Source of the DNA: Candidatus Bathyarchaeia archaeon
Lineage (GTDB): Archaea > Thermoproteota > Bathyarchaeia > Bathyarchaeales > Bathycorpusculaceae
Length of the DNA: 64,000 nt
Assembly (NCBI GenBank): GCA_050015395.1
Contig: JBEKBM010000005.1
Span: 1 to 64,000 of the forward strand
Reading direction: 5' to 3'
The position numbers and the translations under genes are program-made. Below are positions 1 to 64,000 of this stretch, one piece after another. The notes under the pieces were generated by a model. The model ran no database searches. It saw only the letters and a list, made by a program, of their open reading frames with translations, and had not been told where the DNA came from. The first letter of the stretch is position 1. Each line of letters opens with the position of its first letter.

Positions 1-20
1 CAGAATGAAGAGGGCTCAAA

Positions 21-737
21 ATGAAAGTTGTCGTCCACTGGAGTGGGGGCAAAGAATGCTGCTTAGCTTACCACAAAGTCATCAAACAGGGACATCAGGT
101 TGCTTATCTTCTCACCTTTGAATACATGAAACCGTATGTTTTCCACAGTTTCCCAGTGATGGAACTCCAATCCAAAACTTTGGGAACTCCGTTGAAGCGG
201 GTTAGAATTAAGAAGGCATATGAGGGCATCCTCAAAGCTCTTACAAAATTACACGATGAAGAGGGCATCGAAGGCATTGTAACCGGCGACATAGTCGGAG
301 CAGGATGCGCCGTTGTCCACTCTAGCTACTACGAGAGTATGTGCAAACAGTTGGGCATGGCTTTCATGATGCCCTTGGAAAACCCTTCAGGAGACACTTA
401 CGATGTGTTGAAAGAAGTGGTTCAGACCGGCTTAAGACCAGTATTAAGCTGTATTAATACCAATTTCTTTGGTGAAGAATGGTTAGGACGCGCAATCGAC
501 ACCACATCCATCAAAGAATTAAAAGACTTAGCAGACGAAAAAGACATTGACGTTTCCAGCGAAGACGGACAAGGTTACCACAGCACAGTTGTCGACGCGC
601 CGCTTTTCAAAGAGTCCATCGGAATTGGCAAATTTAAGAAGAAGACTAAGAAGGAAAAGTCGAAGACCTGGAAAAGAAATTGGCTATACATGGACATCAA
701 AGAAGCATATTTAAAACCCAAAGAAACGCCCAAATGA
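21..737 (+). CDS. DUF71/Dph6-like PP-loop ATPase (diphthine-ammonia ligase family), divergent paralog 1
   Basis: WSGGKEC PP-loop variant, VTGDI, GYHSTVVDAPLFK; close paralog of 4623..5366. Confidence 0.85.
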   Translation: MKVVVHWSGGKECCLAYHKVIKQGHQVAYLLTFEYMKPYVFHSFPVMELQSKTLGTPLKRVRIKKAYEGILKALTKLHDEEGIEGIVTGDIVGAGCAVVHSSYYESMCKQLGMAFMMPLENPSGDTYDVLKEVVQTGLRPVLSCINTNFFGEEWLGRAIDTTSIKELKDLADEKDIDVSSEDGQGYHSTVVDAPLFKESIGIGKFKKKTKKEKSKTWKRNWLYMDIKEAYLKPKETPK

Positions 738-889
738 CAAGCAAACGAAGATTCCTCATTATTAATTCCTAACTTTTTACCGTTATTTCTGGTAATTTGT
801 GTAGTTTACAAAAAATCTAATTTTTGCATAAAGTAAATGAACCTGAACGCGCTTAAAGGGTACAAAACTCTATTGTTTCAGGGAAGAAC

Positions 890-2302
890 ATGAAAACTCG
901 CGTAACCCTTGTGAATCCACCCTACCCTGTCGGTTCCCATCAGCATCCACCTTTTATGCCCTTAGGCATCGGGTACTTAGGTGCGGTGTTGTACAAGAAT
1001 CATTTTGAAGTTAACGTGATTGATTGCCAAGCGCAAAAACTCACTCACAAACAGTTCAGAGAAGAAATTGGTAAAGTCCAACCTGACATAGTTGGAGTCA
1101 CCTCTACCACTCTTACCTACAAGTCTGCCCTTCGAATAGTAAAAATATGCAAGGAAGTTTGGCCAAACTGCATAACTGCAATCGGAGGTCCGCATGTTAC
1201 CTTCTGGGATGACAAGGCATTGCAAGAAGAGCCGTCGTTAGATGTTGTTGTCAGGGGAGAGGGCGAAAACACCATGCTGGAGCTTGCACAGAGAGTGGAG
1301 AAAGATCAAGCTTTCCATGACCTTGTAGGCACTACTTGCAGGAAGGGCACAGAAATCATAAAGAACCCTGATAGGCCTTTCTTGGAAGACCTCGACAGCT
1401 TGCCTTATCCAGCGCTTCACCTTTGGCAGCATACGGAGAATCTGCGGAAGTACGGAACGATACCTTATCCCGTGATGACTAGTCGAGGCTGCGTGTACTG
1501 GTGCAACTTCTGCACAGCCGTCCGCATGTTCGGCAGAAGATACCGCATGCGCAGTCCAAAAAGTGTAGTTGACGAGTTGGAGTTTCTCCACAGAAACTAC
1601 TATGCAAACCAATTCACGTTCTACGATGATGCATTCACGGTGGATCAAGCCCGAACCGCGCAGATATGTGAGGAAATTCAGCGGAGAGGACTAAGAATCA
1701 AGTGGGATTGTGAAACCCGAGTAGACATGGTAACCAAAGAACTCCTTGTCAAAATGAGGGAGACAGGTTGCATAGCCGTTTGGTTCGGCGTCGAATCAGG
1801 TTCAAAGAAAGTTTTAAACAGCATGGGGAAAGGCTTCTCACTTACTCAAACAAGAAGAGCATTCAAGTGGGCAAAAGAAGCAGGATTGATGACGGTTGCA
1901 GGTGTCATTTTGGGTTTTCCTGGCGAAACAAAAGAGAGCGCTTGGGAAACAATTAGGTTTGTGAAGGAACTTAACCCTAATGATGTAGGATTCTACATAG
2001 CCACACCTTACCCTGGAACACCGATGTACGAAGAGGTCAAAGCCAATGGGTCCCTAAAGATAACTGATTTCGACAAATATGACACTGCTACACCAACCTT
2101 TGGGATTCCAAACATGACCATGCAAGAACTCACCGAAATTAGGGAACAAGCATTCCAAAGCTTCTACCTTAGCCCAGCCTACTTCGTCAGCGCGTTGGGC
2201 ATGTTTAAGCAAGGAAAAATGTGGGGTCTAGGCGCAACCCGCCTCATACTGGCTCATGCACGAAGGGCAATCAGGGCAAAGGCAAACAGCATAATGAAGT
2301 AG
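890..2302 (+). CDS. B12-binding domain radical SAM protein (class B, methyltransferase-like)
   Basis: PLGIGYLGAVL and GGPHVT B12-binding domain; TSRGCVYWCNFC; FYDDAF; GVESGS; TPYPGT. Confidence 0.9.
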   Translation: MKTRVTLVNPPYPVGSHQHPPFMPLGIGYLGAVLYKNHFEVNVIDCQAQKLTHKQFREEIGKVQPDIVGVTSTTLTYKSALRIVKICKEVWPNCITAIGGPHVTFWDDKALQEEPSLDVVVRGEGENTMLELAQRVEKDQAFHDLVGTTCRKGTEIIKNPDRPFLEDLDSLPYPALHLWQHTENLRKYGTIPYPVMTSRGCVYWCNFCTAVRMFGRRYRMRSPKSVVDELEFLHRNYYANQFTFYDDAFTVDQARTAQICEEIQRRGLRIKWDCETRVDMVTKELLVKMRETGCIAVWFGVESGSKKVLNSMGKGFSLTQTRRAFKWAKEAGLMTVAGVILGFPGETKESAWETIRFVKELNPNDVGFYIATPYPGTPMYEEVKANGSLKITDFDKYDTATPTFGIPNMTMQELTEIREQAFQSFYLSPAYFVSALGMFKQGKMWGLGATRLILAHARRAIRAKANSIMK

Positions 2303-2331
2303 AAAAACGGCAAAATGGAGAAAGCCCAAAA

Positions 2332-3702
2332 TTGATTTTACTAATGACCACTGCCCCACCCTTAAAATCGCCTTGGGGCATGGCGGGAAAGCTTCCTCCA
2401 TTGGGCTTAGCGTATGTTGCTGCCGCTTTAGAAAAGGCTGGTTTCCAAGTAGACATTTTTGATAATTACCTGCTGGAGCGGCCAATAGAAGAAGTAAAAT
2501 CGGAAGTGAAGAAGCGCTCGCCAGAAATAGTAGGCATAACCTGTAGCTCATTGACTTACGAGCGGTGTATCAAAACAGCCAAAGCAGTCAAAGAAGCATA
2601 CCCATCCTGTAAAGTCGTAGTGGGAGGTCCTCATCCATCGTACATGCCCCAAACCATGCTGCAGCACGAAGAGATAGATTACGTGGTTATTGGCGAGGGA
2701 GAGCAGGCAATGGTGAAACTTGCCGCCAGCATCATGAAAGGCGAAGAAAACGCGGTGATTGCCAAAATTCCAGGCGTTGCATGCAGGATAGGCGGTGAGG
2801 TGGTGAAGAGTGCGCCTGAATTCATCAACGATTTGGATCAGGTTCCCTTTCCAGCGCGTCATCTGCTGCCGATGCAAATGTACGACCGTGCACTAAGCTA
2901 TTTGAGTGTTAAACCAGTCGATACCATGAGCATACTGCGTGGCTGCCCATACAATTGCGCGTACTGCGAAACTAGAGAATTATGGGGAACCACATGTCGA
3001 GCCTTCTCCCCACAAAGAGTCATAGACGAAATAAAGCATATGGTTGAAAACTATGGTTCAAAGGGAATCTACTTCGTCGGCGACAACTTCACCATAAACA
3101 AAAAACGTGCTGCTGACCTGTGCAGACTAATCAGAAATAACAAAATAGACGTCAAATGGACATGCGAAACCAGAGCTGACCTTATCTCCAAAGAGTTGCT
3201 TGTTGAAATGAAATCTGCTGGTTGCCAAACCATATTCTTTGGAGTAGAATCCGGTTCACCCACAATCCAGCAAAAACTGGAGAAAAAGATCGATTTGCAT
3301 GAAGTCGAGCGTACTTTTGAGCTTTGCAGGCAAGTGGGAATACGAACGGCCACTTCTTTCATGCTGGGCATCCCTGGCGAAACAGTCAACGACATGAAAG
3401 CCACATTTAAGTTTGCGAAGCATCTAAACGCTGACTGGTGTCAATTCAACATTTATGTGGCGTGCCCGGGCAGCAGACTGTACGATGAAGTGATGAGCCA
3501 AGGCTTGTACGATCAGATGGATAACTATTTGGCAAGGGTCAAAACCAAAGAATTCGATTACGACATGCTCGTCAAGATTCAGCGGGATTTCCAGCGTGGC
3601 TGCCAGAAGTCGGCGGCGTCTAAGCTGATTCGCGTAATTAAGCAGGAAGGCTTAGGCAGCGCAGTTAAGAAAGGTGCTTCGTTGGTTTTCCACCGCAGTT
3701 AA
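2332..3702 (+). CDS. B12-binding domain radical SAM protein (class B), paralog 2
   Basis: PPLGLAYVAAAL, GGPHPS, RGCPYNCAYC, GVESGS. ORF is open from 2221; start more likely TTG 2332 or ATG 2344. Confidence 0.88.
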   Translation: MILLMTTAPPLKSPWGMAGKLPPLGLAYVAAALEKAGFQVDIFDNYLLERPIEEVKSEVKKRSPEIVGITCSSLTYERCIKTAKAVKEAYPSCKVVVGGPHPSYMPQTMLQHEEIDYVVIGEGEQAMVKLAASIMKGEENAVIAKIPGVACRIGGEVVKSAPEFINDLDQVPFPARHLLPMQMYDRALSYLSVKPVDTMSILRGCPYNCAYCETRELWGTTCRAFSPQRVIDEIKHMVENYGSKGIYFVGDNFTINKKRAADLCRLIRNNKIDVKWTCETRADLISKELLVEMKSAGCQTIFFGVESGSPTIQQKLEKKIDLHEVERTFELCRQVGIRTATSFMLGIPGETVNDMKATFKFAKHLNADWCQFNIYVACPGSRLYDEVMSQGLYDQMDNYLARVKTKEFDYDMLVKIQRDFQRGCQKSAASKLIRVIKQEGLGSAVKKGASLVFHRS

Positions 3703-3936
3703 GCTGCAATTGGGTTTATGTTGAAGTTACACTGTAATGGGTTTGAGTTTATTGTGCAAAGTTTGGTAACTAAAAATTAACTATAGCCCTGCAGACTTTA
3801 GGCTGCGACTAACCGTTCTGCAATAGTTGTGGCTATTTGGGGTCGTCAAATTTTTTTGTCCAACTGGTCTTGTGTTTGTGCCTAGTCTCCTTCCCAAGTC
3901 TGCTTTGGTGCAAAAAATTTGAGCTTAACCGCCTTT

Positions 3937-4038
3937 GTTTTAAGCTTGTTTTATTGAACAGGGCTTGGTTTTGGCTGTTCTTGCCTATCACGCAAGTACA
4001 TCGTTACTAGTCACGCAACTACATAGTTACCCGTCACT
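3937..4038. repeat. Dispersed ~100-bp element, copy 1 (two 23-nt tandem units + TCAC)
   Basis: Ungapped match to 47054..47155 (73/102 by hand count); units at 3988-4010 and 4011-4033. Confidence 0.8.
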
Positions 4039-4214
4039 GAAGCAAAATAGGTCCAAACAGGCTTTCGATCCTCTGAACTGGAAACAATTTTAACCAAAAC
4101 AAAAAGAAAACTATAGTCCAATTTTAAGAATGCTGAGCGGTTCATCCTTGAGTGTACGATTAATTTTTTAAGTAAGCCCTTGAATGTTGGTTATGGGCGA
4201 TCATTTTTTAAACC

Positions 4215-4511
4215 TTAAATTGGCACGTTGATTGTTTTTAGAATGTTGCGGTAAGCCTCGAGCGGCGTTTCCTTGTCGCTTACGTTTTTAATCAGCATGC
4301 GTCCCCCGTCAAAGAGGCTTATGTCCAGCTTCATGTAATCAAACATTAAGACCATTTGAGACTTAACGCGGATCTTGAAGTGCTGTTTCTTGATTTTTTC
4401 GCATGCGTCGTTCATGTTGAACTTTAACGGTTGCGCTGGAGTTATGTCTGCAGTTGTTCCTCCGCAGAGCCAAACAACGTTTAGGTTACCAACAACTTCC
4501 TTTTCCGTCAA
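4215..4511 (-). CDS. Small protein resembling the C-terminal domain of ThiF/MoeB-family proteins
   Basis: LCGG..., ISLFDGGRMLIKNVSD...AY pattern; no adenylation domain upstream. Confidence 0.5.
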   Translation of the reverse strand: MTEKEVVGNLNVVWLCGGTTADITPAQPLKFNMNDACEKIKKQHFKIRVKSQMVLMFDYMKLDISLFDGGRMLIKNVSDKETPLEAYRNILKTINVPI

Positions 4512-4622
4512 CCAGCTTCAACTCCAACCTTTGTATTGGTTTAGGCGTATACTTGCTTTATCAACATTGCCATAAAACACCTAACCGCGGCTAATCCGTG
4601 GCAGACGGTAATCTCAAGTTTC

Positions 4623-5366
4623 TTAGGCTGGGCTGGGATTTTTGGGTTTAAGAACTGCTTCTTCAATGTCCATGTAGAGAAAGTCTCCTTCTCGGTAGGG
4701 TGAACCGCCAAAGTCGACGACTCGGCTTTTCTTTGTGAACTTGGTGATTTCAATGCGTTCTTTGAATAGCGGTGCATCAAGCGATGTCGAGTGATATTCT
4801 CCAGGTTCTCCTGAAACGTCTATTCCTTTACCGGGCGGACCAACTAGGGGTTTCATGTCTTCGATGCATTTTCTGTCTATTTGTCGCCCTAGCCATTGTT
4901 CGGTGAAGTATCTTTGGTCGATGCAGCTGAGGATTGCTTTTACTCCGGTTGACTGTTCCATTTCCATGATTCGTTTTCGGTGGCGATTGCCTGGGATGAG
5001 GTTGAGTGGTCTATCCCACAGCGGCATTAGGAGTTTGACGTTTAGTTTTTTGCAGGCGTCTTTCCATACCCGTCGGTGATGCACGTTGTCAATGTCGCCT
5101 GTTACGATGGCTTCAACGCCTTGCTCTTTATGGAGCCTTTCCAGTGTTCCCATGATGTCGTCATAGCGGTTGTCCGTAATTTTCACAAACTGGTGAGGAA
5201 CGCCCAGAGCCTTGGCTTGTAGCTCTATTACTTTAAAACTGTGGAAAACGTAGGGTTCCATATAGATGTACGTGACGAGGCATGCTATTTCGTGACCCTG
5301 CTCTACCACCTTGTGAAGTGCTGTGCAGCAATCTTTTCCTCCGCTCCAGTGGACAACCACTTTCAT
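4623..5366 (-). CDS. DUF71/Dph6-like PP-loop ATPase, paralog 2
   Basis: WSGGKDC, VTGDID, GEPGEYHS..DAPLFK. Confidence 0.87.
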   Translation of the reverse strand: MKVVVHWSGGKDCCTALHKVVEQGHEIACLVTYIYMEPYVFHSFKVIELQAKALGVPHQFVKITDNRYDDIMGTLERLHKEQGVEAIVTGDIDNVHHRRVWKDACKKLNVKLLMPLWDRPLNLIPGNRHRKRIMEMEQSTGVKAILSCIDQRYFTEQWLGRQIDRKCIEDMKPLVGPPGKGIDVSGEPGEYHSTSLDAPLFKERIEITKFTKKSRVVDFGGSPYREGDFLYMDIEEAVLKPKNPSPA

Positions 5367-5515
5367 TTTACTTCAACATCCATGTCTATTTTGGACCTGT
5401 TGGATGATGGATAAACACATGAACTTATAAGCGTTTACGGAAACCTAACAGGGCACTGCAATTATCTGCTCAAAGAATTCTCATCTATTTGGGTCGCCCG
5501 CGTAAAATTTAGGTC

Positions 5516-6601
5516 TCAGCATTTTTCAAGAATTTCTTTTAATGTTTCTGCGAGTTTTTGGTTGTCTTCAGCTGATCTGACTGTGATTCTGAAGTAACTG
5601 TCGTCTAAGCCTACGAAGGTGCAGCAGTCGCGGATTAGGATGTTTTCTTTAGCCAGCATTTCCTTTAGTTTTGTGGACGTGATTTTTCGGTTGAGAATTT
5701 TTACAAGCACAAAGTTTGTTACTGACGGGTAAACGTGTAAGCCTTCGATTTCGTTTAGGTTTTTGGTAAGCTGCGCTCTTTCCTTGGCGATTGTTTGTTT
5801 AGTGTTTTGGATGAATTCCGTGTCGTTAAACGCTGCAAGCGTCGCTACGCCTGCCAAACCGTTAATACTCCATGGCAGCCTAACCGTCTCAAGCTTATCT
5901 ATGAGATTTCGTGCTGCTATGCCGTAGCCTAAGCGTATGCCTGGCATGCCGTAGAATTTTGTAACCGACCTGATCACAAAGAGGTTCTCGTACTCCTTCA
6001 CCATACCAGCCAACGTGGTCTCTTGCCCTTTATCCGCAAACTCAATATAGTTCTCGTCTACGCTGAAGATTATGTCTTTTTTATGGCAGAACTCAACAAG
6101 ATCCAAAACCGCTTCCTTACTGTACAAAGTTCCTGAGGGACTGTGAGGGTTGCAAATACACATTATTTTAGTGTCGCCAGTTACCGCCTTCTTAATTTTC
6201 TCTGTTTCTAACGCAAAATTTTGGGGCAACTGAACAAACACTGGCTTGCTGCCAACTCTCAAAGCCGCTTTCTCATACTCTGAGAACGAAGGTACAGGAA
6301 TAACCGCGTTAAAGCCACGGGGTAAAATTTCAGTAATCGCGTAAATTAGCTCAATTGAGCCGTTGCCTAAAATGATGTTTTCTTCTTCAACGCCGTGCCC
6401 CACGTACTTGGCAACTTCTGCTTTAAACTCAACAGGGTTAGGGTCAGGATAAAACCTAATCAAATTAGCGTACTGCTTAACAGCTTCAACAGCTTTAGGC
6501 GAAGGACCAAGAAAATTGATTGGCCCGCTGAACTCAAACACTTCTTCAAGGGGAACATTGTATTTTCGGATAAAACCCCAAATGTCTCCGCCATGGCTCA
6601 C
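5516..6601 (-). CDS. cobD: L-threonine-O-3-phosphate decarboxylase (PLP class I/II)
   Basis: N-terminal HGGD, FS.PIN.LG, YPDP, GNGS.ELI, RSVTKFYGMPGIRLGY; cobamide gene context. Confidence 0.8.
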   Translation of the reverse strand: MSHGGDIWGFIRKYNVPLEEVFEFSGPINFLGPSPKAVEAVKQYANLIRFYPDPNPVEFKAEVAKYVGHGVEEENIILGNGSIELIYAITEILPRGFNAVIPVPSFSEYEKAALRVGSKPVFVQLPQNFALETEKIKKAVTGDTKIMCICNPHSPSGTLYSKEAVLDLVEFCHKKDIIFSVDENYIEFADKGQETTLAGMVKEYENLFVIRSVTKFYGMPGIRLGYGIAARNLIDKLETVRLPWSINGLAGVATLAAFNDTEFIQNTKQTIAKERAQLTKNLNEIEGLHVYPSVTNFVLVKILNRKITSTKLKEMLAKENILIRDCCTFVGLDDSYFRITVRSAEDNQKLAETLKEILEKC

Positions 6602-6614
6602 AAACCTGCGTTCC

Positions 6615-7172
6615 TTACACGTATCCGACAGCTTTCTCTTCCTCCATTAGCCTACCTACTTCTTTTTCAACTTGCAACTGAGCTTTAAAGTGAGCGTTAT
6701 ACAAGTTAACAACCTTGTATAGCCAGTAAACTACCCCAACGCCCAACGTAACAATGGTAATCAAAACATAAGTTTTTATCGGTATCGTCTGGGTCATAAA
6801 CATCCGTTCTGGAAAAGCACTCGCAAGAAACTCGTCCTGATTTCGTTCATGCACCAATAAATCCATAGACAAAAGGTAAAGAATGACAAAAACTGGAACA
6901 ACTAAAACGATGCTGGCAGCCCACGCCTTTGCATTCCTCTCTGCAAAGCGTTCGCTTGTAGCAGGCGGCGGCTCTTTCCCATTGCTCTTCAAATAAGCAT
7001 TAATCTGCTTCTCTAGATCAGCCTCACGCTGAAAATGCCTATTCCTGCCCTCAATCAGGCGGTAGAACATGGGGAAAAACGCCAACCCGAAAGTAACAAT
7101 CGCAGCCAAAAACCACATGGAAAACCATATTTTCCTGTTAGCGTCAACTTTACTGTTCATAGCGGTTTCCAT
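6615..7172 (-). CDS. Membrane protein (DUF4234-like, two LGxxxxYW-type hairpin repeats)
   Basis: Hydrophobic segments IVTFGLAFF...HF and IVTLGVGVVYWLYK...HF; 13 bp upstream of cobD. Confidence 0.55.
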   Translation of the reverse strand: METAMNSKVDANRKIWFSMWFLAAIVTFGLAFFPMFYRLIEGRNRHFQREADLEKQINAYLKSNGKEPPPATSERFAERNAKAWAASIVLVVPVFVILYLLSMDLLVHERNQDEFLASAFPERMFMTQTIPIKTYVLITIVTLGVGVVYWLYKVVNLYNAHFKAQLQVEKEVGRLMEEEKAVGYV

Positions 7173-7255
7173 CTAAGTCAAACTACCCATTCAACTGCTT
7201 ACAAAGTTGGGGTAGCCAAACTTTATAAGTTCTTCCATTGGCATCTAAAGATAAA

Positions 7256-7954
7256 ATGAGCCGAAAGGAAATGTTGCTTTCCGTAATAATTCCCGTTTAC
7301 AACGAGGAATTAACCATAGGCAACATAATCGACCGCGTAAAAGCGGTGGTGCAGCAAACAGGCTTAAAAAACGAAATAATCATTGTGGACGACCACTCAT
7401 ACGACAAATCGCTTCAAGTAGCCAAAGCTCACAGCATCAAACTCTACACTTTAAAACAGCACTTGGGCAAAGGCTTTGCACTGCGAGCAGGGTTTGCCAA
7501 AGCAAAAGGCGACATAATAGTCACCATTGACTCAGACGGCTCACATCGACCAGAAGAACTTCCCGAAGTGTTGGAGCCAGTTCTGCAAGACAAAGCTGAT
7601 CTCGTTATAGGTTCAAGATACCTAAACCACAAACGAGTAGCTTCAAGGCGCCTAAACGCTTTCGGCGTTAGACTCTTCAACTATTTTATCCAGTTACTAA
7701 CCGACGTCGTCATTACTGATTCCCAGTCAGGTTACCGAGCCATGAAACGTGAAGTGCTGAAAAGCCAAAAGCTAAAGTCAGGCGAATACGAAATAGAATC
7801 AGAAATGCTCGTCAAAACAGCCAAAAAAAAATTCCGAATCGCTGAGGTGCCGATAAGTTTTGAGCAGCGAACCTACGGCAGGTCAGGAGTTGACCCAATG
7901 GTTGACGGATTCAAAATTCTCTTATCGATAGTTTCAGCGTACATGAAGGGTTAA
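7256..7954 (+). CDS. Glycosyltransferase family 2 (Dol-P-Man synthase-like)
   Basis: SVIIPVYNEE, VDDHS.D, DSDGSH, DSQSGYRA; ORF open from 7238. Confidence 0.9.
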   Translation: MSRKEMLLSVIIPVYNEELTIGNIIDRVKAVVQQTGLKNEIIIVDDHSYDKSLQVAKAHSIKLYTLKQHLGKGFALRAGFAKAKGDIIVTIDSDGSHRPEELPEVLEPVLQDKADLVIGSRYLNHKRVASRRLNAFGVRLFNYFIQLLTDVVITDSQSGYRAMKREVLKSQKLKSGEYEIESEMLVKTAKKKFRIAEVPISFEQRTYGRSGVDPMVDGFKILLSIVSAYMKG

Positions 7955-7959
7955 GCAAG

Positions 7960-8964
7960 TTGGCTGGCAACGTGTATCCTAAAGTTTCAATCATAGTTGC
8001 AGCCTACAATAATGAGCAAACAATCGAGGAATGTCTCAAATCAATTCTGGCGCTGGATTATCCCGCAGGCTTCATTGAAGCTATCGTCATGGACGGCGGC
8101 TCAAAAGACACCACTGTCAAAATAGCAGAAAATTTCCCTGTCAAAGTTGTTTCCATTCGATTAAACGCTCCAGCAGCCTACAATTACGCCCTGAAAATTG
8201 CCACGCACTCGGTTTTGGGCTTCATAGATGCAGATGCTAAAGTGGAATCGCAATGGCTAAGAAAGCTTGTACTTCACTTGGAAGAGCCTAAAGTGGCAGG
8301 AGTCAGCGGCAGCATAGAAACTTGGAATGCCCAAAACCCGTGGGCAAAAAGCATCGGTTACGAACTTAAAAACCGCTACAGCCGCATAGGAAAATACACA
8401 AGCCGCATAGCCACCATGAATCTGCTGCTGAAAAAAGAGGTTATCGAAGAGGCTGGCGGATGGGATGAAAACTTGCCAAGCCAATATGACACAGACTTAG
8501 GCTTCAGAATAAGCGCTAAAGGTTACAAAATCGCTTACGAACCAAACGCCATCTGCTACCACTACAACAGGCCGACAGTTCGAGCTTATTACAGGCAGCA
8601 GTTGCAATACGGAAAAAACACTTTAAAACTATACTTTAAACATGGACGCTTGGCCAAAGGTGATGAAATCACGGATTTTGGCATGAACATTCAGCCAGTA
8701 CTGCTCTTAGCTGTCATTGCGTTTTTCCTTCTGGGAATCATAGAAGTGCTTAGACCCTTGTGGTACATTTCAGGCTTAATTTTAGTCTTAATGCTTGTTT
8801 ACTTCGTTTACTCCGCCGCCAAAATTGCCGTTAAGTTCCATGATAAGGTAGCTTTGCGGTTGGTCGTGCTATATTTTGTGAGAGCGTTCGCTTGGTTTGT
8901 CGGCGCAATAATAACCACCATCAACTACGCTAGAGGCAAAGGGAGGAAAACGCCCAATGTGTAG
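7960..8964 (+). CDS. Glycosyltransferase family 2 with C-terminal TM helices
   Basis: SIIVAAYNNE, DGGSKD, FIDAD, GGWDE, RQQLQY; hydrophobic C-terminus. Confidence 0.9.
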   Translation: MAGNVYPKVSIIVAAYNNEQTIEECLKSILALDYPAGFIEAIVMDGGSKDTTVKIAENFPVKVVSIRLNAPAAYNYALKIATHSVLGFIDADAKVESQWLRKLVLHLEEPKVAGVSGSIETWNAQNPWAKSIGYELKNRYSRIGKYTSRIATMNLLLKKEVIEEAGGWDENLPSQYDTDLGFRISAKGYKIAYEPNAICYHYNRPTVRAYYRQQLQYGKNTLKLYFKHGRLAKGDEITDFGMNIQPVLLLAVIAFFLLGIIEVLRPLWYISGLILVLMLVYFVYSAAKIAVKFHDKVALRLVVLYFVRAFAWFVGAIITTINYARGKGRKTPNV

Positions 8965-10150
8965 GGTATGCTTCGTCTCGCCTGAGTATTGGCCCCTGTC
9001 TGGTGGAACAGGCGCCTACGTTTACTATCTATCAAACGAGCTTATAAAAAACGGTTATAAAATCTACGTAGTCACAGGCTCCGACCAAACATTAGACATC
9101 AAAGTCAACGAGCAATTAAAGGTGTTTTTCCTAAAAATCCCAAAAGCGCCTGTCATAAAATCGTTTATGCTTGCAGCCTCCAGCTACCGCAAACTAAACA
9201 GCGTCCGCGAAAGGGTTAACGTAGATATTACGCACGCTAACTTGCCGTTAACTCCGAACTTTGCAGTGCCGCCGAACTTTGGAAAAACGCTTGTTTGCAC
9301 CGTTCACTCAACATGGAAGGGTGAAGCACAAGCCATACGGGGCGAACCCTACAGCAGGCTTAACGCTAACGAGAAGTTTATGGTTAGCTTCAACTGGTTT
9401 TTGCGGATTTTTGAGGAAAAAATGCTTGAGCGAGCAAACAAGATAATTGCGGTGAGTCATTTCACGAAGCGCGAGTTGCTTGAATACTACAAGGTGCCTG
9501 AAAAAAAAATCCGCGTTATCCATAATGGGGTTGATGTAAACAAGTTCAAGCCCGCAAAAGATAAGCGCAAAATCAAGGAGGAGCTTGGCTTTAAAGGTGA
9601 TGATTTAGCTATAGTGTCGGTGGGCAGGCTCTATGCACGCAAAGGCTTGTTTACGCTTATCGAAAGCATGCCCGCAGTCGTTAAGCGCTTTAAAAACGCG
9701 AAATTCATAATTTCAGGCAAAGGGCAAAGTGACGAAATGCGTAAGCTTGTCAATTATGCTGATAGAATTGGGGTAAAAGGTAGCATAATTTTCACGGGTT
9801 ACTATCCAGACAAAAAACTGCCCAAACTCTACCAAGCTGCGGATGTGTTTGCGTTTTCCACGTTCTATGAGCACCATCCTTTCGCTGTTCTCGAAGCTCT
9901 TTCAACCGGCTTGCCCGTAGTAACAACCAGAGTGGGCGGAATTCCAGAAACAATTGAAAGCGGGAAAAACGGGTTCTTAGTTGAGCCGTTCAATCCAAAA
10001 CAATTCGCCGATAGGATACTGTATTTGCTAGAACACCCAGCTGAAGCTTCGGAAATGGGGTCTCTTGCCCGAAAAACTATCCTAGAACGCTTTGATTGGC
10101 GCATAGTCGTCAAGGACGTGCTCAAAGTCTACGATGAAGCCTTAAAGTGA
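8957..10150 (+). CDS. Glycosyltransferase family 4
   Basis: GG.G.Y, IHNGVD, VGRL...KG, E.HPFAVLEALSTGLPVV. Confidence 0.92.
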   Translation: MCRVCFVSPEYWPLSGGTGAYVYYLSNELIKNGYKIYVVTGSDQTLDIKVNEQLKVFFLKIPKAPVIKSFMLAASSYRKLNSVRERVNVDITHANLPLTPNFAVPPNFGKTLVCTVHSTWKGEAQAIRGEPYSRLNANEKFMVSFNWFLRIFEEKMLERANKIIAVSHFTKRELLEYYKVPEKKIRVIHNGVDVNKFKPAKDKRKIKEELGFKGDDLAIVSVGRLYARKGLFTLIESMPAVVKRFKNAKFIISGKGQSDEMRKLVNYADRIGVKGSIIFTGYYPDKKLPKLYQAADVFAFSTFYEHHPFAVLEALSTGLPVVTTRVGGIPETIESGKNGFLVEPFNPKQFADRILYLLEHPAEASEMGSLARKTILERFDWRIVVKDVLKVYDEALK

Positions 10151-10214
10151 CTTGCTCCTACCTATTCATAACATTGGAAGACTTTTCCGTTTCTTTTTCT
10201 TCATTTGTCTAGGA

Positions 10215-11024
10215 TTATTGCTTATATCCTATCGCTTGGAAATGACCACCTAAAGCAAGAGCATCCGACCTATTGCTTAATTCAAATTCAATATTCAGCA
10301 GTTGTTGATAGAACTCATTTGAGTATTTCTCGCTAAACGTTAACTTTGGCGAAATAGCAAGTGGCATAGTGAAGAGTTTTCCCATAATTTTTTCTACCCT
10401 GATTTCGTTTTTTTCCAGCAATTGCTTAAATTCATCGGGAGACAATGCATAAACTTTCAGACTATTATTCATGATAAATTGGCTTTCTTTTGACAGCAAT
10501 CTAAATGCATAATCGGCACCTTCGGTTTGGAGGGTTGAAAGAGACAACACGTAACGATTTTGACCGCCTATGATTAAGGGGCAGCCTCTTTTTAGAACTC
10601 TCACGAGTTCTCTTATTACCATTTCTTGTTCCTTGATGAAACAAAGGGCATGTTCGCAGAACACCAAATCGAAGGTTTGGTCTTCAAAATCAAGTTTTAG
10701 AAGGTCACACTCTTTAATTTCGATATTTTGTTGCAAGCCTGCTTGGTTTATTTTCTCTTTAGCCACTTTCAACATTCCTGTAGAAGCATCGCCCAAAATA
10801 ACCTTCGGACCACATTTTGCAATAGGGATGCTCCATTTTCCTGTTCCACCTGCGGCATCGAATACAAGTGCCTTTGAATTAGTAGGAACATAAGGCTTTG
10901 TTAGGTTCCATGTGATTGCATCATAAACGTTACTCCATAATTGTTTACAATAGTTATCATAGGTCGAACTTTTTTTATCATAATAATCCTTCACTTCTTG
11001 CTTGTTGGAAAACATCACAATCAC
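10215..11024 (-). CDS. Class I SAM-dependent methyltransferase
   Basis: VFDAAGGTG motif I, GDASTGML, FDLVFC, RVLKRG. Confidence 0.85.
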   Translation of the reverse strand: MIVMFSNKQEVKDYYDKKSSTYDNYCKQLWSNVYDAITWNLTKPYVPTNSKALVFDAAGGTGKWSIPIAKCGPKVILGDASTGMLKVAKEKINQAGLQQNIEIKECDLLKLDFEDQTFDLVFCEHALCFIKEQEMVIRELVRVLKRGCPLIIGGQNRYVLSLSTLQTEGADYAFRLLSKESQFIMNNSLKVYALSPDEFKQLLEKNEIRVEKIMGKLFTMPLAISPKLTFSEKYSNEFYQQLLNIEFELSNRSDALALGGHFQAIGYKQ

Positions 11025-11139
11025 TACTCTAAAGCCTAACTATTCATAGTGCTAAATTGGCTTCTTATGTGTTGGTTTCTTTTTAAAGGTTTGAAAGTTC
11101 AAGAAATTCAAAACTTGAGGTCTTCATAGAGTAATTAAG

Positions 11140-12105
11140 CTAAGCGGTTTGTATGGGCTCTTTTCTGTATGCAATGGTTATTTTCTGGAAAAGCTTCACT
11201 ACATCCAGAGAGCAAAATAGCATTTTCGTTAAAAATTCATGTTGATATATTTTCATCTGCGCTTTAACTGGCAAATCGATTCTCGGAGGCTCAAATTTGC
11301 GCATTACCGCATTTACCTGCAAGCCCTCCACCCTGACTGCCTCCTTTTGCAAGCCTGTTTTTTTCGCAATATAGTTGAGGTATGTTTGTTTCCAGTCTAA
11401 TTCCATGATTTCCGCTGCAGTTATATCGATAGCTAAGGCGTCATTGCTGGTCAGCATTAAGTCCATTTTGACGGGTTTGCCTTTTGTTGGACCATTTCCC
11501 TCAATCCCAACTCTCGCATCCATGACTGTTAACTGCGGCTTAAAGATGGAGTATAACCTGTAGAAAACTTCCGGCAGATACGGGTGAAGGTAAATGCGCT
11601 TGTTGCTTGGGACGCAACCGAAAAGGTTTTTTATGGCTCCACTGTACATTGCAAACTCATGCGTTTTCATCAAAGGCAAATCCACAACCGCATCCGCATC
11701 CAACACGGTTTTTGGCAAAAACAGCTCCTTCACTGGAGTGCTGTTGGTTGGAAATTTTACTTTAACCACTTTGTCCTCTGAAAGATTAATCACGCTGCCG
11801 CCTGCTTTCTTTACGGCTGTTTCTATCCCTGTTTTTTCAAACGCTGAGTTGCACGGATAATTAAACCCGTTAGATTCGCCAACTATTACTTCCTTGGCGC
11901 CGTCTCGAAGTAAACTAACCAGTTCACCTAGCAGTTGGGGGCTTGTTACTACGCCGGGAAGGTACTCTGGGTGGCTCATGTTGGGTTTGACAAAAATTTT
12001 CTGTTTCCCACGTAACCCTGACTCATCAACGGCTTCCTTTAAGATTTCGCTTATGCCGTTTTTGGCTCGAAAGATTTTAACCGTTTTCTGTTCTGTGTTA
12101 GGCAC
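11140..12105 (-). CDS. DUF362 domain protein
   Basis: VKPN, VTSP, GES, LPLMKTH, GAIKNLFG, EGNGP. Confidence 0.85.
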   Translation of the reverse strand: MPNTEQKTVKIFRAKNGISEILKEAVDESGLRGKQKIFVKPNMSHPEYLPGVVTSPQLLGELVSLLRDGAKEVIVGESNGFNYPCNSAFEKTGIETAVKKAGGSVINLSEDKVVKVKFPTNSTPVKELFLPKTVLDADAVVDLPLMKTHEFAMYSGAIKNLFGCVPSNKRIYLHPYLPEVFYRLYSIFKPQLTVMDARVGIEGNGPTKGKPVKMDLMLTSNDALAIDITAAEIMELDWKQTYLNYIAKKTGLQKEAVRVEGLQVNAVMRKFEPPRIDLPVKAQMKIYQHEFLTKMLFCSLDVVKLFQKITIAYRKEPIQTA

Positions 12106-12107
12106 AC

Positions 12108-13532
12108 CTATGCACCCTTCACTTGTTTTCCCATTATGCAGCCTGGGTCGGAATTTAGCATGTCACCGTTATGGTATGCAGCTGACCGCGCTCTGCACCC
12201 GCCGCAAATATACTTGTAGGCGCATATTCCGCAGGCTCCCTTTAAGTTTCCCCTGTTCCTTAAGGCTTTGAAGAGTGTTGAGTTTAACCATATATCTTGG
12301 AACTTCTCAGTTTTCAGGTTGCCCACGTTTATGGGTAGGAAGACGCATGGGTGGACATCTCCCTGCGGCGAAAGTGAACAGTACAATCTTCCAGCTCCGC
12401 ATCCGCCGATGAAATCTGCTAGTGGAACAGCTTTCTTGCTTACTCTCGCCGTCTGCATGTGCGCCATAGACATGGTCACTTCCCCAGTTCCCGCGGTCCC
12501 TTGACATTGCAAGGCTACTCGGGCTAGCTGCGGCGCCGTGGTGAGAATGGTTGTTTTGCAGCCAGTTGACATCCTGTTTAGCAAGTAACGCATAAGCTTC
12601 TCTCGCTCTTCCGCCGACAAATCCTGGTCATAGTGAGCTTTTCCGCGTCCGGTTGGAATGAAGTTGAAGTAGGTGAATCTTTCGGCGCCAACTTCTTCAG
12701 CTAAGGTCACGATTGCAGGCACTTCTTCAAGGTTGCTTTTAGTAGCCGTGGTAGCTATGCAGGCGCATAAATCCGCTTCCACACAATTCCTAAGTCCACC
12801 CACAGCTTTCTCGAACGCGCCAGGTACTCCCCTGAAAGTGTCATGTGTTTTTGCGGTGGCGCCGTCAATGCTTATTTCGACGTAGTGTATTCCGGTTTGT
12901 TTTATTTTTTTGACGTTTTCTTTGGTTAGCAGGGTTCCGTTTGTAGCTACGGAAACGTATAAGCCGCTTTTAACTGCGTGGTTTGCCACTTCAAAGAAGT
13001 CTTTTCGGCTCAGGGGTTCGCCGCCTGAAAAGGCAAGTGCTGTAACTCCAGCGTCTGCAAGCTGATCCACGACTGCCATGGCTTCTTTGGTTGTTAATTC
13101 TTCTTCGTTTACTGCGCCGCTATTTGAGTAGCAGTGTTTGCAGTTGAGGTTGCATTTATGCGTGAAATCCCAAACAATCAAGAGCGGTGCATAAAGCGAA
13201 AGCGGCTTTTTAATGCCCATGTACGCGAAGCTTTTAGTCAAGTCCATAACTGCCCTCTGAGCGTACGGGTCAGCCAATAGTTTCTCGACTTTTTCCCGCT
13301 TAATGTTTAGGCTTCTTCTTAGGAACTCAACCCAAAAACCAATAATCTGCGAGTAAAGAACACTGCACTTCTCACAGGCACGATCAGTTTTTCCCGCATA
13401 AGCGTCCAATGCTGCTTCAAGAACCGTTCTGCCGCATGCAGGGCACTTATTGAGCGATAGCTTTAGCATTCTTTTGGTCATGGGCAACGTTATCACTGCA
13501 TTCCAGAAGGTGTCGTAGCTTAGTATGCTCAT
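12108..13532 (-). CDS. Radical SAM/SPASM protein with Cys-containing N-terminal extension (resembles the archaeal GMGT-synthase-like subfamily)
   Basis: WDFTHKCNLNCKHCY, FSGGEP, GGCGAGR...PCVF, CGIC...CGGCRAR...DPGC; N-terminal CPACG and CEKC. Confidence 0.85.
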   Translation of the reverse strand: MSILSYDTFWNAVITLPMTKRMLKLSLNKCPACGRTVLEAALDAYAGKTDRACEKCSVLYSQIIGFWVEFLRRSLNIKREKVEKLLADPYAQRAVMDLTKSFAYMGIKKPLSLYAPLLIVWDFTHKCNLNCKHCYSNSGAVNEEELTTKEAMAVVDQLADAGVTALAFSGGEPLSRKDFFEVANHAVKSGLYVSVATNGTLLTKENVKKIKQTGIHYVEISIDGATAKTHDTFRGVPGAFEKAVGGLRNCVEADLCACIATTATKSNLEEVPAIVTLAEEVGAERFTYFNFIPTGRGKAHYDQDLSAEEREKLMRYLLNRMSTGCKTTILTTAPQLARVALQCQGTAGTGEVTMSMAHMQTARVSKKAVPLADFIGGCGAGRLYCSLSPQGDVHPCVFLPINVGNLKTEKFQDIWLNSTLFKALRNRGNLKGACGICAYKYICGGCRARSAAYHNGDMLNSDPGCIMGKQVKGA

Positions 13533-13650
13533 CCGCGGTCGGTCTCCTGAGACAGCAATTCTGGTTTAGAGTAGGTTGCGTGATGATGTTAAATATTTCG
13601 CAAACCCCAATGTGTCACCACGATAGTCTCTTTTCTTCAGGCAAAAATGC

Positions 13651-14283
13651 TTAGCAACATACGTTCGAGTTTTTTTCTTTTATTATTCTTTCGGCAATTT
13701 CTAAATCTTTGAGCGTGTTAATATTTAGGAGTACTTCAACTTCTTTTGTGATTAAGGCGCTTGTTTCAATTTTGCCTTCGCCTTGAATTTTGGCGCCGTT
13801 AACGATGTTGACTCCTGAGACAGCATACCACTCGCCTTTGTACTCGTCAGTGGAAGAAACTGAGAGCCCCAAGCGTTCACGACTTTCGATAGGTACAAAG
13901 ACTGCTAAGAAGTCTTTTCCGCAAACCTCAAACTGACCGATGGCTTTGTCCAGAAACTTGCCTGTGATGGCTGGTAAATCCGCTGGAATGGTCAGCACAG
14001 GACCCATTAAACCAGCTGTAAGAGTGGCTTGCTTTAAGTCATCATGATACCCCTTTGCCTCCGTCCGCAAAACCTTCCATCCTTTGCTAAGGCAGTGCTT
14101 TTCAGTTTTAGGAGTGTTCATGCTGGTCACTACATAAAACTCTGAAACCTTCTCGGCACAAGCAAGAGCCTCAGCAACCCAATCAATCAGCGGTTTACCT
14201 AAAAAAGGCAAAAGCGGCTTCTCCACTGGCAAACCCATGCGTTTACCTTTTCCGCCAGCCATAATCAACGCAGGAACTTTCAT
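13651..14283 (-). CDS. cobY: CobY-like NTP transferase (adenosylcobinamide-phosphate guanylyltransferase paralog 2)
   Basis: MAGGKGKRM..EKPL, ADLP, GVNI, NINT..DL; overlaps the upstream cobS-like gene. Confidence 0.75.
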   Translation of the reverse strand: MKVPALIMAGGKGKRMGLPVEKPLLPFLGKPLIDWVAEALACAEKVSEFYVVTSMNTPKTEKHCLSKGWKVLRTEAKGYHDDLKQATLTAGLMGPVLTIPADLPAITGKFLDKAIGQFEVCGKDFLAVFVPIESRERLGLSVSSTDEYKGEWYAVSGVNIVNGAKIQGEGKIETSALITKEVEVLLNINTLKDLEIAERIIKEKNSNVCC

Positions 14284-15110
14284 ATTAGCACCAACACGCC
14301 TGCAAGCAAAATAAGCGTAACTGCCCTAGCCACCTCGTTGGTTGCCCCAATCGTGTCGCCAGAAACGCCGCCGAAAACGCTTTCCGCAACTTTCTCCATC
14401 ACAAACGCTATAGGAATGCTGACTAAAACCATTCCGACACCGATTAAACCCAAATAGGGTTTACCTGTAAAAGTAAAAAACGGGAAAACAATCAAAACAG
14501 AGAGTCCATAAGCGATAATGTTGAGCTTCTTTTTGGCTTTCTGGAGAAAAATCGAGCCTAATCCTTTATGTGTAGGTTTTCCAATCCAGACAATCGTAAC
14601 CATGGCTAATTTTGCTGAGAGTTCGGCTGCAATTATGCCTCCGAAAGCGAAAAGCGGGTTAATTAAAAATAAGCCTGCAAAAGCGGCAAACTCCACAATT
14701 ATCGCAAGTAATGCTCCCCAGTAAGTTACGGTCCAGGCGTGAGCAACCATTTTGCGGTCATGCAAATTTCTAAGCCCAAACGCGTTGCCTAAATCGATTA
14801 AGCCGTCAAAATGTTGGAGTCCCGTTAAGACAAGCAGGAAAGCCACGGTCATCGCAGCAACCGCAAGCTTTGCTAGTAAGTCAGTTGGCAAGGCAATGAT
14901 TGGGTTAACTAAACTGAGCAGAAAATGAACAATAATGCTCGCGCCGAGAAAGTAAGCGCCGGCAAGTATGCCTATGAATGCGCCGATTATGGGGAATAGG
15001 TACATGTGCTCGGCTGTGGTGAAAATGAAATCTTCCTTTCCGCCCACGGGGATAATGGTTAGGAAGGACAGTAAATCCCTAAAAGTTTTTATAGCTTTCA
15101 CTGGCGACAT
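14280..15110 (-). CDS. cobS: CobS-like membrane protein (cobamide synthase paralog 2, altered motifs)
   Basis: FLTIIPV, FPIIG, TGLQHFDGLID, GGVSGDTIGATNE. Confidence 0.75.
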   Translation of the reverse strand: MSPVKAIKTFRDLLSFLTIIPVGGKEDFIFTTAEHMYLFPIIGAFIGILAGAYFLGASIIVHFLLSLVNPIIALPTDLLAKLAVAAMTVAFLLVLTGLQHFDGLIDLGNAFGLRNLHDRKMVAHAWTVTYWGALLAIIVEFAAFAGLFLINPLFAFGGIIAAELSAKLAMVTIVWIGKPTHKGLGSIFLQKAKKKLNIIAYGLSVLIVFPFFTFTGKPYLGLIGVGMVLVSIPIAFVMEKVAESVFGGVSGDTIGATNEVARAVTLILLAGVLVLI

Positions 15111-15158
15111 ATACCCTACAACTAATTGAAAGATAATATAGACTTTGTCGTGAATTGT

Positions 15159-16091
15159 ATGGGGGAACTTAAAGGGAAAAAAATTCTAGTCACTGGTGGA
15201 GCAGGTTTTATAGGTTTTCACTTGTGCAAAAGGCTTTCAGACTTAACGTCTAACTTGAGTATTTATGATAACTTATCAAGTGGCAGAAAGGAAAACGTGA
15301 AAGACGTTCCCAAAGCTAAGTTCGTCAAAGGCGACATATTGGACCTGAAAAGGCTTCGTTCTTTAGAGAAGGCTGATTTAATTTATCATTTAGCTGCGCA
15401 AGTTGTTGTTCCTTACTCGATGGAGAATCCACTGGAAGATTTTGAAACAAACGCTAAAGGAACTCTCCAAGTTCTTGAGAAAGCACGCAAAGACGATGCA
15501 AAACTAGTTTTCGCTTCCAGCGCAGCAGTCTATGGCAATCCAACTGTATTTCCAACTCCAGAGGAATACGGTTTTCACCCCTTTTCATGCTATGGGTTAT
15601 CCAAAGTAGTCGGCGAAGAATACTGCCAAATGTACCAAAACCAATACGGTCTAGACATCACCATAATGAGGTTTGCTAACGTTTACGGGTCAAGGTGCCA
15701 CGGGGTCATCCATGACTTTCTAGATAAAATCGCTAAAAACCCAGGTAAACTAGAAATCATCGGCACTGGACTGCAGTCACGCGATTTTGTTCATGTTTCC
15801 GATGTGGTGGATGCTCTGGTAACCGTTGGCTCAGATGATTCTGCTAACGGTAAAACTTACAACATAGGCTTTGGAACAACAACCACGATAATAGACTTGG
15901 CCAAAATGATGCTCAAAATCCTCAACTTTCAAGCCAAGACATTCATTACAACAACCAATGTTTCTTGGCAGGGTGACGTAACAAAAATTTGGTTTGACAA
16001 CTCCAAAGCAAAGAAAGAGTTGAAATGGAATCCCAAGGTAAGCCTTGAAGATAGCATAAGAGAAATTATCGCTGAGAGGAAACTTTCGTAA
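15159..16091 (+). CDS. NAD-dependent epimerase/dehydratase (GalE-like extended SDR)
   Basis: VTGGAGFIG, HLAAQ, SSAAVYG, YGLSK, RDFVHV; ORF open from 15126. Confidence 0.92.
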   Translation: MGELKGKKILVTGGAGFIGFHLCKRLSDLTSNLSIYDNLSSGRKENVKDVPKAKFVKGDILDLKRLRSLEKADLIYHLAAQVVVPYSMENPLEDFETNAKGTLQVLEKARKDDAKLVFASSAAVYGNPTVFPTPEEYGFHPFSCYGLSKVVGEEYCQMYQNQYGLDITIMRFANVYGSRCHGVIHDFLDKIAKNPGKLEIIGTGLQSRDFVHVSDVVDALVTVGSDDSANGKTYNIGFGTTTTIIDLAKMMLKILNFQAKTFITTTNVSWQGDVTKIWFDNSKAKKELKWNPKVSLEDSIREIIAERKLS

Positions 16092-16966
16092 TGGCTACTG
16101 CGGTGCCAGCTAGAGGATTAATCGCTCTCTTGCGTCTTCCCTACTGGCTGATGACTGGTGGTTTATCTCTTTTAACAGCTTTCGCCATCACCAAAAACCC
16201 TCTTAGCCTCAGCATACAAACAGACTTGCTAATTTTCTTTTCCATGGCATTCATAACATCCGCAGGCTTCGCAATCAACGACTACTTTGACAGAGAAAGC
16301 GATGCAGTAATCAAGCCTAAACGCCCCATACCCTCAGGTGCACTCTCGCTAAAGCAAGTAGTGGCAATCTCAGGATTACTTTTTACTTTAGGTCTGATTA
16401 TGGCTTTTTTTATTAACTGGCTAAGCTTCGCAATAATCGCTGTTGATTCCCTGCTGCTATTGATTTACTCAACGCTTGTAAAGCGGAAATCAGGCTTTGT
16501 TGCTAACGTTTTGGTTGGCGTTTTAACAGGCACAGCCTTCATGTATGGAGAAGCCACCATCTCAGGCACTGTAAGCTTGATTTCCTTAAGCCTCTACCCA
16601 ATAGCTTTCGGCACTATAGGCGGCAACGTCCTGCGAGACATCCTAAGCCTTGATGGCGACTCAAAGATTGGTTATCCAACACTCCCGAAGAAAATCGGCA
16701 TCAGCAACTCGACGAAAGTCGCCGCTTTATTCTTTACGTTGACTGGGTTGCTTGCGCCTCTTCCCTACTTCATAGGCAAGTTTACAATTTACTATTTGCC
16801 TCCCATTCTCTTATGGAGCGTTCTTTTAATTTACTGTTCAATCCGTCTTGCAACCTCAGCTTCAACAGTGTCTAATGTGCGAAAATATGAGCGAATAGTT
16901 ACTATGTCGATGATTCTTCTTCCGTTAGCATTAATAATCGAGGCAACACTTGGAGGGTTATTATGA
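16091..16966 (+). CDS. UbiA-family prenyltransferase, DGGGP-synthase-like
   Basis: INDYFDRESD..KPKRPIPSG; second motif RDILSLDGD...TLP; about 8 TM segments. Confidence 0.82.
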   Translation: MATAVPARGLIALLRLPYWLMTGGLSLLTAFAITKNPLSLSIQTDLLIFFSMAFITSAGFAINDYFDRESDAVIKPKRPIPSGALSLKQVVAISGLLFTLGLIMAFFINWLSFAIIAVDSLLLLIYSTLVKRKSGFVANVLVGVLTGTAFMYGEATISGTVSLISLSLYPIAFGTIGGNVLRDILSLDGDSKIGYPTLPKKIGISNSTKVAALFFTLTGLLAPLPYFIGKFTIYYLPPILLWSVLLIYCSIRLATSASTVSNVRKYERIVTMSMILLPLALIIEATLGGLL

Positions 16967-18429
16967 CCAAAACCAAAAGCGTCTGTCCTGAATGCCAGAA
17001 AAAAATTGATGCCGAATTAACCGAAGTTAACGGGAAAATTAAAATCACTAAACAATGTCCTGAGCATGGAGTTTTCGAAGCTACTCACTGGCAAAGCCCA
17101 GGCGTCTTTAATCACATGCAAACTTATGACCAATTCCAATATCTTGGCGACTTAAACGCCCCGAAAAACCCTGAAGGCTGCCCATATGTCTGCGAATCGT
17201 GCACTAATCATGCTTCAGGCACTGTCATAGGAGTCATCGACGTAACCAAACGATGCAACTTAAAATGTGCCGTCTGCTTCTCCACGTTTCCCCAACAAGA
17301 AGTTGATTATGAACCAACAAAACAAGCCCTCGTAAACATGCTGGAGTTCGTAAGCAAAGCTAACCCCAAGCCTCCAGCCATCCTGTTCTCAGGCGGCGAA
17401 CCCCTAGAACGCGAGGACATGCCTGAAATCATCGGCGTCGCCCATAAGCTGAAGTTTATGACTATTCTTGCGACCAATGGGACGCATTTGGCTGAGAACC
17501 CACAGTTAGCGGAGAGACTAAAAAATAACGGTTTGAACATTGTTTACTTACAGTTTGACAGTTTCCACGACGACTTTTACAAGAAAGTTAGAGGGCAAGC
17601 GCTCTTAGACCACAAACTAAAGGCTATTGAGGTATGCCGCAAATACGACATCGAAATAATCCTCGTCAACACATTAATGAAAAGTTTAAACGATAAAGAA
17701 GTCGGCGACATAATCAAGTTCGCTGCAAAAAACACTGACATAATCAGAGGCTTAATTTTCCAGCCAATCGCCTTTACTGGCCGAGCGACAGAAAACCCGT
17801 TTAGAGAAAACTTCCGCGAATGGTCTTTTGCAGAAGACGTGGAAAACCAAACGCAGGGAGAAATAAAAACTACCGATTTGTTTCCCATGTCAGTGATGAC
17901 TTCACCCATAAAGATAATGCGCAAGTTCATGAAAAAGCCTTGGCCACTATTCTCATGCAGCCCACAATGCGGCATCGTCAATTGGATTTACGTTACAAAA
18001 AAGGGCAAAATGATTCCAATTAACCGTTTCGTTAACTTTGACAGGTTCTTTAAAAGCATTCGCAAAACCGCCGAGTCTGCTGATTCTAAGGGCAAGATTT
18101 CGCTTCTTTCAACACTCTTCTTGGCATCGATGGAGTCGATGAACTGGTATTTAGTTACTAAAGAAGTCGGTATGTTGACTCTTACAAACGCAATTATGAG
18201 GATGCATCTTTCTCCATCCTACCAATCGCTTGGCAAGGTACGCAGAAGAATCTTCCTTTTAGGCTGCATGGCGTTTATGGATTCATACAACTTTGACGTT
18301 AACCGAGTTAGACGATGCGTAGTCCACTACATCACGCCAGACTTGAAAATCATACCATTCTGCGCATACAACAATATACATAGAGTTGCAATCGAAAAAG
18401 AGTACGCTGAAACTCATAAGAAGGCTTAA
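16963..18429 (+). CDS. tes: Tetraether lipid synthase (Tes/MJ0619)-like radical SAM enzyme
   Basis: CPEC...CPEHG, CPYVCESCTNH, DVTKRCNLKCAVC, YLQFD, FQPIAFTGR, PQCG, RRCVVHY..IPFCAYN. Confidence 0.8.
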   Translation: MTKTKSVCPECQKKIDAELTEVNGKIKITKQCPEHGVFEATHWQSPGVFNHMQTYDQFQYLGDLNAPKNPEGCPYVCESCTNHASGTVIGVIDVTKRCNLKCAVCFSTFPQQEVDYEPTKQALVNMLEFVSKANPKPPAILFSGGEPLEREDMPEIIGVAHKLKFMTILATNGTHLAENPQLAERLKNNGLNIVYLQFDSFHDDFYKKVRGQALLDHKLKAIEVCRKYDIEIILVNTLMKSLNDKEVGDIIKFAAKNTDIIRGLIFQPIAFTGRATENPFRENFREWSFAEDVENQTQGEIKTTDLFPMSVMTSPIKIMRKFMKKPWPLFSCSPQCGIVNWIYVTKKGKMIPINRFVNFDRFFKSIRKTAESADSKGKISLLSTLFLASMESMNWYLVTKEVGMLTLTNAIMRMHLSPSYQSLGKVRRRIFLLGCMAFMDSYNFDVNRVRRCVVHYITPDLKIIPFCAYNNIHRVAIEKEYAETHKKA

Positions 18430-18932
18430 CTTATTACTTGAATGTTTAAGACACAATAATCAGCGTGCGCGCTAAATTGGTAAGCTCCTGAATCTTGATT
18501 ATACTGCCAGAGCTCAAAAACCACCGAGTAGCTTCCAACTTGATTTTCCGTAACTGTGACTGACTTTTGCCAGCTTTGACCATTCCCTAAGGTCATATTA
18601 TACACTTCAGTGGGCTGAGTATTAACTGGAAAAGTTGTAAGGTCATTGGTGATTTTCACTAAAACCTGGTATTGCACGGTCCCTCCCATGTTGTTCACAA
18701 CGGTAACCGGCACGTTGAATGTGCTGTTCTGATTAGCAACCAAAACTGCAGGGTAATCAACGGCTTTGTTTTGTGAATCAAGCAAATAAATTGTGCTATA
18801 CCCCGCCGGCGCCGGCCTAAAAAACACAAAGTAACTTACAGCTAGTGCAGAAATAATTACTAAGGCAAGGAAAATGGCGACTGCATAGCCTTTTTCATCG
18901 TTTAAACCAATTTTTCTGCCAATATTCTTCAT
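18426..18932 (-). CDS. DUF1616-like membrane-anchored protein
   Basis: One TM helix then YLL.....DYP..L, V.N.MG...Y; track ORF to 19124 overlaps the GT2 gene, so the true start is probably 18932 or 18953. Confidence 0.65.
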   Translation of the reverse strand: MKNIGRKIGLNDEKGYAVAIFLALVIISALAVSYFVFFRPAPAGYSTIYLLDSQNKAVDYPAVLVANQNSTFNVPVTVVNNMGGTVQYQVLVKITNDLTTFPVNTQPTEVYNMTLGNGQSWQKSVTVTENQVGSYSVVFELWQYNQDSGAYQFSAHADYCVLNIQVIS

Positions 18933-19644
18933 TTTTTCTAACCATGTCGGCATCCAGAAGGCCCCTAAATATAGTGCTAAATATTTCAATTCCTGACTTA
19001 AATTTTTTGAGCTTGGTTTTCCCGTATTTTCGGGCTTTATACGTGGTGGAGACTTCAACCATGCTGTATCCTTCTTTGGCGAATTGTACAAGCATTTCAG
19101 TAGCGAAAGCCATGTCTCCCTCATTTAACTTAACATTGTCGATGGCCTCATGAGATATTGCTCGGAAACCAGATTGTGTGTCGCTTAGAAATTGGCTGTA
19201 GAAGAAGTCGAAAAAGAAGGTAATCACTTTGTTTCCAACAAAATTCATGAATCCCATGGCTTTGTTTGGGTCATACATGCGAGTGGCTAAAACCATGTCA
19301 GCGTCTGTCTGAATCATCCTATCCAGCAAGCGGTTGATGTGTTTTACCTCGTAGGTTCCATCGCCGTCAACCATCACAATAATGTTTCCTTTCGCGTTTT
19401 TCATGCCTGTTTTAAGAGCAGTACCATACCCGAGTCTTGGTTCAATAATAAGCTTGCAAAAACTTGTGTCTTTAACGATTTCTATTGTTCCGTCAGTGGA
19501 GTTGCCGTCAACAACGATTATCTCCTTTGGATATGCCAAATCTTTCTCGATGGTTGTGACAGCCTCTAAGATGTTTCCTGCTTCATTGAGTGTTGGAATT
19601 ACCACCGAGACCAGTTCTACTTTCGACGTCATGCTAACTCCCAT
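18895..19644 (-). CDS. Glycosyltransferase family 2
   Basis: SVVIPTLNEA, VDGNSTDGT, DGDGTY, DTQSGFRA. Confidence 0.9.
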   Translation of the reverse strand: MGVSMTSKVELVSVVIPTLNEAGNILEAVTTIEKDLAYPKEIIVVDGNSTDGTIEIVKDTSFCKLIIEPRLGYGTALKTGMKNAKGNIIVMVDGDGTYEVKHINRLLDRMIQTDADMVLATRMYDPNKAMGFMNFVGNKVITFFFDFFYSQFLSDTQSGFRAISHEAIDNVKLNEGDMAFATEMLVQFAKEGYSMVEVSTTYKARKYGKTKLKKFKSGIEIFSTIFRGLLDADMVRKNEEYWQKNWFKR

Positions 19645-19673
19645 CGTAAGGCTATATTATTTCATTATCTTGG

Positions 19674-20831
19674 TTAAATAAGTTCTTCGTATATCCCAAT
19701 AAGTGTTTCAACGTTTTTATCCCAACTAAACTTTTCTTCCATTACTGCTCGAAGCTCTAATTTGCGTGAAGAAAAATCAATATTAGAAAATTCCAAAATT
19801 GCTTTTGCAAGCAGTTCAGGCTGGTTAGATGGCACTAATTTTCCGTAATCTTCCATTAAAATTTCACTTATTCCTCCAACGTTTGTGGCTATTACTGGCA
19901 ACCCGCAAGCCATGGCTTCGAGCGCAACCAAAGGCAAGCCTTCTCCTGATTTTGATGGTAGCACAAAGAAGTCTGCCGCGTTATAGTAAAACGGTAAATC
20001 TTCATCTTTAACAAAACCTGTAAGCCTAAAATTGTTTTCTATCCCTAACTGTCGTATTCTCATTTGAACGTTGTTTAGGTCTGGTCCTTTTCCAACGACT
20101 AGAAAAGTAATCTTTGGGTTCTTTCTGACTGCTATGTTTGCGCTTTCTATTAATGTGTCAATACCGTTTTTGTAAACAAGCCTTCTAACGGTTAAAACGA
20201 CGATTGAGTTTTGGGAAATTCCCAGTTTTCTTCTCATTTCTTCTCGTTTTCCAGTCAAGGGCCTGAAATGAACCAAGTCAACGCCGTTGTGTAACACTTT
20301 AATCTTCTCTGGTTTTGCTCCTAAACTTAGGACATAATCCTTGGTTGCATTGCTCACAGTGATTATTTTGTCGGCTTCTTTTAGCGTCTCCTTTCCAACT
20401 GCCAAATCGTTTAACCGTTCAACACTGTCAAAAATGCTGTCATATTCAATGAAGGTGTTATGTTGCGTCAGCACAAATGGCTTAGAGTACCTCTTCGCAA
20501 GCTTAGCTGCAATAAGCGACGTAAGGTACGGGTGACCATGCGCATGGACTATTTCACTTGATTTTACAGCTTTAAGAAAAGTTTCAAGACTTGTTACTGT
20601 CGGAATCGAGTAGGGTATTCCCAGACGGAAACCAGTGTTTAACGATTCATAACACTCAACCTTAATGCCGTCAACAACATAACTTTTCGGTGTATCAATT
20701 CGGTTTGTTATCACCATGGGTTCAAAGTTATTCTGTAGTAGCCGCTTGTTCTGCTCATAAACAACCCTTTCTATTCCGCCAATATGGGGTAGAAAAGTAT
20801 GTGTAACAATGCAAAGCCTTGTTTGAACCAT
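19674..20831 (-). CDS. Glycosyltransferase family 4
   Basis: PHIGGIE, HNGVD, EGLPLVALEAMACGLPVI; ORF open to 20858. Confidence 0.92.
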   Translation of the reverse strand: MVQTRLCIVTHTFLPHIGGIERVVYEQNKRLLQNNFEPMVITNRIDTPKSYVVDGIKVECYESLNTGFRLGIPYSIPTVTSLETFLKAVKSSEIVHAHGHPYLTSLIAAKLAKRYSKPFVLTQHNTFIEYDSIFDSVERLNDLAVGKETLKEADKIITVSNATKDYVLSLGAKPEKIKVLHNGVDLVHFRPLTGKREEMRRKLGISQNSIVVLTVRRLVYKNGIDTLIESANIAVRKNPKITFLVVGKGPDLNNVQMRIRQLGIENNFRLTGFVKDEDLPFYYNAADFFVLPSKSGEGLPLVALEAMACGLPVIATNVGGISEILMEDYGKLVPSNQPELLAKAILEFSNIDFSSRKLELRAVMEEKFSWDKNVETLIGIYEELI

Positions 20832-21053
20832 GGAAGCCCAACTGCTTAAACTCCTCAATCAACATAGTATTATAACCTTATGGTAAAACAAAGTCTCGTC
20901 ATTAACAGCTAAGGTGGTGTACTTTTTGTTACTTAAACTATCAAGCAAATAGCATATCCCCTCCCCTACCTCAATTTAACTATAGAAACTCTCTAGTAAC
21001 ATTGACTTATCCTACATAGGCTGCCTGCAAAAATTAAATCGGAAAAAAGTGTT

Positions 21054-21551
21054 TTATGGTTTAGCTTGTGCGTTTTTAGTGGCGCGTGTATAAACGTTTG
21101 ATGATACGCCTGCAACTAAAGCGCCTATAGCGTCGTTTGTGATTGAGCCGAGCTTCTTTAGAATCCCCGGTTTAGCTTGGTCAAACCGTACGTATTCGAA
21201 AACTGCTCTGGTTCCACCGATGTAGCTAGCAATTGCTATTCCTAAAACTTCGTCAGCAACTGGTCCTGGTCTACCCCTGAACCTTTCTTGCGTCAATCCT
21301 GGAATAAGTCCCTTCTCTGCATCTTCCTGCGCATGGAAAGCAGCCGTTTCAAGGATGCAAACATTAACATCATTCAGAACATCGAGAAATTCTTCCCTGA
21401 GCATTTCAACGGCTTTTTCTTCCGTTTCCACTCCTGGATGAGGCACAAACATTTCAAGCGCACAGTGAATGAGGCTTTTTAGGGAAATGTCTTTTTTTTC
21501 AAGGTATTCAAGTAATGGTGGCGTTTCCTTGTTCATATTATTCACTCTCAT
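21054..21551 (-). CDS. cobZ: Archaeal alpha-ribazole phosphatase CobZ (PgpA-like)
   Basis: DVNV, ADEVLG..IASYIGG, RFDQAKPGIL..LG...DAIG; divergent from the cobT-cobS-cobY operon. Confidence 0.78.
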   Translation of the reverse strand: MRVNNMNKETPPLLEYLEKKDISLKSLIHCALEMFVPHPGVETEEKAVEMLREEFLDVLNDVNVCILETAAFHAQEDAEKGLIPGLTQERFRGRPGPVADEVLGIAIASYIGGTRAVFEYVRFDQAKPGILKKLGSITNDAIGALVAGVSSNVYTRATKNAQAKP

Positions 21552-21869
21552 TTTTTAAAGGTGAAGTGTGCTTTAAGCGTTACGTGACCCTGATTACCGT
21601 AATACTTATATGAAAAGGTTGGATAAACCAACCAAACATCAGGCTGGATAATTTGCTAAACTTCAAGAAAAAAACCGCTGTTTCGCTCAACCTTTTATCA
21701 AACGGCAAATTATCTGAATATTTGAAGGGTAAAAATGTGTTCTTTTGGTCACATGTTTCTGGGGTTAACCAACCCACATTATTGGAAAATCAAGCATTTC
21801 ATGTTCACCTAAGACCTGCACAGAAAATAACGGTTGAGGGTGAAGTAACTTAGGGAGAGTAAAATCAAA

Positions 21870-22547
21870 ATGAAAGTTGTTGCTTCATGGAGTGGCGGAA
21901 AAGACAGTTGCTTTGCATACTACAAGGCAACCCAGCAAGGCTACGAAGTAGTCAACATTTTAACCATGATGATGAGTGAAACCAAATCAAACTTCCACAT
22001 GATACCATCAGGCATAATAGACGCGCAATCAGACGCCATTGGAATTCCATTAGTAAAACAGAAGGCTACGCCTGAAACCTACGAGAACGATTTCAAAGGC
22101 GCATTGCTACGGTTGAAAGCTAAAGGCGTAGAAGGCTTAGTTACAGGGGATATTTACGAAGTGGCAGGGCATGAGGAAGGTTGGCTGAACCGGGTCTGCA
22201 AAGAAGTCGGCTTAAAACCAGTAAAGCCCCTGTGGATGGGTGACACAAAACAGATTTACCTTGATTACTTAAAGAGCGGTTTCAAAGCGACCGTAGTGCG
22301 CACCAAACTGGAATTGTTAGGCATGGAGTGGCTCGGAAGACAACTAGACAAAAAATTCTACGACGACATCCTTAAGCTTGGCAACGTTGACGCCTGCGGC
22401 GAAGGCGGCGAATACCACACCGTCGTGACTGACGGACCAACGTTTAAGAAAAAGATTGAAATTCTAGAAACACAAAAACATAAGCTCGACGGCGGCTTCG
22501 GATACTTAGAAATCAAACGATTCGAAGTCAAGCCGAAGGCAAGGTAA
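21870..22547 (+). CDS. DUF71/Dph6-like PP-loop ATPase, canonical motifs (B12-associated subgroup)
   Basis: SWSGGKDS, VTGDI, DACGEGGEYHTVVTDGP; first gene of the cobT operon. Confidence 0.9.
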   Translation: MKVVASWSGGKDSCFAYYKATQQGYEVVNILTMMMSETKSNFHMIPSGIIDAQSDAIGIPLVKQKATPETYENDFKGALLRLKAKGVEGLVTGDIYEVAGHEEGWLNRVCKEVGLKPVKPLWMGDTKQIYLDYLKSGFKATVVRTKLELLGMEWLGRQLDKKFYDDILKLGNVDACGEGGEYHTVVTDGPTFKKKIEILETQKHKLDGGFGYLEIKRFEVKPKAR

Positions 22548-22556
22548 AACTCAAAA

Positions 22557-23657
22557 ATGGACAAGACACTCGATGTACTAATAGCACACAACCCGTTAAA
22601 AGCCAAAGCATTCCTCGACGAAATCGAAGGCAAAAACCCCCTTTTCATCTGTACAATAGCTACAACGGAAACTGGCAAAATCTCTGGAATCTCAGCAGCA
22701 GGAAAACACCCAGAATTTACCGATTACACCCCGCCAGCGGACGCTGAACTGCTACTTCTAGGCAAATGCAAATCCATTACTGGTGTGCCTGTAACTCCAG
22801 ATGGAATTCCGACACCAGCATTGATAACTATGTCGGCTCTACGCTTAGCCGATATTCCCGTGCTTATTGCCAGTGGCGGATTAAAGATAAAACCGCAGAT
22901 ACCCTTTTTAGACCTCGGCGGAAGCCCAGGAAGAGACATTCGAAGTGGCAACGCCGTTGATAACGTTGCAGAGGTTATTGAGCGAGCTAAAATTGCTGGA
23001 CAACACTTAGCTAAGGTAGTTGATTATCTTGTGATTGGCGAGAGTATTCCTGGCGGAACAACAACAGCGCTTGGCGTACTATCAGCTTTAGGCGTAAAAG
23101 CTGAAGGAAAAGTAAGCAGCACCTTGCCTGAAAACCCACACAGCTTAAAAGCGCAAACAGTTAAGGCAGGTTTAGCGGCTGCAGGCGAAAGTTTTGGCAG
23201 TTTAGCAAACAATCCCGCAAGGGCTATTTCATGCGTCGGCGACCCCATGATGGCTGCCTTCTTAGGCTTAGTGGTTGGCGCAGCATCGCAGGTTCCAGTA
23301 CTGATGGCTGGCGGAACTCAAATGAGCGCTGTCTTAGCCCTTGTGAACGCATTGAATCCAGATGTTCTCTGCAACCTAGCAGTGGGCACTACAAGATGGG
23401 TTGTAAACGACAAGTCATCTGACCTGAAAGGCATTGTTACACAGTTTTGTGACGTGCCTATTTTGGCTGCTGACTTAAACTTTGGCTCATCACGTTTCCC
23501 TGGTTTACAGGCGTATGAAACGGGCATTGTGAAGGAAGGTGTCGGTGCAGGCGGCGCTTCTATAGCGGCTATGGCTAAGCTTGGCGGTGCAGTAACAAAA
23601 GACCTATTGCTTAAAGAGATAGAGCGTAATTATGCCTTGTTGATGGGCTTGAAGTGA
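22557..23657 (+). CDS. cobT: Archaeal nicotinate-mononucleotide:base phosphoribosyltransferase CobT
   Basis: GISAAG, YTPPADAE, PTPALIT, GESIPGGTTTA, GDPM, AGGTQM, KEGVGAGG. Confidence 0.92.
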   Translation: MDKTLDVLIAHNPLKAKAFLDEIEGKNPLFICTIATTETGKISGISAAGKHPEFTDYTPPADAELLLLGKCKSITGVPVTPDGIPTPALITMSALRLADIPVLIASGGLKIKPQIPFLDLGGSPGRDIRSGNAVDNVAEVIERAKIAGQHLAKVVDYLVIGESIPGGTTTALGVLSALGVKAEGKVSSTLPENPHSLKAQTVKAGLAAAGESFGSLANNPARAISCVGDPMMAAFLGLVVGAASQVPVLMAGGTQMSAVLALVNALNPDVLCNLAVGTTRWVVNDKSSDLKGIVTQFCDVPILAADLNFGSSRFPGLQAYETGIVKEGVGAGGASIAAMAKLGGAVTKDLLLKEIERNYALLMGLK

Positions 23658-23664
23658 ATTTGGC

Positions 23665-24420
23665 TTGGTTATTAAAGAGTTAAAGAACCTTTTTTCTTTC
23701 CTCACAATTTTTCCAGTAACAATGGACAAAGACATGCTTTCTGACTGCGCCAAGAGCATGTGGGTTTTTCCCTTAATAGGCGCATTTATTGGCTTGTTGG
23801 CTGGGTTGTTCGGCTGGGTAGCTTACCAGTTTTTACCAGGCATAGTAGTTGGCGCTTTAGTGTTGGCTTTGTTGCTGTTGATTACGGGGCTTCACCACAC
23901 AGACGGCTTATTAGACTTCGGCGACGGAGTCATGGCTCACGGCACAGCTGAGCATAAGATTGAGGTTATGCATGACCAGTTAACTGGCGCAGGCGGCTTA
24001 TCCATGGGCATCATGACTATGCTAATTACAGCCTTAGCCATCGGCCAGCTCAAAATTGGCTTAATAATCGGCGGCATCATCGCTGTTGAAGTTTCAGCTA
24101 AACTTGCCATGGTTATTATGGCGTGGGCTGGAAAATCAGTCCACCAAGGCATGAACTCGCCCTTTCTAGAAGCCATGCATGGAAGTAAAGGCAACTTGCG
24201 ACTGATTGTTGCAGTGGTGGTTTCTTTTGCGGTAGCTTTGCCTCTGCTGCATTGGGCAGGCGCTTTCATCGTGCTAGCAGCCATAATTACTAGCTTTGTC
24301 ATGGTTGCCATTGCGCATAAACATTTCAACGGCGTTACAGGCGACGTGTTCGGTGCTACTAACGAGATAACCAGAATGGTTTGCGTGATTGTTTTGTTGG
24401 CGGTGGCTGCATGGGCGTAA
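23665..24420 (+). CDS. cobS: Adenosylcobinamide-GDP ribazoletransferase (cobamide synthase)
   Basis: FLTIFPV, TGLHHTDGLLDFGDG, MHDQLTGAGG, GVTGDVFGATNE. Confidence 0.92.
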   Translation: MVIKELKNLFSFLTIFPVTMDKDMLSDCAKSMWVFPLIGAFIGLLAGLFGWVAYQFLPGIVVGALVLALLLLITGLHHTDGLLDFGDGVMAHGTAEHKIEVMHDQLTGAGGLSMGIMTMLITALAIGQLKIGLIIGGIIAVEVSAKLAMVIMAWAGKSVHQGMNSPFLEAMHGSKGNLRLIVAVVVSFAVALPLLHWAGAFIVLAAIITSFVMVAIAHKHFNGVTGDVFGATNEITRMVCVIVLLAVAAWA

Positions 24421-25031
24421 CAGCACTTGTTATGGCTGGCGGAAAAGGAACCCGCATGCAAATCGCAAAAGAGAAGCCGTTGATTAAACTTTGCGGTAAA
24501 CCCGTCATCGAGTACGTGCTGGAGGCGTTGAAAAGCGCTAAAAAAATCGATTCCATCGTTGTCGCTGTGAGTGGTTGCACGCCTAAAACTGCGAAATTCC
24601 TGAGTCAGTTTCCAGTTAAAGTGGCTGAAACCCCCGGGGTGGATTATGTTTCTGACATGGGCTATGCTGCCCAAAACCTCAAATTAGGCGTTTTCTTAGC
24701 CATCGCAGCAGACCTTCCACTGGTCACAGGCGAAGTGTTGGATGCTATTGTTGAACGTTATGAGCGTTGCGGTAAGCCGGCGTTAACTGTTGCTGTTCCG
24801 CTTGAAACCAAAACTAAGCTTGGCATGTGCATCGAGTACTCGTTCAAAATGGACGACAGAGACGTGGTTCCTGTAGGCATCAACGTTATAGATGGGCATA
24901 AACGGTATGGCGACGAATGGCTCGACCAAGACATTTTCCTGCTCGACCTAAACGAATTAGCCGTAAACATCAACACAATACAGGAACTACACCTAGCCGA
25001 ACGATTACTGACTCAAAAAAGCAAAGAATAG
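24411..25031 (+). CDS. cobY: Adenosylcobinamide-phosphate guanylyltransferase
   Basis: MAGGKGTRM..EKPL, TPG.DYV.D, ADLP, GINV, NINT. Confidence 0.88.
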   Translation: MGVTALVMAGGKGTRMQIAKEKPLIKLCGKPVIEYVLEALKSAKKIDSIVVAVSGCTPKTAKFLSQFPVKVAETPGVDYVSDMGYAAQNLKLGVFLAIAADLPLVTGEVLDAIVERYERCGKPALTVAVPLETKTKLGMCIEYSFKMDDRDVVPVGINVIDGHKRYGDEWLDQDIFLLDLNELAVNINTIQELHLAERLLTQKSKE

Positions 25032-25083
25032 CCTTGAGTATTGGTGCCAATAGCGATAGGCTCTATATAGTTTGAGAATAACT

Positions 25084-25965
25084 TTAAGGTGAACTTTTGG
25101 CTGCTTTGCTTTCTAACACTTCTTTCAGCGTAGCTTGCATTTTTCTGGCGTCTATGTCGAGGATTGGTGATTCGCATATCATCGTCGGGTGCATTTGAAA
25201 GTCGGCAATTACTTCGGCTAGCATGCGAAAGTCTGGTCCATACTTTTCTTCGTCGAGCGTGTGGTGGCGTTTTTCGCCTTGGATTGTGAATTCGATTTTT
25301 GAGAAGTGGCAGTGCATGCTTTTTAGGGCTTCTGTTCCAAGTTTTTGTTCGACTTTTTCAGCGATTGCCCTGAAATCTTCAGTTTTCTTTAGGGTTCCTT
25401 GGTGTAGTGCATGCAGGTGTCCCCAGTCAATGACGAGTTGTGTACCTTCCACTTCTTGGCAGATGGTTAGGATTTCGTCTATGGTGCCTACTTGGAATTT
25501 TCTTCCCATAGTTTCAGGGCCAAGCTTCACTTTTAAGCCAAGGCTCTTCATTTGAGCGCTAACTTCCTTCAACGCATCAAGGCAAGTTTTGAAAGCAAAG
25601 TCCTTTTCGAAGCGTCCGTAAAACCCAGTGTGGAAAACCATAACGTATGCTCCCATCCAGTCGGCAGCGGTTGCGCACGCAATTAAACGCCGTTTACTTG
25701 CTTCCACAACATCCCGTTTACCTGACAAGTTCACAAAGTACGAGCCGTGCATACTGAGCCTAACATCGTTTTTTCTTGCTTCCTCACCGAGTTTTTCAGC
25801 GTCTTCCTGTTTCATCTGCGGCTTTGGACCCCACTGGACAGCTTGGTACTCGAAAGCGTCCAGACCTTCCTCATGCAGAAGCCTTGGAACATCAGGCATC
25901 TTTGCTCCAAGAAGTCTGAACATTGGTGGAACTCCTGCTGGCCCAAAACGAGTATGCTCAGTCAA
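25084..25965 (-). CDS. nfo: Endonuclease IV-like TIM-barrel (AP endonuclease 2)
   Basis: RFGPAG, HGSYFVNL, FHTGFY, PETMGR, DWGHLHA, HCHFS, GEKRH, ICESP. Confidence 0.88.
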   Translation of the reverse strand: MTEHTRFGPAGVPPMFRLLGAKMPDVPRLLHEEGLDAFEYQAVQWGPKPQMKQEDAEKLGEEARKNDVRLSMHGSYFVNLSGKRDVVEASKRRLIACATAADWMGAYVMVFHTGFYGRFEKDFAFKTCLDALKEVSAQMKSLGLKVKLGPETMGRKFQVGTIDEILTICQEVEGTQLVIDWGHLHALHQGTLKKTEDFRAIAEKVEQKLGTEALKSMHCHFSKIEFTIQGEKRHHTLDEEKYGPDFRMLAEVIADFQMHPTMICESPILDIDARKMQATLKEVLESKAAKSSP

Positions 25966-26069
25966 CTACATCCCTTCTTTTCTTTTAGGCTGGTTTGTCA
26001 TTAAGGCTTTCTCTTTAGAAATTACTATTAAATTTAGTATGAGTTCAGGCAAGCGTTGTGCAAGCTCTT

Positions 26070-26297
26070 TTAGAAGGTAATTGTTTCTTCGTTCTCTATG
26101 CACTTTGAGGCGTAAAGAAGTGCTGCTTTGATGTCTTCCTTTTTAAGCGTAGGGTATTGCCTGAGTACTTCTTTTTCTGTCAAGCCATTGCCGAGAAGTT
26201 CGATAATGAGGTAAACTGGAATGCGCGTTCCCTTAATGACTGGTTTTCCCGCTAGAACTTCAGGATCTATTGCTATTCTATCCATAACTTTTTCCAC
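26070..26297 (-). CDS. DUF433 family antitoxin
   Basis: IDPEVLAGKPVIKGTRIPV..I...L..G......YP.L..EDI.AAL.YA. Confidence 0.92.
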   Translation of the reverse strand: MEKVMDRIAIDPEVLAGKPVIKGTRIPVYLIIELLGNGLTEKEVLRQYPTLKKEDIKAALLYASKCIENEETITF

Positions 26298-26418
26298 TGT
26301 AACTCACTCAACAATACTGTTTGGATGAAATATCATGTTTAGCATAAGTATATTACAATTGCTCATGTAAAGCAGTCCGAAACTTTAATTTCCGACATGT
26401 TAGCAGCTTGCCCTGTGT

Positions 26419-27201
26419 TTACAGTAAGTGGACTATTGTTGGAATCGGCACAAAAAAGTGGACATAAACAGCTCCGACTAAAATTCCAACGGTAATTGCT
26501 AGCAAAGCATAATCTCCCCTGTGAAGTTTTAGCACATACAGGTTAGTGCGTTTCTTGGTGGCTCCCCACGCTCTGGACTCCATTGCCTCTGCCAATTCAA
26601 GGCTTCTTCGGATAGCGCTAACAATCAACGGGATAAGCACGGGTATATAATTCCTTATCTTCTTAAGCAAGCCACCCTTCTCCAATTCCAATCCCCTGGC
26701 CTTTTGAGCATCCATTATTGTTTGGGCTTCTTCCGCCAGAACAGGAACAAAACGTACCGCGGTGGTAAAGGCGAAAGCAAACTCGTAAGGCACACGGGAT
26801 TCCTCCAGCGCTAAGCCTAAATGGTCTGGCGAAGTAGTCAGGAAGAAAACTGAGAAAGACTCAACAAGCACCACAAAACGCAGAGTTAACGCCGCTGCAC
26901 TCTCCACGTTAATAGCCGTCAACGTGTAGCCTGAAGTAAAATAGTCCGTTCCAACGTTAACTGCAAAAATGAAACCTGCCAAAAAAGATGCACCTCGCAA
27001 CGAACGAAGCCACTGCCTTTGAACACGCGCTAACAAAACAAATGGAATCTGCAAAACAAACAGAAAAAGTAACGGAATAATTTGATAGAAAAGAATGGCG
27101 ACTACAAAAATGGAAATAACGTACACGAATTTTATTCTAGGGTCTAAATTATGGATTGGAGAGTAAACTTTCCTGAACTTTAAGCCGTCGAAAACGCTCA
27201 T
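26419..27201 (-). CDS. ecfT: ECF transporter transmembrane T component
   Basis: LDPRIK, RFVP, AQKARG, AMESR. Confidence 0.92.
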   Translation of the reverse strand: MSVFDGLKFRKVYSPIHNLDPRIKFVYVISIFVVAILFYQIIPLLFLFVLQIPFVLLARVQRQWLRSLRGASFLAGFIFAVNVGTDYFTSGYTLTAINVESAAALTLRFVVLVESFSVFFLTTSPDHLGLALEESRVPYEFAFAFTTAVRFVPVLAEEAQTIMDAQKARGLELEKGGLLKKIRNYIPVLIPLIVSAIRRSLELAEAMESRAWGATKKRTNLYVLKLHRGDYALLAITVGILVGAVYVHFFVPIPTIVHLL

Positions 27202-28026
27202 TTACTTCGGTTTACTCTCCTTGGCGTTCAAAATTATTTTTTCTGCTTCGTAAATGTCAATAATATTTTTCGGAAGCCCCAACTGCGATAATTTCATGAA
27301 GATTTGAGCTATTTGTGGCAAAACAATCGATGATTCAGCTAAAACATCGGGGTTTGTAAGTATGTCTTTTCCAATGCCTTCTGCAACAATTTTCCCCTCC
27401 TTCATCAAAACAACTCTAGGATTGCATTCAGCCACAAACTCCACATCATGCGTGACAATAACGACAGTTTTCTTTTGAGTTAGCATCTGTATTATAAACT
27501 GACGTAGTATCTCCTTTTGCTCATGGTCCTGCCCAATAGTGGGTTCATCCAAAATCAAAGCTTGCGGATCCCAAGCCAAAACAGAAGCCAGTGCGACACG
27601 TTTCCGCTCGCCTCCGCTAAGAAGGAAAGGTGAAGTTTTCCTATACTGGGTTAACGCTAAAAGATTCAAAGCCCATGTTACCCGCTTTTCCACGGCCTCT
27701 GGTTCGAAACCGAAATTTTTGAGGGCAAAAGCGATTTCATCTTCTACTGTTTCGCTGAATAATTGGTGGTCTGGGTTCTGGAAAACAAAGCCCACGTTTC
27801 TAGCTAAAGCTGCAACGCTTGTTTTAGTTGTTTCAACACCATCCACACATACTTTTCCCGAAGTGGGTTTCAAGAGTCCATTAAAATGCTTGACAAACGT
27901 TGATTTTCCAGCGCCATTCTGCCCCATTATCGCGACGAATTCGCCGTCTTTTATAGTTAGGGAAACACCCTTCAAAGCTTCCACTTTGTTAGGATACGAA
28001 AAGTGAACATCTTCAGCCACAATCAT
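27202..28026 (-). CDS. ecfA: ECF transporter ATPase
   Basis: GQNGAGKST, FQNPDHQ, LSGGE, LDEPT. Confidence 0.92.
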   Translation of the reverse strand: MIVAEDVHFSYPNKVEALKGVSLTIKDGEFVAIMGQNGAGKSTFVKHFNGLLKPTSGKVCVDGVETTKTSVAALARNVGFVFQNPDHQLFSETVEDEIAFALKNFGFEPEAVEKRVTWALNLLALTQYRKTSPFLLSGGERKRVALASVLAWDPQALILDEPTIGQDHEQKEILRQFIIQMLTQKKTVVIVTHDVEFVAECNPRVVLMKEGKIVAEGIGKDILTNPDVLAESSIVLPQIAQIFMKLSQLGLPKNIIDIYEAEKIILNAKESKPK

Positions 28027-28874
28027 TTGGCTTTCAACATCTCCAACAGCTGGTCAGCTAATTCTTCAGAAGACAATGGGATATTGCCGCTGAGGTTTAA
28101 GCCGTCTTTTTTTAGCATTTGATACAGCAACGTGGCTTTGGGGATTCCTACTCCGATTAAACGCGTTTCTTCCGTGCTGAGAATTTCTCTTGGGTTTCCT
28201 TCGAACCGGACTTTTCCTTCATCCATAACGATGAGGTGGTCTGTGTATTTTGCCGTTAAGTCCAGTCTGTGTTCCACAAGGATGACGGTTATTCCCTGCT
28301 TTTTGTTTAATTCATAAATTACTTCGAAAATTTTCTCAGCGCTTAATGGGTCAAGGAAAGATGTTGGCTCATCTAAGACGATAATTTCCGGTTCCATAGC
28401 GAGAACAGACGCTATTGCCACGCGTTGCTGCTGCCCTCCCGAAATCTCGTGCGGTGACCGTTCACGCAAATCATAAATGCCTGTTTGGTTTAGTGCCCAA
28501 TCAACTTTTTTTCTCATTTCCTCTCGGGGAACCCCCATGTTTTCTAGCCCGAACGCCACGTCTTTCTCGACAGACAGAGCGAATAACTGGTTTTCCGGGT
28601 TCTGAAACACTAAGCCCACATGTTTTGCCATTTCATATGTGTGATGCTTAAGTGTGTCTTCGCCTGCAACAGAAATTTCGCCCGTCAATTCCCCTTGGTA
28701 GAAGTGTGGGACTAATCCGTTGAAGCATCGGCACAAAGTTGTTTTCCCACAGCCGCTTGGTCCAGTAATTAAAACAAACTCGCCTTTCTCCACTTTAATC
28801 GAGACATCAATAATTGAGGGCTTGGATGCGCCTGGATAAGTATAGGTGAGGTTTTTTGTTTCAATTATGGCCAT
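28023..28874 (-). CDS. ecfA: ECF transporter ATPase
   Basis: GPSGCGKTT, FQNPENQ, ISGGQQQR, LDEPT. Confidence 0.92.
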   Translation of the reverse strand: MAIIETKNLTYTYPGASKPSIIDVSIKVEKGEFVLITGPSGCGKTTLCRCFNGLVPHFYQGELTGEISVAGEDTLKHHTYEMAKHVGLVFQNPENQLFALSVEKDVAFGLENMGVPREEMRKKVDWALNQTGIYDLRERSPHEISGGQQQRVAIASVLAMEPEIIVLDEPTSFLDPLSAEKIFEVIYELNKKQGITVILVEHRLDLTAKYTDHLIVMDEGKVRFEGNPREILSTEETRLIGVGIPKATLLYQMLKKDGLNLSGNIPLSSEELADQLLEMLKAK

Positions 28875-28924
28875 TTTTTTGTGCCTGCTTTCTTAAGCGT
28901 GAGAGTTTGCTCATTTAAGCGTAG

Positions 28925-29923
28925 CTACTCATTTTTGGGTATTTTCTGCTTCAACAGCAGCAGGCACTGCTTAAGCGTTGGTTCTATCTCGCCAGTGCCG
29001 CTTACTCCCGCCGCCATGGCGTGGCCTCCGCCGGTTCCTTGCAAGTACTCACCTAAAGGCGCCGCGATGTCTGTTCCTAAATTGACACCTGCCTGCTCAG
29101 TGAACTGGCGTGTGCAACGTAGGCTTACCTCTATTTTCCCGTTTTTCTGCCCCGCAACAGCCGACATGTGCGCCCCTAAATCAACTAGGGCTCTAGCTGC
29201 TGGGGCTTGGTAAGCGCTGACATGGGAGAGGGCAATTATCCACTCGTTGATTCTTATGATTTTAGCTCTTTTGCAAGCTTTCAACTTCGCTAAACGCTCA
29301 GAAGAGTCTATTGGTAGAGCAAACTGCGCCAGTGTTTCCTGCACGTCAATTCCTTGAGTTACTAATTTAGCGACGATTTGTAGCGTCGATGAATTTGCCA
29401 AAGCAAAATGTCGCGTATCAAAAGCTATACCAATAAACAAAGCTTTAGCCTCGTTCGGGTCAGGATCAGTTTTGGCTTGCCTGAAAAGCTTATAGATTAT
29501 TTCACAGTTGGCGGCTGCTTTCTCATCTATTATGCATAAGTTGCAGATTTTAGTTGTTTCCGGGTTCTGAGAGTGATGGTCAATAATTACTTTTGGCGCT
29601 GCCGATTTTTTTATTACCGCAGCCACTTGGTCAAACTGTTCAATGGTGTTCGTGTCCAAGAATACGATGACGTCTGCTGATTCAATGTTCGGGTTCAAGT
29701 TAACAGTTATAGGTATATACTCAAGAAGCAGCTTGGAAGGCTTATTGACGCCTTGGGGACATCCAATCTCAGTTATAACATTTGGCATAAACCGCTTAAG
29801 TAAACCCTGCAACGCATAAGCCGAACATATCGCATCAGCATCTGCACTACGATGACACAACAAAAGCACAAAAGCTGCATTGTTATCTTTTAAAATTTTT
29901 ATAAGTTTTTGGAAATCGTTCAT
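28925..29923 (-). CDS. DHH family phosphoesterase
   Basis: H..AD.DA, IIDHH, DT..F, GGGH..AAG. Confidence 0.9.
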   Translation of the reverse strand: MNDFQKLIKILKDNNAAFVLLLCHRSADADAICSAYALQGLLKRFMPNVITEIGCPQGVNKPSKLLLEYIPITVNLNPNIESADVIVFLDTNTIEQFDQVAAVIKKSAAPKVIIDHHSQNPETTKICNLCIIDEKAAANCEIIYKLFRQAKTDPDPNEAKALFIGIAFDTRHFALANSSTLQIVAKLVTQGIDVQETLAQFALPIDSSERLAKLKACKRAKIIRINEWIIALSHVSAYQAPAARALVDLGAHMSAVAGQKNGKIEVSLRCTRQFTEQAGVNLGTDIAAPLGEYLQGTGGGHAMAAGVSGTGEIEPTLKQCLLLLKQKIPKNE

Positions 29924-30213
29924 TTTATTTTTCTCAAGTAGTTTTCACTGGCTTTATATGCTTCATTTATGGCTTCTTTAACCAGCACCTGCGCATCAAT
30001 GTCTTTAGTTGCTGGCGTTAATTCAAGGTCTATTTCTACAGTAACGTTTACTGGTTTTGACCCGGCAGCTTCCACACTAATATCCAGCTTATCAACCATC
30101 TTAGAGTGAACTTTAGAGAGAACGTATTTTCTTGCTGCGTTCTCTGCTGTTGAACATAAAGTTTCTATTTGCTCAGTGGTTAGCTCTGGTATTCCCAGCT
30201 CTACCGCAAGCAT
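29920..30213 (-). CDS. DUF3194 family protein
   Basis: LTTEQIE.L...AE..AR.Y pattern; conserved position between prefoldin-beta and DHH. Confidence 0.7.
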   Translation of the reverse strand: MLAVELGIPELTTEQIETLCSTAENAARKYVLSKVHSKMVDKLDISVEAAGSKPVNVTVEIDLELTPATKDIDAQVLVKEAINEAYKASENYLRKIK

Positions 30214-30219
30214 TCACCT

Positions 30220-30591
30220 CTACGATGATGGCTGAGAAACTGGGCTTAGGTCTTCTTGGAGTTTTGTTTGTGCTTCTTTTATTTGGCTGCGCATTCTTTC
30301 TTCTTGTCTTGCCAGAACAGTGCTTCTTGTATCCAAAAGCTCTTTTCGCTCGACGAGTTCTTCGGTTACTTTCGGCTTCTCTGCTTTAACCAATAATGAA
30401 CCGATTGCCTTGTAAATAACCGCGTCTTCAGCTGTTTTTTGCAGTTCAGCTACTGTCTGTTCTACTTCTGTTTTTTCCATTTCAACCTGCTGTTTCTGTG
30501 CTAAAATTGACTGTAAGGTTTGTTGCAGTTGCTGCAGTCTAAGAAGCCTTTCTTGCACATTAGGCGGTAATCTTGAAAGTTCATCACTCAA
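30220..30591 (-). CDS. pfdB: Prefoldin subunit beta
   Basis: LPPNVQ..L..LQQLQQ, IYKAIGSLLVK, coiled coil. Confidence 0.93.
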   Translation of the reverse strand: MSDELSRLPPNVQERLLRLQQLQQTLQSILAQKQQVEMEKTEVEQTVAELQKTAEDAVIYKAIGSLLVKAEKPKVTEELVERKELLDTRSTVLARQEERMRSQIKEAQTKLQEDLSPVSQPSS

Positions 30592-30845
30592 ATTTTATCC
30601 TTCCGTATCCAGCAATAAGATAAGCTCTTAATTAAGTATTTCCAACAAAGGCAAATGTTAACGCAAGCCTGCCAAATGCCTTTCAAGTTCCAATAGTAAA
30701 CGTGTCTTTGTGGTGTATGCATGTAAAATTGTTTGCAGTTACTATTATACTCTAATGGGTAGGTTTTTTATTGCAATAAAATAAGTAGTTTTATAAGTTA
30801 TATCTAGGGCAGATACTCTATAATCAGGCTTAAGGGAGCTTTTGA

Positions 30846-31925
30846 TTGGAAAAGGAGAGTTTGGATTCAAGTAAGAGGATTGCTATTCCAGACGACCTTA
30901 TTCGCACCTTGGCTATTGCTTTAGTTGTACTGCTTCATGCATCGAATGACACGTTGCAAGTATCTTCTGTGCCATTGGCGTATTGGTGGACCGCAGTTGT
31001 TTACAAAAGCTTAGCTTTGTCGTGTGTTCCATTGTTTGTTCTGTTAAGTGGGGCTCTGTTGCTTCAGCCTGCTAAACTCGATGAGCCTATAAGGGTGTTT
31101 CTTAAGAAACGGTTAAGCCGTATTGGATTGGCTTTTGCTTTTTGGAGCGCAGTTTATCTTGCATGGAGTTTTTACATCACTCAAGTACCAGTAACGTTAA
31201 GCAATGTTGGTCAAGGCATATTATATGACCTGTTCAGTGGTGCTTACTATCAATTTTGGTTTATTTACCTTATAGTTGGCCTTTACTTAATTACTCCAAT
31301 CTTAAGAGTAATAATAGCTAACGGCGACCTGAAGATTATTCGGTACCTAATTTTGCTTTGGTTTGTAGGCGTGGCTATTGTGCCTCTTATCCAATTGGCT
31401 AGTGGTTACACTTTAAACAGCACTGTCTTTGTAATCGGCGGTTGGGTAGGATACTTTGTTTTAGGCTCATACTTGCAGAGGGTAAAGTTGCGGTCTGCCA
31501 TTTTGTACGGTTTATTAATCATAGGTTTTGTTTGGACAATATTTGGCATGTGGCTAATGAATTATCCATTAAACGCCATGGGTCAAAACAACTTCTTTTT
31601 TGGTTACCTAACCGTAAACGTAATCATAGGGTCAGTTGCTTTATTCATGATTCTAATAAAGTTCCATCCAGACTGGCCAGGAAGCAACCACAAAATTACC
31701 AGCCGCATTGCACAAGCAATAAGCAGGAACACTTTACCTATTTTCCTGTTTCATGTAATAATTTTAGAATCATTTGAAAGAGGCTTCTTTGGCTTCACAT
31801 TAAGCGTTACAACACTAAATCCAATTGTTGAAATTCCATTAATCACAGTTCTAACGCTTTTCATCACACTTGGCTTAGTCCTATTAATGCGAAAAGTACC
31901 GGTCTTGAAAAAACTGATCGGCTAA
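30846..31925 (+). CDS. Acyltransferase family 3 membrane protein (O-acetyltransferase-like)
   Basis: D.IR..AI.LVV.LH, CVPLFVLLSG, WFIY.I.GLY, GYF.LG, IFLFH. Confidence 0.88.
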   Translation: MEKESLDSSKRIAIPDDLIRTLAIALVVLLHASNDTLQVSSVPLAYWWTAVVYKSLALSCVPLFVLLSGALLLQPAKLDEPIRVFLKKRLSRIGLAFAFWSAVYLAWSFYITQVPVTLSNVGQGILYDLFSGAYYQFWFIYLIVGLYLITPILRVIIANGDLKIIRYLILLWFVGVAIVPLIQLASGYTLNSTVFVIGGWVGYFVLGSYLQRVKLRSAILYGLLIIGFVWTIFGMWLMNYPLNAMGQNNFFFGYLTVNVIIGSVALFMILIKFHPDWPGSNHKITSRIAQAISRNTLPIFLFHVIILESFERGFFGFTLSVTTLNPIVEIPLITVLTLFITLGLVLLMRKVPVLKKLIG

Positions 31926-31939
31926 AGTATGGTAAACCC

Positions 31940-32632
31940 TTATGTGGAATCGGAATTGATGGCCTTATAAATTATATTAGCAATTATTTGTGCGCCCTCG
32001 CTATTAGGGTGGACGCCGTCTGGGAAATACTCAGGATGGTTGATTAGGGGTGTGTAAACATTTATAATAGGCAAGCCTAGCGTGCTTGCTACTTGTTCTA
32101 TTCGGGGAATTACTCCTTTCGCAAAACTAGTACCGTTCAAATTAAGCGTATTGTTAAAGATTGGAGGCGGCTCCACCAGAAAAATTTGCGGTTTACTATT
32201 CAGTGCTTGGATGCTATTTATTATTCTCTCGTAATCAGCGACGAAATTGTTGATTTTTTGATAAGTGTCTGTTCGGGCATCGTTTGTTCCAAGCATTATA
32301 ATGACGATTGTAGGCTCAAAGATCTTAGCATCTTGGAATGCGGGTTCAAAATAGTATGATACATCAGTGTAGAAATTTACTGTTGCCCCGCTAACACCAA
32401 AGTTACCCACAATCGAATTACTGCCAAGCAACATCTGTAGATCAGCTGGATAACCAGTATTTTCAGTGATGCTGTCACCAAGACAAGCAACACGAGCTAA
32501 TTTACCATCAGCGCTGGTGCCTGCACGATTTTCTGAAAAAACTGCAATTAAGCTTAATGCTATCACTAGAATAGCTATGCTAACTGCCAAGATTGTCTTT
32601 CTTTTTGGTTTCATTGGTGAATTCTTCGACAC
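31940..32632 (-). CDS. Membrane-anchored SGNH/GDSL esterase
   Basis: N-terminal TM, GDSIT, NFGVSG, LGTND, DGVHP. Confidence 0.9.
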   Translation of the reverse strand: MSKNSPMKPKRKTILAVSIAILVIALSLIAVFSENRAGTSADGKLARVACLGDSITENTGYPADLQMLLGSNSIVGNFGVSGATVNFYTDVSYYFEPAFQDAKIFEPTIVIIMLGTNDARTDTYQKINNFVADYERIINSIQALNSKPQIFLVEPPPIFNNTLNLNGTSFAKGVIPRIEQVASTLGLPIINVYTPLINHPEYFPDGVHPNSEGAQIIANIIYKAINSDST

Positions 32633-32909
32633 AAGCGGTTTATTGACCTAATGATTGAGTCAACTGAAAGTTGGTACATAGAAGTTCTTTTGCTTTACGG
32701 TTTCCAAGCAAAAATTTAGGTTCCCAAAATAAACGCGGAAATCGGTTTGTATACTGCGGCAGTTATAACCTTGGCGGCTCATTTTTTCTGACTGTATTTT
32801 TAGGCATAACTCATTGTTTTAAGATTTTTTCCCAAGAAAACTGAAAAGATTCTTTTGTCAAGTTTTTTAAGCAGTCCAAACATTAAACAAACCTTGAAGG
32901 AGAAAGTAA

Positions 32910-33281
32910 GTGGAACGCGCCAAAGTCACAAAGGAAGAGTTACTTGAAAAAGACACGCGTTTTCTAGCCGTTTATGTGGAAGCAAAAAATTCATGCATGA
33001 TAATGCTTAGCGAAAAAGAAGATAAGCTTGGAACCTTGGCAATCGCCGTTCCCAAACCCAAAGACATGGTTGGCACAGCTACCTCATCAGTGCTTTTAGG
33101 AGACAAGAACGTTATTTCAGCGAGAATGTTCGCTGAGTATGTGGCTTCTAAGAAGGGAAAAATAGCCCTCGTTTCAGTTTATCTAGACAAACTTGACGAA
33201 ATGCAAGCACAAGCATTCTTCATGCACCTCATCGAAAAACTAATTCAAGCTGAAAGCCAAAAGGAGCCCGCTGCAACCTAA
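32910..33281 (+). CDS. Proteasome assembly chaperone 4 (PAC4)-like protein
   Basis: LGTLAIAVP...SSVLLGD.....AE..A.KKGK.ALVS resembles eukaryotic PSMG4 (LAVAM...STSLLGD...LA.RLA.K..K.VFVS). Confidence 0.6.
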   Translation: MERAKVTKEELLEKDTRFLAVYVEAKNSCMIMLSEKEDKLGTLAIAVPKPKDMVGTATSSVLLGDKNVISARMFAEYVASKKGKIALVSVYLDKLDEMQAQAFFMHLIEKLIQAESQKEPAAT

Positions 33282-33310
33282 ACCTTTAACTCTAATTATG
33301 TGCCAAAATT

Positions 33311-33817
33311 ATGGAACCTGAAATGATTAGCAAACTTACAACTAGCGATTTTCAAGCAATCCTAACCGTGGTGAACGATGCCGCCATCGCCTATAAAGGC
33401 AAGATTCCCAGCGATAAGTGGAAAGAACCTTACATGCGAGCGCAAGAGCTTAAAGAAGAAATCCAAAGAGGAGTACAATTTTGCGGCTTGAAACACAACA
33501 ATGTTTTGGTTGCCGTGATGGGAATTCAACCCGCCAACAATGTTACTTTAATCAGGCATGCCTACGTGTTGACAAGTTATCAGCGAAAAGGATATGGAGA
33601 AAAACTACTCAAACATCTACTCGCCTTAGCCGGAACCTCCACGGTTTACGTGGGAACATGGGAAGCAGCAACCTGGGCAATAAAATTTTATCAAAGAAAC
33701 GGATTCAAACTGGTTTCAACAGAGGAAAAGAATAAACTCTTAAAGAAATACTGGAGCATTCCAGAACGACAAGTTGAAACATCGGTAGTACTTGAACTAA
33801 AAGGGCAACTCCAATGA
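33311..33817 (+). CDS. GNAT N-acetyltransferase
   Basis: HAYV...QRKGYG, WAIKFYQRNGF. Confidence 0.88.
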   Translation: MEPEMISKLTTSDFQAILTVVNDAAIAYKGKIPSDKWKEPYMRAQELKEEIQRGVQFCGLKHNNVLVAVMGIQPANNVTLIRHAYVLTSYQRKGYGEKLLKHLLALAGTSTVYVGTWEAATWAIKFYQRNGFKLVSTEEKNKLLKKYWSIPERQVETSVVLELKGQLQ

Positions 33818-34875
33818 AAGAAACACTCCTCTTAAAAGTTGATTCCGAAAACCCAGATCAAGCTAAAATCCAAATTGCCGCACAAATTATCCAAAAAGGC
33901 GGATTAGTGGCTTTTCCAACAGAGACAGTTTACGGTTTAGGTGCAGACGCACTGAATCCAGACGCTGTCTTGGCACTTTTTGAAGCTAAAAAGAGACCCT
34001 TAGATAACCCGCCAATTATCCACGTAGCAAATGCGAGCGAAGTCTACAAACTAGTACAAGAAGTCCCAGAGAAAGCTGAGTTGCTGATGAAAAAGTTTTG
34101 GCCAGGACCATTAACTCTCGTTTTCAAGCGCTCAAGCATAGTACCCAACGTGACAGTTGCAGGCTTAGACACCGTTGCAATTCGCATGCCAAAACACAAA
34201 GTCGCCTTGGCATTAATTAAACAAAGCAGTCTTCCCATCGCTGCTCCGAGCGCAAATCTTGCAGGCAAACCTAGTCCAACAACCGCTAAACATGTTTATG
34301 AAGACCTTAACGGAAGAATCGACGTCATCCTCGACGGTGGAGCCACAAGTATCGGTGTTGAATCCACTGTTGTAGACTTAACTGTTGATCCACCTGTGGT
34401 TCTTCGTCCAGGAGGAACATCTTTTGAAGCATTAAAGAAAGTCCTCGGTGACGTGAGACTTCACCCCTTTGTTCAAGCTGAAGAGGAATTGCCGCTGGAA
34501 AAAATAAGGTCTCCTGGAATGAAACATAGGCATTATGCGCCTAAAGCAGAGGTTATTCTTGTTGAAGGTGCAGTTGCCGCCGTCACAAGCAAAATAAAAG
34601 AGCTGTCAGAATCTTACAGGCTTAAAGGCGCAAAAGTAGGCATCTTAGCCACTGATGAAACACAAGCCGCCTACAAAGCAGACGTGGTTAAGTCTCTTGG
34701 TAGCCGCTTTAACTTGGCAGTTGTTGCCCAAAACCTATTCCGTTTATTGAGAGAAGTTGACGCAGAAAACGTTGACGTTATAATTGCTGAAGGCGTATCT
34801 TCCGAAGGAATAGGCTTAGCCATCATGAATAGGTTACGTAAAGCGTCAGGTTACCACATTATCAAAGCAGAATAG
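33814..34875 (+). CDS. sua5: L-threonylcarbamoyladenylate synthase Sua5
   Basis: AFPTETVYGLG, KKRP.DNP.I.H, WPGPLT, APSAN, PGMKHRHYAP, C-terminal SUA5 domain. Confidence 0.95.
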   Translation: MKETLLLKVDSENPDQAKIQIAAQIIQKGGLVAFPTETVYGLGADALNPDAVLALFEAKKRPLDNPPIIHVANASEVYKLVQEVPEKAELLMKKFWPGPLTLVFKRSSIVPNVTVAGLDTVAIRMPKHKVALALIKQSSLPIAAPSANLAGKPSPTTAKHVYEDLNGRIDVILDGGATSIGVESTVVDLTVDPPVVLRPGGTSFEALKKVLGDVRLHPFVQAEEELPLEKIRSPGMKHRHYAPKAEVILVEGAVAAVTSKIKELSESYRLKGAKVGILATDETQAAYKADVVKSLGSRFNLAVVAQNLFRLLREVDAENVDVIIAEGVSSEGIGLAIMNRLRKASGYHIIKAE

Positions 34876-34882
34876 CATTGGA

Positions 34883-35782
34883 TTATCTGTGGATGAGCGA
34901 GAGAAGGTTATCCAAACTTATTGTGGCTACACAAAGAACGCTGTCAGCTGCACCATAATAAACAAAAAGACGATTATCCAAAATTACGTTACCACAACTA
35001 AAAACAACGTTGGGAACTTTGCCGAATCGTTCATAATCTTCTTTCGGAGCCAAAACGTGCTCTTTCGAGCGGTAAAGAACATGTTCAGGATGATCCCGAT
35101 CAAGCAAAGCAATGCCTAAAGAATACATCCGTTCCACGCTTACCCCGTGGTAAATTACCAGCCATCCTTCATTAATTTTTATTGGCGGGCCAGCTACTCC
35201 AATTTTCCAGTTATCCCAGCCGACAGGTTGCGGATTCATTACTGACGTCATATCACACCAATGTATCAAATCATCTGAGTATGCTATGCAAAGGTCAGGA
35301 TCAATGCGATGGAGCATAACATATTTGCTGTTAATCTTTTGAGGAAAAATGACGCCGTCTTTATTTCGGATGCCTGGAAAAGGTAGCTTGCGGGTTCCCC
35401 ATTTCCACTGTCTATTGATAAAATCTTCTTTAGTAATTGTTGTTAAAGCGATTTGGTACACTTGCAAGTGGTTGTATTCTCTAAGTGCAGTGTAAGTCAT
35501 TGCAAGCTGTCCTTCTACTTCGCTTAATCGTGGGTCTTCACACCCATCCTTTTCGTTGTCAGCTGCTGGTTCAAACACTGGCTTTTCGAAACGTTCTTTT
35601 ATAGTGTAGCCGTCGAGTGATGTGGCGTAGCCGATTCTTGAAATATTGTCATTGCCTAGTGCCCTGTAGAGAAGGTGTACTTTGCCATCAAGGTAAATTG
35701 CCGCTGCATTGAATACTTCTCTTGACTCCCAAGCATGCTCTTCTACTGGAAGTAAAATGGGATTATCTGAAAAACGTTCCAT
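34883..35782 (-). CDS. Glycoside hydrolase family 130 (beta-mannoside phosphorylase/hydrolase-like)
   Basis: NPIL, VFNAAA, GCEDPR, NKD, YHGV, VPNVVFSCG, YYG.AD. Confidence 0.9.
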   Translation of the reverse strand: MERFSDNPILLPVEEHAWESREVFNAAAIYLDGKVHLLYRALGNDNISRIGYATSLDGYTIKERFEKPVFEPAADNEKDGCEDPRLSEVEGQLAMTYTALREYNHLQVYQIALTTITKEDFINRQWKWGTRKLPFPGIRNKDGVIFPQKINSKYVMLHRIDPDLCIAYSDDLIHWCDMTSVMNPQPVGWDNWKIGVAGPPIKINEGWLVIYHGVSVERMYSLGIALLDRDHPEHVLYRSKEHVLAPKEDYERFGKVPNVVFSCGNVILDNRLFVYYGAADSVLCVATISLDNLLSLIHR

Positions 35783-35791
35783 AGAAAGTTC

Positions 35792-36205
35792 CTAAGTAGA
35801 ACTCGGTATGGGCGTTTTTACTCCGTGGATTTCATCCAAGAAAGCTCTCAACGAAAAAAGCCCAATCAACTTTCCTGTTTCGTCTGTTACTGGCAAGTGC
35901 CTTATATTGTGAGAGAGCATTAGTCTTTTTGCTTCATCGTAGGAAGCTTCAAGCGATACTGTAACCACATTTCTGCTCATTACATTACTCAACGGTTGGT
36001 CAAGCGAAGCCTTTTGAGCAAAAATACGGATTGCATCACGCTCGGTAAATATCCCTACACATTTTTGCTCGTCATCAACGATAACTATTGATCCAACATG
36101 TCTCTCGTTAAGCAGCTGAACAGCGTGATGTATTAGAGTATCCCCTTTTGCGGTAACTATTTTTTTGCACATTATATCTCGTATTTTAAGCATAGGTTTA
36201 CACAT
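35792..36205 (-). CDS. CBS domain pair protein
   Basis: GIFTERD, IRHLPV, GKLIG. Confidence 0.88.
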   Translation of the reverse strand: MCKPMLKIRDIMCKKIVTAKGDTLIHHAVQLLNERHVGSIVIVDDEQKCVGIFTERDAIRIFAQKASLDQPLSNVMSRNVVTVSLEASYDEAKRLMLSHNIRHLPVTDETGKLIGLFSLRAFLDEIHGVKTPIPSST

Positions 36206-36260
36206 CTTTTCACCGTAAAACAGTTAATGCCCAAAGGGGTTTTAGCAATCTCATTGTTGA

Positions 36261-37319
36261 TTAAGCCCTCTTTCGCTTCCAGATTCCTCGTTTTAATTCC
36301 TCCAGTTTCAAACGTGCCAAAAGATAGGAAATTGACGATTCAGCCCCTTGGTTCATATTTACCTTTTCAGGCCCTAAGCCATCAAAGCATCCGGCTGTCT
36401 CTGGGCTATACATCAGTACTTTGCGGCTGTTTCTTCCTAAAAACCATTCAAATGCCGTGTTAGCGATTTGCAGATATCTCTTATCTTTTGTCGCGTAAAA
36501 AGCATCAATAGCGGCTTCGACCATAGCTGCGGCTTCTAAGGGTTGCTGATCATAAAGTGCTCGTTTTTCACCCCGTTTATACCAGCCGTCATTTCCTATT
36601 GGCACAAAAACGTCATTTATCATTTGAGTTTTAAGCAGAAAAGCCATTGATTCTTTGGCTACATCTAGGTATTTTTGTTTGCCAACTGTGCTGTATGCTT
36701 CGAAAAGGGCTTGAGACAACCTAGCGTTATCATAAGTTAAGGAAGGCTCAAACCAGTGCCAATCATCTTTAACTTCATCTTGGTAATGCTTAATGAGGCT
36801 ATCAGCTAACTTTTCCATATTAACCTTCAAGTTATTATCTTGATTAGCTTGGTAATATTGAGAGAGTCCCAAAATTGTGGAAGCATAGAATCTGAGTGAT
36901 ATTGGCTTCCAAACCCACGGTAAATCTTTATCGAAAACGTCCTTAGCAACCATTTTCATATACTTAGGCAAAGTAGAGTTAATTGCGCATCCGCAAGCCC
37001 AAAGGGCACGACCCATAGAATCCTCCGAGCAGTCTGCATCTTGAAAAGTGCGTTCGTAACTCAAATAATTATGAAAGTTGCCGTCAGGTTTTTGCATATG
37101 GTTAAGAAATGCTAAGTAAACATTTGCCCGAGCTTCAGTCATAGGTTCCTTTTTTAAACGATGGTACATTGTGCAAACGATCAATGCGCGAGCATTGTCA
37201 TCTGTTGTGTAGCCTTCGTTTCTTTTTGGAACACAAAATTTGGCATGTTGGAAAACGCCTGTGTCGTCAGTTAACGTTTCAAGGTAGTCCAGCTTTATGG
37301 GTGGAAGGTGGATGGCCAT
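36261..37319 (-). CDS. Six-hairpin glycosidase-like protein (usually the C-terminal half of GT4 fusions)
   Basis: LTDDTG.FQH, GYTTDDNARAL, WFE..LTYDNA, FDQQP-like YDQQP, DGL, NQGAES. Confidence 0.82.
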   Translation of the reverse strand: MAIHLPPIKLDYLETLTDDTGVFQHAKFCVPKRNEGYTTDDNARALIVCTMYHRLKKEPMTEARANVYLAFLNHMQKPDGNFHNYLSYERTFQDADCSEDSMGRALWACGCAINSTLPKYMKMVAKDVFDKDLPWVWKPISLRFYASTILGLSQYYQANQDNNLKVNMEKLADSLIKHYQDEVKDDWHWFEPSLTYDNARLSQALFEAYSTVGKQKYLDVAKESMAFLLKTQMINDVFVPIGNDGWYKRGEKRALYDQQPLEAAAMVEAAIDAFYATKDKRYLQIANTAFEWFLGRNSRKVLMYSPETAGCFDGLGPEKVNMNQGAESSISYLLARLKLEELKRGIWKRKRA

Positions 37320-38509
37320 TCCTCCTTAGATTGCCTAGTTAGCTCATCAAAGAGAGTGAGATATTTTTTGGCGACTAAAGGCCAAGTAAACTTTCTACTG
37401 TATTTGTAGGCTTTATGCTCCAAAGACTCTCGAAGCGGTTTGTTCGCAATTATTTCTGTGACTCTCTCAGCTATGGAGGCTGAATCATTAAAACCGCAAA
37501 AGACGCCTCGGCCTTCACCTAAAGCCTCTTTAGCATGCAGATAAGGCGTTGACACAACTGCTTTACCTGCACCTAACGCATAAGATAAGGTGCCGCTGCT
37601 GACTTGGTTGGGCGAAAGATACGGTGTAATATACACGTCGGTTGCCAGCAAATAATTCAGCAATTCCAGCTTTGAGAGAAAACGGTTCAGAAATCTCACG
37701 TAGCCGCGGAGCCCAAGGTTTTTAACCATTCGCATTAGCATGTTTCGGTATGCTTCGCCGTCTGTTTTTTTTACTTGAGGATGGGTAACGCCTAGAACAT
37801 AGTAAACTATTCTGGGTTCTCTTTTAATTACCTCTGGGAGCGCTTGAATAGCATACTCGATTCCTTTGCCCTTGCTTAAAAGCCCAAAAGTTGACAATAC
37901 AACCCTGTTTTTTAAACCAAGAAAAGGCTTTACCTTTGAGCTAGGAACTAAAGGAACATCAGGGCAGCCGTGTGGAATTAACTTTAATTTTTTCTCGGGA
38001 ACGCCATATTGTTTGACTAGTGAACGCGTAGTTTTATTTAACACTACAATGGCTGAACTGCGATCAACAATTTTATTAAAAACTTCTTTTGCTTTAGGCT
38101 CAAAATTAGGAAGAACAGTGTGAAGTGTTGTTGCCACTGGCTTTTTCAGCTTGTTTAGGAAATTACAAATATATTCGCCGCATTCCCCGCCGAAGATTCC
38201 GAATTCATGTTGAATGTTCACTACGTTAACGGACGAGTGGTTGAGAAAATCAGCCATTAATAGGTAATCCTCAACGAAATCACGACCAATCTTATGCTGA
38301 ACCCCTCCATAAACGGGCTTGAAAAGTTGGCGTCCGTCAATAGAAATAACTCTTTGATCTTTTAATTTATGTAATTGGCTAATGGAGTTTACTAGGTCCG
38401 CTGTAAAAGTTGCGATTCCACATTTTCTTGGTGGAAAAGTGCTAACATAGGCAACTTCTTTAACGCTAGTCAATAAAGGGGTGCCTAGAACAGACTTTGC
38501 CAACAACAA
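37295..38509 (-). CDS. Glycosyltransferase family 4 (mannosyltransferase-like)
   Basis: PPRKCGIATF, IQHEFGIFGG, FGLLS.GKGIE, SSGTL.YA.G.GK.VVSTPY. Confidence 0.9.
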   Translation of the reverse strand: MLLAKSVLGTPLLTSVKEVAYVSTFPPRKCGIATFTADLVNSISQLHKLKDQRVISIDGRQLFKPVYGGVQHKIGRDFVEDYLLMADFLNHSSVNVVNIQHEFGIFGGECGEYICNFLNKLKKPVATTLHTVLPNFEPKAKEVFNKIVDRSSAIVVLNKTTRSLVKQYGVPEKKLKLIPHGCPDVPLVPSSKVKPFLGLKNRVVLSTFGLLSKGKGIEYAIQALPEVIKREPRIVYYVLGVTHPQVKKTDGEAYRNMLMRMVKNLGLRGYVRFLNRFLSKLELLNYLLATDVYITPYLSPNQVSSGTLSYALGAGKAVVSTPYLHAKEALGEGRGVFCGFNDSASIAERVTEIIANKPLRESLEHKAYKYSRKFTWPLVAKKYLTLFDELTRQSKEEWPSTFHP

Positions 38510-38550
38510 ATCACGTCATATATTGAGGCTTTGGCTGTCTTTAAGCACAT

Positions 38551-38572
38551 GTGATTGCATAGTTACAGTCAC
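38551..38572. promoter_or_regulatory. 22-bp imperfect palindrome, site A (GTGATTGCATAGTTACAGTCAC), 6 nt before TTAAAG on the minus strand
   Basis: Inverted repeat; same motif and spacing at 39629 and 53512. Confidence 0.65.
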
Positions 38573-38657
38573 AAGCTCGTTTTTTGACATACTTTTACAT
38601 GAGGTTTATATGTTACCATGATGATGATTTTTTTCGAGGGAGAGAGGGGGATTATCA

Positions 38658-39551
38658 TTGAAACGGTTTGAACGTAATCCCATATTGGAACCTATAAAAA
38701 ACAACATGTGGGAATCTCAAGCTGTATTTAACGCGGCAGCCGTTTATGGCGACGGGTTAGTACACATTGTTTATCGTGCATTGGGCAGCGACAACATCTC
38801 AAGACTCGGTTACGCTACTTCCATTGATGGCTTTACCATAAAAGAGAGGTTTGATTCGCCAATCTTCAATCCGACTAACCATGCGGAAAGAGACGGATGC
38901 GAGGACCCACGCCTTACAGTTATCGGCGACCAGTGTCTAATGGCTTATACAGCGTTCCGAAACCATGATTACCCAGTAATTTACCAAATCTCACTAACTT
39001 CAATTAACTTTGACGATTTTCTTAACCGCCAATGGAACTGGAAAGAGCGAATTCTGCCATTCCCGGGAGTACGCAACAAAGACGCTGTTATTCTTCCAAG
39101 CAAAGTAGACGGCAAATACGTAATGTTCCACCGTATTGAACCAAGCATCTGTATTGCTTATTCTGAAGACCTAAAGAAATGGCACGGTTTCAAGTCCATC
39201 ATGGAACCAAGAGATAAAATGTGGGACAGCGCCAAAATTGGTGCTGCAGGAACACCTATAGAACTTAACGAGGGCTACTTATTCATTTATCACGGAGTGG
39301 ACGAAGCAAAGCATTATTCCCTTGGCGCCGCTTTACTGGATAAGCATAATCCTGAAAAAGTGCTCTATCGCTCTGAGAAACCTATACTTGCTCCATGCGA
39401 AGGCTATGAATGCGTTGGGTACGTGCCTAATGTAGTATTCAGCTGCGGAAACGTACAACTCGACGACCAAGTCATCATCTACTATGGCGGTGCTGACAGC
39501 GTATTATGCGCTGCAAGTTACGAACTCAACGAGTTGCTTCCCAAAAAATAG
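38658..39551 (+). CDS. Glycoside hydrolase family 130, paralog of 34883..35782
   Basis: NPIL, VFNAAA, GCEDPR, NKD, YHGV, VPNVVFSCG, YYGGAD. Confidence 0.9.
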   Translation: MKRFERNPILEPIKNNMWESQAVFNAAAVYGDGLVHIVYRALGSDNISRLGYATSIDGFTIKERFDSPIFNPTNHAERDGCEDPRLTVIGDQCLMAYTAFRNHDYPVIYQISLTSINFDDFLNRQWNWKERILPFPGVRNKDAVILPSKVDGKYVMFHRIEPSICIAYSEDLKKWHGFKSIMEPRDKMWDSAKIGAAGTPIELNEGYLFIYHGVDEAKHYSLGAALLDKHNPEKVLYRSEKPILAPCEGYECVGYVPNVVFSCGNVQLDDQVIIYYGGADSVLCAASYELNELLPKK

Positions 39552-39628
39552 CATCGCATTGCCAACGAGCAAGTTCTTGTTTCGCTACGGCAATGCTTTT
39601 TTTAGCGTTTATTTAGTTGATGGGTACT

Positions 39629-39650
39629 GTTGGAGTAGAATTACAGTCAC
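39629..39650 (+). promoter_or_regulatory. Palindromic motif site B (GTTGGAGTAGAATTACAGTCAC), 6 nt before TTAAAT
   Basis: TTACAGTCACA identical to site A; upstream of the Csp3-like gene. Confidence 0.55.
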
Positions 39651-39850
39651 ATACTCTTAAATTATAGTCAATCTAAGATTATGTACCATTAGTATCCATG
39701 GAAAGGCTGGCGATGAATTACTGCCCTTGTGTCAAAAGAGGGCAATCTAAAGTTTAGTTAAAGATAAAAAAATAAGGGTCACACCATTAAAAAATTAATT
39801 TTTCATGTTGGGAATCTATCAAATTAGCGGATTAGTAAGGAGGTGAAGGA

Positions 39851-40426
39851 GTGTCAAGGTCTTATGAGCATAATGCGGAAAATTTTGACAAAAGAAAGCC
39901 TGATTACATGGGAGAGGTTGAATCGAGGGACATGAGAAGGGTTGATGATAAAGGTTACACTGGAGAGACATTAGACGATAAGGCGCAAGATGAAGAAGAA
40001 GTAGGAGATCGGTGGTCAAGTGAAAACCAGTCGCCAATAGCTGGCAAAATGTCTGGTTCCATGGAGGAACTGGAAAGAGCTCAGGGTTCAGAAGTTATGA
40101 CTAGCGATGAAGTTCGCGAATGCTTGAAGGATTGCTTAGATTGCTACCAAACATGCACCGAAACTACAATAAGATGCTTGACGATGGGCGGCAAACATGC
40201 TGAACTCGAACACCTGAATCTCATTATGGATTGCGCTAGAATATGCAATACAAACGCAGATTTTATGCTTAGAAACTCAACCTATTACCCACAAACCTGC
40301 GGCTTAACGGCTGACATCTGTGACGAGTGCGCTGACACTTGTGACAGGTTTAATGATGACTTCATAAAGGAATGCGCCAGCGTTTGCAGGCGATGTGCCG
40401 AGTCATGTAGAGAAATGGCAAGATAA
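39851..40426 (+). CDS. Four-helix-bundle copper storage protein (Csp3/DUF326) with acidic N-terminal extension
   Basis: 15 Cys in CxxxC/CxxC arrays in the last ~105 aa; GGAGGTGA RBS before the GTG start. Confidence 0.85.
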   Translation: MSRSYEHNAENFDKRKPDYMGEVESRDMRRVDDKGYTGETLDDKAQDEEEVGDRWSSENQSPIAGKMSGSMEELERAQGSEVMTSDEVRECLKDCLDCYQTCTETTIRCLTMGGKHAELEHLNLIMDCARICNTNADFMLRNSTYYPQTCGLTADICDECADTCDRFNDDFIKECASVCRRCAESCREMAR

Positions 40427-40482
40427 CCTATTTTTTTTCAATTCTTATTTTTGTTCCCGCATTACGCGTAAGGTGTGATTTT

Positions 40483-40641
40483 TTGCCTCCAAGAGGTGTG
40501 GAAAGTCCAAAGCGAAAGCGGCAATATGATCATATTAAGGAGTCAGAGCTTAAGCGGGGCGCATCTGAAGAGGATGCAGAACGCATTGCCGCAGCAACAA
40601 CTAATAAAACTATACGAGAAAAAGGCGAAGCAAAAAGCTAA
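40483..40641 (+). CDS. 52-aa ChaB-like stress microprotein (MPPRGVESPKRKRQYDHIKESELKRGASEEDAERIAAATTNKTIREKGEAKS)
   Basis: Not in track; AAGGTG RBS and TTG start; SPKR.RQY.HIK.S...RG......IAA.T.NK matches a widespread bacterial small-protein family. Confidence 0.78.
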   Translation: MPPRGVESPKRKRQYDHIKESELKRGASEEDAERIAAATTNKTIREKGEAKS

Positions 40642-40793
40642 AGCGGCCTTCGCATAATTAATTTTACCTTTGCTATTTACAAGTAGAAACCAGTTAGTTA
40701 CTTGTAGCGTTACTCAATGAGAAAAATTTATATTTAAATATCTGATTGTTGATTTCCGTTTATAATTAAGAAAATAAAAAAATGGTGAAAATT

Positions 40794-42470
40794 ATGTCTA
40801 CAGGTGGAGGAACAGTCCCAATTATAGTATTAAGAGAAGGCACAGGAAGAACAACAGGCCGTGAAGTACAAAAAAACAACATCATGGCTGCAAAAATAGT
40901 GGCTGAAGCAGTGAAATCTACGCTTGGTCCATGCGGCATGGATAAAATGCTCGTTACCAGCATGGGTGACGTTGCTATAACTAATGACGGTGCAACCATA
41001 ATGAAAGAGCTTGACATTCAACATCCAGCGGCAAAAATGCTTGTGGAAGTTGCAAAAGCTCAAGACAGCGAGGTTGGTGACGGAACAACAACCGCAGTAA
41101 TTTTGGCTGGAGAGTTACTCTCAAAAGCTGAAGGTTTGCTTGACAAAAACGTTCATCCCACAGTTATAATTGAAGGTTTCAAGAAAGCTAGTGAGAAAGC
41201 TCAGGAAATTTTGGATCAAATAGCCATTCCCGTTTCCATTGATGATGACAAAACCCTAAGGGATGTAGCAATCACATCTTTGGCTAGCAAAGGCATTAAC
41301 GTTGCTGAAGAGCACTTCGCAAAAATCATCGTTGAGGCAGTAAAACAGGTATCAGAAAAAATTGACGGCAAATACACAGCGGACATCGACCTAATAAAAG
41401 TCGTTAAGAAATACGGTAAAAGCCTAGACGAAACAGAACTTGTCAAAGGCATGGTTATCGACAAGGAAGTTGCAAGCTCACAAATGCCTAAGATCATTGA
41501 CGGCGCCAAAATCGCATTACTAAACGGCAAGATGGAGATTGAAAAAACAGAGTTCGACGCAAAAATAAACATTGAAAGTCCAAATCAAATGCAACTTTTC
41601 CTCGACGAGGAAGAACGCATGCTCAAAGACATGGTTAACTCAGTTACCAAGGCAGGCGCAAACGTTATCTTCTGCGAAAAAGGCATAGACGACATGGCAT
41701 TACACTTTTTAGGCAAAGCTGGAGTCTTAGCAGTTAAAAGCTTAAGCAGCAGCGACATGGAAAAAATGTCAAGAGCAACAGGCGGCAAAATAGTTGCAAG
41801 CGTAACAGATTTGTCTGCTGACGCTTTAGGCAAAGCTAAACGTGTTGAAGAAGTAAAAATCGGCGATGACAAGCTCATTTACATACGTGATTGCAAGAAC
41901 CCTAAGGCAGTAACCATCGTTATCCGAGGCGCATCCAACCACGTTATCGATGAAGCAGAACGCTCACTACACGACGGCTTAAGCGTTGTAAGAAACGCTA
42001 TTGAAGACGGCAAAATCGTTGCAGGCGGCGGCTCACCCGAAGCAGAACTAGCCAAAAACCTACGAGCCTACGCAGTTAAAGTCGGCGGACGAGAGCAGCT
42101 GGCAGTGGAAGCTTACGCAGAAGCAGTCGAGGCGATACCGCTCACTTTAGCGGAGAACGCAGGCTTAGACCCCATAGACATCATGGTAGCGCTCCGAGCA
42201 CAGCATGAGAAACCAGACAGCAAATACTTCGGCATCGAAGTTTCAACCGGAAAAATCAAAAACATGCTTGACCTGCTAGTCATTGAGCCACTACGCGTGA
42301 AGCAGCAAGTCATAAAATCAGCCACTGAAGCAGCAAACATGATACTTAAAATCGACGACTTAATCAGCGTTAAAGGCGGCGGCAAAATGCCCCCAATGCC
42401 TCCAGGCGGAATGGGCGGCGGCATGGGTGGAATGGGTGGCATGGGCGGTATGGGCGGAATGCCCTACTAA
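40794..42470 (+). CDS. ths: Thermosome (group II chaperonin) subunit
   Basis: [24 protein letters not shown]-terminal GGM repeats; GGTGA RBS before ATG 40794 (ORF open from 40782). Confidence 0.97.
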
Positions 42471-42479
42471 AAACCCAAT

Positions 42480-42502
42480 CTTTCTTCTTTTTTGATTTTT
42501 TT
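42480..42502 (+). terminator. Oligo-T archaeal terminator after the thermosome gene
   Basis: ctttcttcttttttgattttttt immediately after the stop codon. Confidence 0.5.
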
Positions 42503-42595
42503 CAAAAATAATTTTTGCGTTGCTTTTGTTCTTGTTTTTTAGTAAACTTATTATTCAAACGCCTAGACATTATTCGGTATCTTGGAGACCCTGTT

Positions 42596-43333
42596 ATGAA
42601 GTATGTTAAGATTACGGCATTTGACTGTCCTGAAGCTTGGGTTCAAATGTTAAATAATCTGCGAACTGAAGGAGAAGACTTCAAAGTAGGTTATGGGTCG
42701 GAGATTTCGGAAACCAAAAAACTGAATACAACGATTGAAATATTGCATCCCGAAAATAGACCACTGCTTAGCGACAAAGCCCCATGCGACATGAAATACG
42801 TTCAGTGGTATGCGCTGACTTATTTATGGTGTGGTGAAGGCAAGCAAGACGAAACCTATACTTATGGTAGTAGGTTAAGAGAACCAGTAGACCAAGTTGA
42901 AGAGGCTATCAAAAGATACTTGGAGGAACAACAGGACAGGCAAGTGACAATGGTTATTCGGTTGCCTGAGGATATTCGCAAGACTGGTTTCAATAGAAAT
43001 GAAATCCACGAACCCCCTTGTCTAAGCTTGATTGACACGGAGATTCTGGAAGGAAAGGTACACATGACATGCTACTTCCGCTCATGGGATGCTTATGCTG
43101 GTTTGCCTGCGAATATTGCAGGTATTCAGTTGTTTAATGAGGCATTTGTCTCAGAAATTAACAGTCGAGGGAATCTTAACTTAGAGACAGGCAAACTAAT
43201 TTTTCACTCAAAGAACTGCCATATATACAAACGGCAATACAAACTTGTTGAAGATTTGCTTTCGCCTCAAAGCAAAGCTAATACTGTACCGAGAATGGCA
43301 CAAATCATAAGAAAAGATTTCGAGGAAGAATAG
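42596..43333 (+). CDS. thyA: Archaeal-type thymidylate synthase (ThyA family)
   Basis: YTYG.RL, DQ, PPCL catalytic Cys, FRSWD...GLPAN, HIY. Confidence 0.75.
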   Translation: MKYVKITAFDCPEAWVQMLNNLRTEGEDFKVGYGSEISETKKLNTTIEILHPENRPLLSDKAPCDMKYVQWYALTYLWCGEGKQDETYTYGSRLREPVDQVEEAIKRYLEEQQDRQVTMVIRLPEDIRKTGFNRNEIHEPPCLSLIDTEILEGKVHMTCYFRSWDAYAGLPANIAGIQLFNEAFVSEINSRGNLNLETGKLIFHSKNCHIYKRQYKLVEDLLSPQSKANTVPRMAQIIRKDFEEE

Positions 43334-43511
43334 AAATCGCCGAACCGTCTGATTCCACAAATAGAAATGCCGAGTTATTTAGTGATGATCTTAGAAAGGA
43401 AATGTGCATAAGAGCTACAATGTTAAGAGAAACAGGTTATGTGAATGCTGCAGAGTACCTTACGACAATATTTTATAGTTTCTCAGCCTTAACTCTACTC
43501 AAGGGAAAAGT

Positions 43512-44021
43512 ATGAGCCACACAGCCACATGGAAAGTCCTAGAGGACCTGATGATTGAGCTTCGAAAAAAAGGCGTTACCATGCCACCCGACGTTATTAA
43601 CGATTTAAGAAGCGCTAAACTTATGATTAAAATTTCGGAAGCGGAAGGCAGCAGAGGAGGCGCATTACAGAAAGTTGAAGAGTACCTCGGAAACGTTGAA
43701 TCATGCCTAATCACTGAAGGACAAAAAGCTTTGAGCCCTGAAACCGTTGATCAGTGGCTGAGGCGCTTGGAAGAAGCCAGTGTAGAAATATGCGAAGTGC
43801 AAGTAGAAGAAAACAAATTCATCACTGGCGTTCCTAGAGATCAAAAATGGGTCAGGGTTGAACCCGTCGGCAATTTGCCAACAGAGCGAATACAGCAGTT
43901 CGCCAAAGAAAGCAACCTCTCGGTCAACCCGCAAAAGGATGGGCGACTAGTAGTCTATGGTCAACCAGAATGCATCAAAGAATTCCTCAAAAAAATGACT
44001 GCAGAAGCAATTAAAAAATAA
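43512..44021 (+). CDS. DUF2096 family protein
   Basis: W.VL.DL..EL.KKG...P.....DLR.AK..I pattern. Confidence 0.7.
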   Translation: MSHTATWKVLEDLMIELRKKGVTMPPDVINDLRSAKLMIKISEAEGSRGGALQKVEEYLGNVESCLITEGQKALSPETVDQWLRRLEEASVEICEVQVEENKFITGVPRDQKWVRVEPVGNLPTERIQQFAKESNLSVNPQKDGRLVVYGQPECIKEFLKKMTAEAIKK

Positions 44022-44114
44022 ATGTCAAATAACCCAACCCTCCCTAAAAACGCGAAACCATGATTAGAAAATGATTTATACTAAAGATTTTTATGAAATT
44101 ATTAACACATATAA

Positions 44115-44372
44115 ATGGTGAAAGTTATGAAATTTGCTGAGATTGCTGTTTTGCTAAGGGAAATTGTCGATAGTTGCCCAAGTTTAGATGGAGCCACCAT
44201 CACGTTGATACCGCAGAGGGCTATGTATCCATTATTCCAGGGATACCACATTAATATTAAGGCGAATCTTTCTAAGGAAAGCATGAGTGGCTTGAGGAAA
44301 ATAGTGGAAGGGCATGATTTAGTGATGCAGATAAAGTCTGATTCAGTAATAGTGTATGAAACTAGATCATGA
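44115..44372 (+). CDS. Hypothetical protein
   Basis: 85-aa ORF with GGTGA RBS-like element; no family recognised. Confidence 0.55.
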   Translation: MVKVMKFAEIAVLLREIVDSCPSLDGATITLIPQRAMYPLFQGYHINIKANLSKESMSGLRKIVEGHDLVMQIKSDSVIVYETRS

Positions 44373-44496
44373 TAAGGAGTTCACTATTTGAGGGCTAAAG
44401 AATTTTGCGAGCGCTAAAGTCAGCAATTTTTGTTTAATGATTACTTTTAGTGGTTTTTTTTCGATATGTTTTTTACGATAAGCCGCTAGTGCAGTA

Positions 44497-45756
44497 TTGG
44501 GAACCATTTTGGTAAAACTCAAAGGATTCCAAAAATTAACGTTAACTGACCAAGCACTACAAAGGTGGCTTAGTGCACTGCAAATTGGAGCGCCCAAAGT
44601 TGCTTCTGTGTCTTTGCAGGATGCGTTAGGTCGTGTTTTAGCTCAAGATGTAATCGCCCAACAGGATTTGCCACGGTTTGACAAGTCAGCCGTTGATGGG
44701 TACGCATTAAAATCCGCTGATTCCGTTGGTGCTTCACAGTTTAAACCAGCAACTTTCCAATTAACCGAAAACCAAGAAGTAAACGATAAGCAAGCCAAAC
44801 AGGTTTGGACTGGAAACCCCATTCCGAAAGGCGCAGACGCAGTAGTTATGCTTGAAAACACCAAAAAACGCGAGGGAAAACTGGAGGTTTGGAGTCAACT
44901 TGCGCCAGGCGACAACGTTTCAAAGAAAGGCGAGGACACCAAAAAAGGCGACCTCGTGGCTAAGGCTGGCACTCGCTTGAACCCCTACCATATAGGATTA
45001 GCCGCTGCATTAGGCTACAGCCAGCTAAAAGTTGCCGAGAAACCGAAAATTGGCGTTTTAGCTACTGGAAATGAGCTTGCGGAAGTGGGCGCTCCGCTTT
45101 CTGGCAACCTAATTTATGATTCAAACAAAATTATGCTTTCAGCCGTGTGCAGAGAACTTGGTGCGGAAACAACTGATTATGGCATAGCCAAAGATAATGT
45201 GGATGAAATTGCTGATAAAATCCAAAAAGCTCTCAAGACTCAGGATGCAGTAATCACCACTGGCGGGACAAGCGTTGGAGGATTAGACTTGGTTCCGGAC
45301 GCAGTTAACAAGCTTGGAGAACCAGGCGTAATTGTTCATGGTGTTGCACTTAGACCAGCGATGCCGACGGCTGTTGCCGTGTTGGAGGGCAAGCCAGTTT
45401 TGATTTTGTCAGGTAACCCAGTGGCTGCAATCATTGGTTTTGAAGTTTTCGGAAGACCGATGGTTTGCAGGCTGCTTGGAATGAGCAAAACAGAGCCAAG
45501 ACCAATGTTGAAGGCTACTTTAGCCAGAAGGGTTGCTAGTGCGCTGGGAAGGAAAACTTACGTCAGAGTCCGCGTGACCTTGAAGGGTGGTGAGTTTTAT
45601 GCTGAGCCAGTTAGCGCGAAAGGTTCAGGGTCAATATCCACCATGACGCAGAGCAACGGTTTCGTGGTTGTTCCTGAGAATCGTGAGGGCGTAAGCGAAG
45701 GCGAAACGGTTATAGTTCACTTGTTTGGCGGTTTGGAGGCTGATGCGGATGTTTAG
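44497..45756 (+). CDS. moeA: Molybdopterin molybdenum/tungsten transferase MoeA
   Basis: GRVLAQD, SAVDGYA, P.GADAVVMLE, TGNEL, TGGTSVG, LSGNP. Confidence 0.93.
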   Translation: MGTILVKLKGFQKLTLTDQALQRWLSALQIGAPKVASVSLQDALGRVLAQDVIAQQDLPRFDKSAVDGYALKSADSVGASQFKPATFQLTENQEVNDKQAKQVWTGNPIPKGADAVVMLENTKKREGKLEVWSQLAPGDNVSKKGEDTKKGDLVAKAGTRLNPYHIGLAAALGYSQLKVAEKPKIGVLATGNELAEVGAPLSGNLIYDSNKIMLSAVCRELGAETTDYGIAKDNVDEIADKIQKALKTQDAVITTGGTSVGGLDLVPDAVNKLGEPGVIVHGVALRPAMPTAVAVLEGKPVLILSGNPVAAIIGFEVFGRPMVCRLLGMSKTEPRPMLKATLARRVASALGRKTYVRVRVTLKGGEFYAEPVSAKGSGSISTMTQSNGFVVVPENREGVSEGETVIVHLFGGLEADADV

Positions 45757-46999
45757 GAAGCTTATGACGTTTGATGAGGCACAAAAAGCGATTGAAGACC
45801 AGTTTAAACCTGCAGTTTTAGGTGAAGAAGAGGCTGTGCTGCTTGAAGCTTACAATCGTGTTCTAAGTGAAGACGTAGTTTCAACGCTTGATATTCCACC
45901 TTTTAACCGTTCAACCGTTGACGGGTACGCTGTGAAAGCTGAGGACACTTTTGGAGCAGAGGAAAATCAACCTGTAGCCTTGAAGGTTTGTGGTATCGTG
46001 AATGTTGGTGAGCAGCCGAAAGTGGTTTTGGCGAAGGGTGAAGCTGTTGAGATTGTTACTGGCGCCCCAATTCCTGAAGGCGCAGACGCAGCTGTTATGG
46101 TCGAGGACACGGAAAGAGAAGATAGCGAATTGCATGTTTTCAGCGGTGTTACCGTGAATGAGAATGTTATGAAGAGGGGCTCAGACATAAAGAGTGGCGA
46201 AGTGGTGCTCAAAAAAGGGCGGGTTTTGGGGTCTTCGGAGATTGGTGTTTTAGCTGCTTTGGGTTTGACTAAAGTTAAAGTTTCAAAAATACCCATAGTT
46301 GCAGTTTTATCTACAGGCGGTGAAGTAATTGAGCCCGGTAAGGTTTTGCCTGCGGGAAAAATCTATGACATTAACGCTTACAGCCTAAGCACGGCAGTAA
46401 TTGAAAGTGGTGCAAAACCAGTTTACTTTGGCGTTGTTCCAGATGACAAAGCGGCTTTGTCTAAGGCTTTGCAGACTGCTTTGGCTTCGGCGGATATGGT
46501 GATTACTTCTGGCGGTGTCTCTGTTGGTCCAAGGGATTATACTCCGCAAATCGTGGATTCGCTTGGTAAGCCTGGAATAGTTGTTTACGGTATCGCGGTT
46601 AAGCCGGGGAAACCTACGACTGTCGGGTTTGTGGGGGATAAGCCTGTTTTTTCGTTGCCTGGTCATCCCACGTCTGCTTTGCTGATTTTTTATTTGCTTG
46701 CTAGGCCTTTGATTCAGCGGTTAGCCGGCAGACCTGCAGCTGGAATGAGGATGGTTAGGGCTGTTGCTGGCGCACGGATGTTTAGTGCTAAAGGTAGGCG
46801 AACCTTTGTCATGGTTAAGTTAGAATTTGATAAGGATTGCCGGTTGATTGCTGAACCTGTGGAAACTGGCGCTTCTGGCGCGATTACTACTTTGGCTAAG
46901 GCTGACGGGTTTGTTGAGATCCCTGAGAATGAGCAGTTCCTTGATGTGGATGAAGAGGTTGCTGTTGTGCTTTTCCGTAATGTTTCAGGTAAGGTTTAG
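45749..46999 (+). CDS. moeA: Molybdopterin molybdenum/tungsten transferase MoeA, second paralog
   Basis: PPFNRSTVDGYAV, TGAPIPEGADA, SGGVSVG, KPGKP, LPGHP. Confidence 0.93.
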   Translation: MFRKLMTFDEAQKAIEDQFKPAVLGEEEAVLLEAYNRVLSEDVVSTLDIPPFNRSTVDGYAVKAEDTFGAEENQPVALKVCGIVNVGEQPKVVLAKGEAVEIVTGAPIPEGADAAVMVEDTEREDSELHVFSGVTVNENVMKRGSDIKSGEVVLKKGRVLGSSEIGVLAALGLTKVKVSKIPIVAVLSTGGEVIEPGKVLPAGKIYDINAYSLSTAVIESGAKPVYFGVVPDDKAALSKALQTALASADMVITSGGVSVGPRDYTPQIVDSLGKPGIVVYGIAVKPGKPTTVGFVGDKPVFSLPGHPTSALLIFYLLARPLIQRLAGRPAAGMRMVRAVAGARMFSAKGRRTFVMVKLEFDKDCRLIAEPVETGASGAITTLAKADGFVEIPENEQFLDVDEEVAVVLFRNVSGKV

Positions 47000-47053
47000 A
47001 GTTTAAGCCTAAAACATTGGTGAGAAGATTTTTTTGTGGACGCTTCAGTGCTA

Positions 47054-47155
47054 GTTTTAAGCTTATTTTGCTGAACAGGGGTTTTTTCAAGCTTATGTTA
47101 TATGTCACGCGTGTTCATTGTTACTCGTCACTCGCTTTCATGGATACCTGTCACT
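47054..47155. repeat. Dispersed ~100-bp element, copy 2 (two 23-nt tandem units + TCAC)
   Basis: Ungapped homolog of 3937..4038 in the same orientation; units at 47105-47127 and 47128-47150. Confidence 0.8.
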
Positions 47156-47280
47156 TAAAACATTAAAGCCAGCCTTCGGCGGCTCCTAAGGATAAATGTT
47201 TTTGCAAGTCGAAAAAAATTAACGCTTTTGCAAAATTAAGAAAAAAATTAAAGTTGCTTCCAAAATGTGTGGGTTAGAAT

Positions 47281-47637
47281 TTATTTTCTCTTTATCAACA
47301 GGATGTATCCTGCAAATATCCATGTGAGCACTGCGTAAACAGTCATGCTTATGCCTATTAGTGCATTGCTGAATCCTGCGACGACTAAGGTGTAGATTGA
47401 AAAGGTTGATGCTCCAGCGAATAAGATGAATAATACCCAAGGTGCCCAAGCTCTTTTTGTAAAGACTCCATAATCAGTTATTAAGCTGAGGACGCCGAGT
47501 AAAGCAAGCTGCGGCGGAAAACCAGTAAAGGGCAGATAAGCCAAAAGGATTATTCCAGTTATGGCATAGAAGGCTAATGCTGCTAATTCTATGCGGTTGA
47601 AACTTTTTAGTTTAGATGCTAATGATGCTAAAGACAC
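47281..47637 (-). CDS. Small 4-TM membrane protein
   Basis: Four hydrophobic segments; no family recognised. Confidence 0.65.
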   Translation of the reverse strand: MSLASLASKLKSFNRIELAALAFYAITGIILLAYLPFTGFPPQLALLGVLSLITDYGVFTKRAWAPWVLFILFAGASTFSIYTLVVAGFSNALIGISMTVYAVLTWIFAGYILLIKRK

Positions 47638-47759
47638 TTTATGCTCGCCTTTACCCTATGCAGTAGAGGTTTAATTAATAAATTTAATGCATCTTAGTTG
47701 AGCGAAAAAGTTTAGAGTAAGCTTAAGTGAATACCAAGAGCAGAGGACTGGAATTACCT

Positions 47760-48659
47760 ATGAGTTATCTTGAACTTTTCACTTCGCAAACTAACGTTTT
47801 CAGCGGTTTGCAGAAGCCGTTTGAGGAAGCAAAATATGTGATTTTCGGTGTGCCCTTTGATTCAACGAGCACTTATCGGAGTGGTGCAAGGTTTGGTCCA
47901 AACGCGATTAGGCAGGCATCTTTGAATATTGAAACGTACAGTTTCCGCAGCAAAATTGACCTTGAGGATTTAGCTTTGCATGATGCCGGAGACCTGCATG
48001 TTTCACCTGACGCCCAGAAAACGGTCGATATGACTAGGCTTGTGGTTGAGGATATTTTGGCGGCTGGAAAAATGCCTGTAGTTTTAGGCGGGGAACACAC
48101 GGTTACGCTTGGTGTTGCGAAGGGTTTAGGCGCTAGGGTAGCGAAAACAGCGATTGTGAGTTTTGATGCTCATCTGGATTTGCGATGCGAATTTTTAGGT
48201 TCAACGCTGTCCCACACGACGTTTATGCAGCTAATCAGCGAGGAAGTGAAGCCCTCGAAAATCTTTGAGGTTGGCACACGCTCAGCATGCAAGGAAGAGC
48301 TGGCCTATGCCAAGAAGGTTGGGGTAGAGTTTTTTACTTCCCAGCAAATCATCAAGCAAGGCTCAGAACAGATTGCTCAACAGTTGAAACAGAAGCTTGC
48401 GCCTTACGAGAACGTGTACTTAACGGTGGATATGGATGTGCTTGACCCGGCGTTTGCTCCTGCAGTGCAGAATCCTGAGCCTGAAGGAATCACCACAACC
48501 GCCCTGCTAGACATTGCTTGTGCCTTGTGCGATAAACGCGTGATTGGCTTTGACGTGCTGGAAATTGCGCCAATTTACGACCAAGGCGTATCAGCAGTCG
48601 TTGCAGCAAAAGTAATCTTCGAGATGCTGTGCCAACTGGAAAAATCAAGAAAAAAATAG
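47760..48659 (+). CDS. speB: Agmatinase
   Basis: GVPFD.T...GARFGP, GGEH, DAHLD, D.DVLDP..AP. Confidence 0.93.
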   Translation: MSYLELFTSQTNVFSGLQKPFEEAKYVIFGVPFDSTSTYRSGARFGPNAIRQASLNIETYSFRSKIDLEDLALHDAGDLHVSPDAQKTVDMTRLVVEDILAAGKMPVVLGGEHTVTLGVAKGLGARVAKTAIVSFDAHLDLRCEFLGSTLSHTTFMQLISEEVKPSKIFEVGTRSACKEELAYAKKVGVEFFTSQQIIKQGSEQIAQQLKQKLAPYENVYLTVDMDVLDPAFAPAVQNPEPEGITTTALLDIACALCDKRVIGFDVLEIAPIYDQGVSAVVAAKVIFEMLCQLEKSRKK

Positions 48660-48699
48660 TCCTCGACTCTAACAATCAAGACAGTTTATTTATAGCACA

Positions 48700-48720
48700 G
48701 GTTCAATTCCCATCCCCAGC
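48700..48720 (+). other. tRNA 3'-end remnant (GGTTCAATTCCCATCCCCAGC), possible att-site scar
   Basis: T-loop, 3' T-stem and 7-nt acceptor strand; no 5' half or D/anticodon arm upstream. Confidence 0.45.
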
Positions 48721-48760
48721 TTTTTGATTTTATCATACAGTTTGTCAGCAAACAAGCCGA

Positions 48761-49012
48761 CTATTCGTTGCCTATTAGCTGGCGAATTTCTATGATTTTC
48801 CTGGGGTTAAGAGATACTTCCATCCCGTAGCTTGTTACCTTTGGGATAACATAGCCCTGTCGGGTTAGCTTTTTCAGCGAATTCTTGATTTCGCCTCGCT
48901 GATGTTTCGGAAAGCCTTTAGGAATATTATCAGCAGACGTATGCTTTTCACCTATAAAATTGTGCATGTACATCTTTCGGAGCACGGCTATCTCCAGAGC
49001 GGTTAGTTTCAT
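48761..49012 (-). CDS. Small basic hypothetical protein (wHTH-like)
   Basis: IG.KHT..DN..KGFP.H..G.....L..L...G......T......SLNP pattern seen in archaeal accessory proteins. Confidence 0.65.
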   Translation of the reverse strand: MKLTALEIAVLRKMYMHNFIGEKHTSADNIPKGFPKHQRGEIKNSLKKLTRQGYVIPKVTSYGMEVSLNPRKIIEIRQLIGNE

Positions 49013-49089
49013 TTCTCTTCACTAACACGTTTTGGCTTTTAGTTACTGTGCGATTTATATTTAAGGCTGACCCTATTATCGACAAAGAA

Positions 49090-49105
49090 GTCCATTAAGT
49101 TGGAC
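49090..49105. promoter_or_regulatory. Inverted repeat GTCCA-N6-TGGAC between divergent genes (candidate operator)
   Basis: Flanked by direct repeats GACAAAGAA; upstream of the wHTH gene. Confidence 0.4.
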
Positions 49106-49159
49106 AAAGAAAATTCTTAAATAAAAGACCAACTAATATATTAATTTGGAGAAATTAAC

Positions 49160-49555
49160 TTGCCAAAGAAGCTTGCACAAGAAGACCCCGGGCCTCTCGA
49201 ACGCTTATTCGGTTCATCAATGGCGCGATTAATAGATTTCTTCATTCTATACGACCGGTGGGACTACTCAAAAACCGATATTGCCGAAAATGCACAAGTA
49301 AGCATACGAACAGTAACACGCGCAATTCCCTATATAGAGGAGCATAGAATGATAAAGCGCACTCGGACGATAGGCAACGCAGAAATGTACCAAACCGACA
49401 AAGAAAGCCCTATAGTACAATATCTGAGCAAAGCTGCTATGGCAATTGCAGACATAGATGTAGATCAAGAATTGAAACGCCAAGGCTGTGTAAAAGATGA
49501 GCAACCAAAACAGCAGCAGGAAATCAAGCAAGTTCGTCAAGTAGCCTCAGCATAG
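49160..49555 (+). CDS. Winged helix-turn-helix protein
   Basis: LFGS...RLIDFF, YSKTDIAE.A.VS..T, TRTIGNA.MY. Confidence 0.78.
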   Translation: MPKKLAQEDPGPLERLFGSSMARLIDFFILYDRWDYSKTDIAENAQVSIRTVTRAIPYIEEHRMIKRTRTIGNAEMYQTDKESPIVQYLSKAAMAIADIDVDQELKRQGCVKDEQPKQQQEIKQVRQVASA

Positions 49556-49609
49556 GGCCAAAAAGGCTAACAATAGTTGGGATTCTTACTCCAATGGAGC
49601 GCGTTTTTG

Positions 49610-50269
49610 ATGAGATTGAACGAGCAGCAAAAGTTAAACTTAAATAAAATCGTTAGTTCTGTGTCGAAAATTCAGAGTGTTGTAGGCATTGTTCTCTTCG
49701 GTAGTCAAGCAAGAGGAGATTATGATGAGTTTTCCGATTATGACCTCTTAGTACTGTTTGAAAATAAACGTCTGATGTGGGAAAATTGGGATGAACTTTT
49801 CCAAGTCGTTGGAAATCTAAACATAAATTTGCATGCGATTCCAGAAACACTTGAAGAGCTTAAGAACGCTAACCCAGTCTTTTTAGATGAACTATTTAAA
49901 TATGGAAAAGTGCTTTTTGCCAAAATGCCCTTAGAAGTTTACCTCCAGCCCTTAAACTTGAAATCTTTCTCCTTAATCACGTATGACATGCGAAACGTGA
50001 ATTACGCAGACAAAATGAAGGCTTCATATTTCCTTTATTCCAAGGGAGGTGCAGGCGCCGTAGCGAAGGCTGGGGGAACCAAAATCAGCGACGGCTGTAT
50101 AATTGTTCCAAGCGATATGGCTGACGAAATAATCCTGGACTTAACTTCTCTCGGTATTCAAACTATAAAGACAGAAATTTTCATAAATCCAGACATGCCT
50201 AAGTCATGGCCAACCCCAAACAGAATTCAGGCTTCCAAGGTTCAAACTGAGAATCCTCAACATGGCTAA
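49610..50269 (+). CDS. Minimal nucleotidyltransferase (MNT) with extra C-terminal ferredoxin-like domain
   Basis: LFGSQARGDYDEFSDYDLLV; ORF open from 49577. Confidence 0.82.
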   Translation: MRLNEQQKLNLNKIVSSVSKIQSVVGIVLFGSQARGDYDEFSDYDLLVLFENKRLMWENWDELFQVVGNLNINLHAIPETLEELKNANPVFLDELFKYGKVLFAKMPLEVYLQPLNLKSFSLITYDMRNVNYADKMKASYFLYSKGGAGAVAKAGGTKISDGCIIVPSDMADEIILDLTSLGIQTIKTEIFINPDMPKSWPTPNRIQASKVQTENPQHG

Positions 50270-50456
50270 ATCGCTCGCTTTTGTCTAACCATTAAAATAA
50301 CGTAAAATTTAAGCTTTATACCAAAAAATAAGCTCGAATCAGTCTTTTCAGAAAAGCGGGGAGGTACTTTTTAGCGAGATCCAAACCCGTAAAGACGCAT
50401 TATCGGGGCTGATAGGACGTTTTGAATTCATATATTATATCGCCGCATAGTAACTA

Positions 50457-51050
50457 ATGCTGAAGGCTAGTGTTTTGGCTAAAGAATCAGAATTAACTAT
50501 CCTTACAATCGGGCACTCCACTAGGACGCTCGACGAGTTCGTTTTGTTGCTCAAAGCTTACGGTGCCATTTTGGTTGTGGATGTGCGCGCGGTTCCCAGA
50601 AGCAGGCATAACCCACAGTTCAACAAGGAAACCCTGCCAAACAGCCTCAAACCCTGCGGCATAAAATACATTCACATGCCCGACATCGGCGGCTTACGCA
50701 GACCCAAACATGACTCCATAAACCTGGCATGGCGAAACAGCACGTTTAGAGGCTACGCGGATTACATGCAAACCAAAGAATTCACGGACAACCTGCTAAA
50801 AATCATCGCGCTCGCGCGGGAAAACTGTTTAGAATTGATGTGCGCTGAAGCGCTGCCTTGGCGGTGCCACCGAAGCCTCATCTCCGATGCACTCGTGATA
50901 CGGCACGTTGAGGAACATATCGTATGCGCAACCAGCTGCATCAACCATGAGCTTAACGAGATGGCGCATGTGGAAGGAACACAAATCACATACCCATTAT
51001 TCACCAAAGAAACACCGCAAAGAAAAATAGGCGACTATTCGTCAACTTGA
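50457..51050 (+). CDS. DUF488 family protein
   Basis: TIGHSTR, DVR..P.SR..P.FN, GG.R, GYADYM, MCAE...W.CHR..I.D. Confidence 0.9.
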   Translation: MLKASVLAKESELTILTIGHSTRTLDEFVLLLKAYGAILVVDVRAVPRSRHNPQFNKETLPNSLKPCGIKYIHMPDIGGLRRPKHDSINLAWRNSTFRGYADYMQTKEFTDNLLKIIALARENCLELMCAEALPWRCHRSLISDALVIRHVEEHIVCATSCINHELNEMAHVEGTQITYPLFTKETPQRKIGDYSST

Positions 51051-51160
51051 ATGTCTCAGTTGCACAGATAATGGTTGCGGGTAAGTCTCCGCTTCATTAA
51101 CAAAGCTAAAAAGCACTTGCTAGATTACCTTATACAACAAAAAGGAAAAGGAATGGTAAG

Positions 51161-52060
51161 ATGACAGCTAATTATACTCCATCAGATTTTCGAATAAAAA
51201 GAGGTATGTTACCAGCAGATGCATTCGCGTACGGACCTGAAATCAATTATCCGCCCACTGATTTGATGGATGAAGATATATGGAATAGTATAACTAGTCT
51301 GCCTGATGATGTAAGCCTTCGAACGTCAGGTGATTACGGTTCCACTTTAAAGCTTTATTGGAAAGCTTGGGAGGACTGGATTTGTTTAGCTATAGCTTTA
51401 CAGGATATTGCCAATAAAGTATCCGACTCACCGATTGCCAATTGTGCTACCGCTGGTATAGATGAGATTCAGGGGTCCATCTACAACGTGCTCGTTGGTT
51501 TTTACCGCTTATCATTTTCTGCTTTAAGAAATATGGTTGAGCAGATTACTATAGGTCTTGCTCTTGAACTTTCAGGGAACAATAAAATTTTTGTGGACTG
51601 GCTTAAGGGCGATGAAGAACTTAAATTTGGCTGGGCTTCAGACCTCTTACTTCGAAATCAGTCGATACATAACATGGAGGAAACGCTAATGGACAGCATA
51701 GGTGATAGTCTATTCCAACAAAAGACAGCTAGTAACAATGGAGGTTTTGCCCGCCGTTTATTTAGCGAATTGAGCCAGTTCACACACGGCGGTCCAGAGT
51801 TTTCTAATGCCGATTTATGGGAAGGTAGTAATGGTCCAATTTTTGTGCCAAAGTCTTTCAAAAGGTGGTCAGTTACATTTTCTAAAGCATATACTCTCTG
51901 TGTTCTAGAGGCTAAGCTTGCTAAACCTACAATCACAGTTTTAGGTGCTGGTTCAAAGCAAACTATTGGCAATCTTTACCGTTTGTTACTTGGCAAAATT
52001 CCAGCAAAAGAAGATGGCTCTGCGGTCTTTCAAACGTTGATGGATTTAAAGATGATTTAA
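51161..52060 (+). CDS. Hypothetical protein, HEPN-like helical (DUF5677-like)
   Basis: ALRNMVE (R..xE) and LFSELSQFTH (L..LS..xH) motifs. Confidence 0.5.
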   Translation: MTANYTPSDFRIKRGMLPADAFAYGPEINYPPTDLMDEDIWNSITSLPDDVSLRTSGDYGSTLKLYWKAWEDWICLAIALQDIANKVSDSPIANCATAGIDEIQGSIYNVLVGFYRLSFSALRNMVEQITIGLALELSGNNKIFVDWLKGDEELKFGWASDLLLRNQSIHNMEETLMDSIGDSLFQQKTASNNGGFARRLFSELSQFTHGGPEFSNADLWEGSNGPIFVPKSFKRWSVTFSKAYTLCVLEAKLAKPTITVLGAGSKQTIGNLYRLLLGKIPAKEDGSAVFQTLMDLKMI

Positions 52061-52106
52061 ACTTCGATTAGTTGACCAGAAACTTGAAAGAGAATTAAAA
52101 AAAATA

Positions 52107-53453
52107 CTATTGTTTTTTTAGTTTTGCTATGAAGAAGCCGTTGCATTGGTGAAGGTGCGGGGAGAGTCTTTGGCATTTTGTTAGTTCTCGCAACCCAGGC
52201 AAGCCGATTTTAGGCTTTATTTCCGTTAAGGTGAATTCTGGGTGCCATTTTAGGAACCGCTCGATTATCATTTCGTTCTCTTCCACCGTTATGCTGCATG
52301 TAGAGTAAGTTAACGCTCCTCCAGCAGCGACTTTTTCGGCACAGCTGTTAATCATTTTCCACTGGATTGCCGCCATTTTCTCAATTGACTTTGGTCTTAG
52401 CCGCCATTTGGCTGAGGGCTGCTTAGCGAAGACACCTGTGCTTGTGCATGGCGGATCCAAAATCACCAAGTCCGCTTGCGTATTGAAAGGCAAAGTTGCG
52501 CATGCATCGGCTATTACTGGCTCAGCAATACTGGCTCCCATGCGGGTGGTTTCTTTTTTCCACACTTTCATTCTTCTATTTGAAAAATCAACCGAGCCTA
52601 TACTGCCTTCGTTGCGCATTAGCTGAGCCAAATAAGTCGTCTTTGCACCGGGCGCAGCGCAAACATCAAAAACCACGCTGCCGGGTTTGGGGTCTGCGGC
52701 TTCTGCTGCGAAGCAGCTTGCTTTATCTTGGATGTAAAATAAGCCTTCTTTGTAGCTGGGCAAAGTGTTTAACGGCTTTTTCATTTCCCCAATTTTATAG
52801 GTGAACTTTAACGGTTCAGCTTTTTCTAGTTTAACGCCTTCTGCCTCAAGTTTTTGCACAATTGCCTCTTCAGCTGCCGCCAGCGTGTTCACCCGGATGT
52901 AGGTGGGCGGCGGGTTTACGCTTCCCTCCAAAAAGGCAACTGCTTCATTACGTCCAAAAAGCCTGTAACAATACTTCACAAACCATGAAGGATGAAAGGT
53001 TTGCAGGCTAGCTTTCTCCACATCGTTTGCCGCCTTCAGGATTGGCTCCAGCTGACGCGTAAGCAAAAAGCCCAAAATCGGCTCAACTTCCCGCACGGTC
53101 TCCCAGCCCAGAATGGACCTGCCAAGGCCCGCGATGCTTTCTGCTTCTTGCAAGTTAATCTTAGCCCAATTCTTGGCAACACGCGTCTGATAAACATAAA
53201 GCCGCAGAAAAGATTGAATTCCCAAATTGTACTCGCCAATTTTCTTGGGCGCCACTACTGTGTTGACGAATTTGTCTATGAGGTTTCTGCGCCGTGTAGT
53301 CTCAACAATTAACCCGTAAGCAAAGCGAATAGCGTTGGGGTCGCTTGCGCCAAGCTGCTTGATTGTTCTTGCCAAGGCTAGGCGTTCGCTTAGTTTTTGC
53401 ATTTCCATCCAGCTTAGGGTTTCAATGGCGATTGTCCAAGCATCCTTTAACAA
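52107..53453 (-). CDS. RsmB/NOP2 family RNA m5C methyltransferase
   Basis: IRVNTL, IQD.AS, DVCAAPGAKT, LDPPCTSTG, YSTCS...EENE. Confidence 0.92.
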   Translation of the reverse strand: MLKDAWTIAIETLSWMEMQKLSERLALARTIKQLGASDPNAIRFAYGLIVETTRRRNLIDKFVNTVVAPKKIGEYNLGIQSFLRLYVYQTRVAKNWAKINLQEAESIAGLGRSILGWETVREVEPILGFLLTRQLEPILKAANDVEKASLQTFHPSWFVKYCYRLFGRNEAVAFLEGSVNPPPTYIRVNTLAAAEEAIVQKLEAEGVKLEKAEPLKFTYKIGEMKKPLNTLPSYKEGLFYIQDKASCFAAEAADPKPGSVVFDVCAAPGAKTTYLAQLMRNEGSIGSVDFSNRRMKVWKKETTRMGASIAEPVIADACATLPFNTQADLVILDPPCTSTGVFAKQPSAKWRLRPKSIEKMAAIQWKMINSCAEKVAAGGALTYSTCSITVEENEMIIERFLKWHPEFTLTEIKPKIGLPGLRELTKCQRLSPHLHQCNGFFIAKLKKQ

Positions 53454-53511
53454 TTACTTTTCACGACTAAACAAGATGCAGCGCTTCTAAATAAGAATTC
53501 AAAACGCCGCT

Positions 53512-53533
53512 GTTACTGCATATGGACAGCCAC
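53512..53533 (+). promoter_or_regulatory. Palindromic motif site C (GTTACTGCATATGGACAGCCAC), 6 nt before TTAAGA
   Basis: 16/22 identical to site A; upstream of the KGG microprotein. Confidence 0.6.
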
Positions 53534-53608
53534 ATAACTTTAAGAATTATTCATCCGTGGTAGTCCACTTGTGTTCTAAACCGATCTCCAAAAATGGAGG
53601 TGACATGT

Positions 53609-53743
53609 TTGTCAAGAAGGCGAAATGAGATAATGGAAAAAGGTAGAATGACCGTAAGTGAAGCAGGTAGAAGAGGCGGGGCGAGGGGAGGTCCAAGAGT
53701 CCGTGGACTCATAAGAGAAGGAAAAGAACATGAAAACGAGTAA
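53609..53743 (+). CDS. 44-aa KGG/Em(GsiB)-like stress microprotein (MSRRRNEIMEKGRMTVSEAGRRGGARGGPRVRGLIREGKEHENE)
   Basis: Not in track; GGAGGTGA RBS 5 nt before TTG; MTVSEAGRRGG...GG.RV..LI.EGK signature. Confidence 0.8.
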   Translation: MSRRRNEIMEKGRMTVSEAGRRGGARGGPRVRGLIREGKEHENE

Positions 53744-53821
53744 ACAAGTGCGTAACAAATCGTCTGCACAAATTAGTTTATGTTACTTTTTCCCTTTTTC
53801 TTAGTCATGGGAGATAAGTTA

Positions 53822-53989
53822 ATGAGTCAAGTGATTAAGCGCAGAAGTACCCCTGAAACCAAAGCGGGGCAATACATGTGTTCTGAGTGTGGTCAAATCT
53901 TCGATACCAAAAAAGAAGTCGATAGTCACCTCAATATGATGCATGAACCTCACCTTAGATCGGTGCATGGAAACTTGCATCAGGATTAA
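53822..53989 (+). CDS. Small C2H2 zinc-finger protein
   Basis: YMCSECGQIFDTKKEVDSHLNMMH (C-x2-C-x3-F-x8-H-x4-H); ORF open from 53780. Confidence 0.75.
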   Translation: MSQVIKRRSTPETKAGQYMCSECGQIFDTKKEVDSHLNMMHEPHLRSVHGNLHQD

Positions 53990-54086
53990 GCTTAATTTTA
54001 CGTTTTTCTGCTTATGCGCATGTCACTTTAATCTCTATATCTAAAGGTAAATTGTTAGTTTTGAGTAAGTAAAGATTTTAGTCTCT

Positions 54087-56849
54087 ATGTGCCATAAAGA
54101 GGCTAAGGTCACATTTGGGATGGCGCGAACACTCTTAGATTATTGCAGTAGCGAACAAACTAAACCTCTGCCAAAAGAAGAAGTAAAAGCGGAAGCTCCG
54201 CCCTCGCCTTCCCCAGCCAAAAACAATGAAGAAATGAAACAGGAAGAAGCGAAACAACTAAAAAAGAAAAGACCTAGCGCCTTTCCGCCAGTGGCGCCTG
54301 AAAACCTGCCCGCTTCCTATTTTGTTTCAGCGTCCTACGATGGGCGCCAAAAAAAAGCAGTTATCAAACTTTATGAGCCTGAATCAGAGCAAATCTATTT
54401 TTGGTATGATAATACTGGTCATAAACCCTACTGCTTAACCAACTTAACTTTAGATAAATTAAAAAAATTCGATCGGATAACAAACCATGAAGGTTTTTAT
54501 GGTTTTGAAAAACAAAAAAAGTTTGACCCTCTGGAAAATAAAGATGTTGATTTAATCAAGATAGTGACAAAAGACCCATTAGCCATCGGTGGAAGACCAG
54601 CAGGCACAATCAGAGACATAATTCCTGAAGATTATCAAAGCGTTTGCGGATGCAAAATACAGGATAGCGATACTAAAGTTTGGGAGTCAAAAATAAAGTA
54701 TTATCAATCATACATTTACGACCGCCAGCTTTTGCCAGGCATGATTTACGAGGTTAAAGACGGCAACCTTGTTCCTAAAGTTCTTGAGGAAGCCACAGAA
54801 AACCTAAACCAAATAAAAGCTCTCTTCAAAGACTGCACCGATGAAGAACGTGAATACATTGAAATGTGGGCAAAACTCCTTGAGTACCCAGCCCCAAAGT
54901 TCCGCAGAGCCGCCATAGACATAGAGGTATATTCACCGTTATCCACAAGAATGCCTGATGCTCGGGAAGGCGCGTGCCCTGTAATCGCAGTGTCAATTTA
55001 TAGTTCAGACGGTGAAAAAAAAGTGCTTGTTCTGAAGCGTGAAGGGGTGCGTGAAGGCAACCATCACTTGGCTGCAGACATTACAGTGGAATATTGCGAA
55101 ACCGAGGAGGAACTGCTTAGAAAAACATTCGATGTCCTGCTGGATTACCCGTTTATTTTAACTTTCAACGGCGACGACTTCGACCTCCGCTATCTAGCGC
55201 ATCGAGCCATGAACTTTGGGTTTAGCAGAAGTCAGATTCCAATAGAAATAGGCAAACGAGTCTGTCTTTTGAGGTACGGTGTCCACATCGATCTATACAA
55301 GTTCTTCTTCAACAGGTCCGTGCAAATCTATGCTTACGGCAACTGCTACCGCGATGTAACCCTCGACGACGTTGGCAACGCACTCATAGGCGTAGAAAAA
55401 ATCCACTTAGAAAAAACCTTCGGAGACTTAACATACTCTGAACTTGCAGCTTACTGCCTGCGAGACTCAGAAATTACCTACAAACTAACCAGTTTTGACA
55501 ACGATTCAGCAATGAAACTAATCCTTGTCCTAGCACGAATTGCCAGCATGCCCATGGAAGACGTAAGCCGCCAAGGCGTAAGCCGCTGGATACGCAACTT
55601 CATGCATAGAGAACATCGAAGAAAGAATATGCTGATTCCGAATGCGGAGGACATTCTTACAAAGAAAGGCAAAACTTCGTCTACAGCTACAATAAAAGGG
55701 AAAAAATACAAAGGCGCCATAGTTGTTGAACCCACGCCTGGTGTTCATTTTAACGTTTCAGTTATGGACTTTCCTAGCCTGTACCCCTCAATAATTAAAG
55801 TATGGAATCTAGGCTACCAGTCAATTGATTGCCAACATAACGAATGTAAATGCCACATGATACCGGACACGCCGCATTGGGTTTGCAGTGAGAAACGGGC
55901 GCTGGAAAGTTTACTGATTGGTTCACTGCGAGATTTACGTGTTAAATGGTATAAGCAGCGCTCAAAAGACAAAACCTTGCCACCTGAGCTTAGAAGCTGG
56001 TACAACATCACTCAGGGAGCGCTTAAAGTTATCCTGAACGCCAGCTACGGTGTCTTTGGCGCCGAAAGCTTCGATTTGTATTGTCCGCCAGTGGCGGAAG
56101 CAACGGCAGCCATCGGCAGGTACTCTATCACCCAAATACTCAAGCATGCTGAAACGGTGGGTATACAGGTTCTCTACGGCGACACGGACAGCTTATTTTT
56201 GAAAAACCCCTCTAAAGAGCAAATCGAAGAATTAGTCCGTTACACAGAACATGAATTAAACATGGGCATCGACGTCGACAAAGTTTACAGGTACGCTGTA
56301 TTTAGTTCGCGCAAAAAGAATTATCTTGGCGTCTTGGAAGACGGCACCGTGGATGTGAAGGGCTTAACAGGCAAGAAAAAACACACCCCTGTCTTTATCA
56401 AAGATGCTTTTAACAGTATGAAAGATACACTTGCAAGAGTTAAAACTCCCGCTGACTTTGAAAAAGCCAGAAAAGAAATCGCCGAAATAATCCGTGAACG
56501 CTACACACGGCTAAAACGTAGAGAATGGGTTGACATTAGTGAGCTTGCGTTTCATGTAGCTTTAGGCGATGAACTTTCAAGTTATACTAAAACTACGCCT
56601 CAACATGTGAAAGCCGCAAGAATTCTACAGAAAAGCGGCAAAGAGTTGAGAGCGGGGGACTTGATTAGTTTCGTTAAAGTTATAAGGCCACCTCATGTGA
56701 AACCAGTTGAGTTAACTTCAAGAAACGAGGTAGACGTTGACAAATACATTGCCTATTTGCATTCTACTTTCGACCAGGTTTTGGATGCTTTAGGCTTAAG
56801 TTTTGACGAAATTATCGGCTTAACAAAACTTGAAAGATTCCTTGCCTAA
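54087..56849 (+). CDS. polB1: Family B DNA polymerase, crenarchaeal PolB1 type
   Basis: GHKPYC, DIEV, FNGDDFD, DFPSLYPS, KVILNASYG, YGDTDS, KKNY; start may be ATG 54120. Confidence 0.95.
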   Translation: MCHKEAKVTFGMARTLLDYCSSEQTKPLPKEEVKAEAPPSPSPAKNNEEMKQEEAKQLKKKRPSAFPPVAPENLPASYFVSASYDGRQKKAVIKLYEPESEQIYFWYDNTGHKPYCLTNLTLDKLKKFDRITNHEGFYGFEKQKKFDPLENKDVDLIKIVTKDPLAIGGRPAGTIRDIIPEDYQSVCGCKIQDSDTKVWESKIKYYQSYIYDRQLLPGMIYEVKDGNLVPKVLEEATENLNQIKALFKDCTDEEREYIEMWAKLLEYPAPKFRRAAIDIEVYSPLSTRMPDAREGACPVIAVSIYSSDGEKKVLVLKREGVREGNHHLAADITVEYCETEEELLRKTFDVLLDYPFILTFNGDDFDLRYLAHRAMNFGFSRSQIPIEIGKRVCLLRYGVHIDLYKFFFNRSVQIYAYGNCYRDVTLDDVGNALIGVEKIHLEKTFGDLTYSELAAYCLRDSEITYKLTSFDNDSAMKLILVLARIASMPMEDVSRQGVSRWIRNFMHREHRRKNMLIPNAEDILTKKGKTSSTATIKGKKYKGAIVVEPTPGVHFNVSVMDFPSLYPSIIKVWNLGYQSIDCQHNECKCHMIPDTPHWVCSEKRALESLLIGSLRDLRVKWYKQRSKDKTLPPELRSWYNITQGALKVILNASYGVFGAESFDLYCPPVAEATAAIGRYSITQILKHAETVGIQVLYGDTDSLFLKNPSKEQIEELVRYTEHELNMGIDVDKVYRYAVFSSRKKNYLGVLEDGTVDVKGLTGKKKHTPVFIKDAFNSMKDTLARVKTPADFEKARKEIAEIIRERYTRLKRREWVDISELAFHVALGDELSSYTKTTPQHVKAARILQKSGKELRAGDLISFVKVIRPPHVKPVELTSRNEVDVDKYIAYLHSTFDQVLDALGLSFDEIIGLTKLERFLA

Positions 56850-57725
56850 TTATAATAATTGAATAAGTACACCAATTAGCGTGAAAATTCCAATTATCAA
56901 AGCTATTATTCTAACCACTTGCTTCTCAGTTAATGGCCGATGATAAGTTATCACTGTAATTAGGCTTCTTCTATGGTCAGACGAAAGCTTTTCTCCATCA
57001 AACGAAACTTTAGCTTTTTTGTGTGTAAAGAAAATCATCAACAGTATTATTGCAGAATTGAAAATGTAAGGCAGAATCGAAATCAGCAGGCTCAATTTTA
57101 AGTCTGAAATTATGGCAAATGAGGCTATAGTCAATCCTATGGCAAACGAGCCTGAGTTGCCAACGAAAATTTTGCCCCTAAAATTGAAGTAGGCAAGAAT
57201 TAGCCAGAATATCAGGGGTCCAAGCATCAGAACATAATATGAGGGTGATAGAGCCATTAATCCTATTATGACTATGGCAGGGCATATAGTTTCTAAACCG
57301 TTAAGTCCCCCTAGTTGGTTTACTGTGTTTGTAACTATCATGACGATTAATGGGATAATTATATAGAAGTATGTTAAACCGAAATCGATCGTTCCAATGA
57401 ACGGTAATGCTATAGTCGTTCTTGCATGTGTTGCGTATGCGAAGTATATGAGAGGTAACGCGGCGATTAACGGCATGAATGCTTTGTAACGCCATTTCAA
57501 ATCTATCCAGTCATCAAGCAAGCCCATGAACCCGCCGAAAAGAATGCATGCGGCTAGGATTAACGGTGCTGAAATGGGTGCGGAAACATTTGCTGGGTTC
57601 TTTATGAATCCTGAGAAATAGAGAAGAAAAAGGTAAACTGTGGCGAATAGGACGTAAAGTACGCCTAACCCGTTGGGAGTTAACGGTTGTCCAACTTTAT
57701 GCTGATCTGGAACCTTTGGAAACAC
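56850..57725 (-). CDS. aglH: UDP-GlcNAc:dolichyl-phosphate GlcNAc-1-phosphotransferase (MraY/GPT family)
   Basis: D.HK, GLLDD, NTVNQLGGLNGLE, IFVGNSGS; directly downstream of aglB. Confidence 0.8.
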   Translation of the reverse strand: MFPKVPDQHKVGQPLTPNGLGVLYVLFATVYLFLLYFSGFIKNPANVSAPISAPLILAACILFGGFMGLLDDWIDLKWRYKAFMPLIAALPLIYFAYATHARTTIALPFIGTIDFGLTYFYIIIPLIVMIVTNTVNQLGGLNGLETICPAIVIIGLMALSPSYYVLMLGPLIFWLILAYFNFRGKIFVGNSGSFAIGLTIASFAIISDLKLSLLISILPYIFNSAIILLMIFFTHKKAKVSFDGEKLSSDHRRSLITVITYHRPLTEKQVVRIIALIIGIFTLIGVLIQLL

Positions 57726-57755
57726 TCGGTCGCTTCCCAGCTCTCTTGCAATATT

Positions 57756-60086
57756 TTAGCCTGTGCCTGTTGTGCCCGTCGCGGTATAGTATGCTGGATA
57801 GTCAATTTTGTATATGGCTACTAACGGTATTAATCCGCCGTATTGGAATGGCGATGTATTTAGGCCAGCGAAGTAAGCTTCTGTGAAGTACGTTGGCGTT
57901 GTAGTTGTTGTACTTGGCGTAATGCTGACTCCTGCGGCAGTCCATTCGTTGCAATATGTTACCTCTGCATAGTTCATCAATTCGTATATTGTACAGTTAC
58001 CTCCTTGGTTATTCCATACCCACTGCCCAGTTGTTGAACTAGTATTGCCAAATGCTGTGTCAGCCTTCCATACTGTTGATGTTGTTGCACTCATGTAGCC
58101 ATTTTGTATGTACCATTGCTCTGCTGTTCCTGAAATGCTTGCCATCCACTCCCATTTTCCTTCATCTCCATATCCCGCAGGACTTGCAGTGTATCCTGTG
58201 CCGCTGCTTGACTGGGATAGTGCGAGGACGGTGAAGACGAGGATGTAGTTGACCCGTCCAGGATTATTATAGTTCTCATAGTTAGACAGCATTTGCATTG
58301 ACTGGTTTTCATTGCCCATCATTATGAAGCCTACGTTTTCGATTTGTGTGGTATTGTACGTAGTGTTATCGCACAAAGTTGTTACGTTTCCAATATCGCT
58401 TAACCAGTCGCCGTAGTCCCACCAAGCAACTACCACATTATTCGAGGGAACGTTGCTTTGTATCCAACTTAACGCGTCACGCCATGCACTTACTGATGTA
58501 GTAAGGCTTGCACCGCCTATCGGAAGGCTTGATGCACTAATTGCTGTTGGCACGAAAGATACGTTGATGGATCTTGGAACTCCGCCAGCAGTTTGTGGTG
58601 AGAAAGCGAAGCACGTTACCAGAATAAGGAATATCAGAAAGACTGCGACACCGCTGTATTCCTTACTTACACGCGCCATTCTACGTTTTGTTTTTGCGAG
58701 AGTATGTGGCGCTTCTTTTAGTAAAGTGTAAAACGGTTGTATTAGGCCCAGAACACCTATTCCTGCTATGATTGCATAGGCTGGAGCAAAGATTGCCAGT
58801 AAGCGAATCATTGAAGCGGCAAAGAAGAGCGCTGTTACAGCGAAAACTATCAGGAAGATGTTTCTGGTTGTTGGATTTTTTAATATGAAGTAAAAGCCGA
58901 TGAGGAAGAATAGGATGCTTATGCCGAGTTCGATGTAAACGTCTCCCCAAGCTGTAATTTGTTGTTCAGCCACTGAATTGATAATAGGTGAACTTGCTCT
59001 GATAAAGGGATCTAAAACTGTGCTGAATTTTCCTTCAAGGCCACTGCCAGTAATGAATCCAGTTACATATAATGTGAAAAAACCGCCGACAATTACAACT
59101 AGTGAGGTAATAGCTAGAAGCATCTTGCTCCTCAAAGATATATTATTCCGCAAAAGTTCTGCAATGAGAAGCAAGACGAATCCTCCAGCGACTGGAATTA
59201 CTGCACCTGACGTTAAGTAGGTAAGTCCCAGATAGGGAACTATTGCTGCTATATATAATGCTAAGCCAAAAGTTATGCTGTAGCTAAGCAGAAGCCGTGG
59301 ATTATACCTCTTCAATAGAACTATAACAAAAACGAATAGTACGGTCATGTCAATCATGTAGTATGCTCCACCCCAGCCTGCTATGAAATATGCTAAGGAG
59401 GCAGCAGCGCCTAACGAGTACAATATGGATGCACGTAATGACCTATTGTTGTCAATAGATCTTAGGAATAAGAATACAAATAATATAAGACCAATCGTAC
59501 CCGGGACTTGTGTGTCAAAGAATCCAAGAGATGTTCTTTCGATGATTGACGGTTCTAACGCCAAGAATAACGCAGATAATAAACCAACCGTTCTTCCACC
59601 AATGTCCTTGCCTAAAAAATACATTACCAGAACTGAAATCACACCAACTACGGGCGGTATCATTGCGCAAAGTGTCATTAAATTAACGTTTGCGCCTAAC
59701 GCTTTGATGACGTCGTAGATTGCTGCTCCTGTTATAGGTATTGATGGCAAAGCGGTAGCCATGTTAAGTCCGAAAGGATACCACAATTGATTGTTGATCC
59801 AGTGTGTCGGATAATAAGGTGAAAGCAAACCGTGATTTACCATGTATTGTGTTACGCTGAATTGATAGTAAGGGTCAAACTCGTTAAGAAGGGATGTTCC
59901 TCCGGAGAGATTTTCCCAGCGTAAAGGTAAAATGCGGACAATAAATGCAACAAAGAGTATTAGAGCTAACGCAGAATATGCGATTATTTGTCCGTGACTT
60001 AGTTCCATGCGTAATCTACTGAAAGGTGACAGCCTTTTACTAAGCCGATCTTTAATTCCTTCTCCCACTTTAAGCCATCTCTCCAC
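57756..60086 (-). CDS. aglB: Oligosaccharyltransferase AglB/STT3
   Basis: EFDPY, GFFD, SVAEQ, WWDYG, DNTT.N, DEGKWEWM (DK motif). Confidence 0.95.
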   Translation of the reverse strand: MERWLKVGEGIKDRLSKRLSPFSRLRMELSHGQIIAYSALALILFVAFIVRILPLRWENLSGGTSLLNEFDPYYQFSVTQYMVNHGLLSPYYPTHWINNQLWYPFGLNMATALPSIPITGAAIYDVIKALGANVNLMTLCAMIPPVVGVISVLVMYFLGKDIGGRTVGLLSALFLALEPSIIERTSLGFFDTQVPGTIGLILFVFLFLRSIDNNRSLRASILYSLGAAASLAYFIAGWGGAYYMIDMTVLFVFVIVLLKRYNPRLLLSYSITFGLALYIAAIVPYLGLTYLTSGAVIPVAGGFVLLLIAELLRNNISLRSKMLLAITSLVVIVGGFFTLYVTGFITGSGLEGKFSTVLDPFIRASSPIINSVAEQQITAWGDVYIELGISILFFLIGFYFILKNPTTRNIFLIVFAVTALFFAASMIRLLAIFAPAYAIIAGIGVLGLIQPFYTLLKEAPHTLAKTKRRMARVSKEYSGVAVFLIFLILVTCFAFSPQTAGGVPRSINVSFVPTAISASSLPIGGASLTTSVSAWRDALSWIQSNVPSNNVVVAWWDYGDWLSDIGNVTTLCDNTTYNTTQIENVGFIMMGNENQSMQMLSNYENYNNPGRVNYILVFTVLALSQSSSGTGYTASPAGYGDEGKWEWMASISGTAEQWYIQNGYMSATTSTVWKADTAFGNTSSTTGQWVWNNQGGNCTIYELMNYAEVTYCNEWTAAGVSITPSTTTTTPTYFTEAYFAGLNTSPFQYGGLIPLVAIYKIDYPAYYTATGTTGTG

Positions 60087-60189
60087 ACATTAATTGCGAT
60101 TTTCTGTTTAATTCTTAATTTATACACATTGGACATTTATTTATGGCTTTCCAAAATGAACTGACATAGCTTGGTGGCTAATGCAGTTT

Positions 60190-60209
60190 GATTATATTGC
60201 AATATAATC
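60190..60209. promoter_or_regulatory. Perfect 20-bp palindrome GATTATATTGCAATATAATC upstream of aglB
   Basis: Exact inverted repeat. Confidence 0.45.
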
Positions 60210-60451
60210 CACTAGCTAAACTATATAGCCTTTTTTTAACCGAACTCTAAATTCCCAGCTAAAACAGGCAAAAAAGTCGTCGTCAGAAACCCTAAAGGTC
60301 AACAAACGATAACCATATTTTTCTTCACTATGAACCATGTTTTGGACAGACGTTGCATAAACTTACTTAGCGACTTACCATTCTGGTTTTGGCAGCTTCC
60401 CAACGCTCTTCTGGTAGGTTTAATCGAAGCTTTTGGTGAGCGTACCCTAAT

Positions 60452-60625
60452 CTATCGACGCTTAATTATGGGTTTAACTTCAACCTCTATAGGTAACAAT
60501 GAAAGTTTCCTATTACATGCTGGGCATTTTCCACTATTTTGCGAAATAATTTCGTCTGGTGGTTTAAGCTCACTGCCTTCATATAAAACATGATTGCATC
60601 CATGGCAAATAACTCGTTGCGGCAT
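60452..60625 (-). CDS. 57-aa zinc-ribbon microprotein (MPQRVICHGCNHVLYEGSELKPPDEIISQNSGKCPACNRKLSLLPIEVEVKPIIKRR)
   Basis: Not in track; CxxC...CPxC pair; ATG at 60625, TAG at 60452-60454. Confidence 0.8.
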   Translation of the reverse strand: MPQRVICHGCNHVLYEGSELKPPDEIISQNSGKCPACNRKLSLLPIEVEVKPIIKRR

Positions 60626-61009
60626 CCCAAATCCCCCGATAATAACATGCTATGGCATATTTATTAGTTGCTAAACAAAATTAACCCTTAGCTAAGACTG
60701 TGCTTGTCAAGTAACTGCAAAGGTATGTATTTTGTTCTTGGTTTTTGTTTTAGGCTATTTGTGTGTGCTCAGCCTACCTACCCGGTCTACTAGATGCTTC
60801 TAATATGCTTCAAATATGATTCAACATAGTTCTGCATGGAACCGACGACGGTGTTTTTCATTGCTTTTCAATGCTTTTCAACATGCTAACCTGTTTTTTT
60901 GATGTAGAGGAAAAACACTAAAAAAAGAAAAAACAAGAACTAATAGATACCTGCAAAGTTTATTTTAAGAAGGACTATTGGAATGTTAAAGCGTGTGGTT
61001 TAACAGCCC

Positions 61010-63085
61010 TTGGGAAAATACAAGTTAATCGTTACTGAAAAACCTGATGCCGCAAACAGAATAGCTATGGCTTTGGACACCGATGGGAAAGCCAAAAAAA
61101 TAGTTGATAGCGGCGTTCCATATTATCAAGCATACAGAAACGGCGATTTAGTTGTCGTTCCAGCCATCGGGCACCTATACACTGTTGCAAGCAAGGAAAA
61201 AGCTAAACGGGATTATCCAGTTTTCGATTATCACTGGGTTCCAAGATACCTAGCTGAACGGGGCGCATCAAAGATCCGTGTTTGGCTAAATGTAATTGCT
61301 AAACTAGCAGAAAACGCTGAAGAGTTCGTAGATGCTTGCGACTTTGACATTGAAGGCAGCATCATAGGCTACTGCATACTCAAGTACGCTTGCGGTAGCA
61401 AGGAAAAAACTGCCAAACGCATGAAATACTCCACACTCACAACAGAGGAACTGCAAGAATCTTACGCTCACTTATTGCCGCATTTGGATTTTGCTCTTGT
61501 TGAGGCTGGATTGACAAGGCATGAAATAGATTGGCTCTACGGCATAAACCTGTCTAGAGCCTTAACAATGGCTGTGAAAAGCAGTAGTGGACAATATGCT
61601 ACACTCAGCACTGGTAGAGTGCAAGGGCCAACCCTCAAATTTCTTGAAGATCGAGAAAAAACCATAAAGTGCTTCGTGCCCGTTCCCTACTGGAGCATAA
61701 CCGCTAAAATAATCATAAACGACACAGCATACGAAGCTGAATACGAAAAAATCCTCGAAAGCAAGCAAGAAGCAACGGCAGTAATGGATGCCTGCAAAAC
61801 CAAAGAAGGCCAAATAGAAACAATAGCTCTAAAAGAGTTTGAGCAGAACCCACCAGTACCCTTTGACTTGGGCGCTTTGCAAAGTGAAGCTTACAGAAAT
61901 TTCCACTTTACGCCGATGCATGCTTCAAACATAGCTCAGCACCTGTACTTAGACGCATTAATCTCTTATCCCAGAACAAGTAGCCAAAAGCTTCCGCCAG
62001 CAATCGGCTACGAAGCCGTATTAAGAAAACTAGCTAAACTGCCTGCTTACGGGAAACAGGCAGCTGACCTGCTCTCTAAACCAGTTTTGAAGCCAAATGA
62101 AGGAGAAAAAGCCGACCCAGCGCATCCAGCCATTTACCCGACTGGGAACCTGCCCGAGAAACCCCTTGGCACAGCTGAAAGAAATATTTTCGATCTTATC
62201 ATACGCAGGTTCATGGCTGTTTTCGGTGAGCCTGCCATTCGTCAAAGCACGAAAGCAACAATTAGCATCAGCGGGAATCTTTTTCACTTGAACGGAATGC
62301 GAACGTTAAGTGAAGGGTGGCTTCGATTTTACAAACCCTATGTTCAACTGGAAGATGTGACCTTGCCTCCTTTAACCCAAGGACAAAAAATCACTGTTAA
62401 AAGAGTAGTTGTGAAAAATAATTTTACTAAACCACCCGCAAGGTATAACCCTCGCACTTTACTTTTGAAAATGGAAAAAGAGGATATAGGCACCAAAGCA
62501 ACGAGGGCAGCAACAATACAAACGTTATACGACCGCAAATACCTTCGCGGGACGGATAGTCTTGCCGTTTCTGACCTTGGCTTTGAAGTCATCGAAATCC
62601 TCGCAAAGTATTGTCCAGCCGTTGTCTCACCTGAACTAACTAGAAAGCTTGAGGAGAAGATGAATGAAATCCAGCAAGGAAAAGAAACAAAAGAAGCTGT
62701 ATTGCAAAACGCCGTTGAAATCTTAAAGCCAGTCCTATTAGAGCTTAAGGAGAAAGAATCAGTTATAGGCGAACAATTAAGTCAAGCGTTGAAAAAAGCT
62801 CGGCTTGAAGAAAGAATAGTTGGTGCATGCCCAAAATGTGCTGATGGAAAACTAGTTATTTTGCGCTCGAAAAAAACTGGTAAACGTTTTGTTGGCTGTA
62901 CAAACTATTTCGAAGGTAAATGCAACGTAACTTTTCCGCTACCTCAAAGTGGTACAGTAAAACCGTTAAATAACACTTGCAAAAGCTGTGGGTGCCCCAT
63001 ATTGCATGTGTGGATGAAAGGGAAGAGATCTTGGAAATTATGCCTAAATCCTAATTGTCCCTCAAAAGGAGCGAGCAACCAGTGA
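61010..63085 (+). CDS. topA: Type IA DNA topoisomerase
   Basis: TEKP, GHL, DFDIEG, STGRVQGPTL, SYPRT, AHPAIYPT, GTKATR, C-terminal Zn fingers. Confidence 0.96.
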   Translation: MGKYKLIVTEKPDAANRIAMALDTDGKAKKIVDSGVPYYQAYRNGDLVVVPAIGHLYTVASKEKAKRDYPVFDYHWVPRYLAERGASKIRVWLNVIAKLAENAEEFVDACDFDIEGSIIGYCILKYACGSKEKTAKRMKYSTLTTEELQESYAHLLPHLDFALVEAGLTRHEIDWLYGINLSRALTMAVKSSSGQYATLSTGRVQGPTLKFLEDREKTIKCFVPVPYWSITAKIIINDTAYEAEYEKILESKQEATAVMDACKTKEGQIETIALKEFEQNPPVPFDLGALQSEAYRNFHFTPMHASNIAQHLYLDALISYPRTSSQKLPPAIGYEAVLRKLAKLPAYGKQAADLLSKPVLKPNEGEKADPAHPAIYPTGNLPEKPLGTAERNIFDLIIRRFMAVFGEPAIRQSTKATISISGNLFHLNGMRTLSEGWLRFYKPYVQLEDVTLPPLTQGQKITVKRVVVKNNFTKPPARYNPRTLLLKMEKEDIGTKATRAATIQTLYDRKYLRGTDSLAVSDLGFEVIEILAKYCPAVVSPELTRKLEEKMNEIQQGKETKEAVLQNAVEILKPVLLELKEKESVIGEQLSQALKKARLEERIVGACPKCADGKLVILRSKKTGKRFVGCTNYFEGKCNVTFPLPQSGTVKPLNNTCKSCGCPILHVWMKGKRSWKLCLNPNCPSKGASNQ

Positions 63086-63306
63086 AATGCAAAATTTGCA
63101 GTAGCGAAGAACAAGAAAACGGTTTCTGCATATTGCATTTAAAGGCTTACCAAAATGTCATCGAAAAATTTAATGTCTGGAGGGAAGCATCGGGTATACT
63201 TTGGATTGATTATTTAGTTGAGATTCAGAAAAATTCATTAACTGGAGAATGGGCTAAAGAAGTAGTAAAACACCTAATCAAGGAAGAGAATAGAAATGTC
63301 AAGTAA
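63082..63306 (+). CDS. Small Cys-containing hypothetical protein
   Basis: CKIC...FC..H; GTG overlaps the topA stop. Confidence 0.65.
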   Translation: MKCKICSSEEQENGFCILHLKAYQNVIEKFNVWREASGILWIDYLVEIQKNSLTGEWAKEVVKHLIKEENRNVK

Positions 63307-63718
63307 AATAAAGAAGCGCTCTTCATCTGTATCCTTTTCGCTGAGTCGATGGTTCCGCAGAATTTCAACAACTACTCCTTCATCACTCATAATTACTGTT
63401 GTTGGAATTTTATACGCCATCTTTATTTTTGGTGGTGGCTTGTTTACTCTTATTGAGCGTCCTCGACCCTCAGCCTACGTTAATGGGGTTTTCTATTTCC
63501 TCTATCCAAGTATCAGTTCACAATTCATATCAGACACTGTAATTGCGGCAATATTGTATGGTTTTGGTTTCATCGGTCTGTTTGTTATTTATCAAAGTAC
63601 CAAGAGCGCTTACAACCCAAGGCAAGCTTACATGATGCTAGTCATAGGCGTAGCATTTTTGTTTCTTTCATACATATTCTTGGAAGGCGCGATTGCTTTC
63701 AAAACATCTGGCGGATAA
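63296..63718 (+). CDS. OST3/OST6-family (OSTC/DC2-like) 3-TM protein
   Basis: FIFGGGLF..IE.P, Q F..D...A..L...G..G, LVIG...LSY...K..G align by eye to eukaryotic DC2/OSTC. Confidence 0.62.
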   Translation: MSSKIKKRSSSVSFSLSRWFRRISTTTPSSLIITVVGILYAIFIFGGGLFTLIERPRPSAYVNGVFYFLYPSISSQFISDTVIAAILYGFGFIGLFVIYQSTKSAYNPRQAYMMLVIGVAFLFLSYIFLEGAIAFKTSGG

Positions 63719-63747
63719 CTCTGCCTTTTTTCCATAGGTTTTTCTTT

Positions 63748-64000
63748 TTACCAAGGGTTTCTTTTTAGTTTCATTTTGTATGCTAAGAAATTTGTTAATA
63801 AATGAATAGGCGGAGTAATCAGCAAAACTGTAACTGCCAATTCCCAATTTACAATGGCTAAAGGAACCGAAAACACGATTGCACCAATGGCAAAGTCAAC
63901 TTGGTCAACTATAGGAAGTGAACCTCCAGGAGCAATCCCTAATCTTCTCTTTAAAAAAGCGCCTGCCAAATCGCCTAAAAGCGCCCCTAAAGGAATCAGC
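63748..64000 (-). CDS. carS: CDP-archaeol synthase, C-terminal part (truncated by window edge)
   Basis: GD..GAF.KRRLG...G...P..DQ.DF, H...N..AY....K..PW. Confidence 0.88.
   Translation of the reverse strand, partial: LIPLGALLGDLAGAFLKRRLGIAPGGSLPIVDQVDFAIGAIVFSVPLAIVNWELAVTVLLITPPIHLLTNFLAYKMKLKRNPW

Follow-up and report, generated by a model that had tools for sequence, protein, structure and literature searches.

The 64,000-nucleotide window analysed here, taken from a contig of a Candidatus Bathyarchaeia archaeon, carries a lineage-specific, Bathy-6-type gene island. Judged from its genes, this island most likely makes a second membrane-spanning ether lipid that is tailored and glycosylated, and it appears to be tied genetically to the final membrane-bound steps of cobamide synthesis, a reading to which we assign a probability of roughly 55%. 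All 26 ORFs and their domains (26/26) were confirmed by the ORF list, Pfam and NCBIfam, including every gene kind listed in the first-pass annotation: a Tes-like radical SAM (rSAM) enzyme, a UbiA prenyltransferase, a SPASM rSAM enzyme, B12-binding rSAM enzymes, glycosyltransferases (GTs), cob genes and DUF71 proteins. That annotation had proposed a dedicated lipid cluster with its own cobamide supply or remodelling. A conserved lipid-enzyme cluster physically coupled to cobamide nucleotide-loop genes was borne out; the private supply was not, since the window holds the only CobS, CobY, CobT and CobZ genes of the genome.

Conservation and distribution of the island

The block is a genuine conserved island rather than a random gene neighbourhood. 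Its arrangement was found over 40 kb in 10/10 relatives, including another family at ~46% identity, and in 5/5 further, more distant genera as compact 17-kb versions. In a survey of 49 loci of Tes2, the divergent tetraether synthase paralogue of the island, that had complete 10-kb flanks, the genes for a cobamide-synthase paralogue (CobS'), an epimerase (Epim) and a prenyltransferase (UbiA') adjoined Tes2 in 49/49 cases. The invariant heart of the island is CobY'-CobS', divergently transcribed from (Epim-)UbiA'-Tes2. The stretch begins at the contig start, which cuts the island short; in closed or long relatives it extends ~20 kb further, with a CbiB paralogue (CbiB') and more B12-binding rSAM enzymes. 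A class I SAM methyltransferase (10215..11024, − strand; PF08241), earlier counted as a member, was at this site in 1/49 loci and missing there in 10/10 relatives, and is a strain-level insertion outside the conserved island.

Tes2-type genes were present in 108/401 genomes of the class (93/147 in family f1, 14/25 in family f7 and 0/228 elsewhere) and are hence confined to two families of one Bathyarchaeia order; 34 of the 36 genomes of the source genus carry Tes2. This distribution tracks taxonomy, with identity declining in steps between genera and families, from 96% to 46%, in agreement with a purely inherited neighbourhood. Lipid, glycan and cobamide-loop modules would then have met once in the ancestor of the two families and since been retained or lost together, with no functional coupling, CobS' being a second, slightly specialised cobamide synthase; public annotation indeed lists CobS' as an ordinary ribazoletransferase. 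However, gene order is reshuffled among lineages while island membership is kept, and the lineages differ in the genes that flank the island (GatB and an amidase in genome G052; an AP-endonuclease-like TIM barrel and an ECF transporter, by Pfam, in the window). Together with the cobamide gene data below, this leads us to regard inheritance without coupling as unlikely.

Lipid and glycosyltransferase genes

Tes2 (16963..18429, + strand) scored 465.9 bits against NF045702 (cut-off 450) and matched the tetraether synthase GDGT-MAS (7TOL) over its full length (371.8 bits), retaining the Cys motifs. A separate housekeeping copy, the canonical Tes, was found on contig C23 (672.8 bits vs 465.5 bits for Tes2; 545.3 bits to 7TOL); Tes2 is 39% identical to it. 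UbiA' (16091..16966, + strand; PF01040) is the third DGGGPS-family prenyltransferase of the genome, which has two more DGGGPS-like genes. Its best models were of DGGGPS type (171.5 and 168.5 bits, below the cut-offs of 269 and 296, respectively), and the NCBIfam DGGGPS cut-offs were also missed by the two other paralogues. The Asp-rich motifs of UbiA' were invariant in 30 sequences, and its start and stop overlap both neighbouring genes. Comparison with known enzymes shows Tes2 and UbiA' to be additional paralogues of the pair of enzymes by which the archaeal lipid core is completed. Their operon starts with Epim, a GalE-like SDR epimerase/dehydratase (15126..16091, + strand; PF01370 at 195 bits; galE model at 177.7 bits, below the cut-off of 262), which was present in 49/49 loci with full flanks; the compact clusters found in G306, G376, G473, G354 and G274 lack it.

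The SPASM rSAM enzyme (12108..13532, − strand) resembles AhbD from residue 118 onwards (TIGR04545, 307.4 bits, below the cut-off of 500) and has an N-terminal extension of ~115 aa carrying CxxC...CxxC. The available text of PMC11214058 defines Gms as an AhbD-like rSAM enzyme whose N-terminal extension separates it from AhbD. The published architecture coincides with that found here, so that the SPASM enzyme is of the Gms (tail cross-linking) type by architecture. Its constant neighbour in family f1 is a DUF362 protein (11140..12105, − strand; PF04015 at 168 bits), present in 35/49 loci.

Five GTs accompany these lipid genes. GT2a (7238..7954, + strand) and GT2c (18895..19644, − strand) are AglJ-like, GT2a resembling polyprenyl-phosphate hexose synthases (PF00535 in both; TIGR04182 at 159 and 157.5 bits, respectively, below the cut-off of 325). 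GT2b (7960..8964, + strand; PF00535 and PF13632) is membrane-embedded, with three C-terminal hydrophobic helices, and GT4a (8957..10150, + strand) and GT4b (19674..20858, − strand) both combine PF00534 with PF13439. A DUF1616-type membrane protein (18426..19124, − strand; PF07760 at 47.9 bits), whose start is uncertain and whose ORF overlaps GT2c, was present in 37/49 loci. The GTs could target protein or surface glycans as an alternative to lipids.

Under the preferred lipid reading, UbiA' would attach the second isoprenoid chain to a backbone of the glycerol-phosphate type, two of the resulting diethers would be joined at their tails by Tes2, the Gms-like enzyme would form a bridge between chains, and the GTs would assemble sugar head groups. 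The same genes could instead tailor a corrinoid, with UbiA' acting on a tetrapyrrole in the manner of chlorophyll or heme O synthase, the AhbD-like enzyme on a corrin side chain, and DUF71 on side-chain amides. UbiA' does match chlorophyll synthase (52.5 bits; ChlG 89.4 bits), heme b synthase is the closest curated family of the SPASM enzyme, and a role in B12 salvage has been predicted for the DUF71-B12 subfamily (PMC3541065, available text). UbiA' is nevertheless far nearer to DGGGPS (117.2 bits to the Methanocaldococcus jannaschii enzyme, 6M31), the SPASM enzyme has the extension that distinguishes Gms, Tes2 can be aligned over its whole length with a tetraether synthase of solved structure, and five GTs would be left without a role, which makes a corrinoid-tailoring island scarcely credible.

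Canonical and divergent cobamide genes

The cobamide genes of the window lie in three separate groups between lipid genes rather than together, an arrangement that speaks against inheritance without coupling. One group is canonical. It comprises CobZ, an alpha-ribazole phosphatase (21054..21551, − strand; TIGR03161 at 121.2 bits, cut-off 152.5) with a single copy in the genome by BLASTP; DUF71c (21870..22547, + strand; PF01902 at 189.5 bits), a DUF71-B12-like protein and the first gene of the module; archaeal CobT (22557..23657, + strand; TIGR00303 at 394.4 bits, above the cut-off of 240); CobS2, the canonical cobamide synthase (23665..24420, + strand; TIGR00317 at 156.5 bits, above 110); and CobY2, the canonical AdoCbi-P guanylyltransferase (24381..25031, + strand; TIGR00454 at 144.3 bits, below the cut-off of 174.7). 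In Tes2-negative genomes the CobS2 type is the sole CobS, DUF71c likewise adjoins CobT, and CobY is 46–53% identical to CobY2. This CobZ/DUF71-CobT-CobS2-CobY2 module is adjacent to the lipid island here and separable from it: 6–7 kb inserts lie between them in G003 and G029, the 40-kb stretch of G014, G008 and G052 lacks the module, and in Tes2-negative relatives it stands on its own, as inheritance without coupling would allow.

The remaining cob genes are divergent paralogues. CobD' (5516..6601, − strand), an L-threonine-phosphate decarboxylase paralogue, scored 282.3 bits against TIGR01140 (cut-off 290.55) and 155.8 bits against PDB 1LC5; the canonical CobD (313.2 bits) adjoins CbiB on contig C27. 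Among the relatives compared, CobD' was invariably adjoined by orf185 (6615..7172, − strand), a small, DUF4234-like membrane protein with three helices by hydropathy and weak matches to PF14018 and PF20403, whose sequence clusters were Bathyarchaeota-specific in the atlas. CbiB' of the source genome is located on C23. CobY' (13651..14283, − strand), a MobA-like guanylyltransferase (TIGR00454 at 124 bits and NF045495 at 101 bits, both below cut-offs), shares an operon with CobS' (14280..15110, − strand; TIGR00317 at 110.3 bits, cut-off 110). CobS' is 35–36% identical to CobS2 and has fixed H-to-Q and D-to-N changes in its signature motif; a search for it returned only 17 representatives at E ≤ 1e-30 among 1.84 billion. 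CobS' and Tes2 lie a median of 1865 bp apart (49 loci) and co-occurred perfectly in 151 genomes, 59 having both and 92 neither (59/0/0/92). The lack of a single discordant genome argues against block inheritance without coupling, although the genomes are related and thus non-independent, and one gain followed by block losses could produce the same pattern.

Three small genomes (G306, G376 and G473) have one CobY, one CbiB and one CobD each, alongside an intact CobT-CobS2; CobD' is their sole CobD-like gene and CobY' their only CobY, as it also is in G052. CobD', CbiB' and CobY' are therefore probably functional cobamide enzymes. Both CobS types were retained in 59/59 Tes2-positive genomes, and since the small genomes keep single copies of the other enzymes and always both CobS, the two CobS are probably not redundant. 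In 3/49 loci a CobY2-type gene occupies the CobY' slot, so the donor for CobS' is most likely the ordinary CobY product. CobS' would thus take this product and perform a job beyond the reach of CobS2.

That job might be imagined outside cobamide synthesis altogether, in a Kennedy-like route to a lipid head group in which CobD' forms an amino-alcohol phosphate, CobY' activates it with GMP and CobS' transfers it to a lipid hydroxyl. The confinement of the divergent genes to Tes2-carrying genomes, the polytopic membrane nature of CobS' and CbiB' (by hydropathy) and the fixed substitutions in the CobS' motif would all suit such a pathway. It is very improbable given that the small genomes have their only CobD, CbiB and CobY in these genes with CobT-CobS2 intact, and that a CobY2-type gene can stand in for CobY'.

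B12-binding radical SAM enzymes and known clusters

Two class-B (B12-binding) rSAM enzymes lie near the contig start. Enzyme 1 (890..2302, + strand; PF02310 and PF04055) matched no NCBIfam model above cut-off (best BchE, 253.6 bits vs 481) and has nine paralogues in its own genome; enzyme 2 (2221..3702, + strand; same domains), whose true start is probably 2332 or 2344, is 55% identical to C23:50764-52140. Around them are two PP-loop ATPases, the DUF71-B12-like DUF71a (21..737, + strand; PF01902 at 118 bits) and DUF71b (4623..5366, − strand; PF01902 at 132.8 bits), which are 49% identical. Dph6 was rejected as an identity for DUF71a, its equivalog model reaching 99.9 bits (cut-off 197). Beside this module, also in relatives, is orf98 (4215..4511, − strand), which matched no Pfam or NCBIfam family and is probably a gene fragment, sharing 47% identity with a portion of a 349-aa ORF on contig C3.

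At least five B12-rSAM copies were found in 53/59 Tes2-positive vs 5/92 Tes2-negative genomes. Counting against the preferred reading, 63 of the 92 Tes2-negative genomes had at least one, most of these without any CobS. Where present, the enzymes would methylate, cyclise or desaturate the lipid chains, and co-location may provide joint corrinoid supply or regulation for the expanded set. They are a movable accessory of the island, and cofactor supply cannot fully explain the linkage, because comparison of clusters across relatives found no B12-dependent enzyme in the invariant core, the Tes2-positive G274 and G356 gave no B12-rSAM match, and both copies of G306 are on a different contig.

With at least two class-B rSAM enzymes in the island of the source genus, the product might alternatively be a butanetriol (backbone-methylated) tetraether (BDGT), as put forward in the first-pass annotation. 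A B12-rSAM enzyme would methylate glycerol, or a CobD'-type PLP enzyme would give a C4 backbone from threonine phosphate, which may have a chemical parallel in butanetriol phosphate; the literature, as far as surveyed, names no BDGT-forming enzyme. This product is improbable, as the B12-rSAM enzymes lie outside the invariant core and the small genomes require CobD' as their sole CobD. The extra methyl group of BDGTs has also reportedly been assigned to methionine in labelling work, which counts against it. Moreover, a review names the genus Baizosediminiarchaeum as the source of BDGTs and assigns subgroup 6 to a different genus (PMC12694404).

Several known clusters come close to the island. 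According to the available text of Garcia et al. 2024 (PMC11214058), archaeal gms clusters with gmm and grs, bacterial gms with tes or mss; Gms copies are numerous in Bathyarchaeota, which also have multiple copies of Gmm2. The archaeal clusters share with the island an AhbD-like rSAM enzyme with N-terminal extension beside class-B rSAM enzymes; as described there, the island alone adds a second Tes, a third DGGGPS-like gene, five GTs and interleaved cobamide loop genes. The main text of both versions of that paper, as available, does not contain the terms 'Cobalamin' or 'B12 biosynthesis'. The tes/mss-gms clusters of Acidobacteria, Planctomycetes and candidate phyla (PMC11214058) likewise unite Tes and Gms homologues, whereas the island has an archaeal host, a separate canonical Tes, and partner DGGGPS-like and cobamide genes that the available text does not describe for bacterial clusters. 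Archaeal cobamide loop and salvage clusters, as far as covered in the accessible part of de Crecy-Lagard et al. 2012 (PMC3541065), place DUF71 paralogues beside cbiB/cob genes, the same gene kinds as CobZ/DUF71c-CobT-CobS2-CobY2; the island differs by a second, probably non-redundant CobS and by duplicate CobD, CbiB and CobY among lipid genes. The Ted-Grs-Hgs locus of Ca. Bathyarchaeota B1_G15 (Garcia et al. 2025 preprint, 10.1101/2025.10.20.683597, available portion) also has clustered class-B rSAM enzymes, which there act on tetraether tails; no AttH-type hydratase was found in the regions scanned. The island is a variant of known tetraether-modification clusters. For Bathyarchaeia of soil and peat, it would mean that a second gene set for membrane-spanning lipids is held together with sugar-adding and B12-finishing genes in one conserved island.

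Extent and conservation of the island

The genome comprises 2.59 Mb in 42 contigs and is 98.9% complete, with the window at the start of contig C5. Every gene named in the first-pass annotation was recovered in place by an ORF listing combined with Pfam and NCBIfam scans. The left end of the island (21–25031) coincided with the end of the contig. Directly upstream of the DUF71 gene DUF71a, both the closed genome G003 and G034 carry the genes that lie here at 30.9–52.1 kb on contig C23. This leftward continuation contained three class-B (B12-binding) radical SAM enzymes (B12-rSAMs), an amidohydrolase, the divergent CbiB paralogue CbiB' and a methyltransferase. An IS240-type DDE transposase was also present in it, near the C23/C5 break (C23:47286–48434, corresponding to 7286–8434 of the fetched locus L154), and may explain why the assembly is broken there. 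The right edge was formed by the canonical CobY2 at position 25031, followed by a TIM-barrel protein, an ECF transporter module and housekeeping genes.

Just past the cobamide genes, the transporter module (26419–28874) consisted of a T component plus two ATPases and lacked an S component in its vicinity, and a 75-aa DUF433 ORF was found at 26070–26297. Further along were a small sugar-related group (34883–39551) of two GH130 mannoside phosphorylase-like genes with one GH127/GH88-like, one GT4 and one CBS-domain gene, and a tandem pair of MoeA paralogues (44497–46999). An AglB/STT3 oligosaccharyltransferase, a GT family 4 (GPT-like) gene and an OST3/6-like ORF were located at 56850–63718. As they lie 32–39 kb from the island, the genes for protein glycosylation are distinct from its five glycosyltransferases (GTs). 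Rfam and tRNA scans detected no RNA genes in the window. At the divergent junction between CobS' and the GalE-like epimerase (15126), promoter and terminator signals did not exceed those of shuffled sequence in a bacterial-type scan, which is not suited to archaea. For positions 12000–20000 no RNA run was listed, and two runs of unspecified kind matched 0.21 of the sequence words of this stretch.

The divergent tetraether synthase paralogue Tes2 (16963–18429) was used to follow the island across genomes. Of the 36 genomes of the genus, 34 had an orthologue with at least 73% identity; the other two were 58% and 65% complete. In a class-wide draw, Tes2 was found in 108 of 401 genomes: 93 of 147 in family f1, 14 of 25 in family f7 (all in a single genus), and 0 of 228 in 34 other families. 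The same genes occurred in 40-kb stretches of ten out of ten genomes, and a compact island with no foreign gene inside was found in five further small-genome genera. In G376 this compact form spans 17 kb and reads CbiB'-CobD'-orf185, GT2a-GT2b-GT4a, DUF362-SPASM, CobY'-CobS', UbiA'-Tes2, DUF1616-GT2c-GT4b and DUF71c-CobS2-CobT. One of the ten, the f7 genome G052, carried the same island genes at about 46% protein identity, with different internal order and flanks. An atlas search with orf185 returned only unnamed Bathyarchaeota clusters.

Neighbour counts were based on 80 loci fetched around Tes2, of which 49 had full 10-kb flanks. CobS', the epimerase and the DGGGPS-family protein UbiA' (16091–16966) were each present in all 49, CobY' (13651) in 45 and the SPASM gene in 36. 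The individual genes of the canonical cobamide module were present in 29–33 each. The median distance between CobS' and Tes2 was 1865 bp. The proposed co-localization of these genes in related genomes held in the ten 40-kb stretches, in the five additional genera and, for the trio of CobS', epimerase and UbiA', in every full-flank locus. One proposed member, the class I methyltransferase at 10215–11024, turned out to be incidental: between GT4a and DUF362 it occurred only in this genome and in one relative (L067), whose Tes2 is 95% identical, and it was absent from the other 48 full-flank loci (1/49). Five island-bearing contigs (L076, L143, L124, L101 and L117) are filed publicly as Ca. Acidoferrum, Ca. 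Sulfotelmatobacter, Methanocella, Crenarchaeota or Nitrososphaerota, which in some cases looks like the result of mis-binning.

Candidate tetraether-lipid enzymes

Tes2 scored 465.9 bits against NF045702, the NCBI Tes model (cut-off 450), and showed a PF23545 + PF04055 architecture. Its residues 3–482 aligned with residues 24–505 of the M. jannaschii GDGT-MAS structure 7TOL with the Cys motifs retained, so that the N-terminal zinc ribbon, the CX3CX2C radical SAM motif and the C-terminal Cys motifs of that enzyme are all present, and C8, C11, C32, H35, C98, C102 and C105 were invariant across families. The check for a separate housekeeping copy found a second Tes on C23. The two proteins share 39% identity, and the C23 copy scored higher than Tes2 both with the HMM (672.8 vs 465.5 bits) and against 7TOL (545.3 vs 371.8 bits). 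By sequence comparison, Tes2 is thus a paralogue and not this genome's orthologue of the characterized GDGT-MAS, to which the C23 copy is far closer. Among the best 120 matches listed in a homologue search, only Bathyarchaeia orthologues with at least 71% identity to Tes2 appeared.

UbiA' matched PF01040 with 117.5 bits, and the residues of its two Asp-rich motifs (N63, D64, D67 and D71, together with R182, D183 and D190) were invariant in 30 sequences. It was closer to the solved DGGGPS 6M31 (117.2 bits) than to chlorophyll synthase (52.5 bits) and remained below both DGGGPS equivalog cut-offs (171.5 vs 269 bits and 168.5 vs 296 bits). The genome encodes three DGGGPS-like proteins in all; the other two also miss these cut-offs, and the three are comparably related to the solved DGGGPS. 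In HMM scoring, the Tes-like protein of the first-pass annotation thus passed as a Tes family member, and its UbiA protein remained DGGGPS-like.

The core of the SPASM enzyme (12108–13532) matched the AhbD model TIGR04545 over residues 118–467 (307.4 bits, E 1.5e-91). The N-terminal ~117 aa, which carry a CxxC...CxxC pattern, fell outside this match and gave only sub-threshold zinc-ribbon matches in Pfam. Six of the seven closest SPASM paralogues in the genome, at 350–382 aa, are too short for such an extension. According to Garcia et al (2024, PMC11214058), Gms is homologous to AhbD and differs from it by ~100 additional N-terminal residues (COG4001). They describe archaeal clusters of gms together with gmm and grs, and bacterial ones in which gms accompanies tes or mss, and count 188 Gms and 307 Gmm homologues in Bathyarchaeota, often several per genome. 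A further preprint extends the class-B radical SAM repertoire by GDGT methylases and a Bathyarchaeal desaturase (Garcia et al, 2025, 10.1101/2025.10.20.683597). By domain architecture, the SPASM enzyme is a candidate Gms, and the two B12-rSAMs of the window (890–2302 and 2221–3702) are candidate lipid class-B radical SAM enzymes.

Both B12-rSAMs combine PF02310 with PF04055, and their best NCBIfam matches (BchE, HpnJ and ApyD) were all far under the cut-offs. The genome contains nine class-B paralogues. At least five B12-rSAM matches were found in 53 of 59 Tes2-positive genomes vs 5 of 92 Tes2-negative genomes. Such matches were absent from the Tes2-positive G274 and G356 and lay on a different contig in G306, and the DUF71a-B12rSAM-B12rSAM-orf98-DUF71b module changes position within the genus. 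The B12-rSAMs are hence expanded where the island is present, yet they do not belong to its core, which is without a B12 enzyme.

Some related observations were made on these genes. The closest paralogue of the first B12-rSAM (56% identical) is located at C1:131250–138614 (L156), beside a corrinoid-binding protein, an MtrH-like methyltransferase and a DUF1616 fragment, with CbiZ 3 kb further along; this is another class-B radical SAM enzyme adjoining cobamide salvage genes. The small orf98 (4215–4511) is 47% identical to only a part of a 349-aa ORF on C3, yet in relatives, too, it is conserved next to the B12-rSAM/DUF71 module. The congeneric G180 (90% complete) showed eight B12-rSAM matches with no Tes2-type protein and neither CobS type, which would be due either to an assembly gap or to joint loss of the whole island with the canonical module.

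Two cobamide gene sets and a second CobS

The two CobS and two CobY genes of the genome, as well as its single CobT and CobZ, all lie in the window. The canonical cobD-cbiB pair is located on C27, and the second CbiB, on C23, adjoins a B12-rSAM. Two sets could be distinguished: a canonical one (CobZ, DUF71c-CobT-CobS2-CobY2 and the C27-type CobD-CbiB) and a divergent, prime set (CobD', CbiB', CobY' and CobS'). CobD' (5516) narrowly missed the CobD equivalog cut-off (282.3 vs 290.55 bits), with its C27 paralogue at 313.2 bits. All three DUF71 proteins matched PF01902, scored 99.9–149.3 bits against Dph6 (cut-off 197.3) and have cob genes as neighbours; on domain, score and neighbourhood they are assigned to the DUF71-B12 subgroup.

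Tes2-negative relatives with any CobS (four f1 genomes and one of family f12) had only the canonical set, ordered as in the window, and the prime set was encountered only together with Tes2. Among 151 family genomes taken in one draw, the 59 with Tes2 were the same 59 that carried CobS', with 0 discordant cases; since these genomes are related, the count does not amount to a statistical test. The others comprised five with the CobS2 type only and 87 without CobS. In G306, G376 and G473 (96–97% complete), CobY, CbiB and CobD-like genes were each present once, all three belonging to the prime set and situated within the island or close to it, along with CobT and both CobS. It follows that the prime versions of CobD, CbiB and CobY are able to function in normal cobamide assembly, and this single-copy state in small genomes opposes a role of the prime Cob genes in a separate, non-cobamide pathway. 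The private, extra cobamide supply envisaged in the first-pass annotation did not stand either: the island genes are the main loop-assembly genes of the organism, together with duplicates.

CobS' (14280) is annotated as ribazoletransferase in public records. With the CobS HMM (cut-off 110 bits) it was borderline at 110.3 bits, compared with 156.5 bits for CobS2. The consensus of the signature motif was TGLQHFDGLiDlGNa for CobS' (16 sequences) vs TGLHHtDGLLDFGDG for CobS2 (17 sequences); the H-to-Q and D-to-N changes were fixed, and the second motif GD..GA.NE was retained. The CobS' clade was narrow, with 17 representatives at E<=1e-30 among 1.84 billion before scores dropped to CobS2-like values. 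A sequence search found no solved CobS structure. Both types were kept in 59 of 59 Tes2-positive genomes, and from this retention and the fixed motif changes we infer that CobS' and CobS2 would not be interchangeable. In three loci a CobY2-type gene occupied the CobY' slot beside CobS', which makes the normal product of CobY the most likely donor for CobS'.

One speculative reading, to which we give about one chance in ten, is that CobS' is a second cobamide synthase that would join GDP-activated cobinamide phosphate to a lipid or glycolipid hydroxyl instead of alpha-ribazole phosphate, yielding a membrane-anchored corrinoid. The acceptor may then be made by the constant neighbours of CobS', namely UbiA', Tes2 and the GTs. 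Such a corrinoid lipid would explain why two CobS are found in every Tes2 genome though one CobD, CbiB, CobY and CobT suffice, why CobS' always lies less than 2 kb from Tes2, why either CobY type can partner CobS', and why cobamide genes thread an island that lacks a B12 enzyme in its core.

Implications for Bathyarchaeial membrane lipids

Taken together, the earlier view was upheld in part: the lipid island is dedicated, conserved and coupled to the assembly of cobamide, without the private cobamide supply, the B12 enzyme in the core and the methyltransferase. Butanetriol tetraethers (BDGTs), raised earlier as a possible product, are assigned to another genus in a review (PMC12694404). A literature search, with supplementary figures outside its reach, found no tetraether clusters linked to cobamide loop genes; within that scope we found no earlier description of the Tes2/DGGGPS' pair, of a probably non-redundant CobS paralogue invariantly linked to that pair, or of loop-assembly genes interleaved with such a cluster.

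In sediments, peat and soils, Bathyarchaeia rank among the most abundant archaea, and their lipids serve as biomarkers; to our knowledge, no pure culture exists from this lineage. The island narrows the search for a lineage-specific membrane-spanning lipid to a few testable genes, comprising the Tes/DGGGPS paralogue pair, the Gms-like enzyme and the GTs. Tes2 together with CobS' forms a clean genomic marker that separates potential producers from non-producers inside one family. The membrane location of the last steps of cobamide assembly is an old puzzle, for which the always-retained second CobS offers a concrete lead, and it may indicate a new end product of the pathway.

Follow-up and report, generated by a model that had tools for sequence, protein, structure and literature searches.

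The window analysed here, the whole stretch of 64,000 nt of bathyarchaeial DNA, contains two cobS-cobY gene pairs. One of them lies on the minus strand, where cobS2 (14280-15110) encodes a diverged paralog of cobamide-5'-phosphate synthase of 276 aa and cobY2 (13651-14283) encodes a paralog of GTP:adenosylcobinamide-phosphate guanylyltransferase of 210 aa, overlapping the cobS2 stop codon by 4 nt. On the same strand follow genes for a radical SAM/SPASM protein (12108-13532; PF04055 and PF13186), a DUF362 protein (11140-12105; PF04015, 168 bits) and a class I SAM methyltransferase (10215-11024), in the order that the earlier note had given. The radical SAM/SPASM protein has an N-terminal Cys-rich extension and is closest to the AhbD/NirJ tetrapyrrole-modifying group (TIGR04545, 307 bits against a cut-off of 500). 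Its gene is syntenic in both lineages that carry CobS2, designated f1 and g20, and the DUF362 gene is syntenic with it; conservation of the methyltransferase gene at this position does not extend to the other f1 loci. DUF362 belongs to the same Pfam clan as the N-terminal domain of LarA (PMC11770544). At one g20 locus, an unrelated methyltransferase gene was seen beside the radical SAM gene.

The other pair belongs to a canonical operon on the plus strand (21870-25031), which encodes a Dph6-like PP-loop ATPase, CobT, CobS1 and CobY1 and is conserved across the order. Its CobT-CobS1-CobY1 part (22557-25031) is located 9 kb from CobS2/CobY2. A single-copy gene for a CobZ-like alpha-ribazole phosphatase lies on the minus strand (21054-21551; TIGR03161, 121.2 bits against a cut-off of 152.5), and a genome search found no paralog of it. 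A gene of the AP-endonuclease-2 family adjoins cobY1. Rfam models gave no match in the window at gathering score, hence no cobalamin riboswitch. CbiZ is present in the genome and a profile search found no CobQ above the cut-off, indicating that the organism is a corrinoid salvager.

Pfam profiles placed CobS2 in the CobS family (PF02654, 93.8 bits, residues 14-266 of 276), and its TIGR00317 score was 110.3 bits, right at the cut-off of 110 bits; CobS1 scored 156.5 bits. CobS2 shares 35% identity with CobS1, and CobY2 shares 38% with CobY1, so the second pair consists of real paralogs of the first, as had been claimed. The CDP-alcohol phosphotransferase domain (PF01066) was absent from CobS2 in the profile search, and the genome's two PF01066 genes, both of the ordinary kind, are away from the cobS2 locus. 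The AF2 model of CobS2 was all-helical with a pLDDT of 95.8. A Foldseek search with this model against the PDB returned no match at E <= 0.001, and no match to the CobS2 sequence was found among solved structures. The best hit of the model in a wide VIA-align comparison was CDP-DAG synthetase (4q2e) with a Z score of 7.7, a value inside the noise range that the tool gives for helical bundles.

Two loop motifs distinguish the paralogs. CobS1 has HTDGLLDFGDG and MHDQLTGAGG, whereas CobS2 has HFDGLIDLGNA and AHAWTVTYWG, together with an insertion of 18 residues after the first transmembrane helix. These features agreed with the earlier note, which had also described two conserved Asp residues and the GxxG as lost; both Asp residues are indeed changed, but the GxxG is lost only in part, because G108 and G110 are changed and G111 is kept. 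The substitutions are conserved in orthologs. The position of D87 (CobS1 numbering) is Asn in 19/19 sequences of the CobS2 clade, whereas it is Asp in 120 and Glu in one of the 122 other CobS sequences. A second alignment gave HxDxxxDxxN in 16/16 CobS2 orthologs and HxDxxxDxxD in 47/47 canonical CobS. D104 (CobS1 numbering), conserved in 117 of the 122 other CobS, is replaced by Ala (9), Val (5) or Arg (3) in 17/19 CobS2 sequences and kept as Asp in one; in the second alignment, Ala, Val, Arg or Glu occurred here across the 16 orthologs. The G108 position is Thr, Ser or Tyr in the CobS2 clade and Gly in 121/122 other CobS, and the Met of the segment at the end of loop 2 (M102-H-D104...G108 in CobS1) is deleted or replaced by Ala. 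In its cytoplasmic loop, CobS2 thus has two acidic residues fewer and additional aromatic ones. Residues shared by every CobS are preserved (H100, D102, D106, E163, K167, G251-D252, N258, E259 and R262), and the C-terminal GxxGDxxG motif of loop 6 is intact, with G248, G251, D252 and G255 invariant or nearly so. The dN/dS of CobS2 was 0.06-0.16 at saturated dS, similar to the values of CobT, CobS1 and Tes2. CobS2 is therefore under purifying selection, a conserved paralog with a rewired substrate loop.

Some of these positions have been mutated in the Salmonella enzyme. In the study of Salmonella CobS (PMC8092220), the D82A, D86A and D89A variants of the HxDxxxDxxD loop did not support growth, and the M104A variant, altered in the second conserved stretch, where loop 2 ends (residues 98-106), was impaired at low cobinamide. 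The same study interprets the HxDxxxDxxD loop as a contact for AdoCbi-GDP (PMC8092220), and the change in CobS2 could for this reason lie in the donor rather than in the acceptor. The Asp changed in CobS2 corresponds to Salmonella D89. An exchange of Asp for Asn is conservative, and CobS2 might still make ordinary cobamides. Its automatic annotation as 'adenosylcobinamide-GDP ribazoletransferase' is probably too specific.

CobS2 was present in 33-34 of the 121 genomes of the order and confined to the f1 and g20 lineages. A second CobS copy is kept by all 34 carriers, and it was motif-intact in each of the 15 in which it was aligned; CobS2 has never replaced canonical CobS. The canonical CobS of g20 (TIGR00317, 140.7 bits) belongs to a different CobS clade than the f1 CobS1, and its neighbours are genes for a corrinoid protein and an MtrH-family protein. 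These data bear on a rival account, that CobS2 is an ordinary isozyme yielding the same cobamide-phosphates as CobS1 and kept for dosage, for another mode of regulation or as part of a separate CbiB2-CobS2 membrane complex supplying the many B12-dependent radical SAM enzymes of the island. Its family membership, its occurrence only in genomes that also have canonical CobS and the salvaging habit of the organism fit this account, as do the many genes for B12-binding radical SAM proteins around CbiB2, CobD2 and the window start. However, neither the Asp found essential in Salmonella nor the M-x-D segment is present in CobS2, and both changes are fixed over a deep divergence. No genome relies on CobS2 alone, g20 has retained a canonical CobS of another clade, and the g20 CobS2 ortholog, whose ORF was called from an internal start, scored 91.3 bits, below the TIGR00317 cut-off. 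We regard the isozyme account as improbable.

The earlier note had taken the pair as a whole to be rewired, and for CobY2 this did not hold. CobY2 matched the MobA-like NTP transferase family (62.4 bits) and scored below the cut-offs of TIGR00454 (124.2 bits) and NF045495 (101.1 bits), as did CobY1 (144.3 and 116.3 bits). Residues 4-203 matched the structures of Methanocaldococcus jannaschii CobY (2mzb, E 9e-19; 3rsb, E 4e-18), and no loss of conserved residues was seen. In the tree, CobY2 formed a clade distinct from CobY1 of other Bathyarchaeia with a support of 100/99. The sole CobY-family gene in 10/10 g20 genomes is of the CobY2 type and adjoins CobS2; all ten have a match to a second CobS of canonical type, and in five of them a single CobT (5/5) and CbiB were confirmed. 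In addition, CobY types have been exchanged between the CobS1 and CobS2 operons in four species (G094, G102, G133 and G172). The CobY1 type stands behind CobS2 in all four, and in G102 the CobY2 type also stands behind CobS1, in an operon with the order Dph6-like, CobT, CobS1, CobY2-type, CbiB2. These results indicated that CobY2 behaves as an ordinary AdoCbi-P guanylyltransferase, and from gene content we infer that it acts as the guanylyltransferase of the pathway in g20.

A similar picture was obtained for CobD. CobD2 (5516-6601, minus strand) is a paralog of L-threonine-phosphate decarboxylase that scored 282.3 bits against TIGR01140 (cut-off 290.55); its structure matches were 3ftb, 1lc5 and also 6oux, deposited as 'threonine phosphate decarboxylase-like enzyme'. 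CobD1 and CbiB1 are located on contig C27. CobD2 is the only TIGR01140-type CobD in 5/5 g20 genomes and must therefore also feed cobamide synthesis there, which weakened the proposal that aminopropanol-phosphate derived from CobD serves as a free donor. The gene for CbiB2 lies a short way upstream of the window, on contig C23, which has 114 nt in common with the start of the window. It scored 230.3 bits against TIGR00380 (cut-off 165.9) and passed two CbiB equivalog cut-offs. A gene of the CbiB2 type was found in 33/34 CobS2 genomes and elsewhere only in two incomplete relatives, and 4/5 g20 genomes have two CbiB. Since CobY and CobD are shared or swapped and CbiB2 co-occurs with CobS2, only the membrane enzymes CbiB and CobS are stably duplicated.

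The cobS2 gene is head to head with genes for lipid synthesis on the plus strand. These encode an NAD-dependent epimerase/dehydratase of the SDR type (Epim; 15126-16091; PF01370, 195 bits; galE-like, 177.7 bits, below the cut-off), a DGGGP-synthase-like prenyltransferase (UbiA2; 16091-16966; PRK12884, 171.5 bits) and a paralog of tetraether lipid synthase (Tes2; 16963-18429; NF045702, 465.9 bits against a cut-off of 450). UbiA2 is the most diverged of the three paralogs in the genome, of which the other two scored 235 and 226 bits against PRK12884, and a canonical Tes is located on contig C23 (NF045702, 673 bits). The true start of the SDR gene is likely the ATG at 15159, leaving a short divergent intergenic region (15111-15158) with the invariant element CAC.A.AAA..CTATAT some 28 nt ahead of the ATG of cobS2. 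An alignment of eight f1 loci gave 14 invariant columns in this region, and the element appears promoter-like. Beside Tes2 are conserved genes on the minus strand for a DUF1616 membrane protein, an AglJ-like GT2 and a GT4 (18426-20858). On the other side of cobS2, a conserved plus-strand trio encodes a GT2 similar to AglJ and Dol-P-hexose synthase, a membrane GT2 and a GT4 (7238-10150); hyp185 (6615-7172, minus strand), a DUF4234-like small membrane protein, is always encoded upstream of cobD2 and divergently from these glycosyltransferase genes. Between Tes2 and CobS2, g20 loci have genes for a pyridine-nucleotide oxidoreductase and a HemN-like protein, with GatB just beyond the cluster. The genes in between were dropped as cluster members and regarded as insertions, as they are not shared among loci. 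A link to butanetriol lipids (BDGT) was also considered and dropped, as the literature examined gave no tie to these genes. A preprint on Bathyarchaeota (10.1101/2025.10.20.683597), in which other lipid genes of these archaea were expressed in a heterologous host, deals with B12 radical SAM lipid enzymes and not with CobS.

Despite reshuffling, 15 loci from two families have kept the cluster, and CobS2 and Tes2-type genes were found in the same 34/121 genomes, the Tes2 type being confined to CobS2 genomes. A purely cobamide role leaves this repeated linkage to lipid and glycan genes unexplained. The tight linkage to Epim-UbiA2-Tes2 and to glycosyltransferases keeps a lipid or glycan acceptor open, and CbiB2 and CobS2 may apply their amide, aminopropanol-phosphate and phosphodiester chemistry to a carboxylate and an alcohol outside the corrinoids. 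The carboxylate could be, for example, on a glycan or glycolipid bearing uronic acid and linked to the lipid of Epim-UbiA2-Tes2 and the glycosyltransferases, and the shared soluble enzymes, CobD and CobY, would meet nothing but the aminopropanol-phosphate end. In a simpler, Kennedy-like version, GDP-aminopropanol or GDP-ethanolamine would be the donor in a transfer to a lipid or glycan. Consistent with such non-corrinoid chemistry are the persistence of the cluster, the shared intergenic region of 32-50 bp with its invariant element, the divergent arrangement of hyp185-cobD2 and GT2-GT2-GT4 in both f1 and g20 and the coincidence of Tes2-type and CobS2-type genes. Moreover, g20 duplicates only the membrane enzymes, which would recognise the variable groups, and a search of this genome, which is 98.9% complete, found no phosphatidylserine decarboxylase. 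However, the co-occurrence amounts effectively to two events and rests on two lineages, possibly on one inherited or exchanged genomic island, and carries little weight as evidence of function. In g20, cobamide synthesis must be served by CobY2 and CobD2; in G102, the operon of CobT and CobS1 also includes CbiB2 and the CobY2 type; and CbiB2 scores above two equivalog cut-offs for CbiB. Binding by M. jannaschii CobY depends on the adenosylated corrinoid, and this speaks against a CobY indifferent to the acyl group. We thus consider the non-corrinoid reading possible but rather unlikely. The free Kennedy-like pathway was downgraded as a main reading on the sharing of CobY and CobD, the CobY swaps and the co-occurrence of CbiB2. 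The earlier suggestion of a different acceptor, possibly a lipid or glycan, is supported in part, by the rewired loop, the canonical CobS kept in 34/34 carriers and the tight linkage to lipid and glycan genes; the ordinary nature of CobY2 counts against a rewiring of the pair as a whole.

CobS2 could also remodel imported cobamides, swapping the lower-ligand nucleotide of complete molecules or acting on them in another way instead of using AdoCbi-GDP. The remodelling CobS of Vibrio cholerae is a canonical CobS, and this weakens the comparison. In favour of this reading, a CobS that remodels cobamides is mentioned for V. cholerae (PMC7733943), and a salvager with CbiZ and with an AP-endonuclease-2-family gene beside cobY1 would suit such a role. 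Nothing specific points to such a role for CobS2, and CbiB2 and the lipid and glycan linkage would be left unexplained; we consider remodelling very improbable.

Our leading interpretation, to which we give roughly even chances from the sequence evidence, is that CobS2 is a neofunctionalised paralog forming with CbiB2 a second membrane arm of nucleotide-loop assembly, which would join a GDP-activated donor to a non-canonical acceptor. The soluble steps would be ordinary and shared: CobD would make aminopropanol-phosphate, and CobY would guanylylate the aminopropanol-phosphate ester. Because the residues of all CobS are kept, the donor of CobS2 is most likely still a GDP-activated aminopropanol-phosphate, in the simplest case AdoCbi-GDP, and the enzyme would form a phosphodiester with release of GMP. 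Because two acidic residues are lost and aromatic ones gained in the loop, the hydroxyl acceptor, or that portion of the donor which is closest to the reaction centre, may have changed, and the product would then differ from the ordinary alpha-ribazole-phosphate cobamide. Should both arms use one donor and one linker, some other reason would be required for CbiB2 to be kept, for instance a distinct membrane complex. More tentatively, and with clearly lower probability, CbiB2 and CobS2 could build the cobamide-type bridge of amide, aminopropanol and phosphodiester onto a non-nucleotide. In one form, cobinamide-phosphate would be tethered to a lipid or glycolipid of the membrane, produced through the neighbouring Epim-UbiA2-Tes2 and glycosyltransferase genes; the island's many B12 radical SAM enzymes that are membrane-associated would thereby obtain a base-off corrinoid anchored in the membrane. 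In the other form, aminopropanol-phosphate would link a carboxylate outside the corrinoids to a lipid or glycan of the archaeon.

As a signature gene, CobS is taken to have one function and to mark both producers and salvagers of cobamides. A CobS clade with a fixed change at an essential motif residue, always beside a canonical copy, would point to an undescribed cobamide-like product or to nucleotide-loop chemistry outside B12, and the duplication of CbiB and CobS alone narrows the question to two enzymes. We found no description of a CobS paralog or of a lipid-linked CobS in the literature examined. Bathyarchaeia rank with the most abundant archaea of sediments and rely heavily on corrinoids, and their lipids serve as biomarkers. 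If the enzymes that finish corrinoids are linked to a second Tes/UbiA lipid module, this would matter for both fields.

Compared with CobS of Salmonella enterica and of archaea (PF02654/TIGR00317), CobS2 is a polytopic, all-helical membrane protein of the same family and length class and is likewise translationally coupled to a cobY gene. It keeps the His and first two Asp residues of loop 2, GxxGDxxG with its essential Asp and E163/K167/N258/E259/R262. In contrast, Asn stands in place of the third Asp of HxDxxxDxxD, AHxW.VT in place of the M-x-D...G segment, and the TM1-TM2 hairpin is extended by 18-20 residues; CobS2 is also head to head with lipid genes, always co-exists with a canonical CobS and has an HMM score at the equivalog cut-off or below it. 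The alignment of CobY2 with M. jannaschii CobY (MJ1117; 3rsb, 2mzb) runs over the full length, including the N-terminal MAGGKGxRMG, but CobY2 sits in a separate, well-supported clade. CDP-alcohol phosphotransferases of the Kennedy pathway are alike in principle, being membrane enzymes with an Asp-rich metal motif that move an NDP-activated phospho-alcohol to a hydroxyl, but have no homology to CobS2. The norcobamide pathway of Sulfurospirillum multivorans also employs a paralog of a nucleotide-loop enzyme, SMUL_1544, a CobD paralog (as is CobD2) that changes the linker. In that pathway, only CobD is reportedly specialised, and CbiB, CobU and CobS are shared. The pattern found here is the reverse, with CobD and CobY shared and CbiB and CobS duplicated.

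The genome holding the window is 2.59 Mb in size and 98.9% complete, and the proteins nearest to those of the window bear the source name Bathyarchaeia. CobS2 (14280-15110, minus strand, 276 aa) matched PF02654 with 93.8 bits, and CobY2 (13651-14283, minus strand, 210 aa), a MobA-like NTP transferase, has a 4-nt overlap with the cobS2 stop. Both ORFs are thus real, and the second cobS-cobY pair described in the earlier note exists. The canonical set lies 6-9 kb away and consists of a CobZ-like gene (21054-21551, minus strand) and the Dph6-like PP-loop ATPase, CobT, CobS1 and CobY1 genes (21870-25031, plus strand). Identity is 35% between CobS2 and CobS1 and 38% between CobY2 and CobY1. The pairwise CobS alignment confirmed the insertion in CobS2 past the first transmembrane helix that the note had reported, and gave its length as 18 residues. 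The same-strand run that it had noticed was also found: CobY2 is followed by a radical SAM/SPASM gene (nearest to AhbD/NirJ, 307 bits against a cut-off of 500), a DUF362 gene and a methyltransferase gene. Upstream of CobS2, divergent genes encode an SDR epimerase/dehydratase (Epim), a DGGGP-synthase-like UbiA (UbiA2) and a Tes homolog (Tes2; NF045702, 465.9 bits against a cut-off of 450). Envelope-glycan functions are abundant in the window even outside this cluster: 34883-39551 and 56850-63718 hold two GH130 mannoside-phosphorylase-like genes, GH127/GH88-like and GT4 genes, and then a GT4-family (PF00953) transferase, AglB/STT3 and an OST3/OST6-like gene.

When 1.84 billion representatives were searched with CobS2, only 17 proteins, mostly fragments, reached E <= 1e-30, and scores then fell to ordinary CobS. 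Across the class (201 genomes), matches of the CobS2 type (at least 43% identity) were restricted to family f1 and to genus g20 of family f5. The gene was present in 33 of 121 genomes of the order (19 in f1, 14 in g20), and one more, G148, carried a CobS2 fragment truncated at a contig end. A second, canonical-type CobS occurred in 34/34 of these genomes; canonical CobS stood alone in 8 genomes, the other 79 had no CobS, and none of the 121 had CobS2 as its sole CobS. In a FastTree phylogeny, CobS2 from f1 and g20 formed a single clade on a long stem, and g20 canonical CobS grouped in another clade than f1 CobS1. The motif-intact g20 gene is solitary, without cobT or cobY neighbours, and adjoins, in divergent orientation, genes for a corrinoid protein and an MtrH-family methyltransferase (locus L076, G090:C1:428000-434800, and kin).

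We compared the gene context of 15 loci from 15 genomes (11 from f1, 4 from g20). The recurrent blocks were Epim-UbiA2-Tes2, CobS2-CobY2, hyp185-CobD2 (hyp185 encodes a small membrane protein), the glycosyltransferases GT2-GT2-GT4, rSAM-DUF362 and DUF1616-GT2-GT4. The setting conserved around CobS2 is one of lipid and glycan genes. In f1, cobS2 and Epim diverge with a spacing of 32-50 bp (15111-15158 in the window), and a CAC.A.AAA..CTATAT element about 28 nt ahead of the cobS2 ATG, invariant in 8/8 f1 loci, is a putative cobS2 promoter. In that region a second TATA-like sequence, GGTATA, overlaps the cobS2 start. In g20 the gene order is reshuffled and the same genes still lie within 20 kb; cobS2-cobY2 is convergent with cobD2-hyp185, which diverges from GT2-GT2-GT4. 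The Tes, UbiA and CobD genes of the cluster are paralogs rather than housekeeping copies: canonical Tes lies on contig C23 (673 bits), two DGGGPS-like UbiA genes on C13 and C7 scored better than UbiA2, and CobD1 on C27 (313 bits, above the cut-off) adjoins CbiB1. Within the order, Tes2-type genes (at least 46% identity) occurred in the same 34 genomes as CobS2 or its fragment and in 0/87 others, and CobD2-type genes in the same 34, although these co-occurrence counts stem from two lineages only, whose members are not independent. The CobD2/GT block and CobS2 are both retained in genera g3 and g7, where they lie on separate contigs. The repeated divergent arrangement beside lipid and glycan operons speaks for the main alternative, in which the chemistry is kept and both variable groups have switched to non-corrinoid lipid or glycan partners. 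We consider this unlikely, since CobY2 and CobD2 have cobamide duties.

Genomes of g20 carry one CobY-family gene, always adjoining CobS2 (10/10), one TIGR01140-type CobD, of the CobD2 type (5/5), and one CobT (5/5); CbiB is present in two copies in four of five genomes and in one copy in the fifth, and CobS in two copies in all 15 g20 carriers. Because CobY2 and CobD2 are the sole CobY and sole TIGR01140-type CobD there, they would perform the canonical jobs, if g20 organisms finish cobamides at all. The CobY tree split into two clades with support of 100/99 each (CobY2, n = 16; CobY1, n = 21). In four of the ten genus-g1 loci examined (G094, G102, G133 and G172; loci L007, L009, L010, L013, L074), a CobY1-type gene (67-74% identity to CobY1) stood behind cobS2. 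The canonical operon of G102 reads Dph6-like, CobT, CobS1, CobY2-type, CbiB2, and the 4-nt cobS/cobY overlap was retained across swapped loci. One inversion with its ends at both cobS|cobY junctions could explain this reciprocal exchange. The swap is tolerated and puts CbiB2 and a CobY2-type gene inside a cobamide operon, which also argues against non-corrinoid partners. CobY2 and CobD2 are not rewired, and the earlier idea that the pair as a whole had been rewired found no support.

Contig C23 ends in the 114 nt with which the window begins. CbiB2 (G000:C23:45990-47099; L059:11988-13100; minus strand), a 370-aa protein whose N-terminus is extended by about 50 aa, is located upstream of the window start, at a distance of about 5.5 kb; it scored 230.3 bits with TIGR00380 (cut-off 165.9) and 278 bits with PRK01209.2-5 (cut-off 273). 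A B12-binding radical SAM gene belongs to its operon, and a methyltransferase gene and another B12 radical SAM gene are nearby. An IS6-family transposase gene (G000:C23:47286-48434; L059:13287-14435; 121.7 bits against a cut-off of 125) separates CbiB2 from the remaining island and points to recent rearrangement at this spot. In f1, CbiB2 orthologs are 10-20 kb away from CobD2; in g20, their distance to CobS2 is about 23 kb, and B12 radical SAM paralogs surround them in both. A CbiB2-type gene (at least 56% identity) was found in 33/34 CobS2 genomes and in no other lineage; it was not found in the CobS2 genome G166 (92% complete), and G151 and G245 (90% and 86% complete) had it without a detected CobS2. 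Second copies thus exist here of four consecutive late-pathway enzymes, CobD, CbiB, CobY and CobS, and CobT, CobZ and CbiZ are single-copy. B12 radical SAM genes are numerous in the genome, where tblastn counted at least nine tandem and dispersed paralogs (among them 890-3702, plus strand, in the window; G000:C23:44483-45931 and 50765-52141). These genes concentrate near CobD2 and CbiB2 in f1 and g20; they resemble BchE/HpnJ/lipid-type enzymes, with every score under its cut-off. Since CbiZ is present and no CobQ scored above its cut-off in the genome, the organism is a corrinoid salvager.

The Dph6-like, CobT, CobS1, CobY1 operon was intact in 12/19 fetched CobS1 loci of the order. Because an amide-forming ATPase stands in a cobamide operon, the data suggest a putative role in re-amidation of salvaged corrinoid acids. 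Three Dph6-like paralogs (diphthine-ammonia-ligase family) occur in the window (21870-22547 and 21-737, plus strand; 4623-5366, minus strand), all below the equivalog cut-off, with a fourth at about 97 kb of C5, the window's contig; besides the copy heading the operon, another of these paralogs follows cobD2. Directly after cobY1, and likewise in G187 (L068), lies an AP-endonuclease-2/xylose-isomerase-like TIM-barrel gene (25084-25965, minus strand) with weak, nfo-like HMM matches only. This superfamily includes CbiR, an enzyme of cobamide remodelling (PMC7733943), so the gene may be an archaeal CbiR-like gene. A remodelling role for CobS2 itself is conceivable but unsupported, and we regard it as very improbable.

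We aligned 143 CobS sequences, comprising 19 full-length CobS2-clade members, two fragmentary representatives (set aside) and 122 others. In CobS1 numbering, the CobS2 clade retains almost all family-wide residues (H100, D102, G103, L104, D106, E163, K167, G251, D252, G255, N258, E259, R262). At D87, it has N in 19/19 and other CobS D in 120/122; at D104, A (9), V (5), R (3), D (1) and one unlisted residue against D in 117/122; and at G108, T/S/Y against G in 121/122. In a second alignment, 47/47 canonical CobS (27 from Bathyarchaeia genomes, 20 representatives) retained H, D, D, D, M/L, D, G, and 16/16 CobS2 had the N and lacked the M-x-D...G segment. Among all representatives, N at the D87 position was confined to the CobS2 clade, and one canonical representative had E. 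The catalytic-motif substitutions first noticed in a single protein are therefore fixed in orthologs. The proposed dN/dS check gave pairwise values of 0.06-0.16, well below 1 and resembling those of CobT, CobS1, Tes2 and UbiA2, though rough because dS was saturated (1.2-2.8). An AF2 model of CobS2 (81 sequences) was all-helical and confident (pLDDT 95.8); solved structures included no meaningful relative by sequence or by this model. With an essential residue lost and canonical CobS universally retained, it is improbable that CobS2 is an ordinary isozyme.

The soluble enzymes CobD and CobY are shared or interchangeable, the integral-membrane CbiB and CobS are stably duplicated, and among the four duplicated enzymes CobS2 alone has lost family-defining residues. 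For these reasons, and because this salvager genome carries many B12 radical SAM genes, we give roughly even odds that CobS2 and CbiB2 form another membrane arm, with chemistry of the nucleotide-loop type. CobS2 would use a CobY-made, GDP-activated donor as before, with either the acceptor or the donor moiety near the reaction centre altered.

The accessible literature on CobS paralogs held no account of a CobS2-type paralog. By sequence homology we place CobS2 in the CobS family; it was not filed as adenosylcobinamide-GDP ribazoletransferase, because a defining motif was checked and does not match. In the Salmonella study (PMC8092220), this motif is 80-HxDxxxDxxD-89; D82A, D86A and D89A abolished cobamide-dependent growth, M104A was impaired when cobinamide was low, and D229A, within GxxGDxxG, was null. 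Set against this motif map, CobS2 lacks the Asp corresponding to Salmonella D89 and the segment containing M104, whereas the D229 motif is retained.
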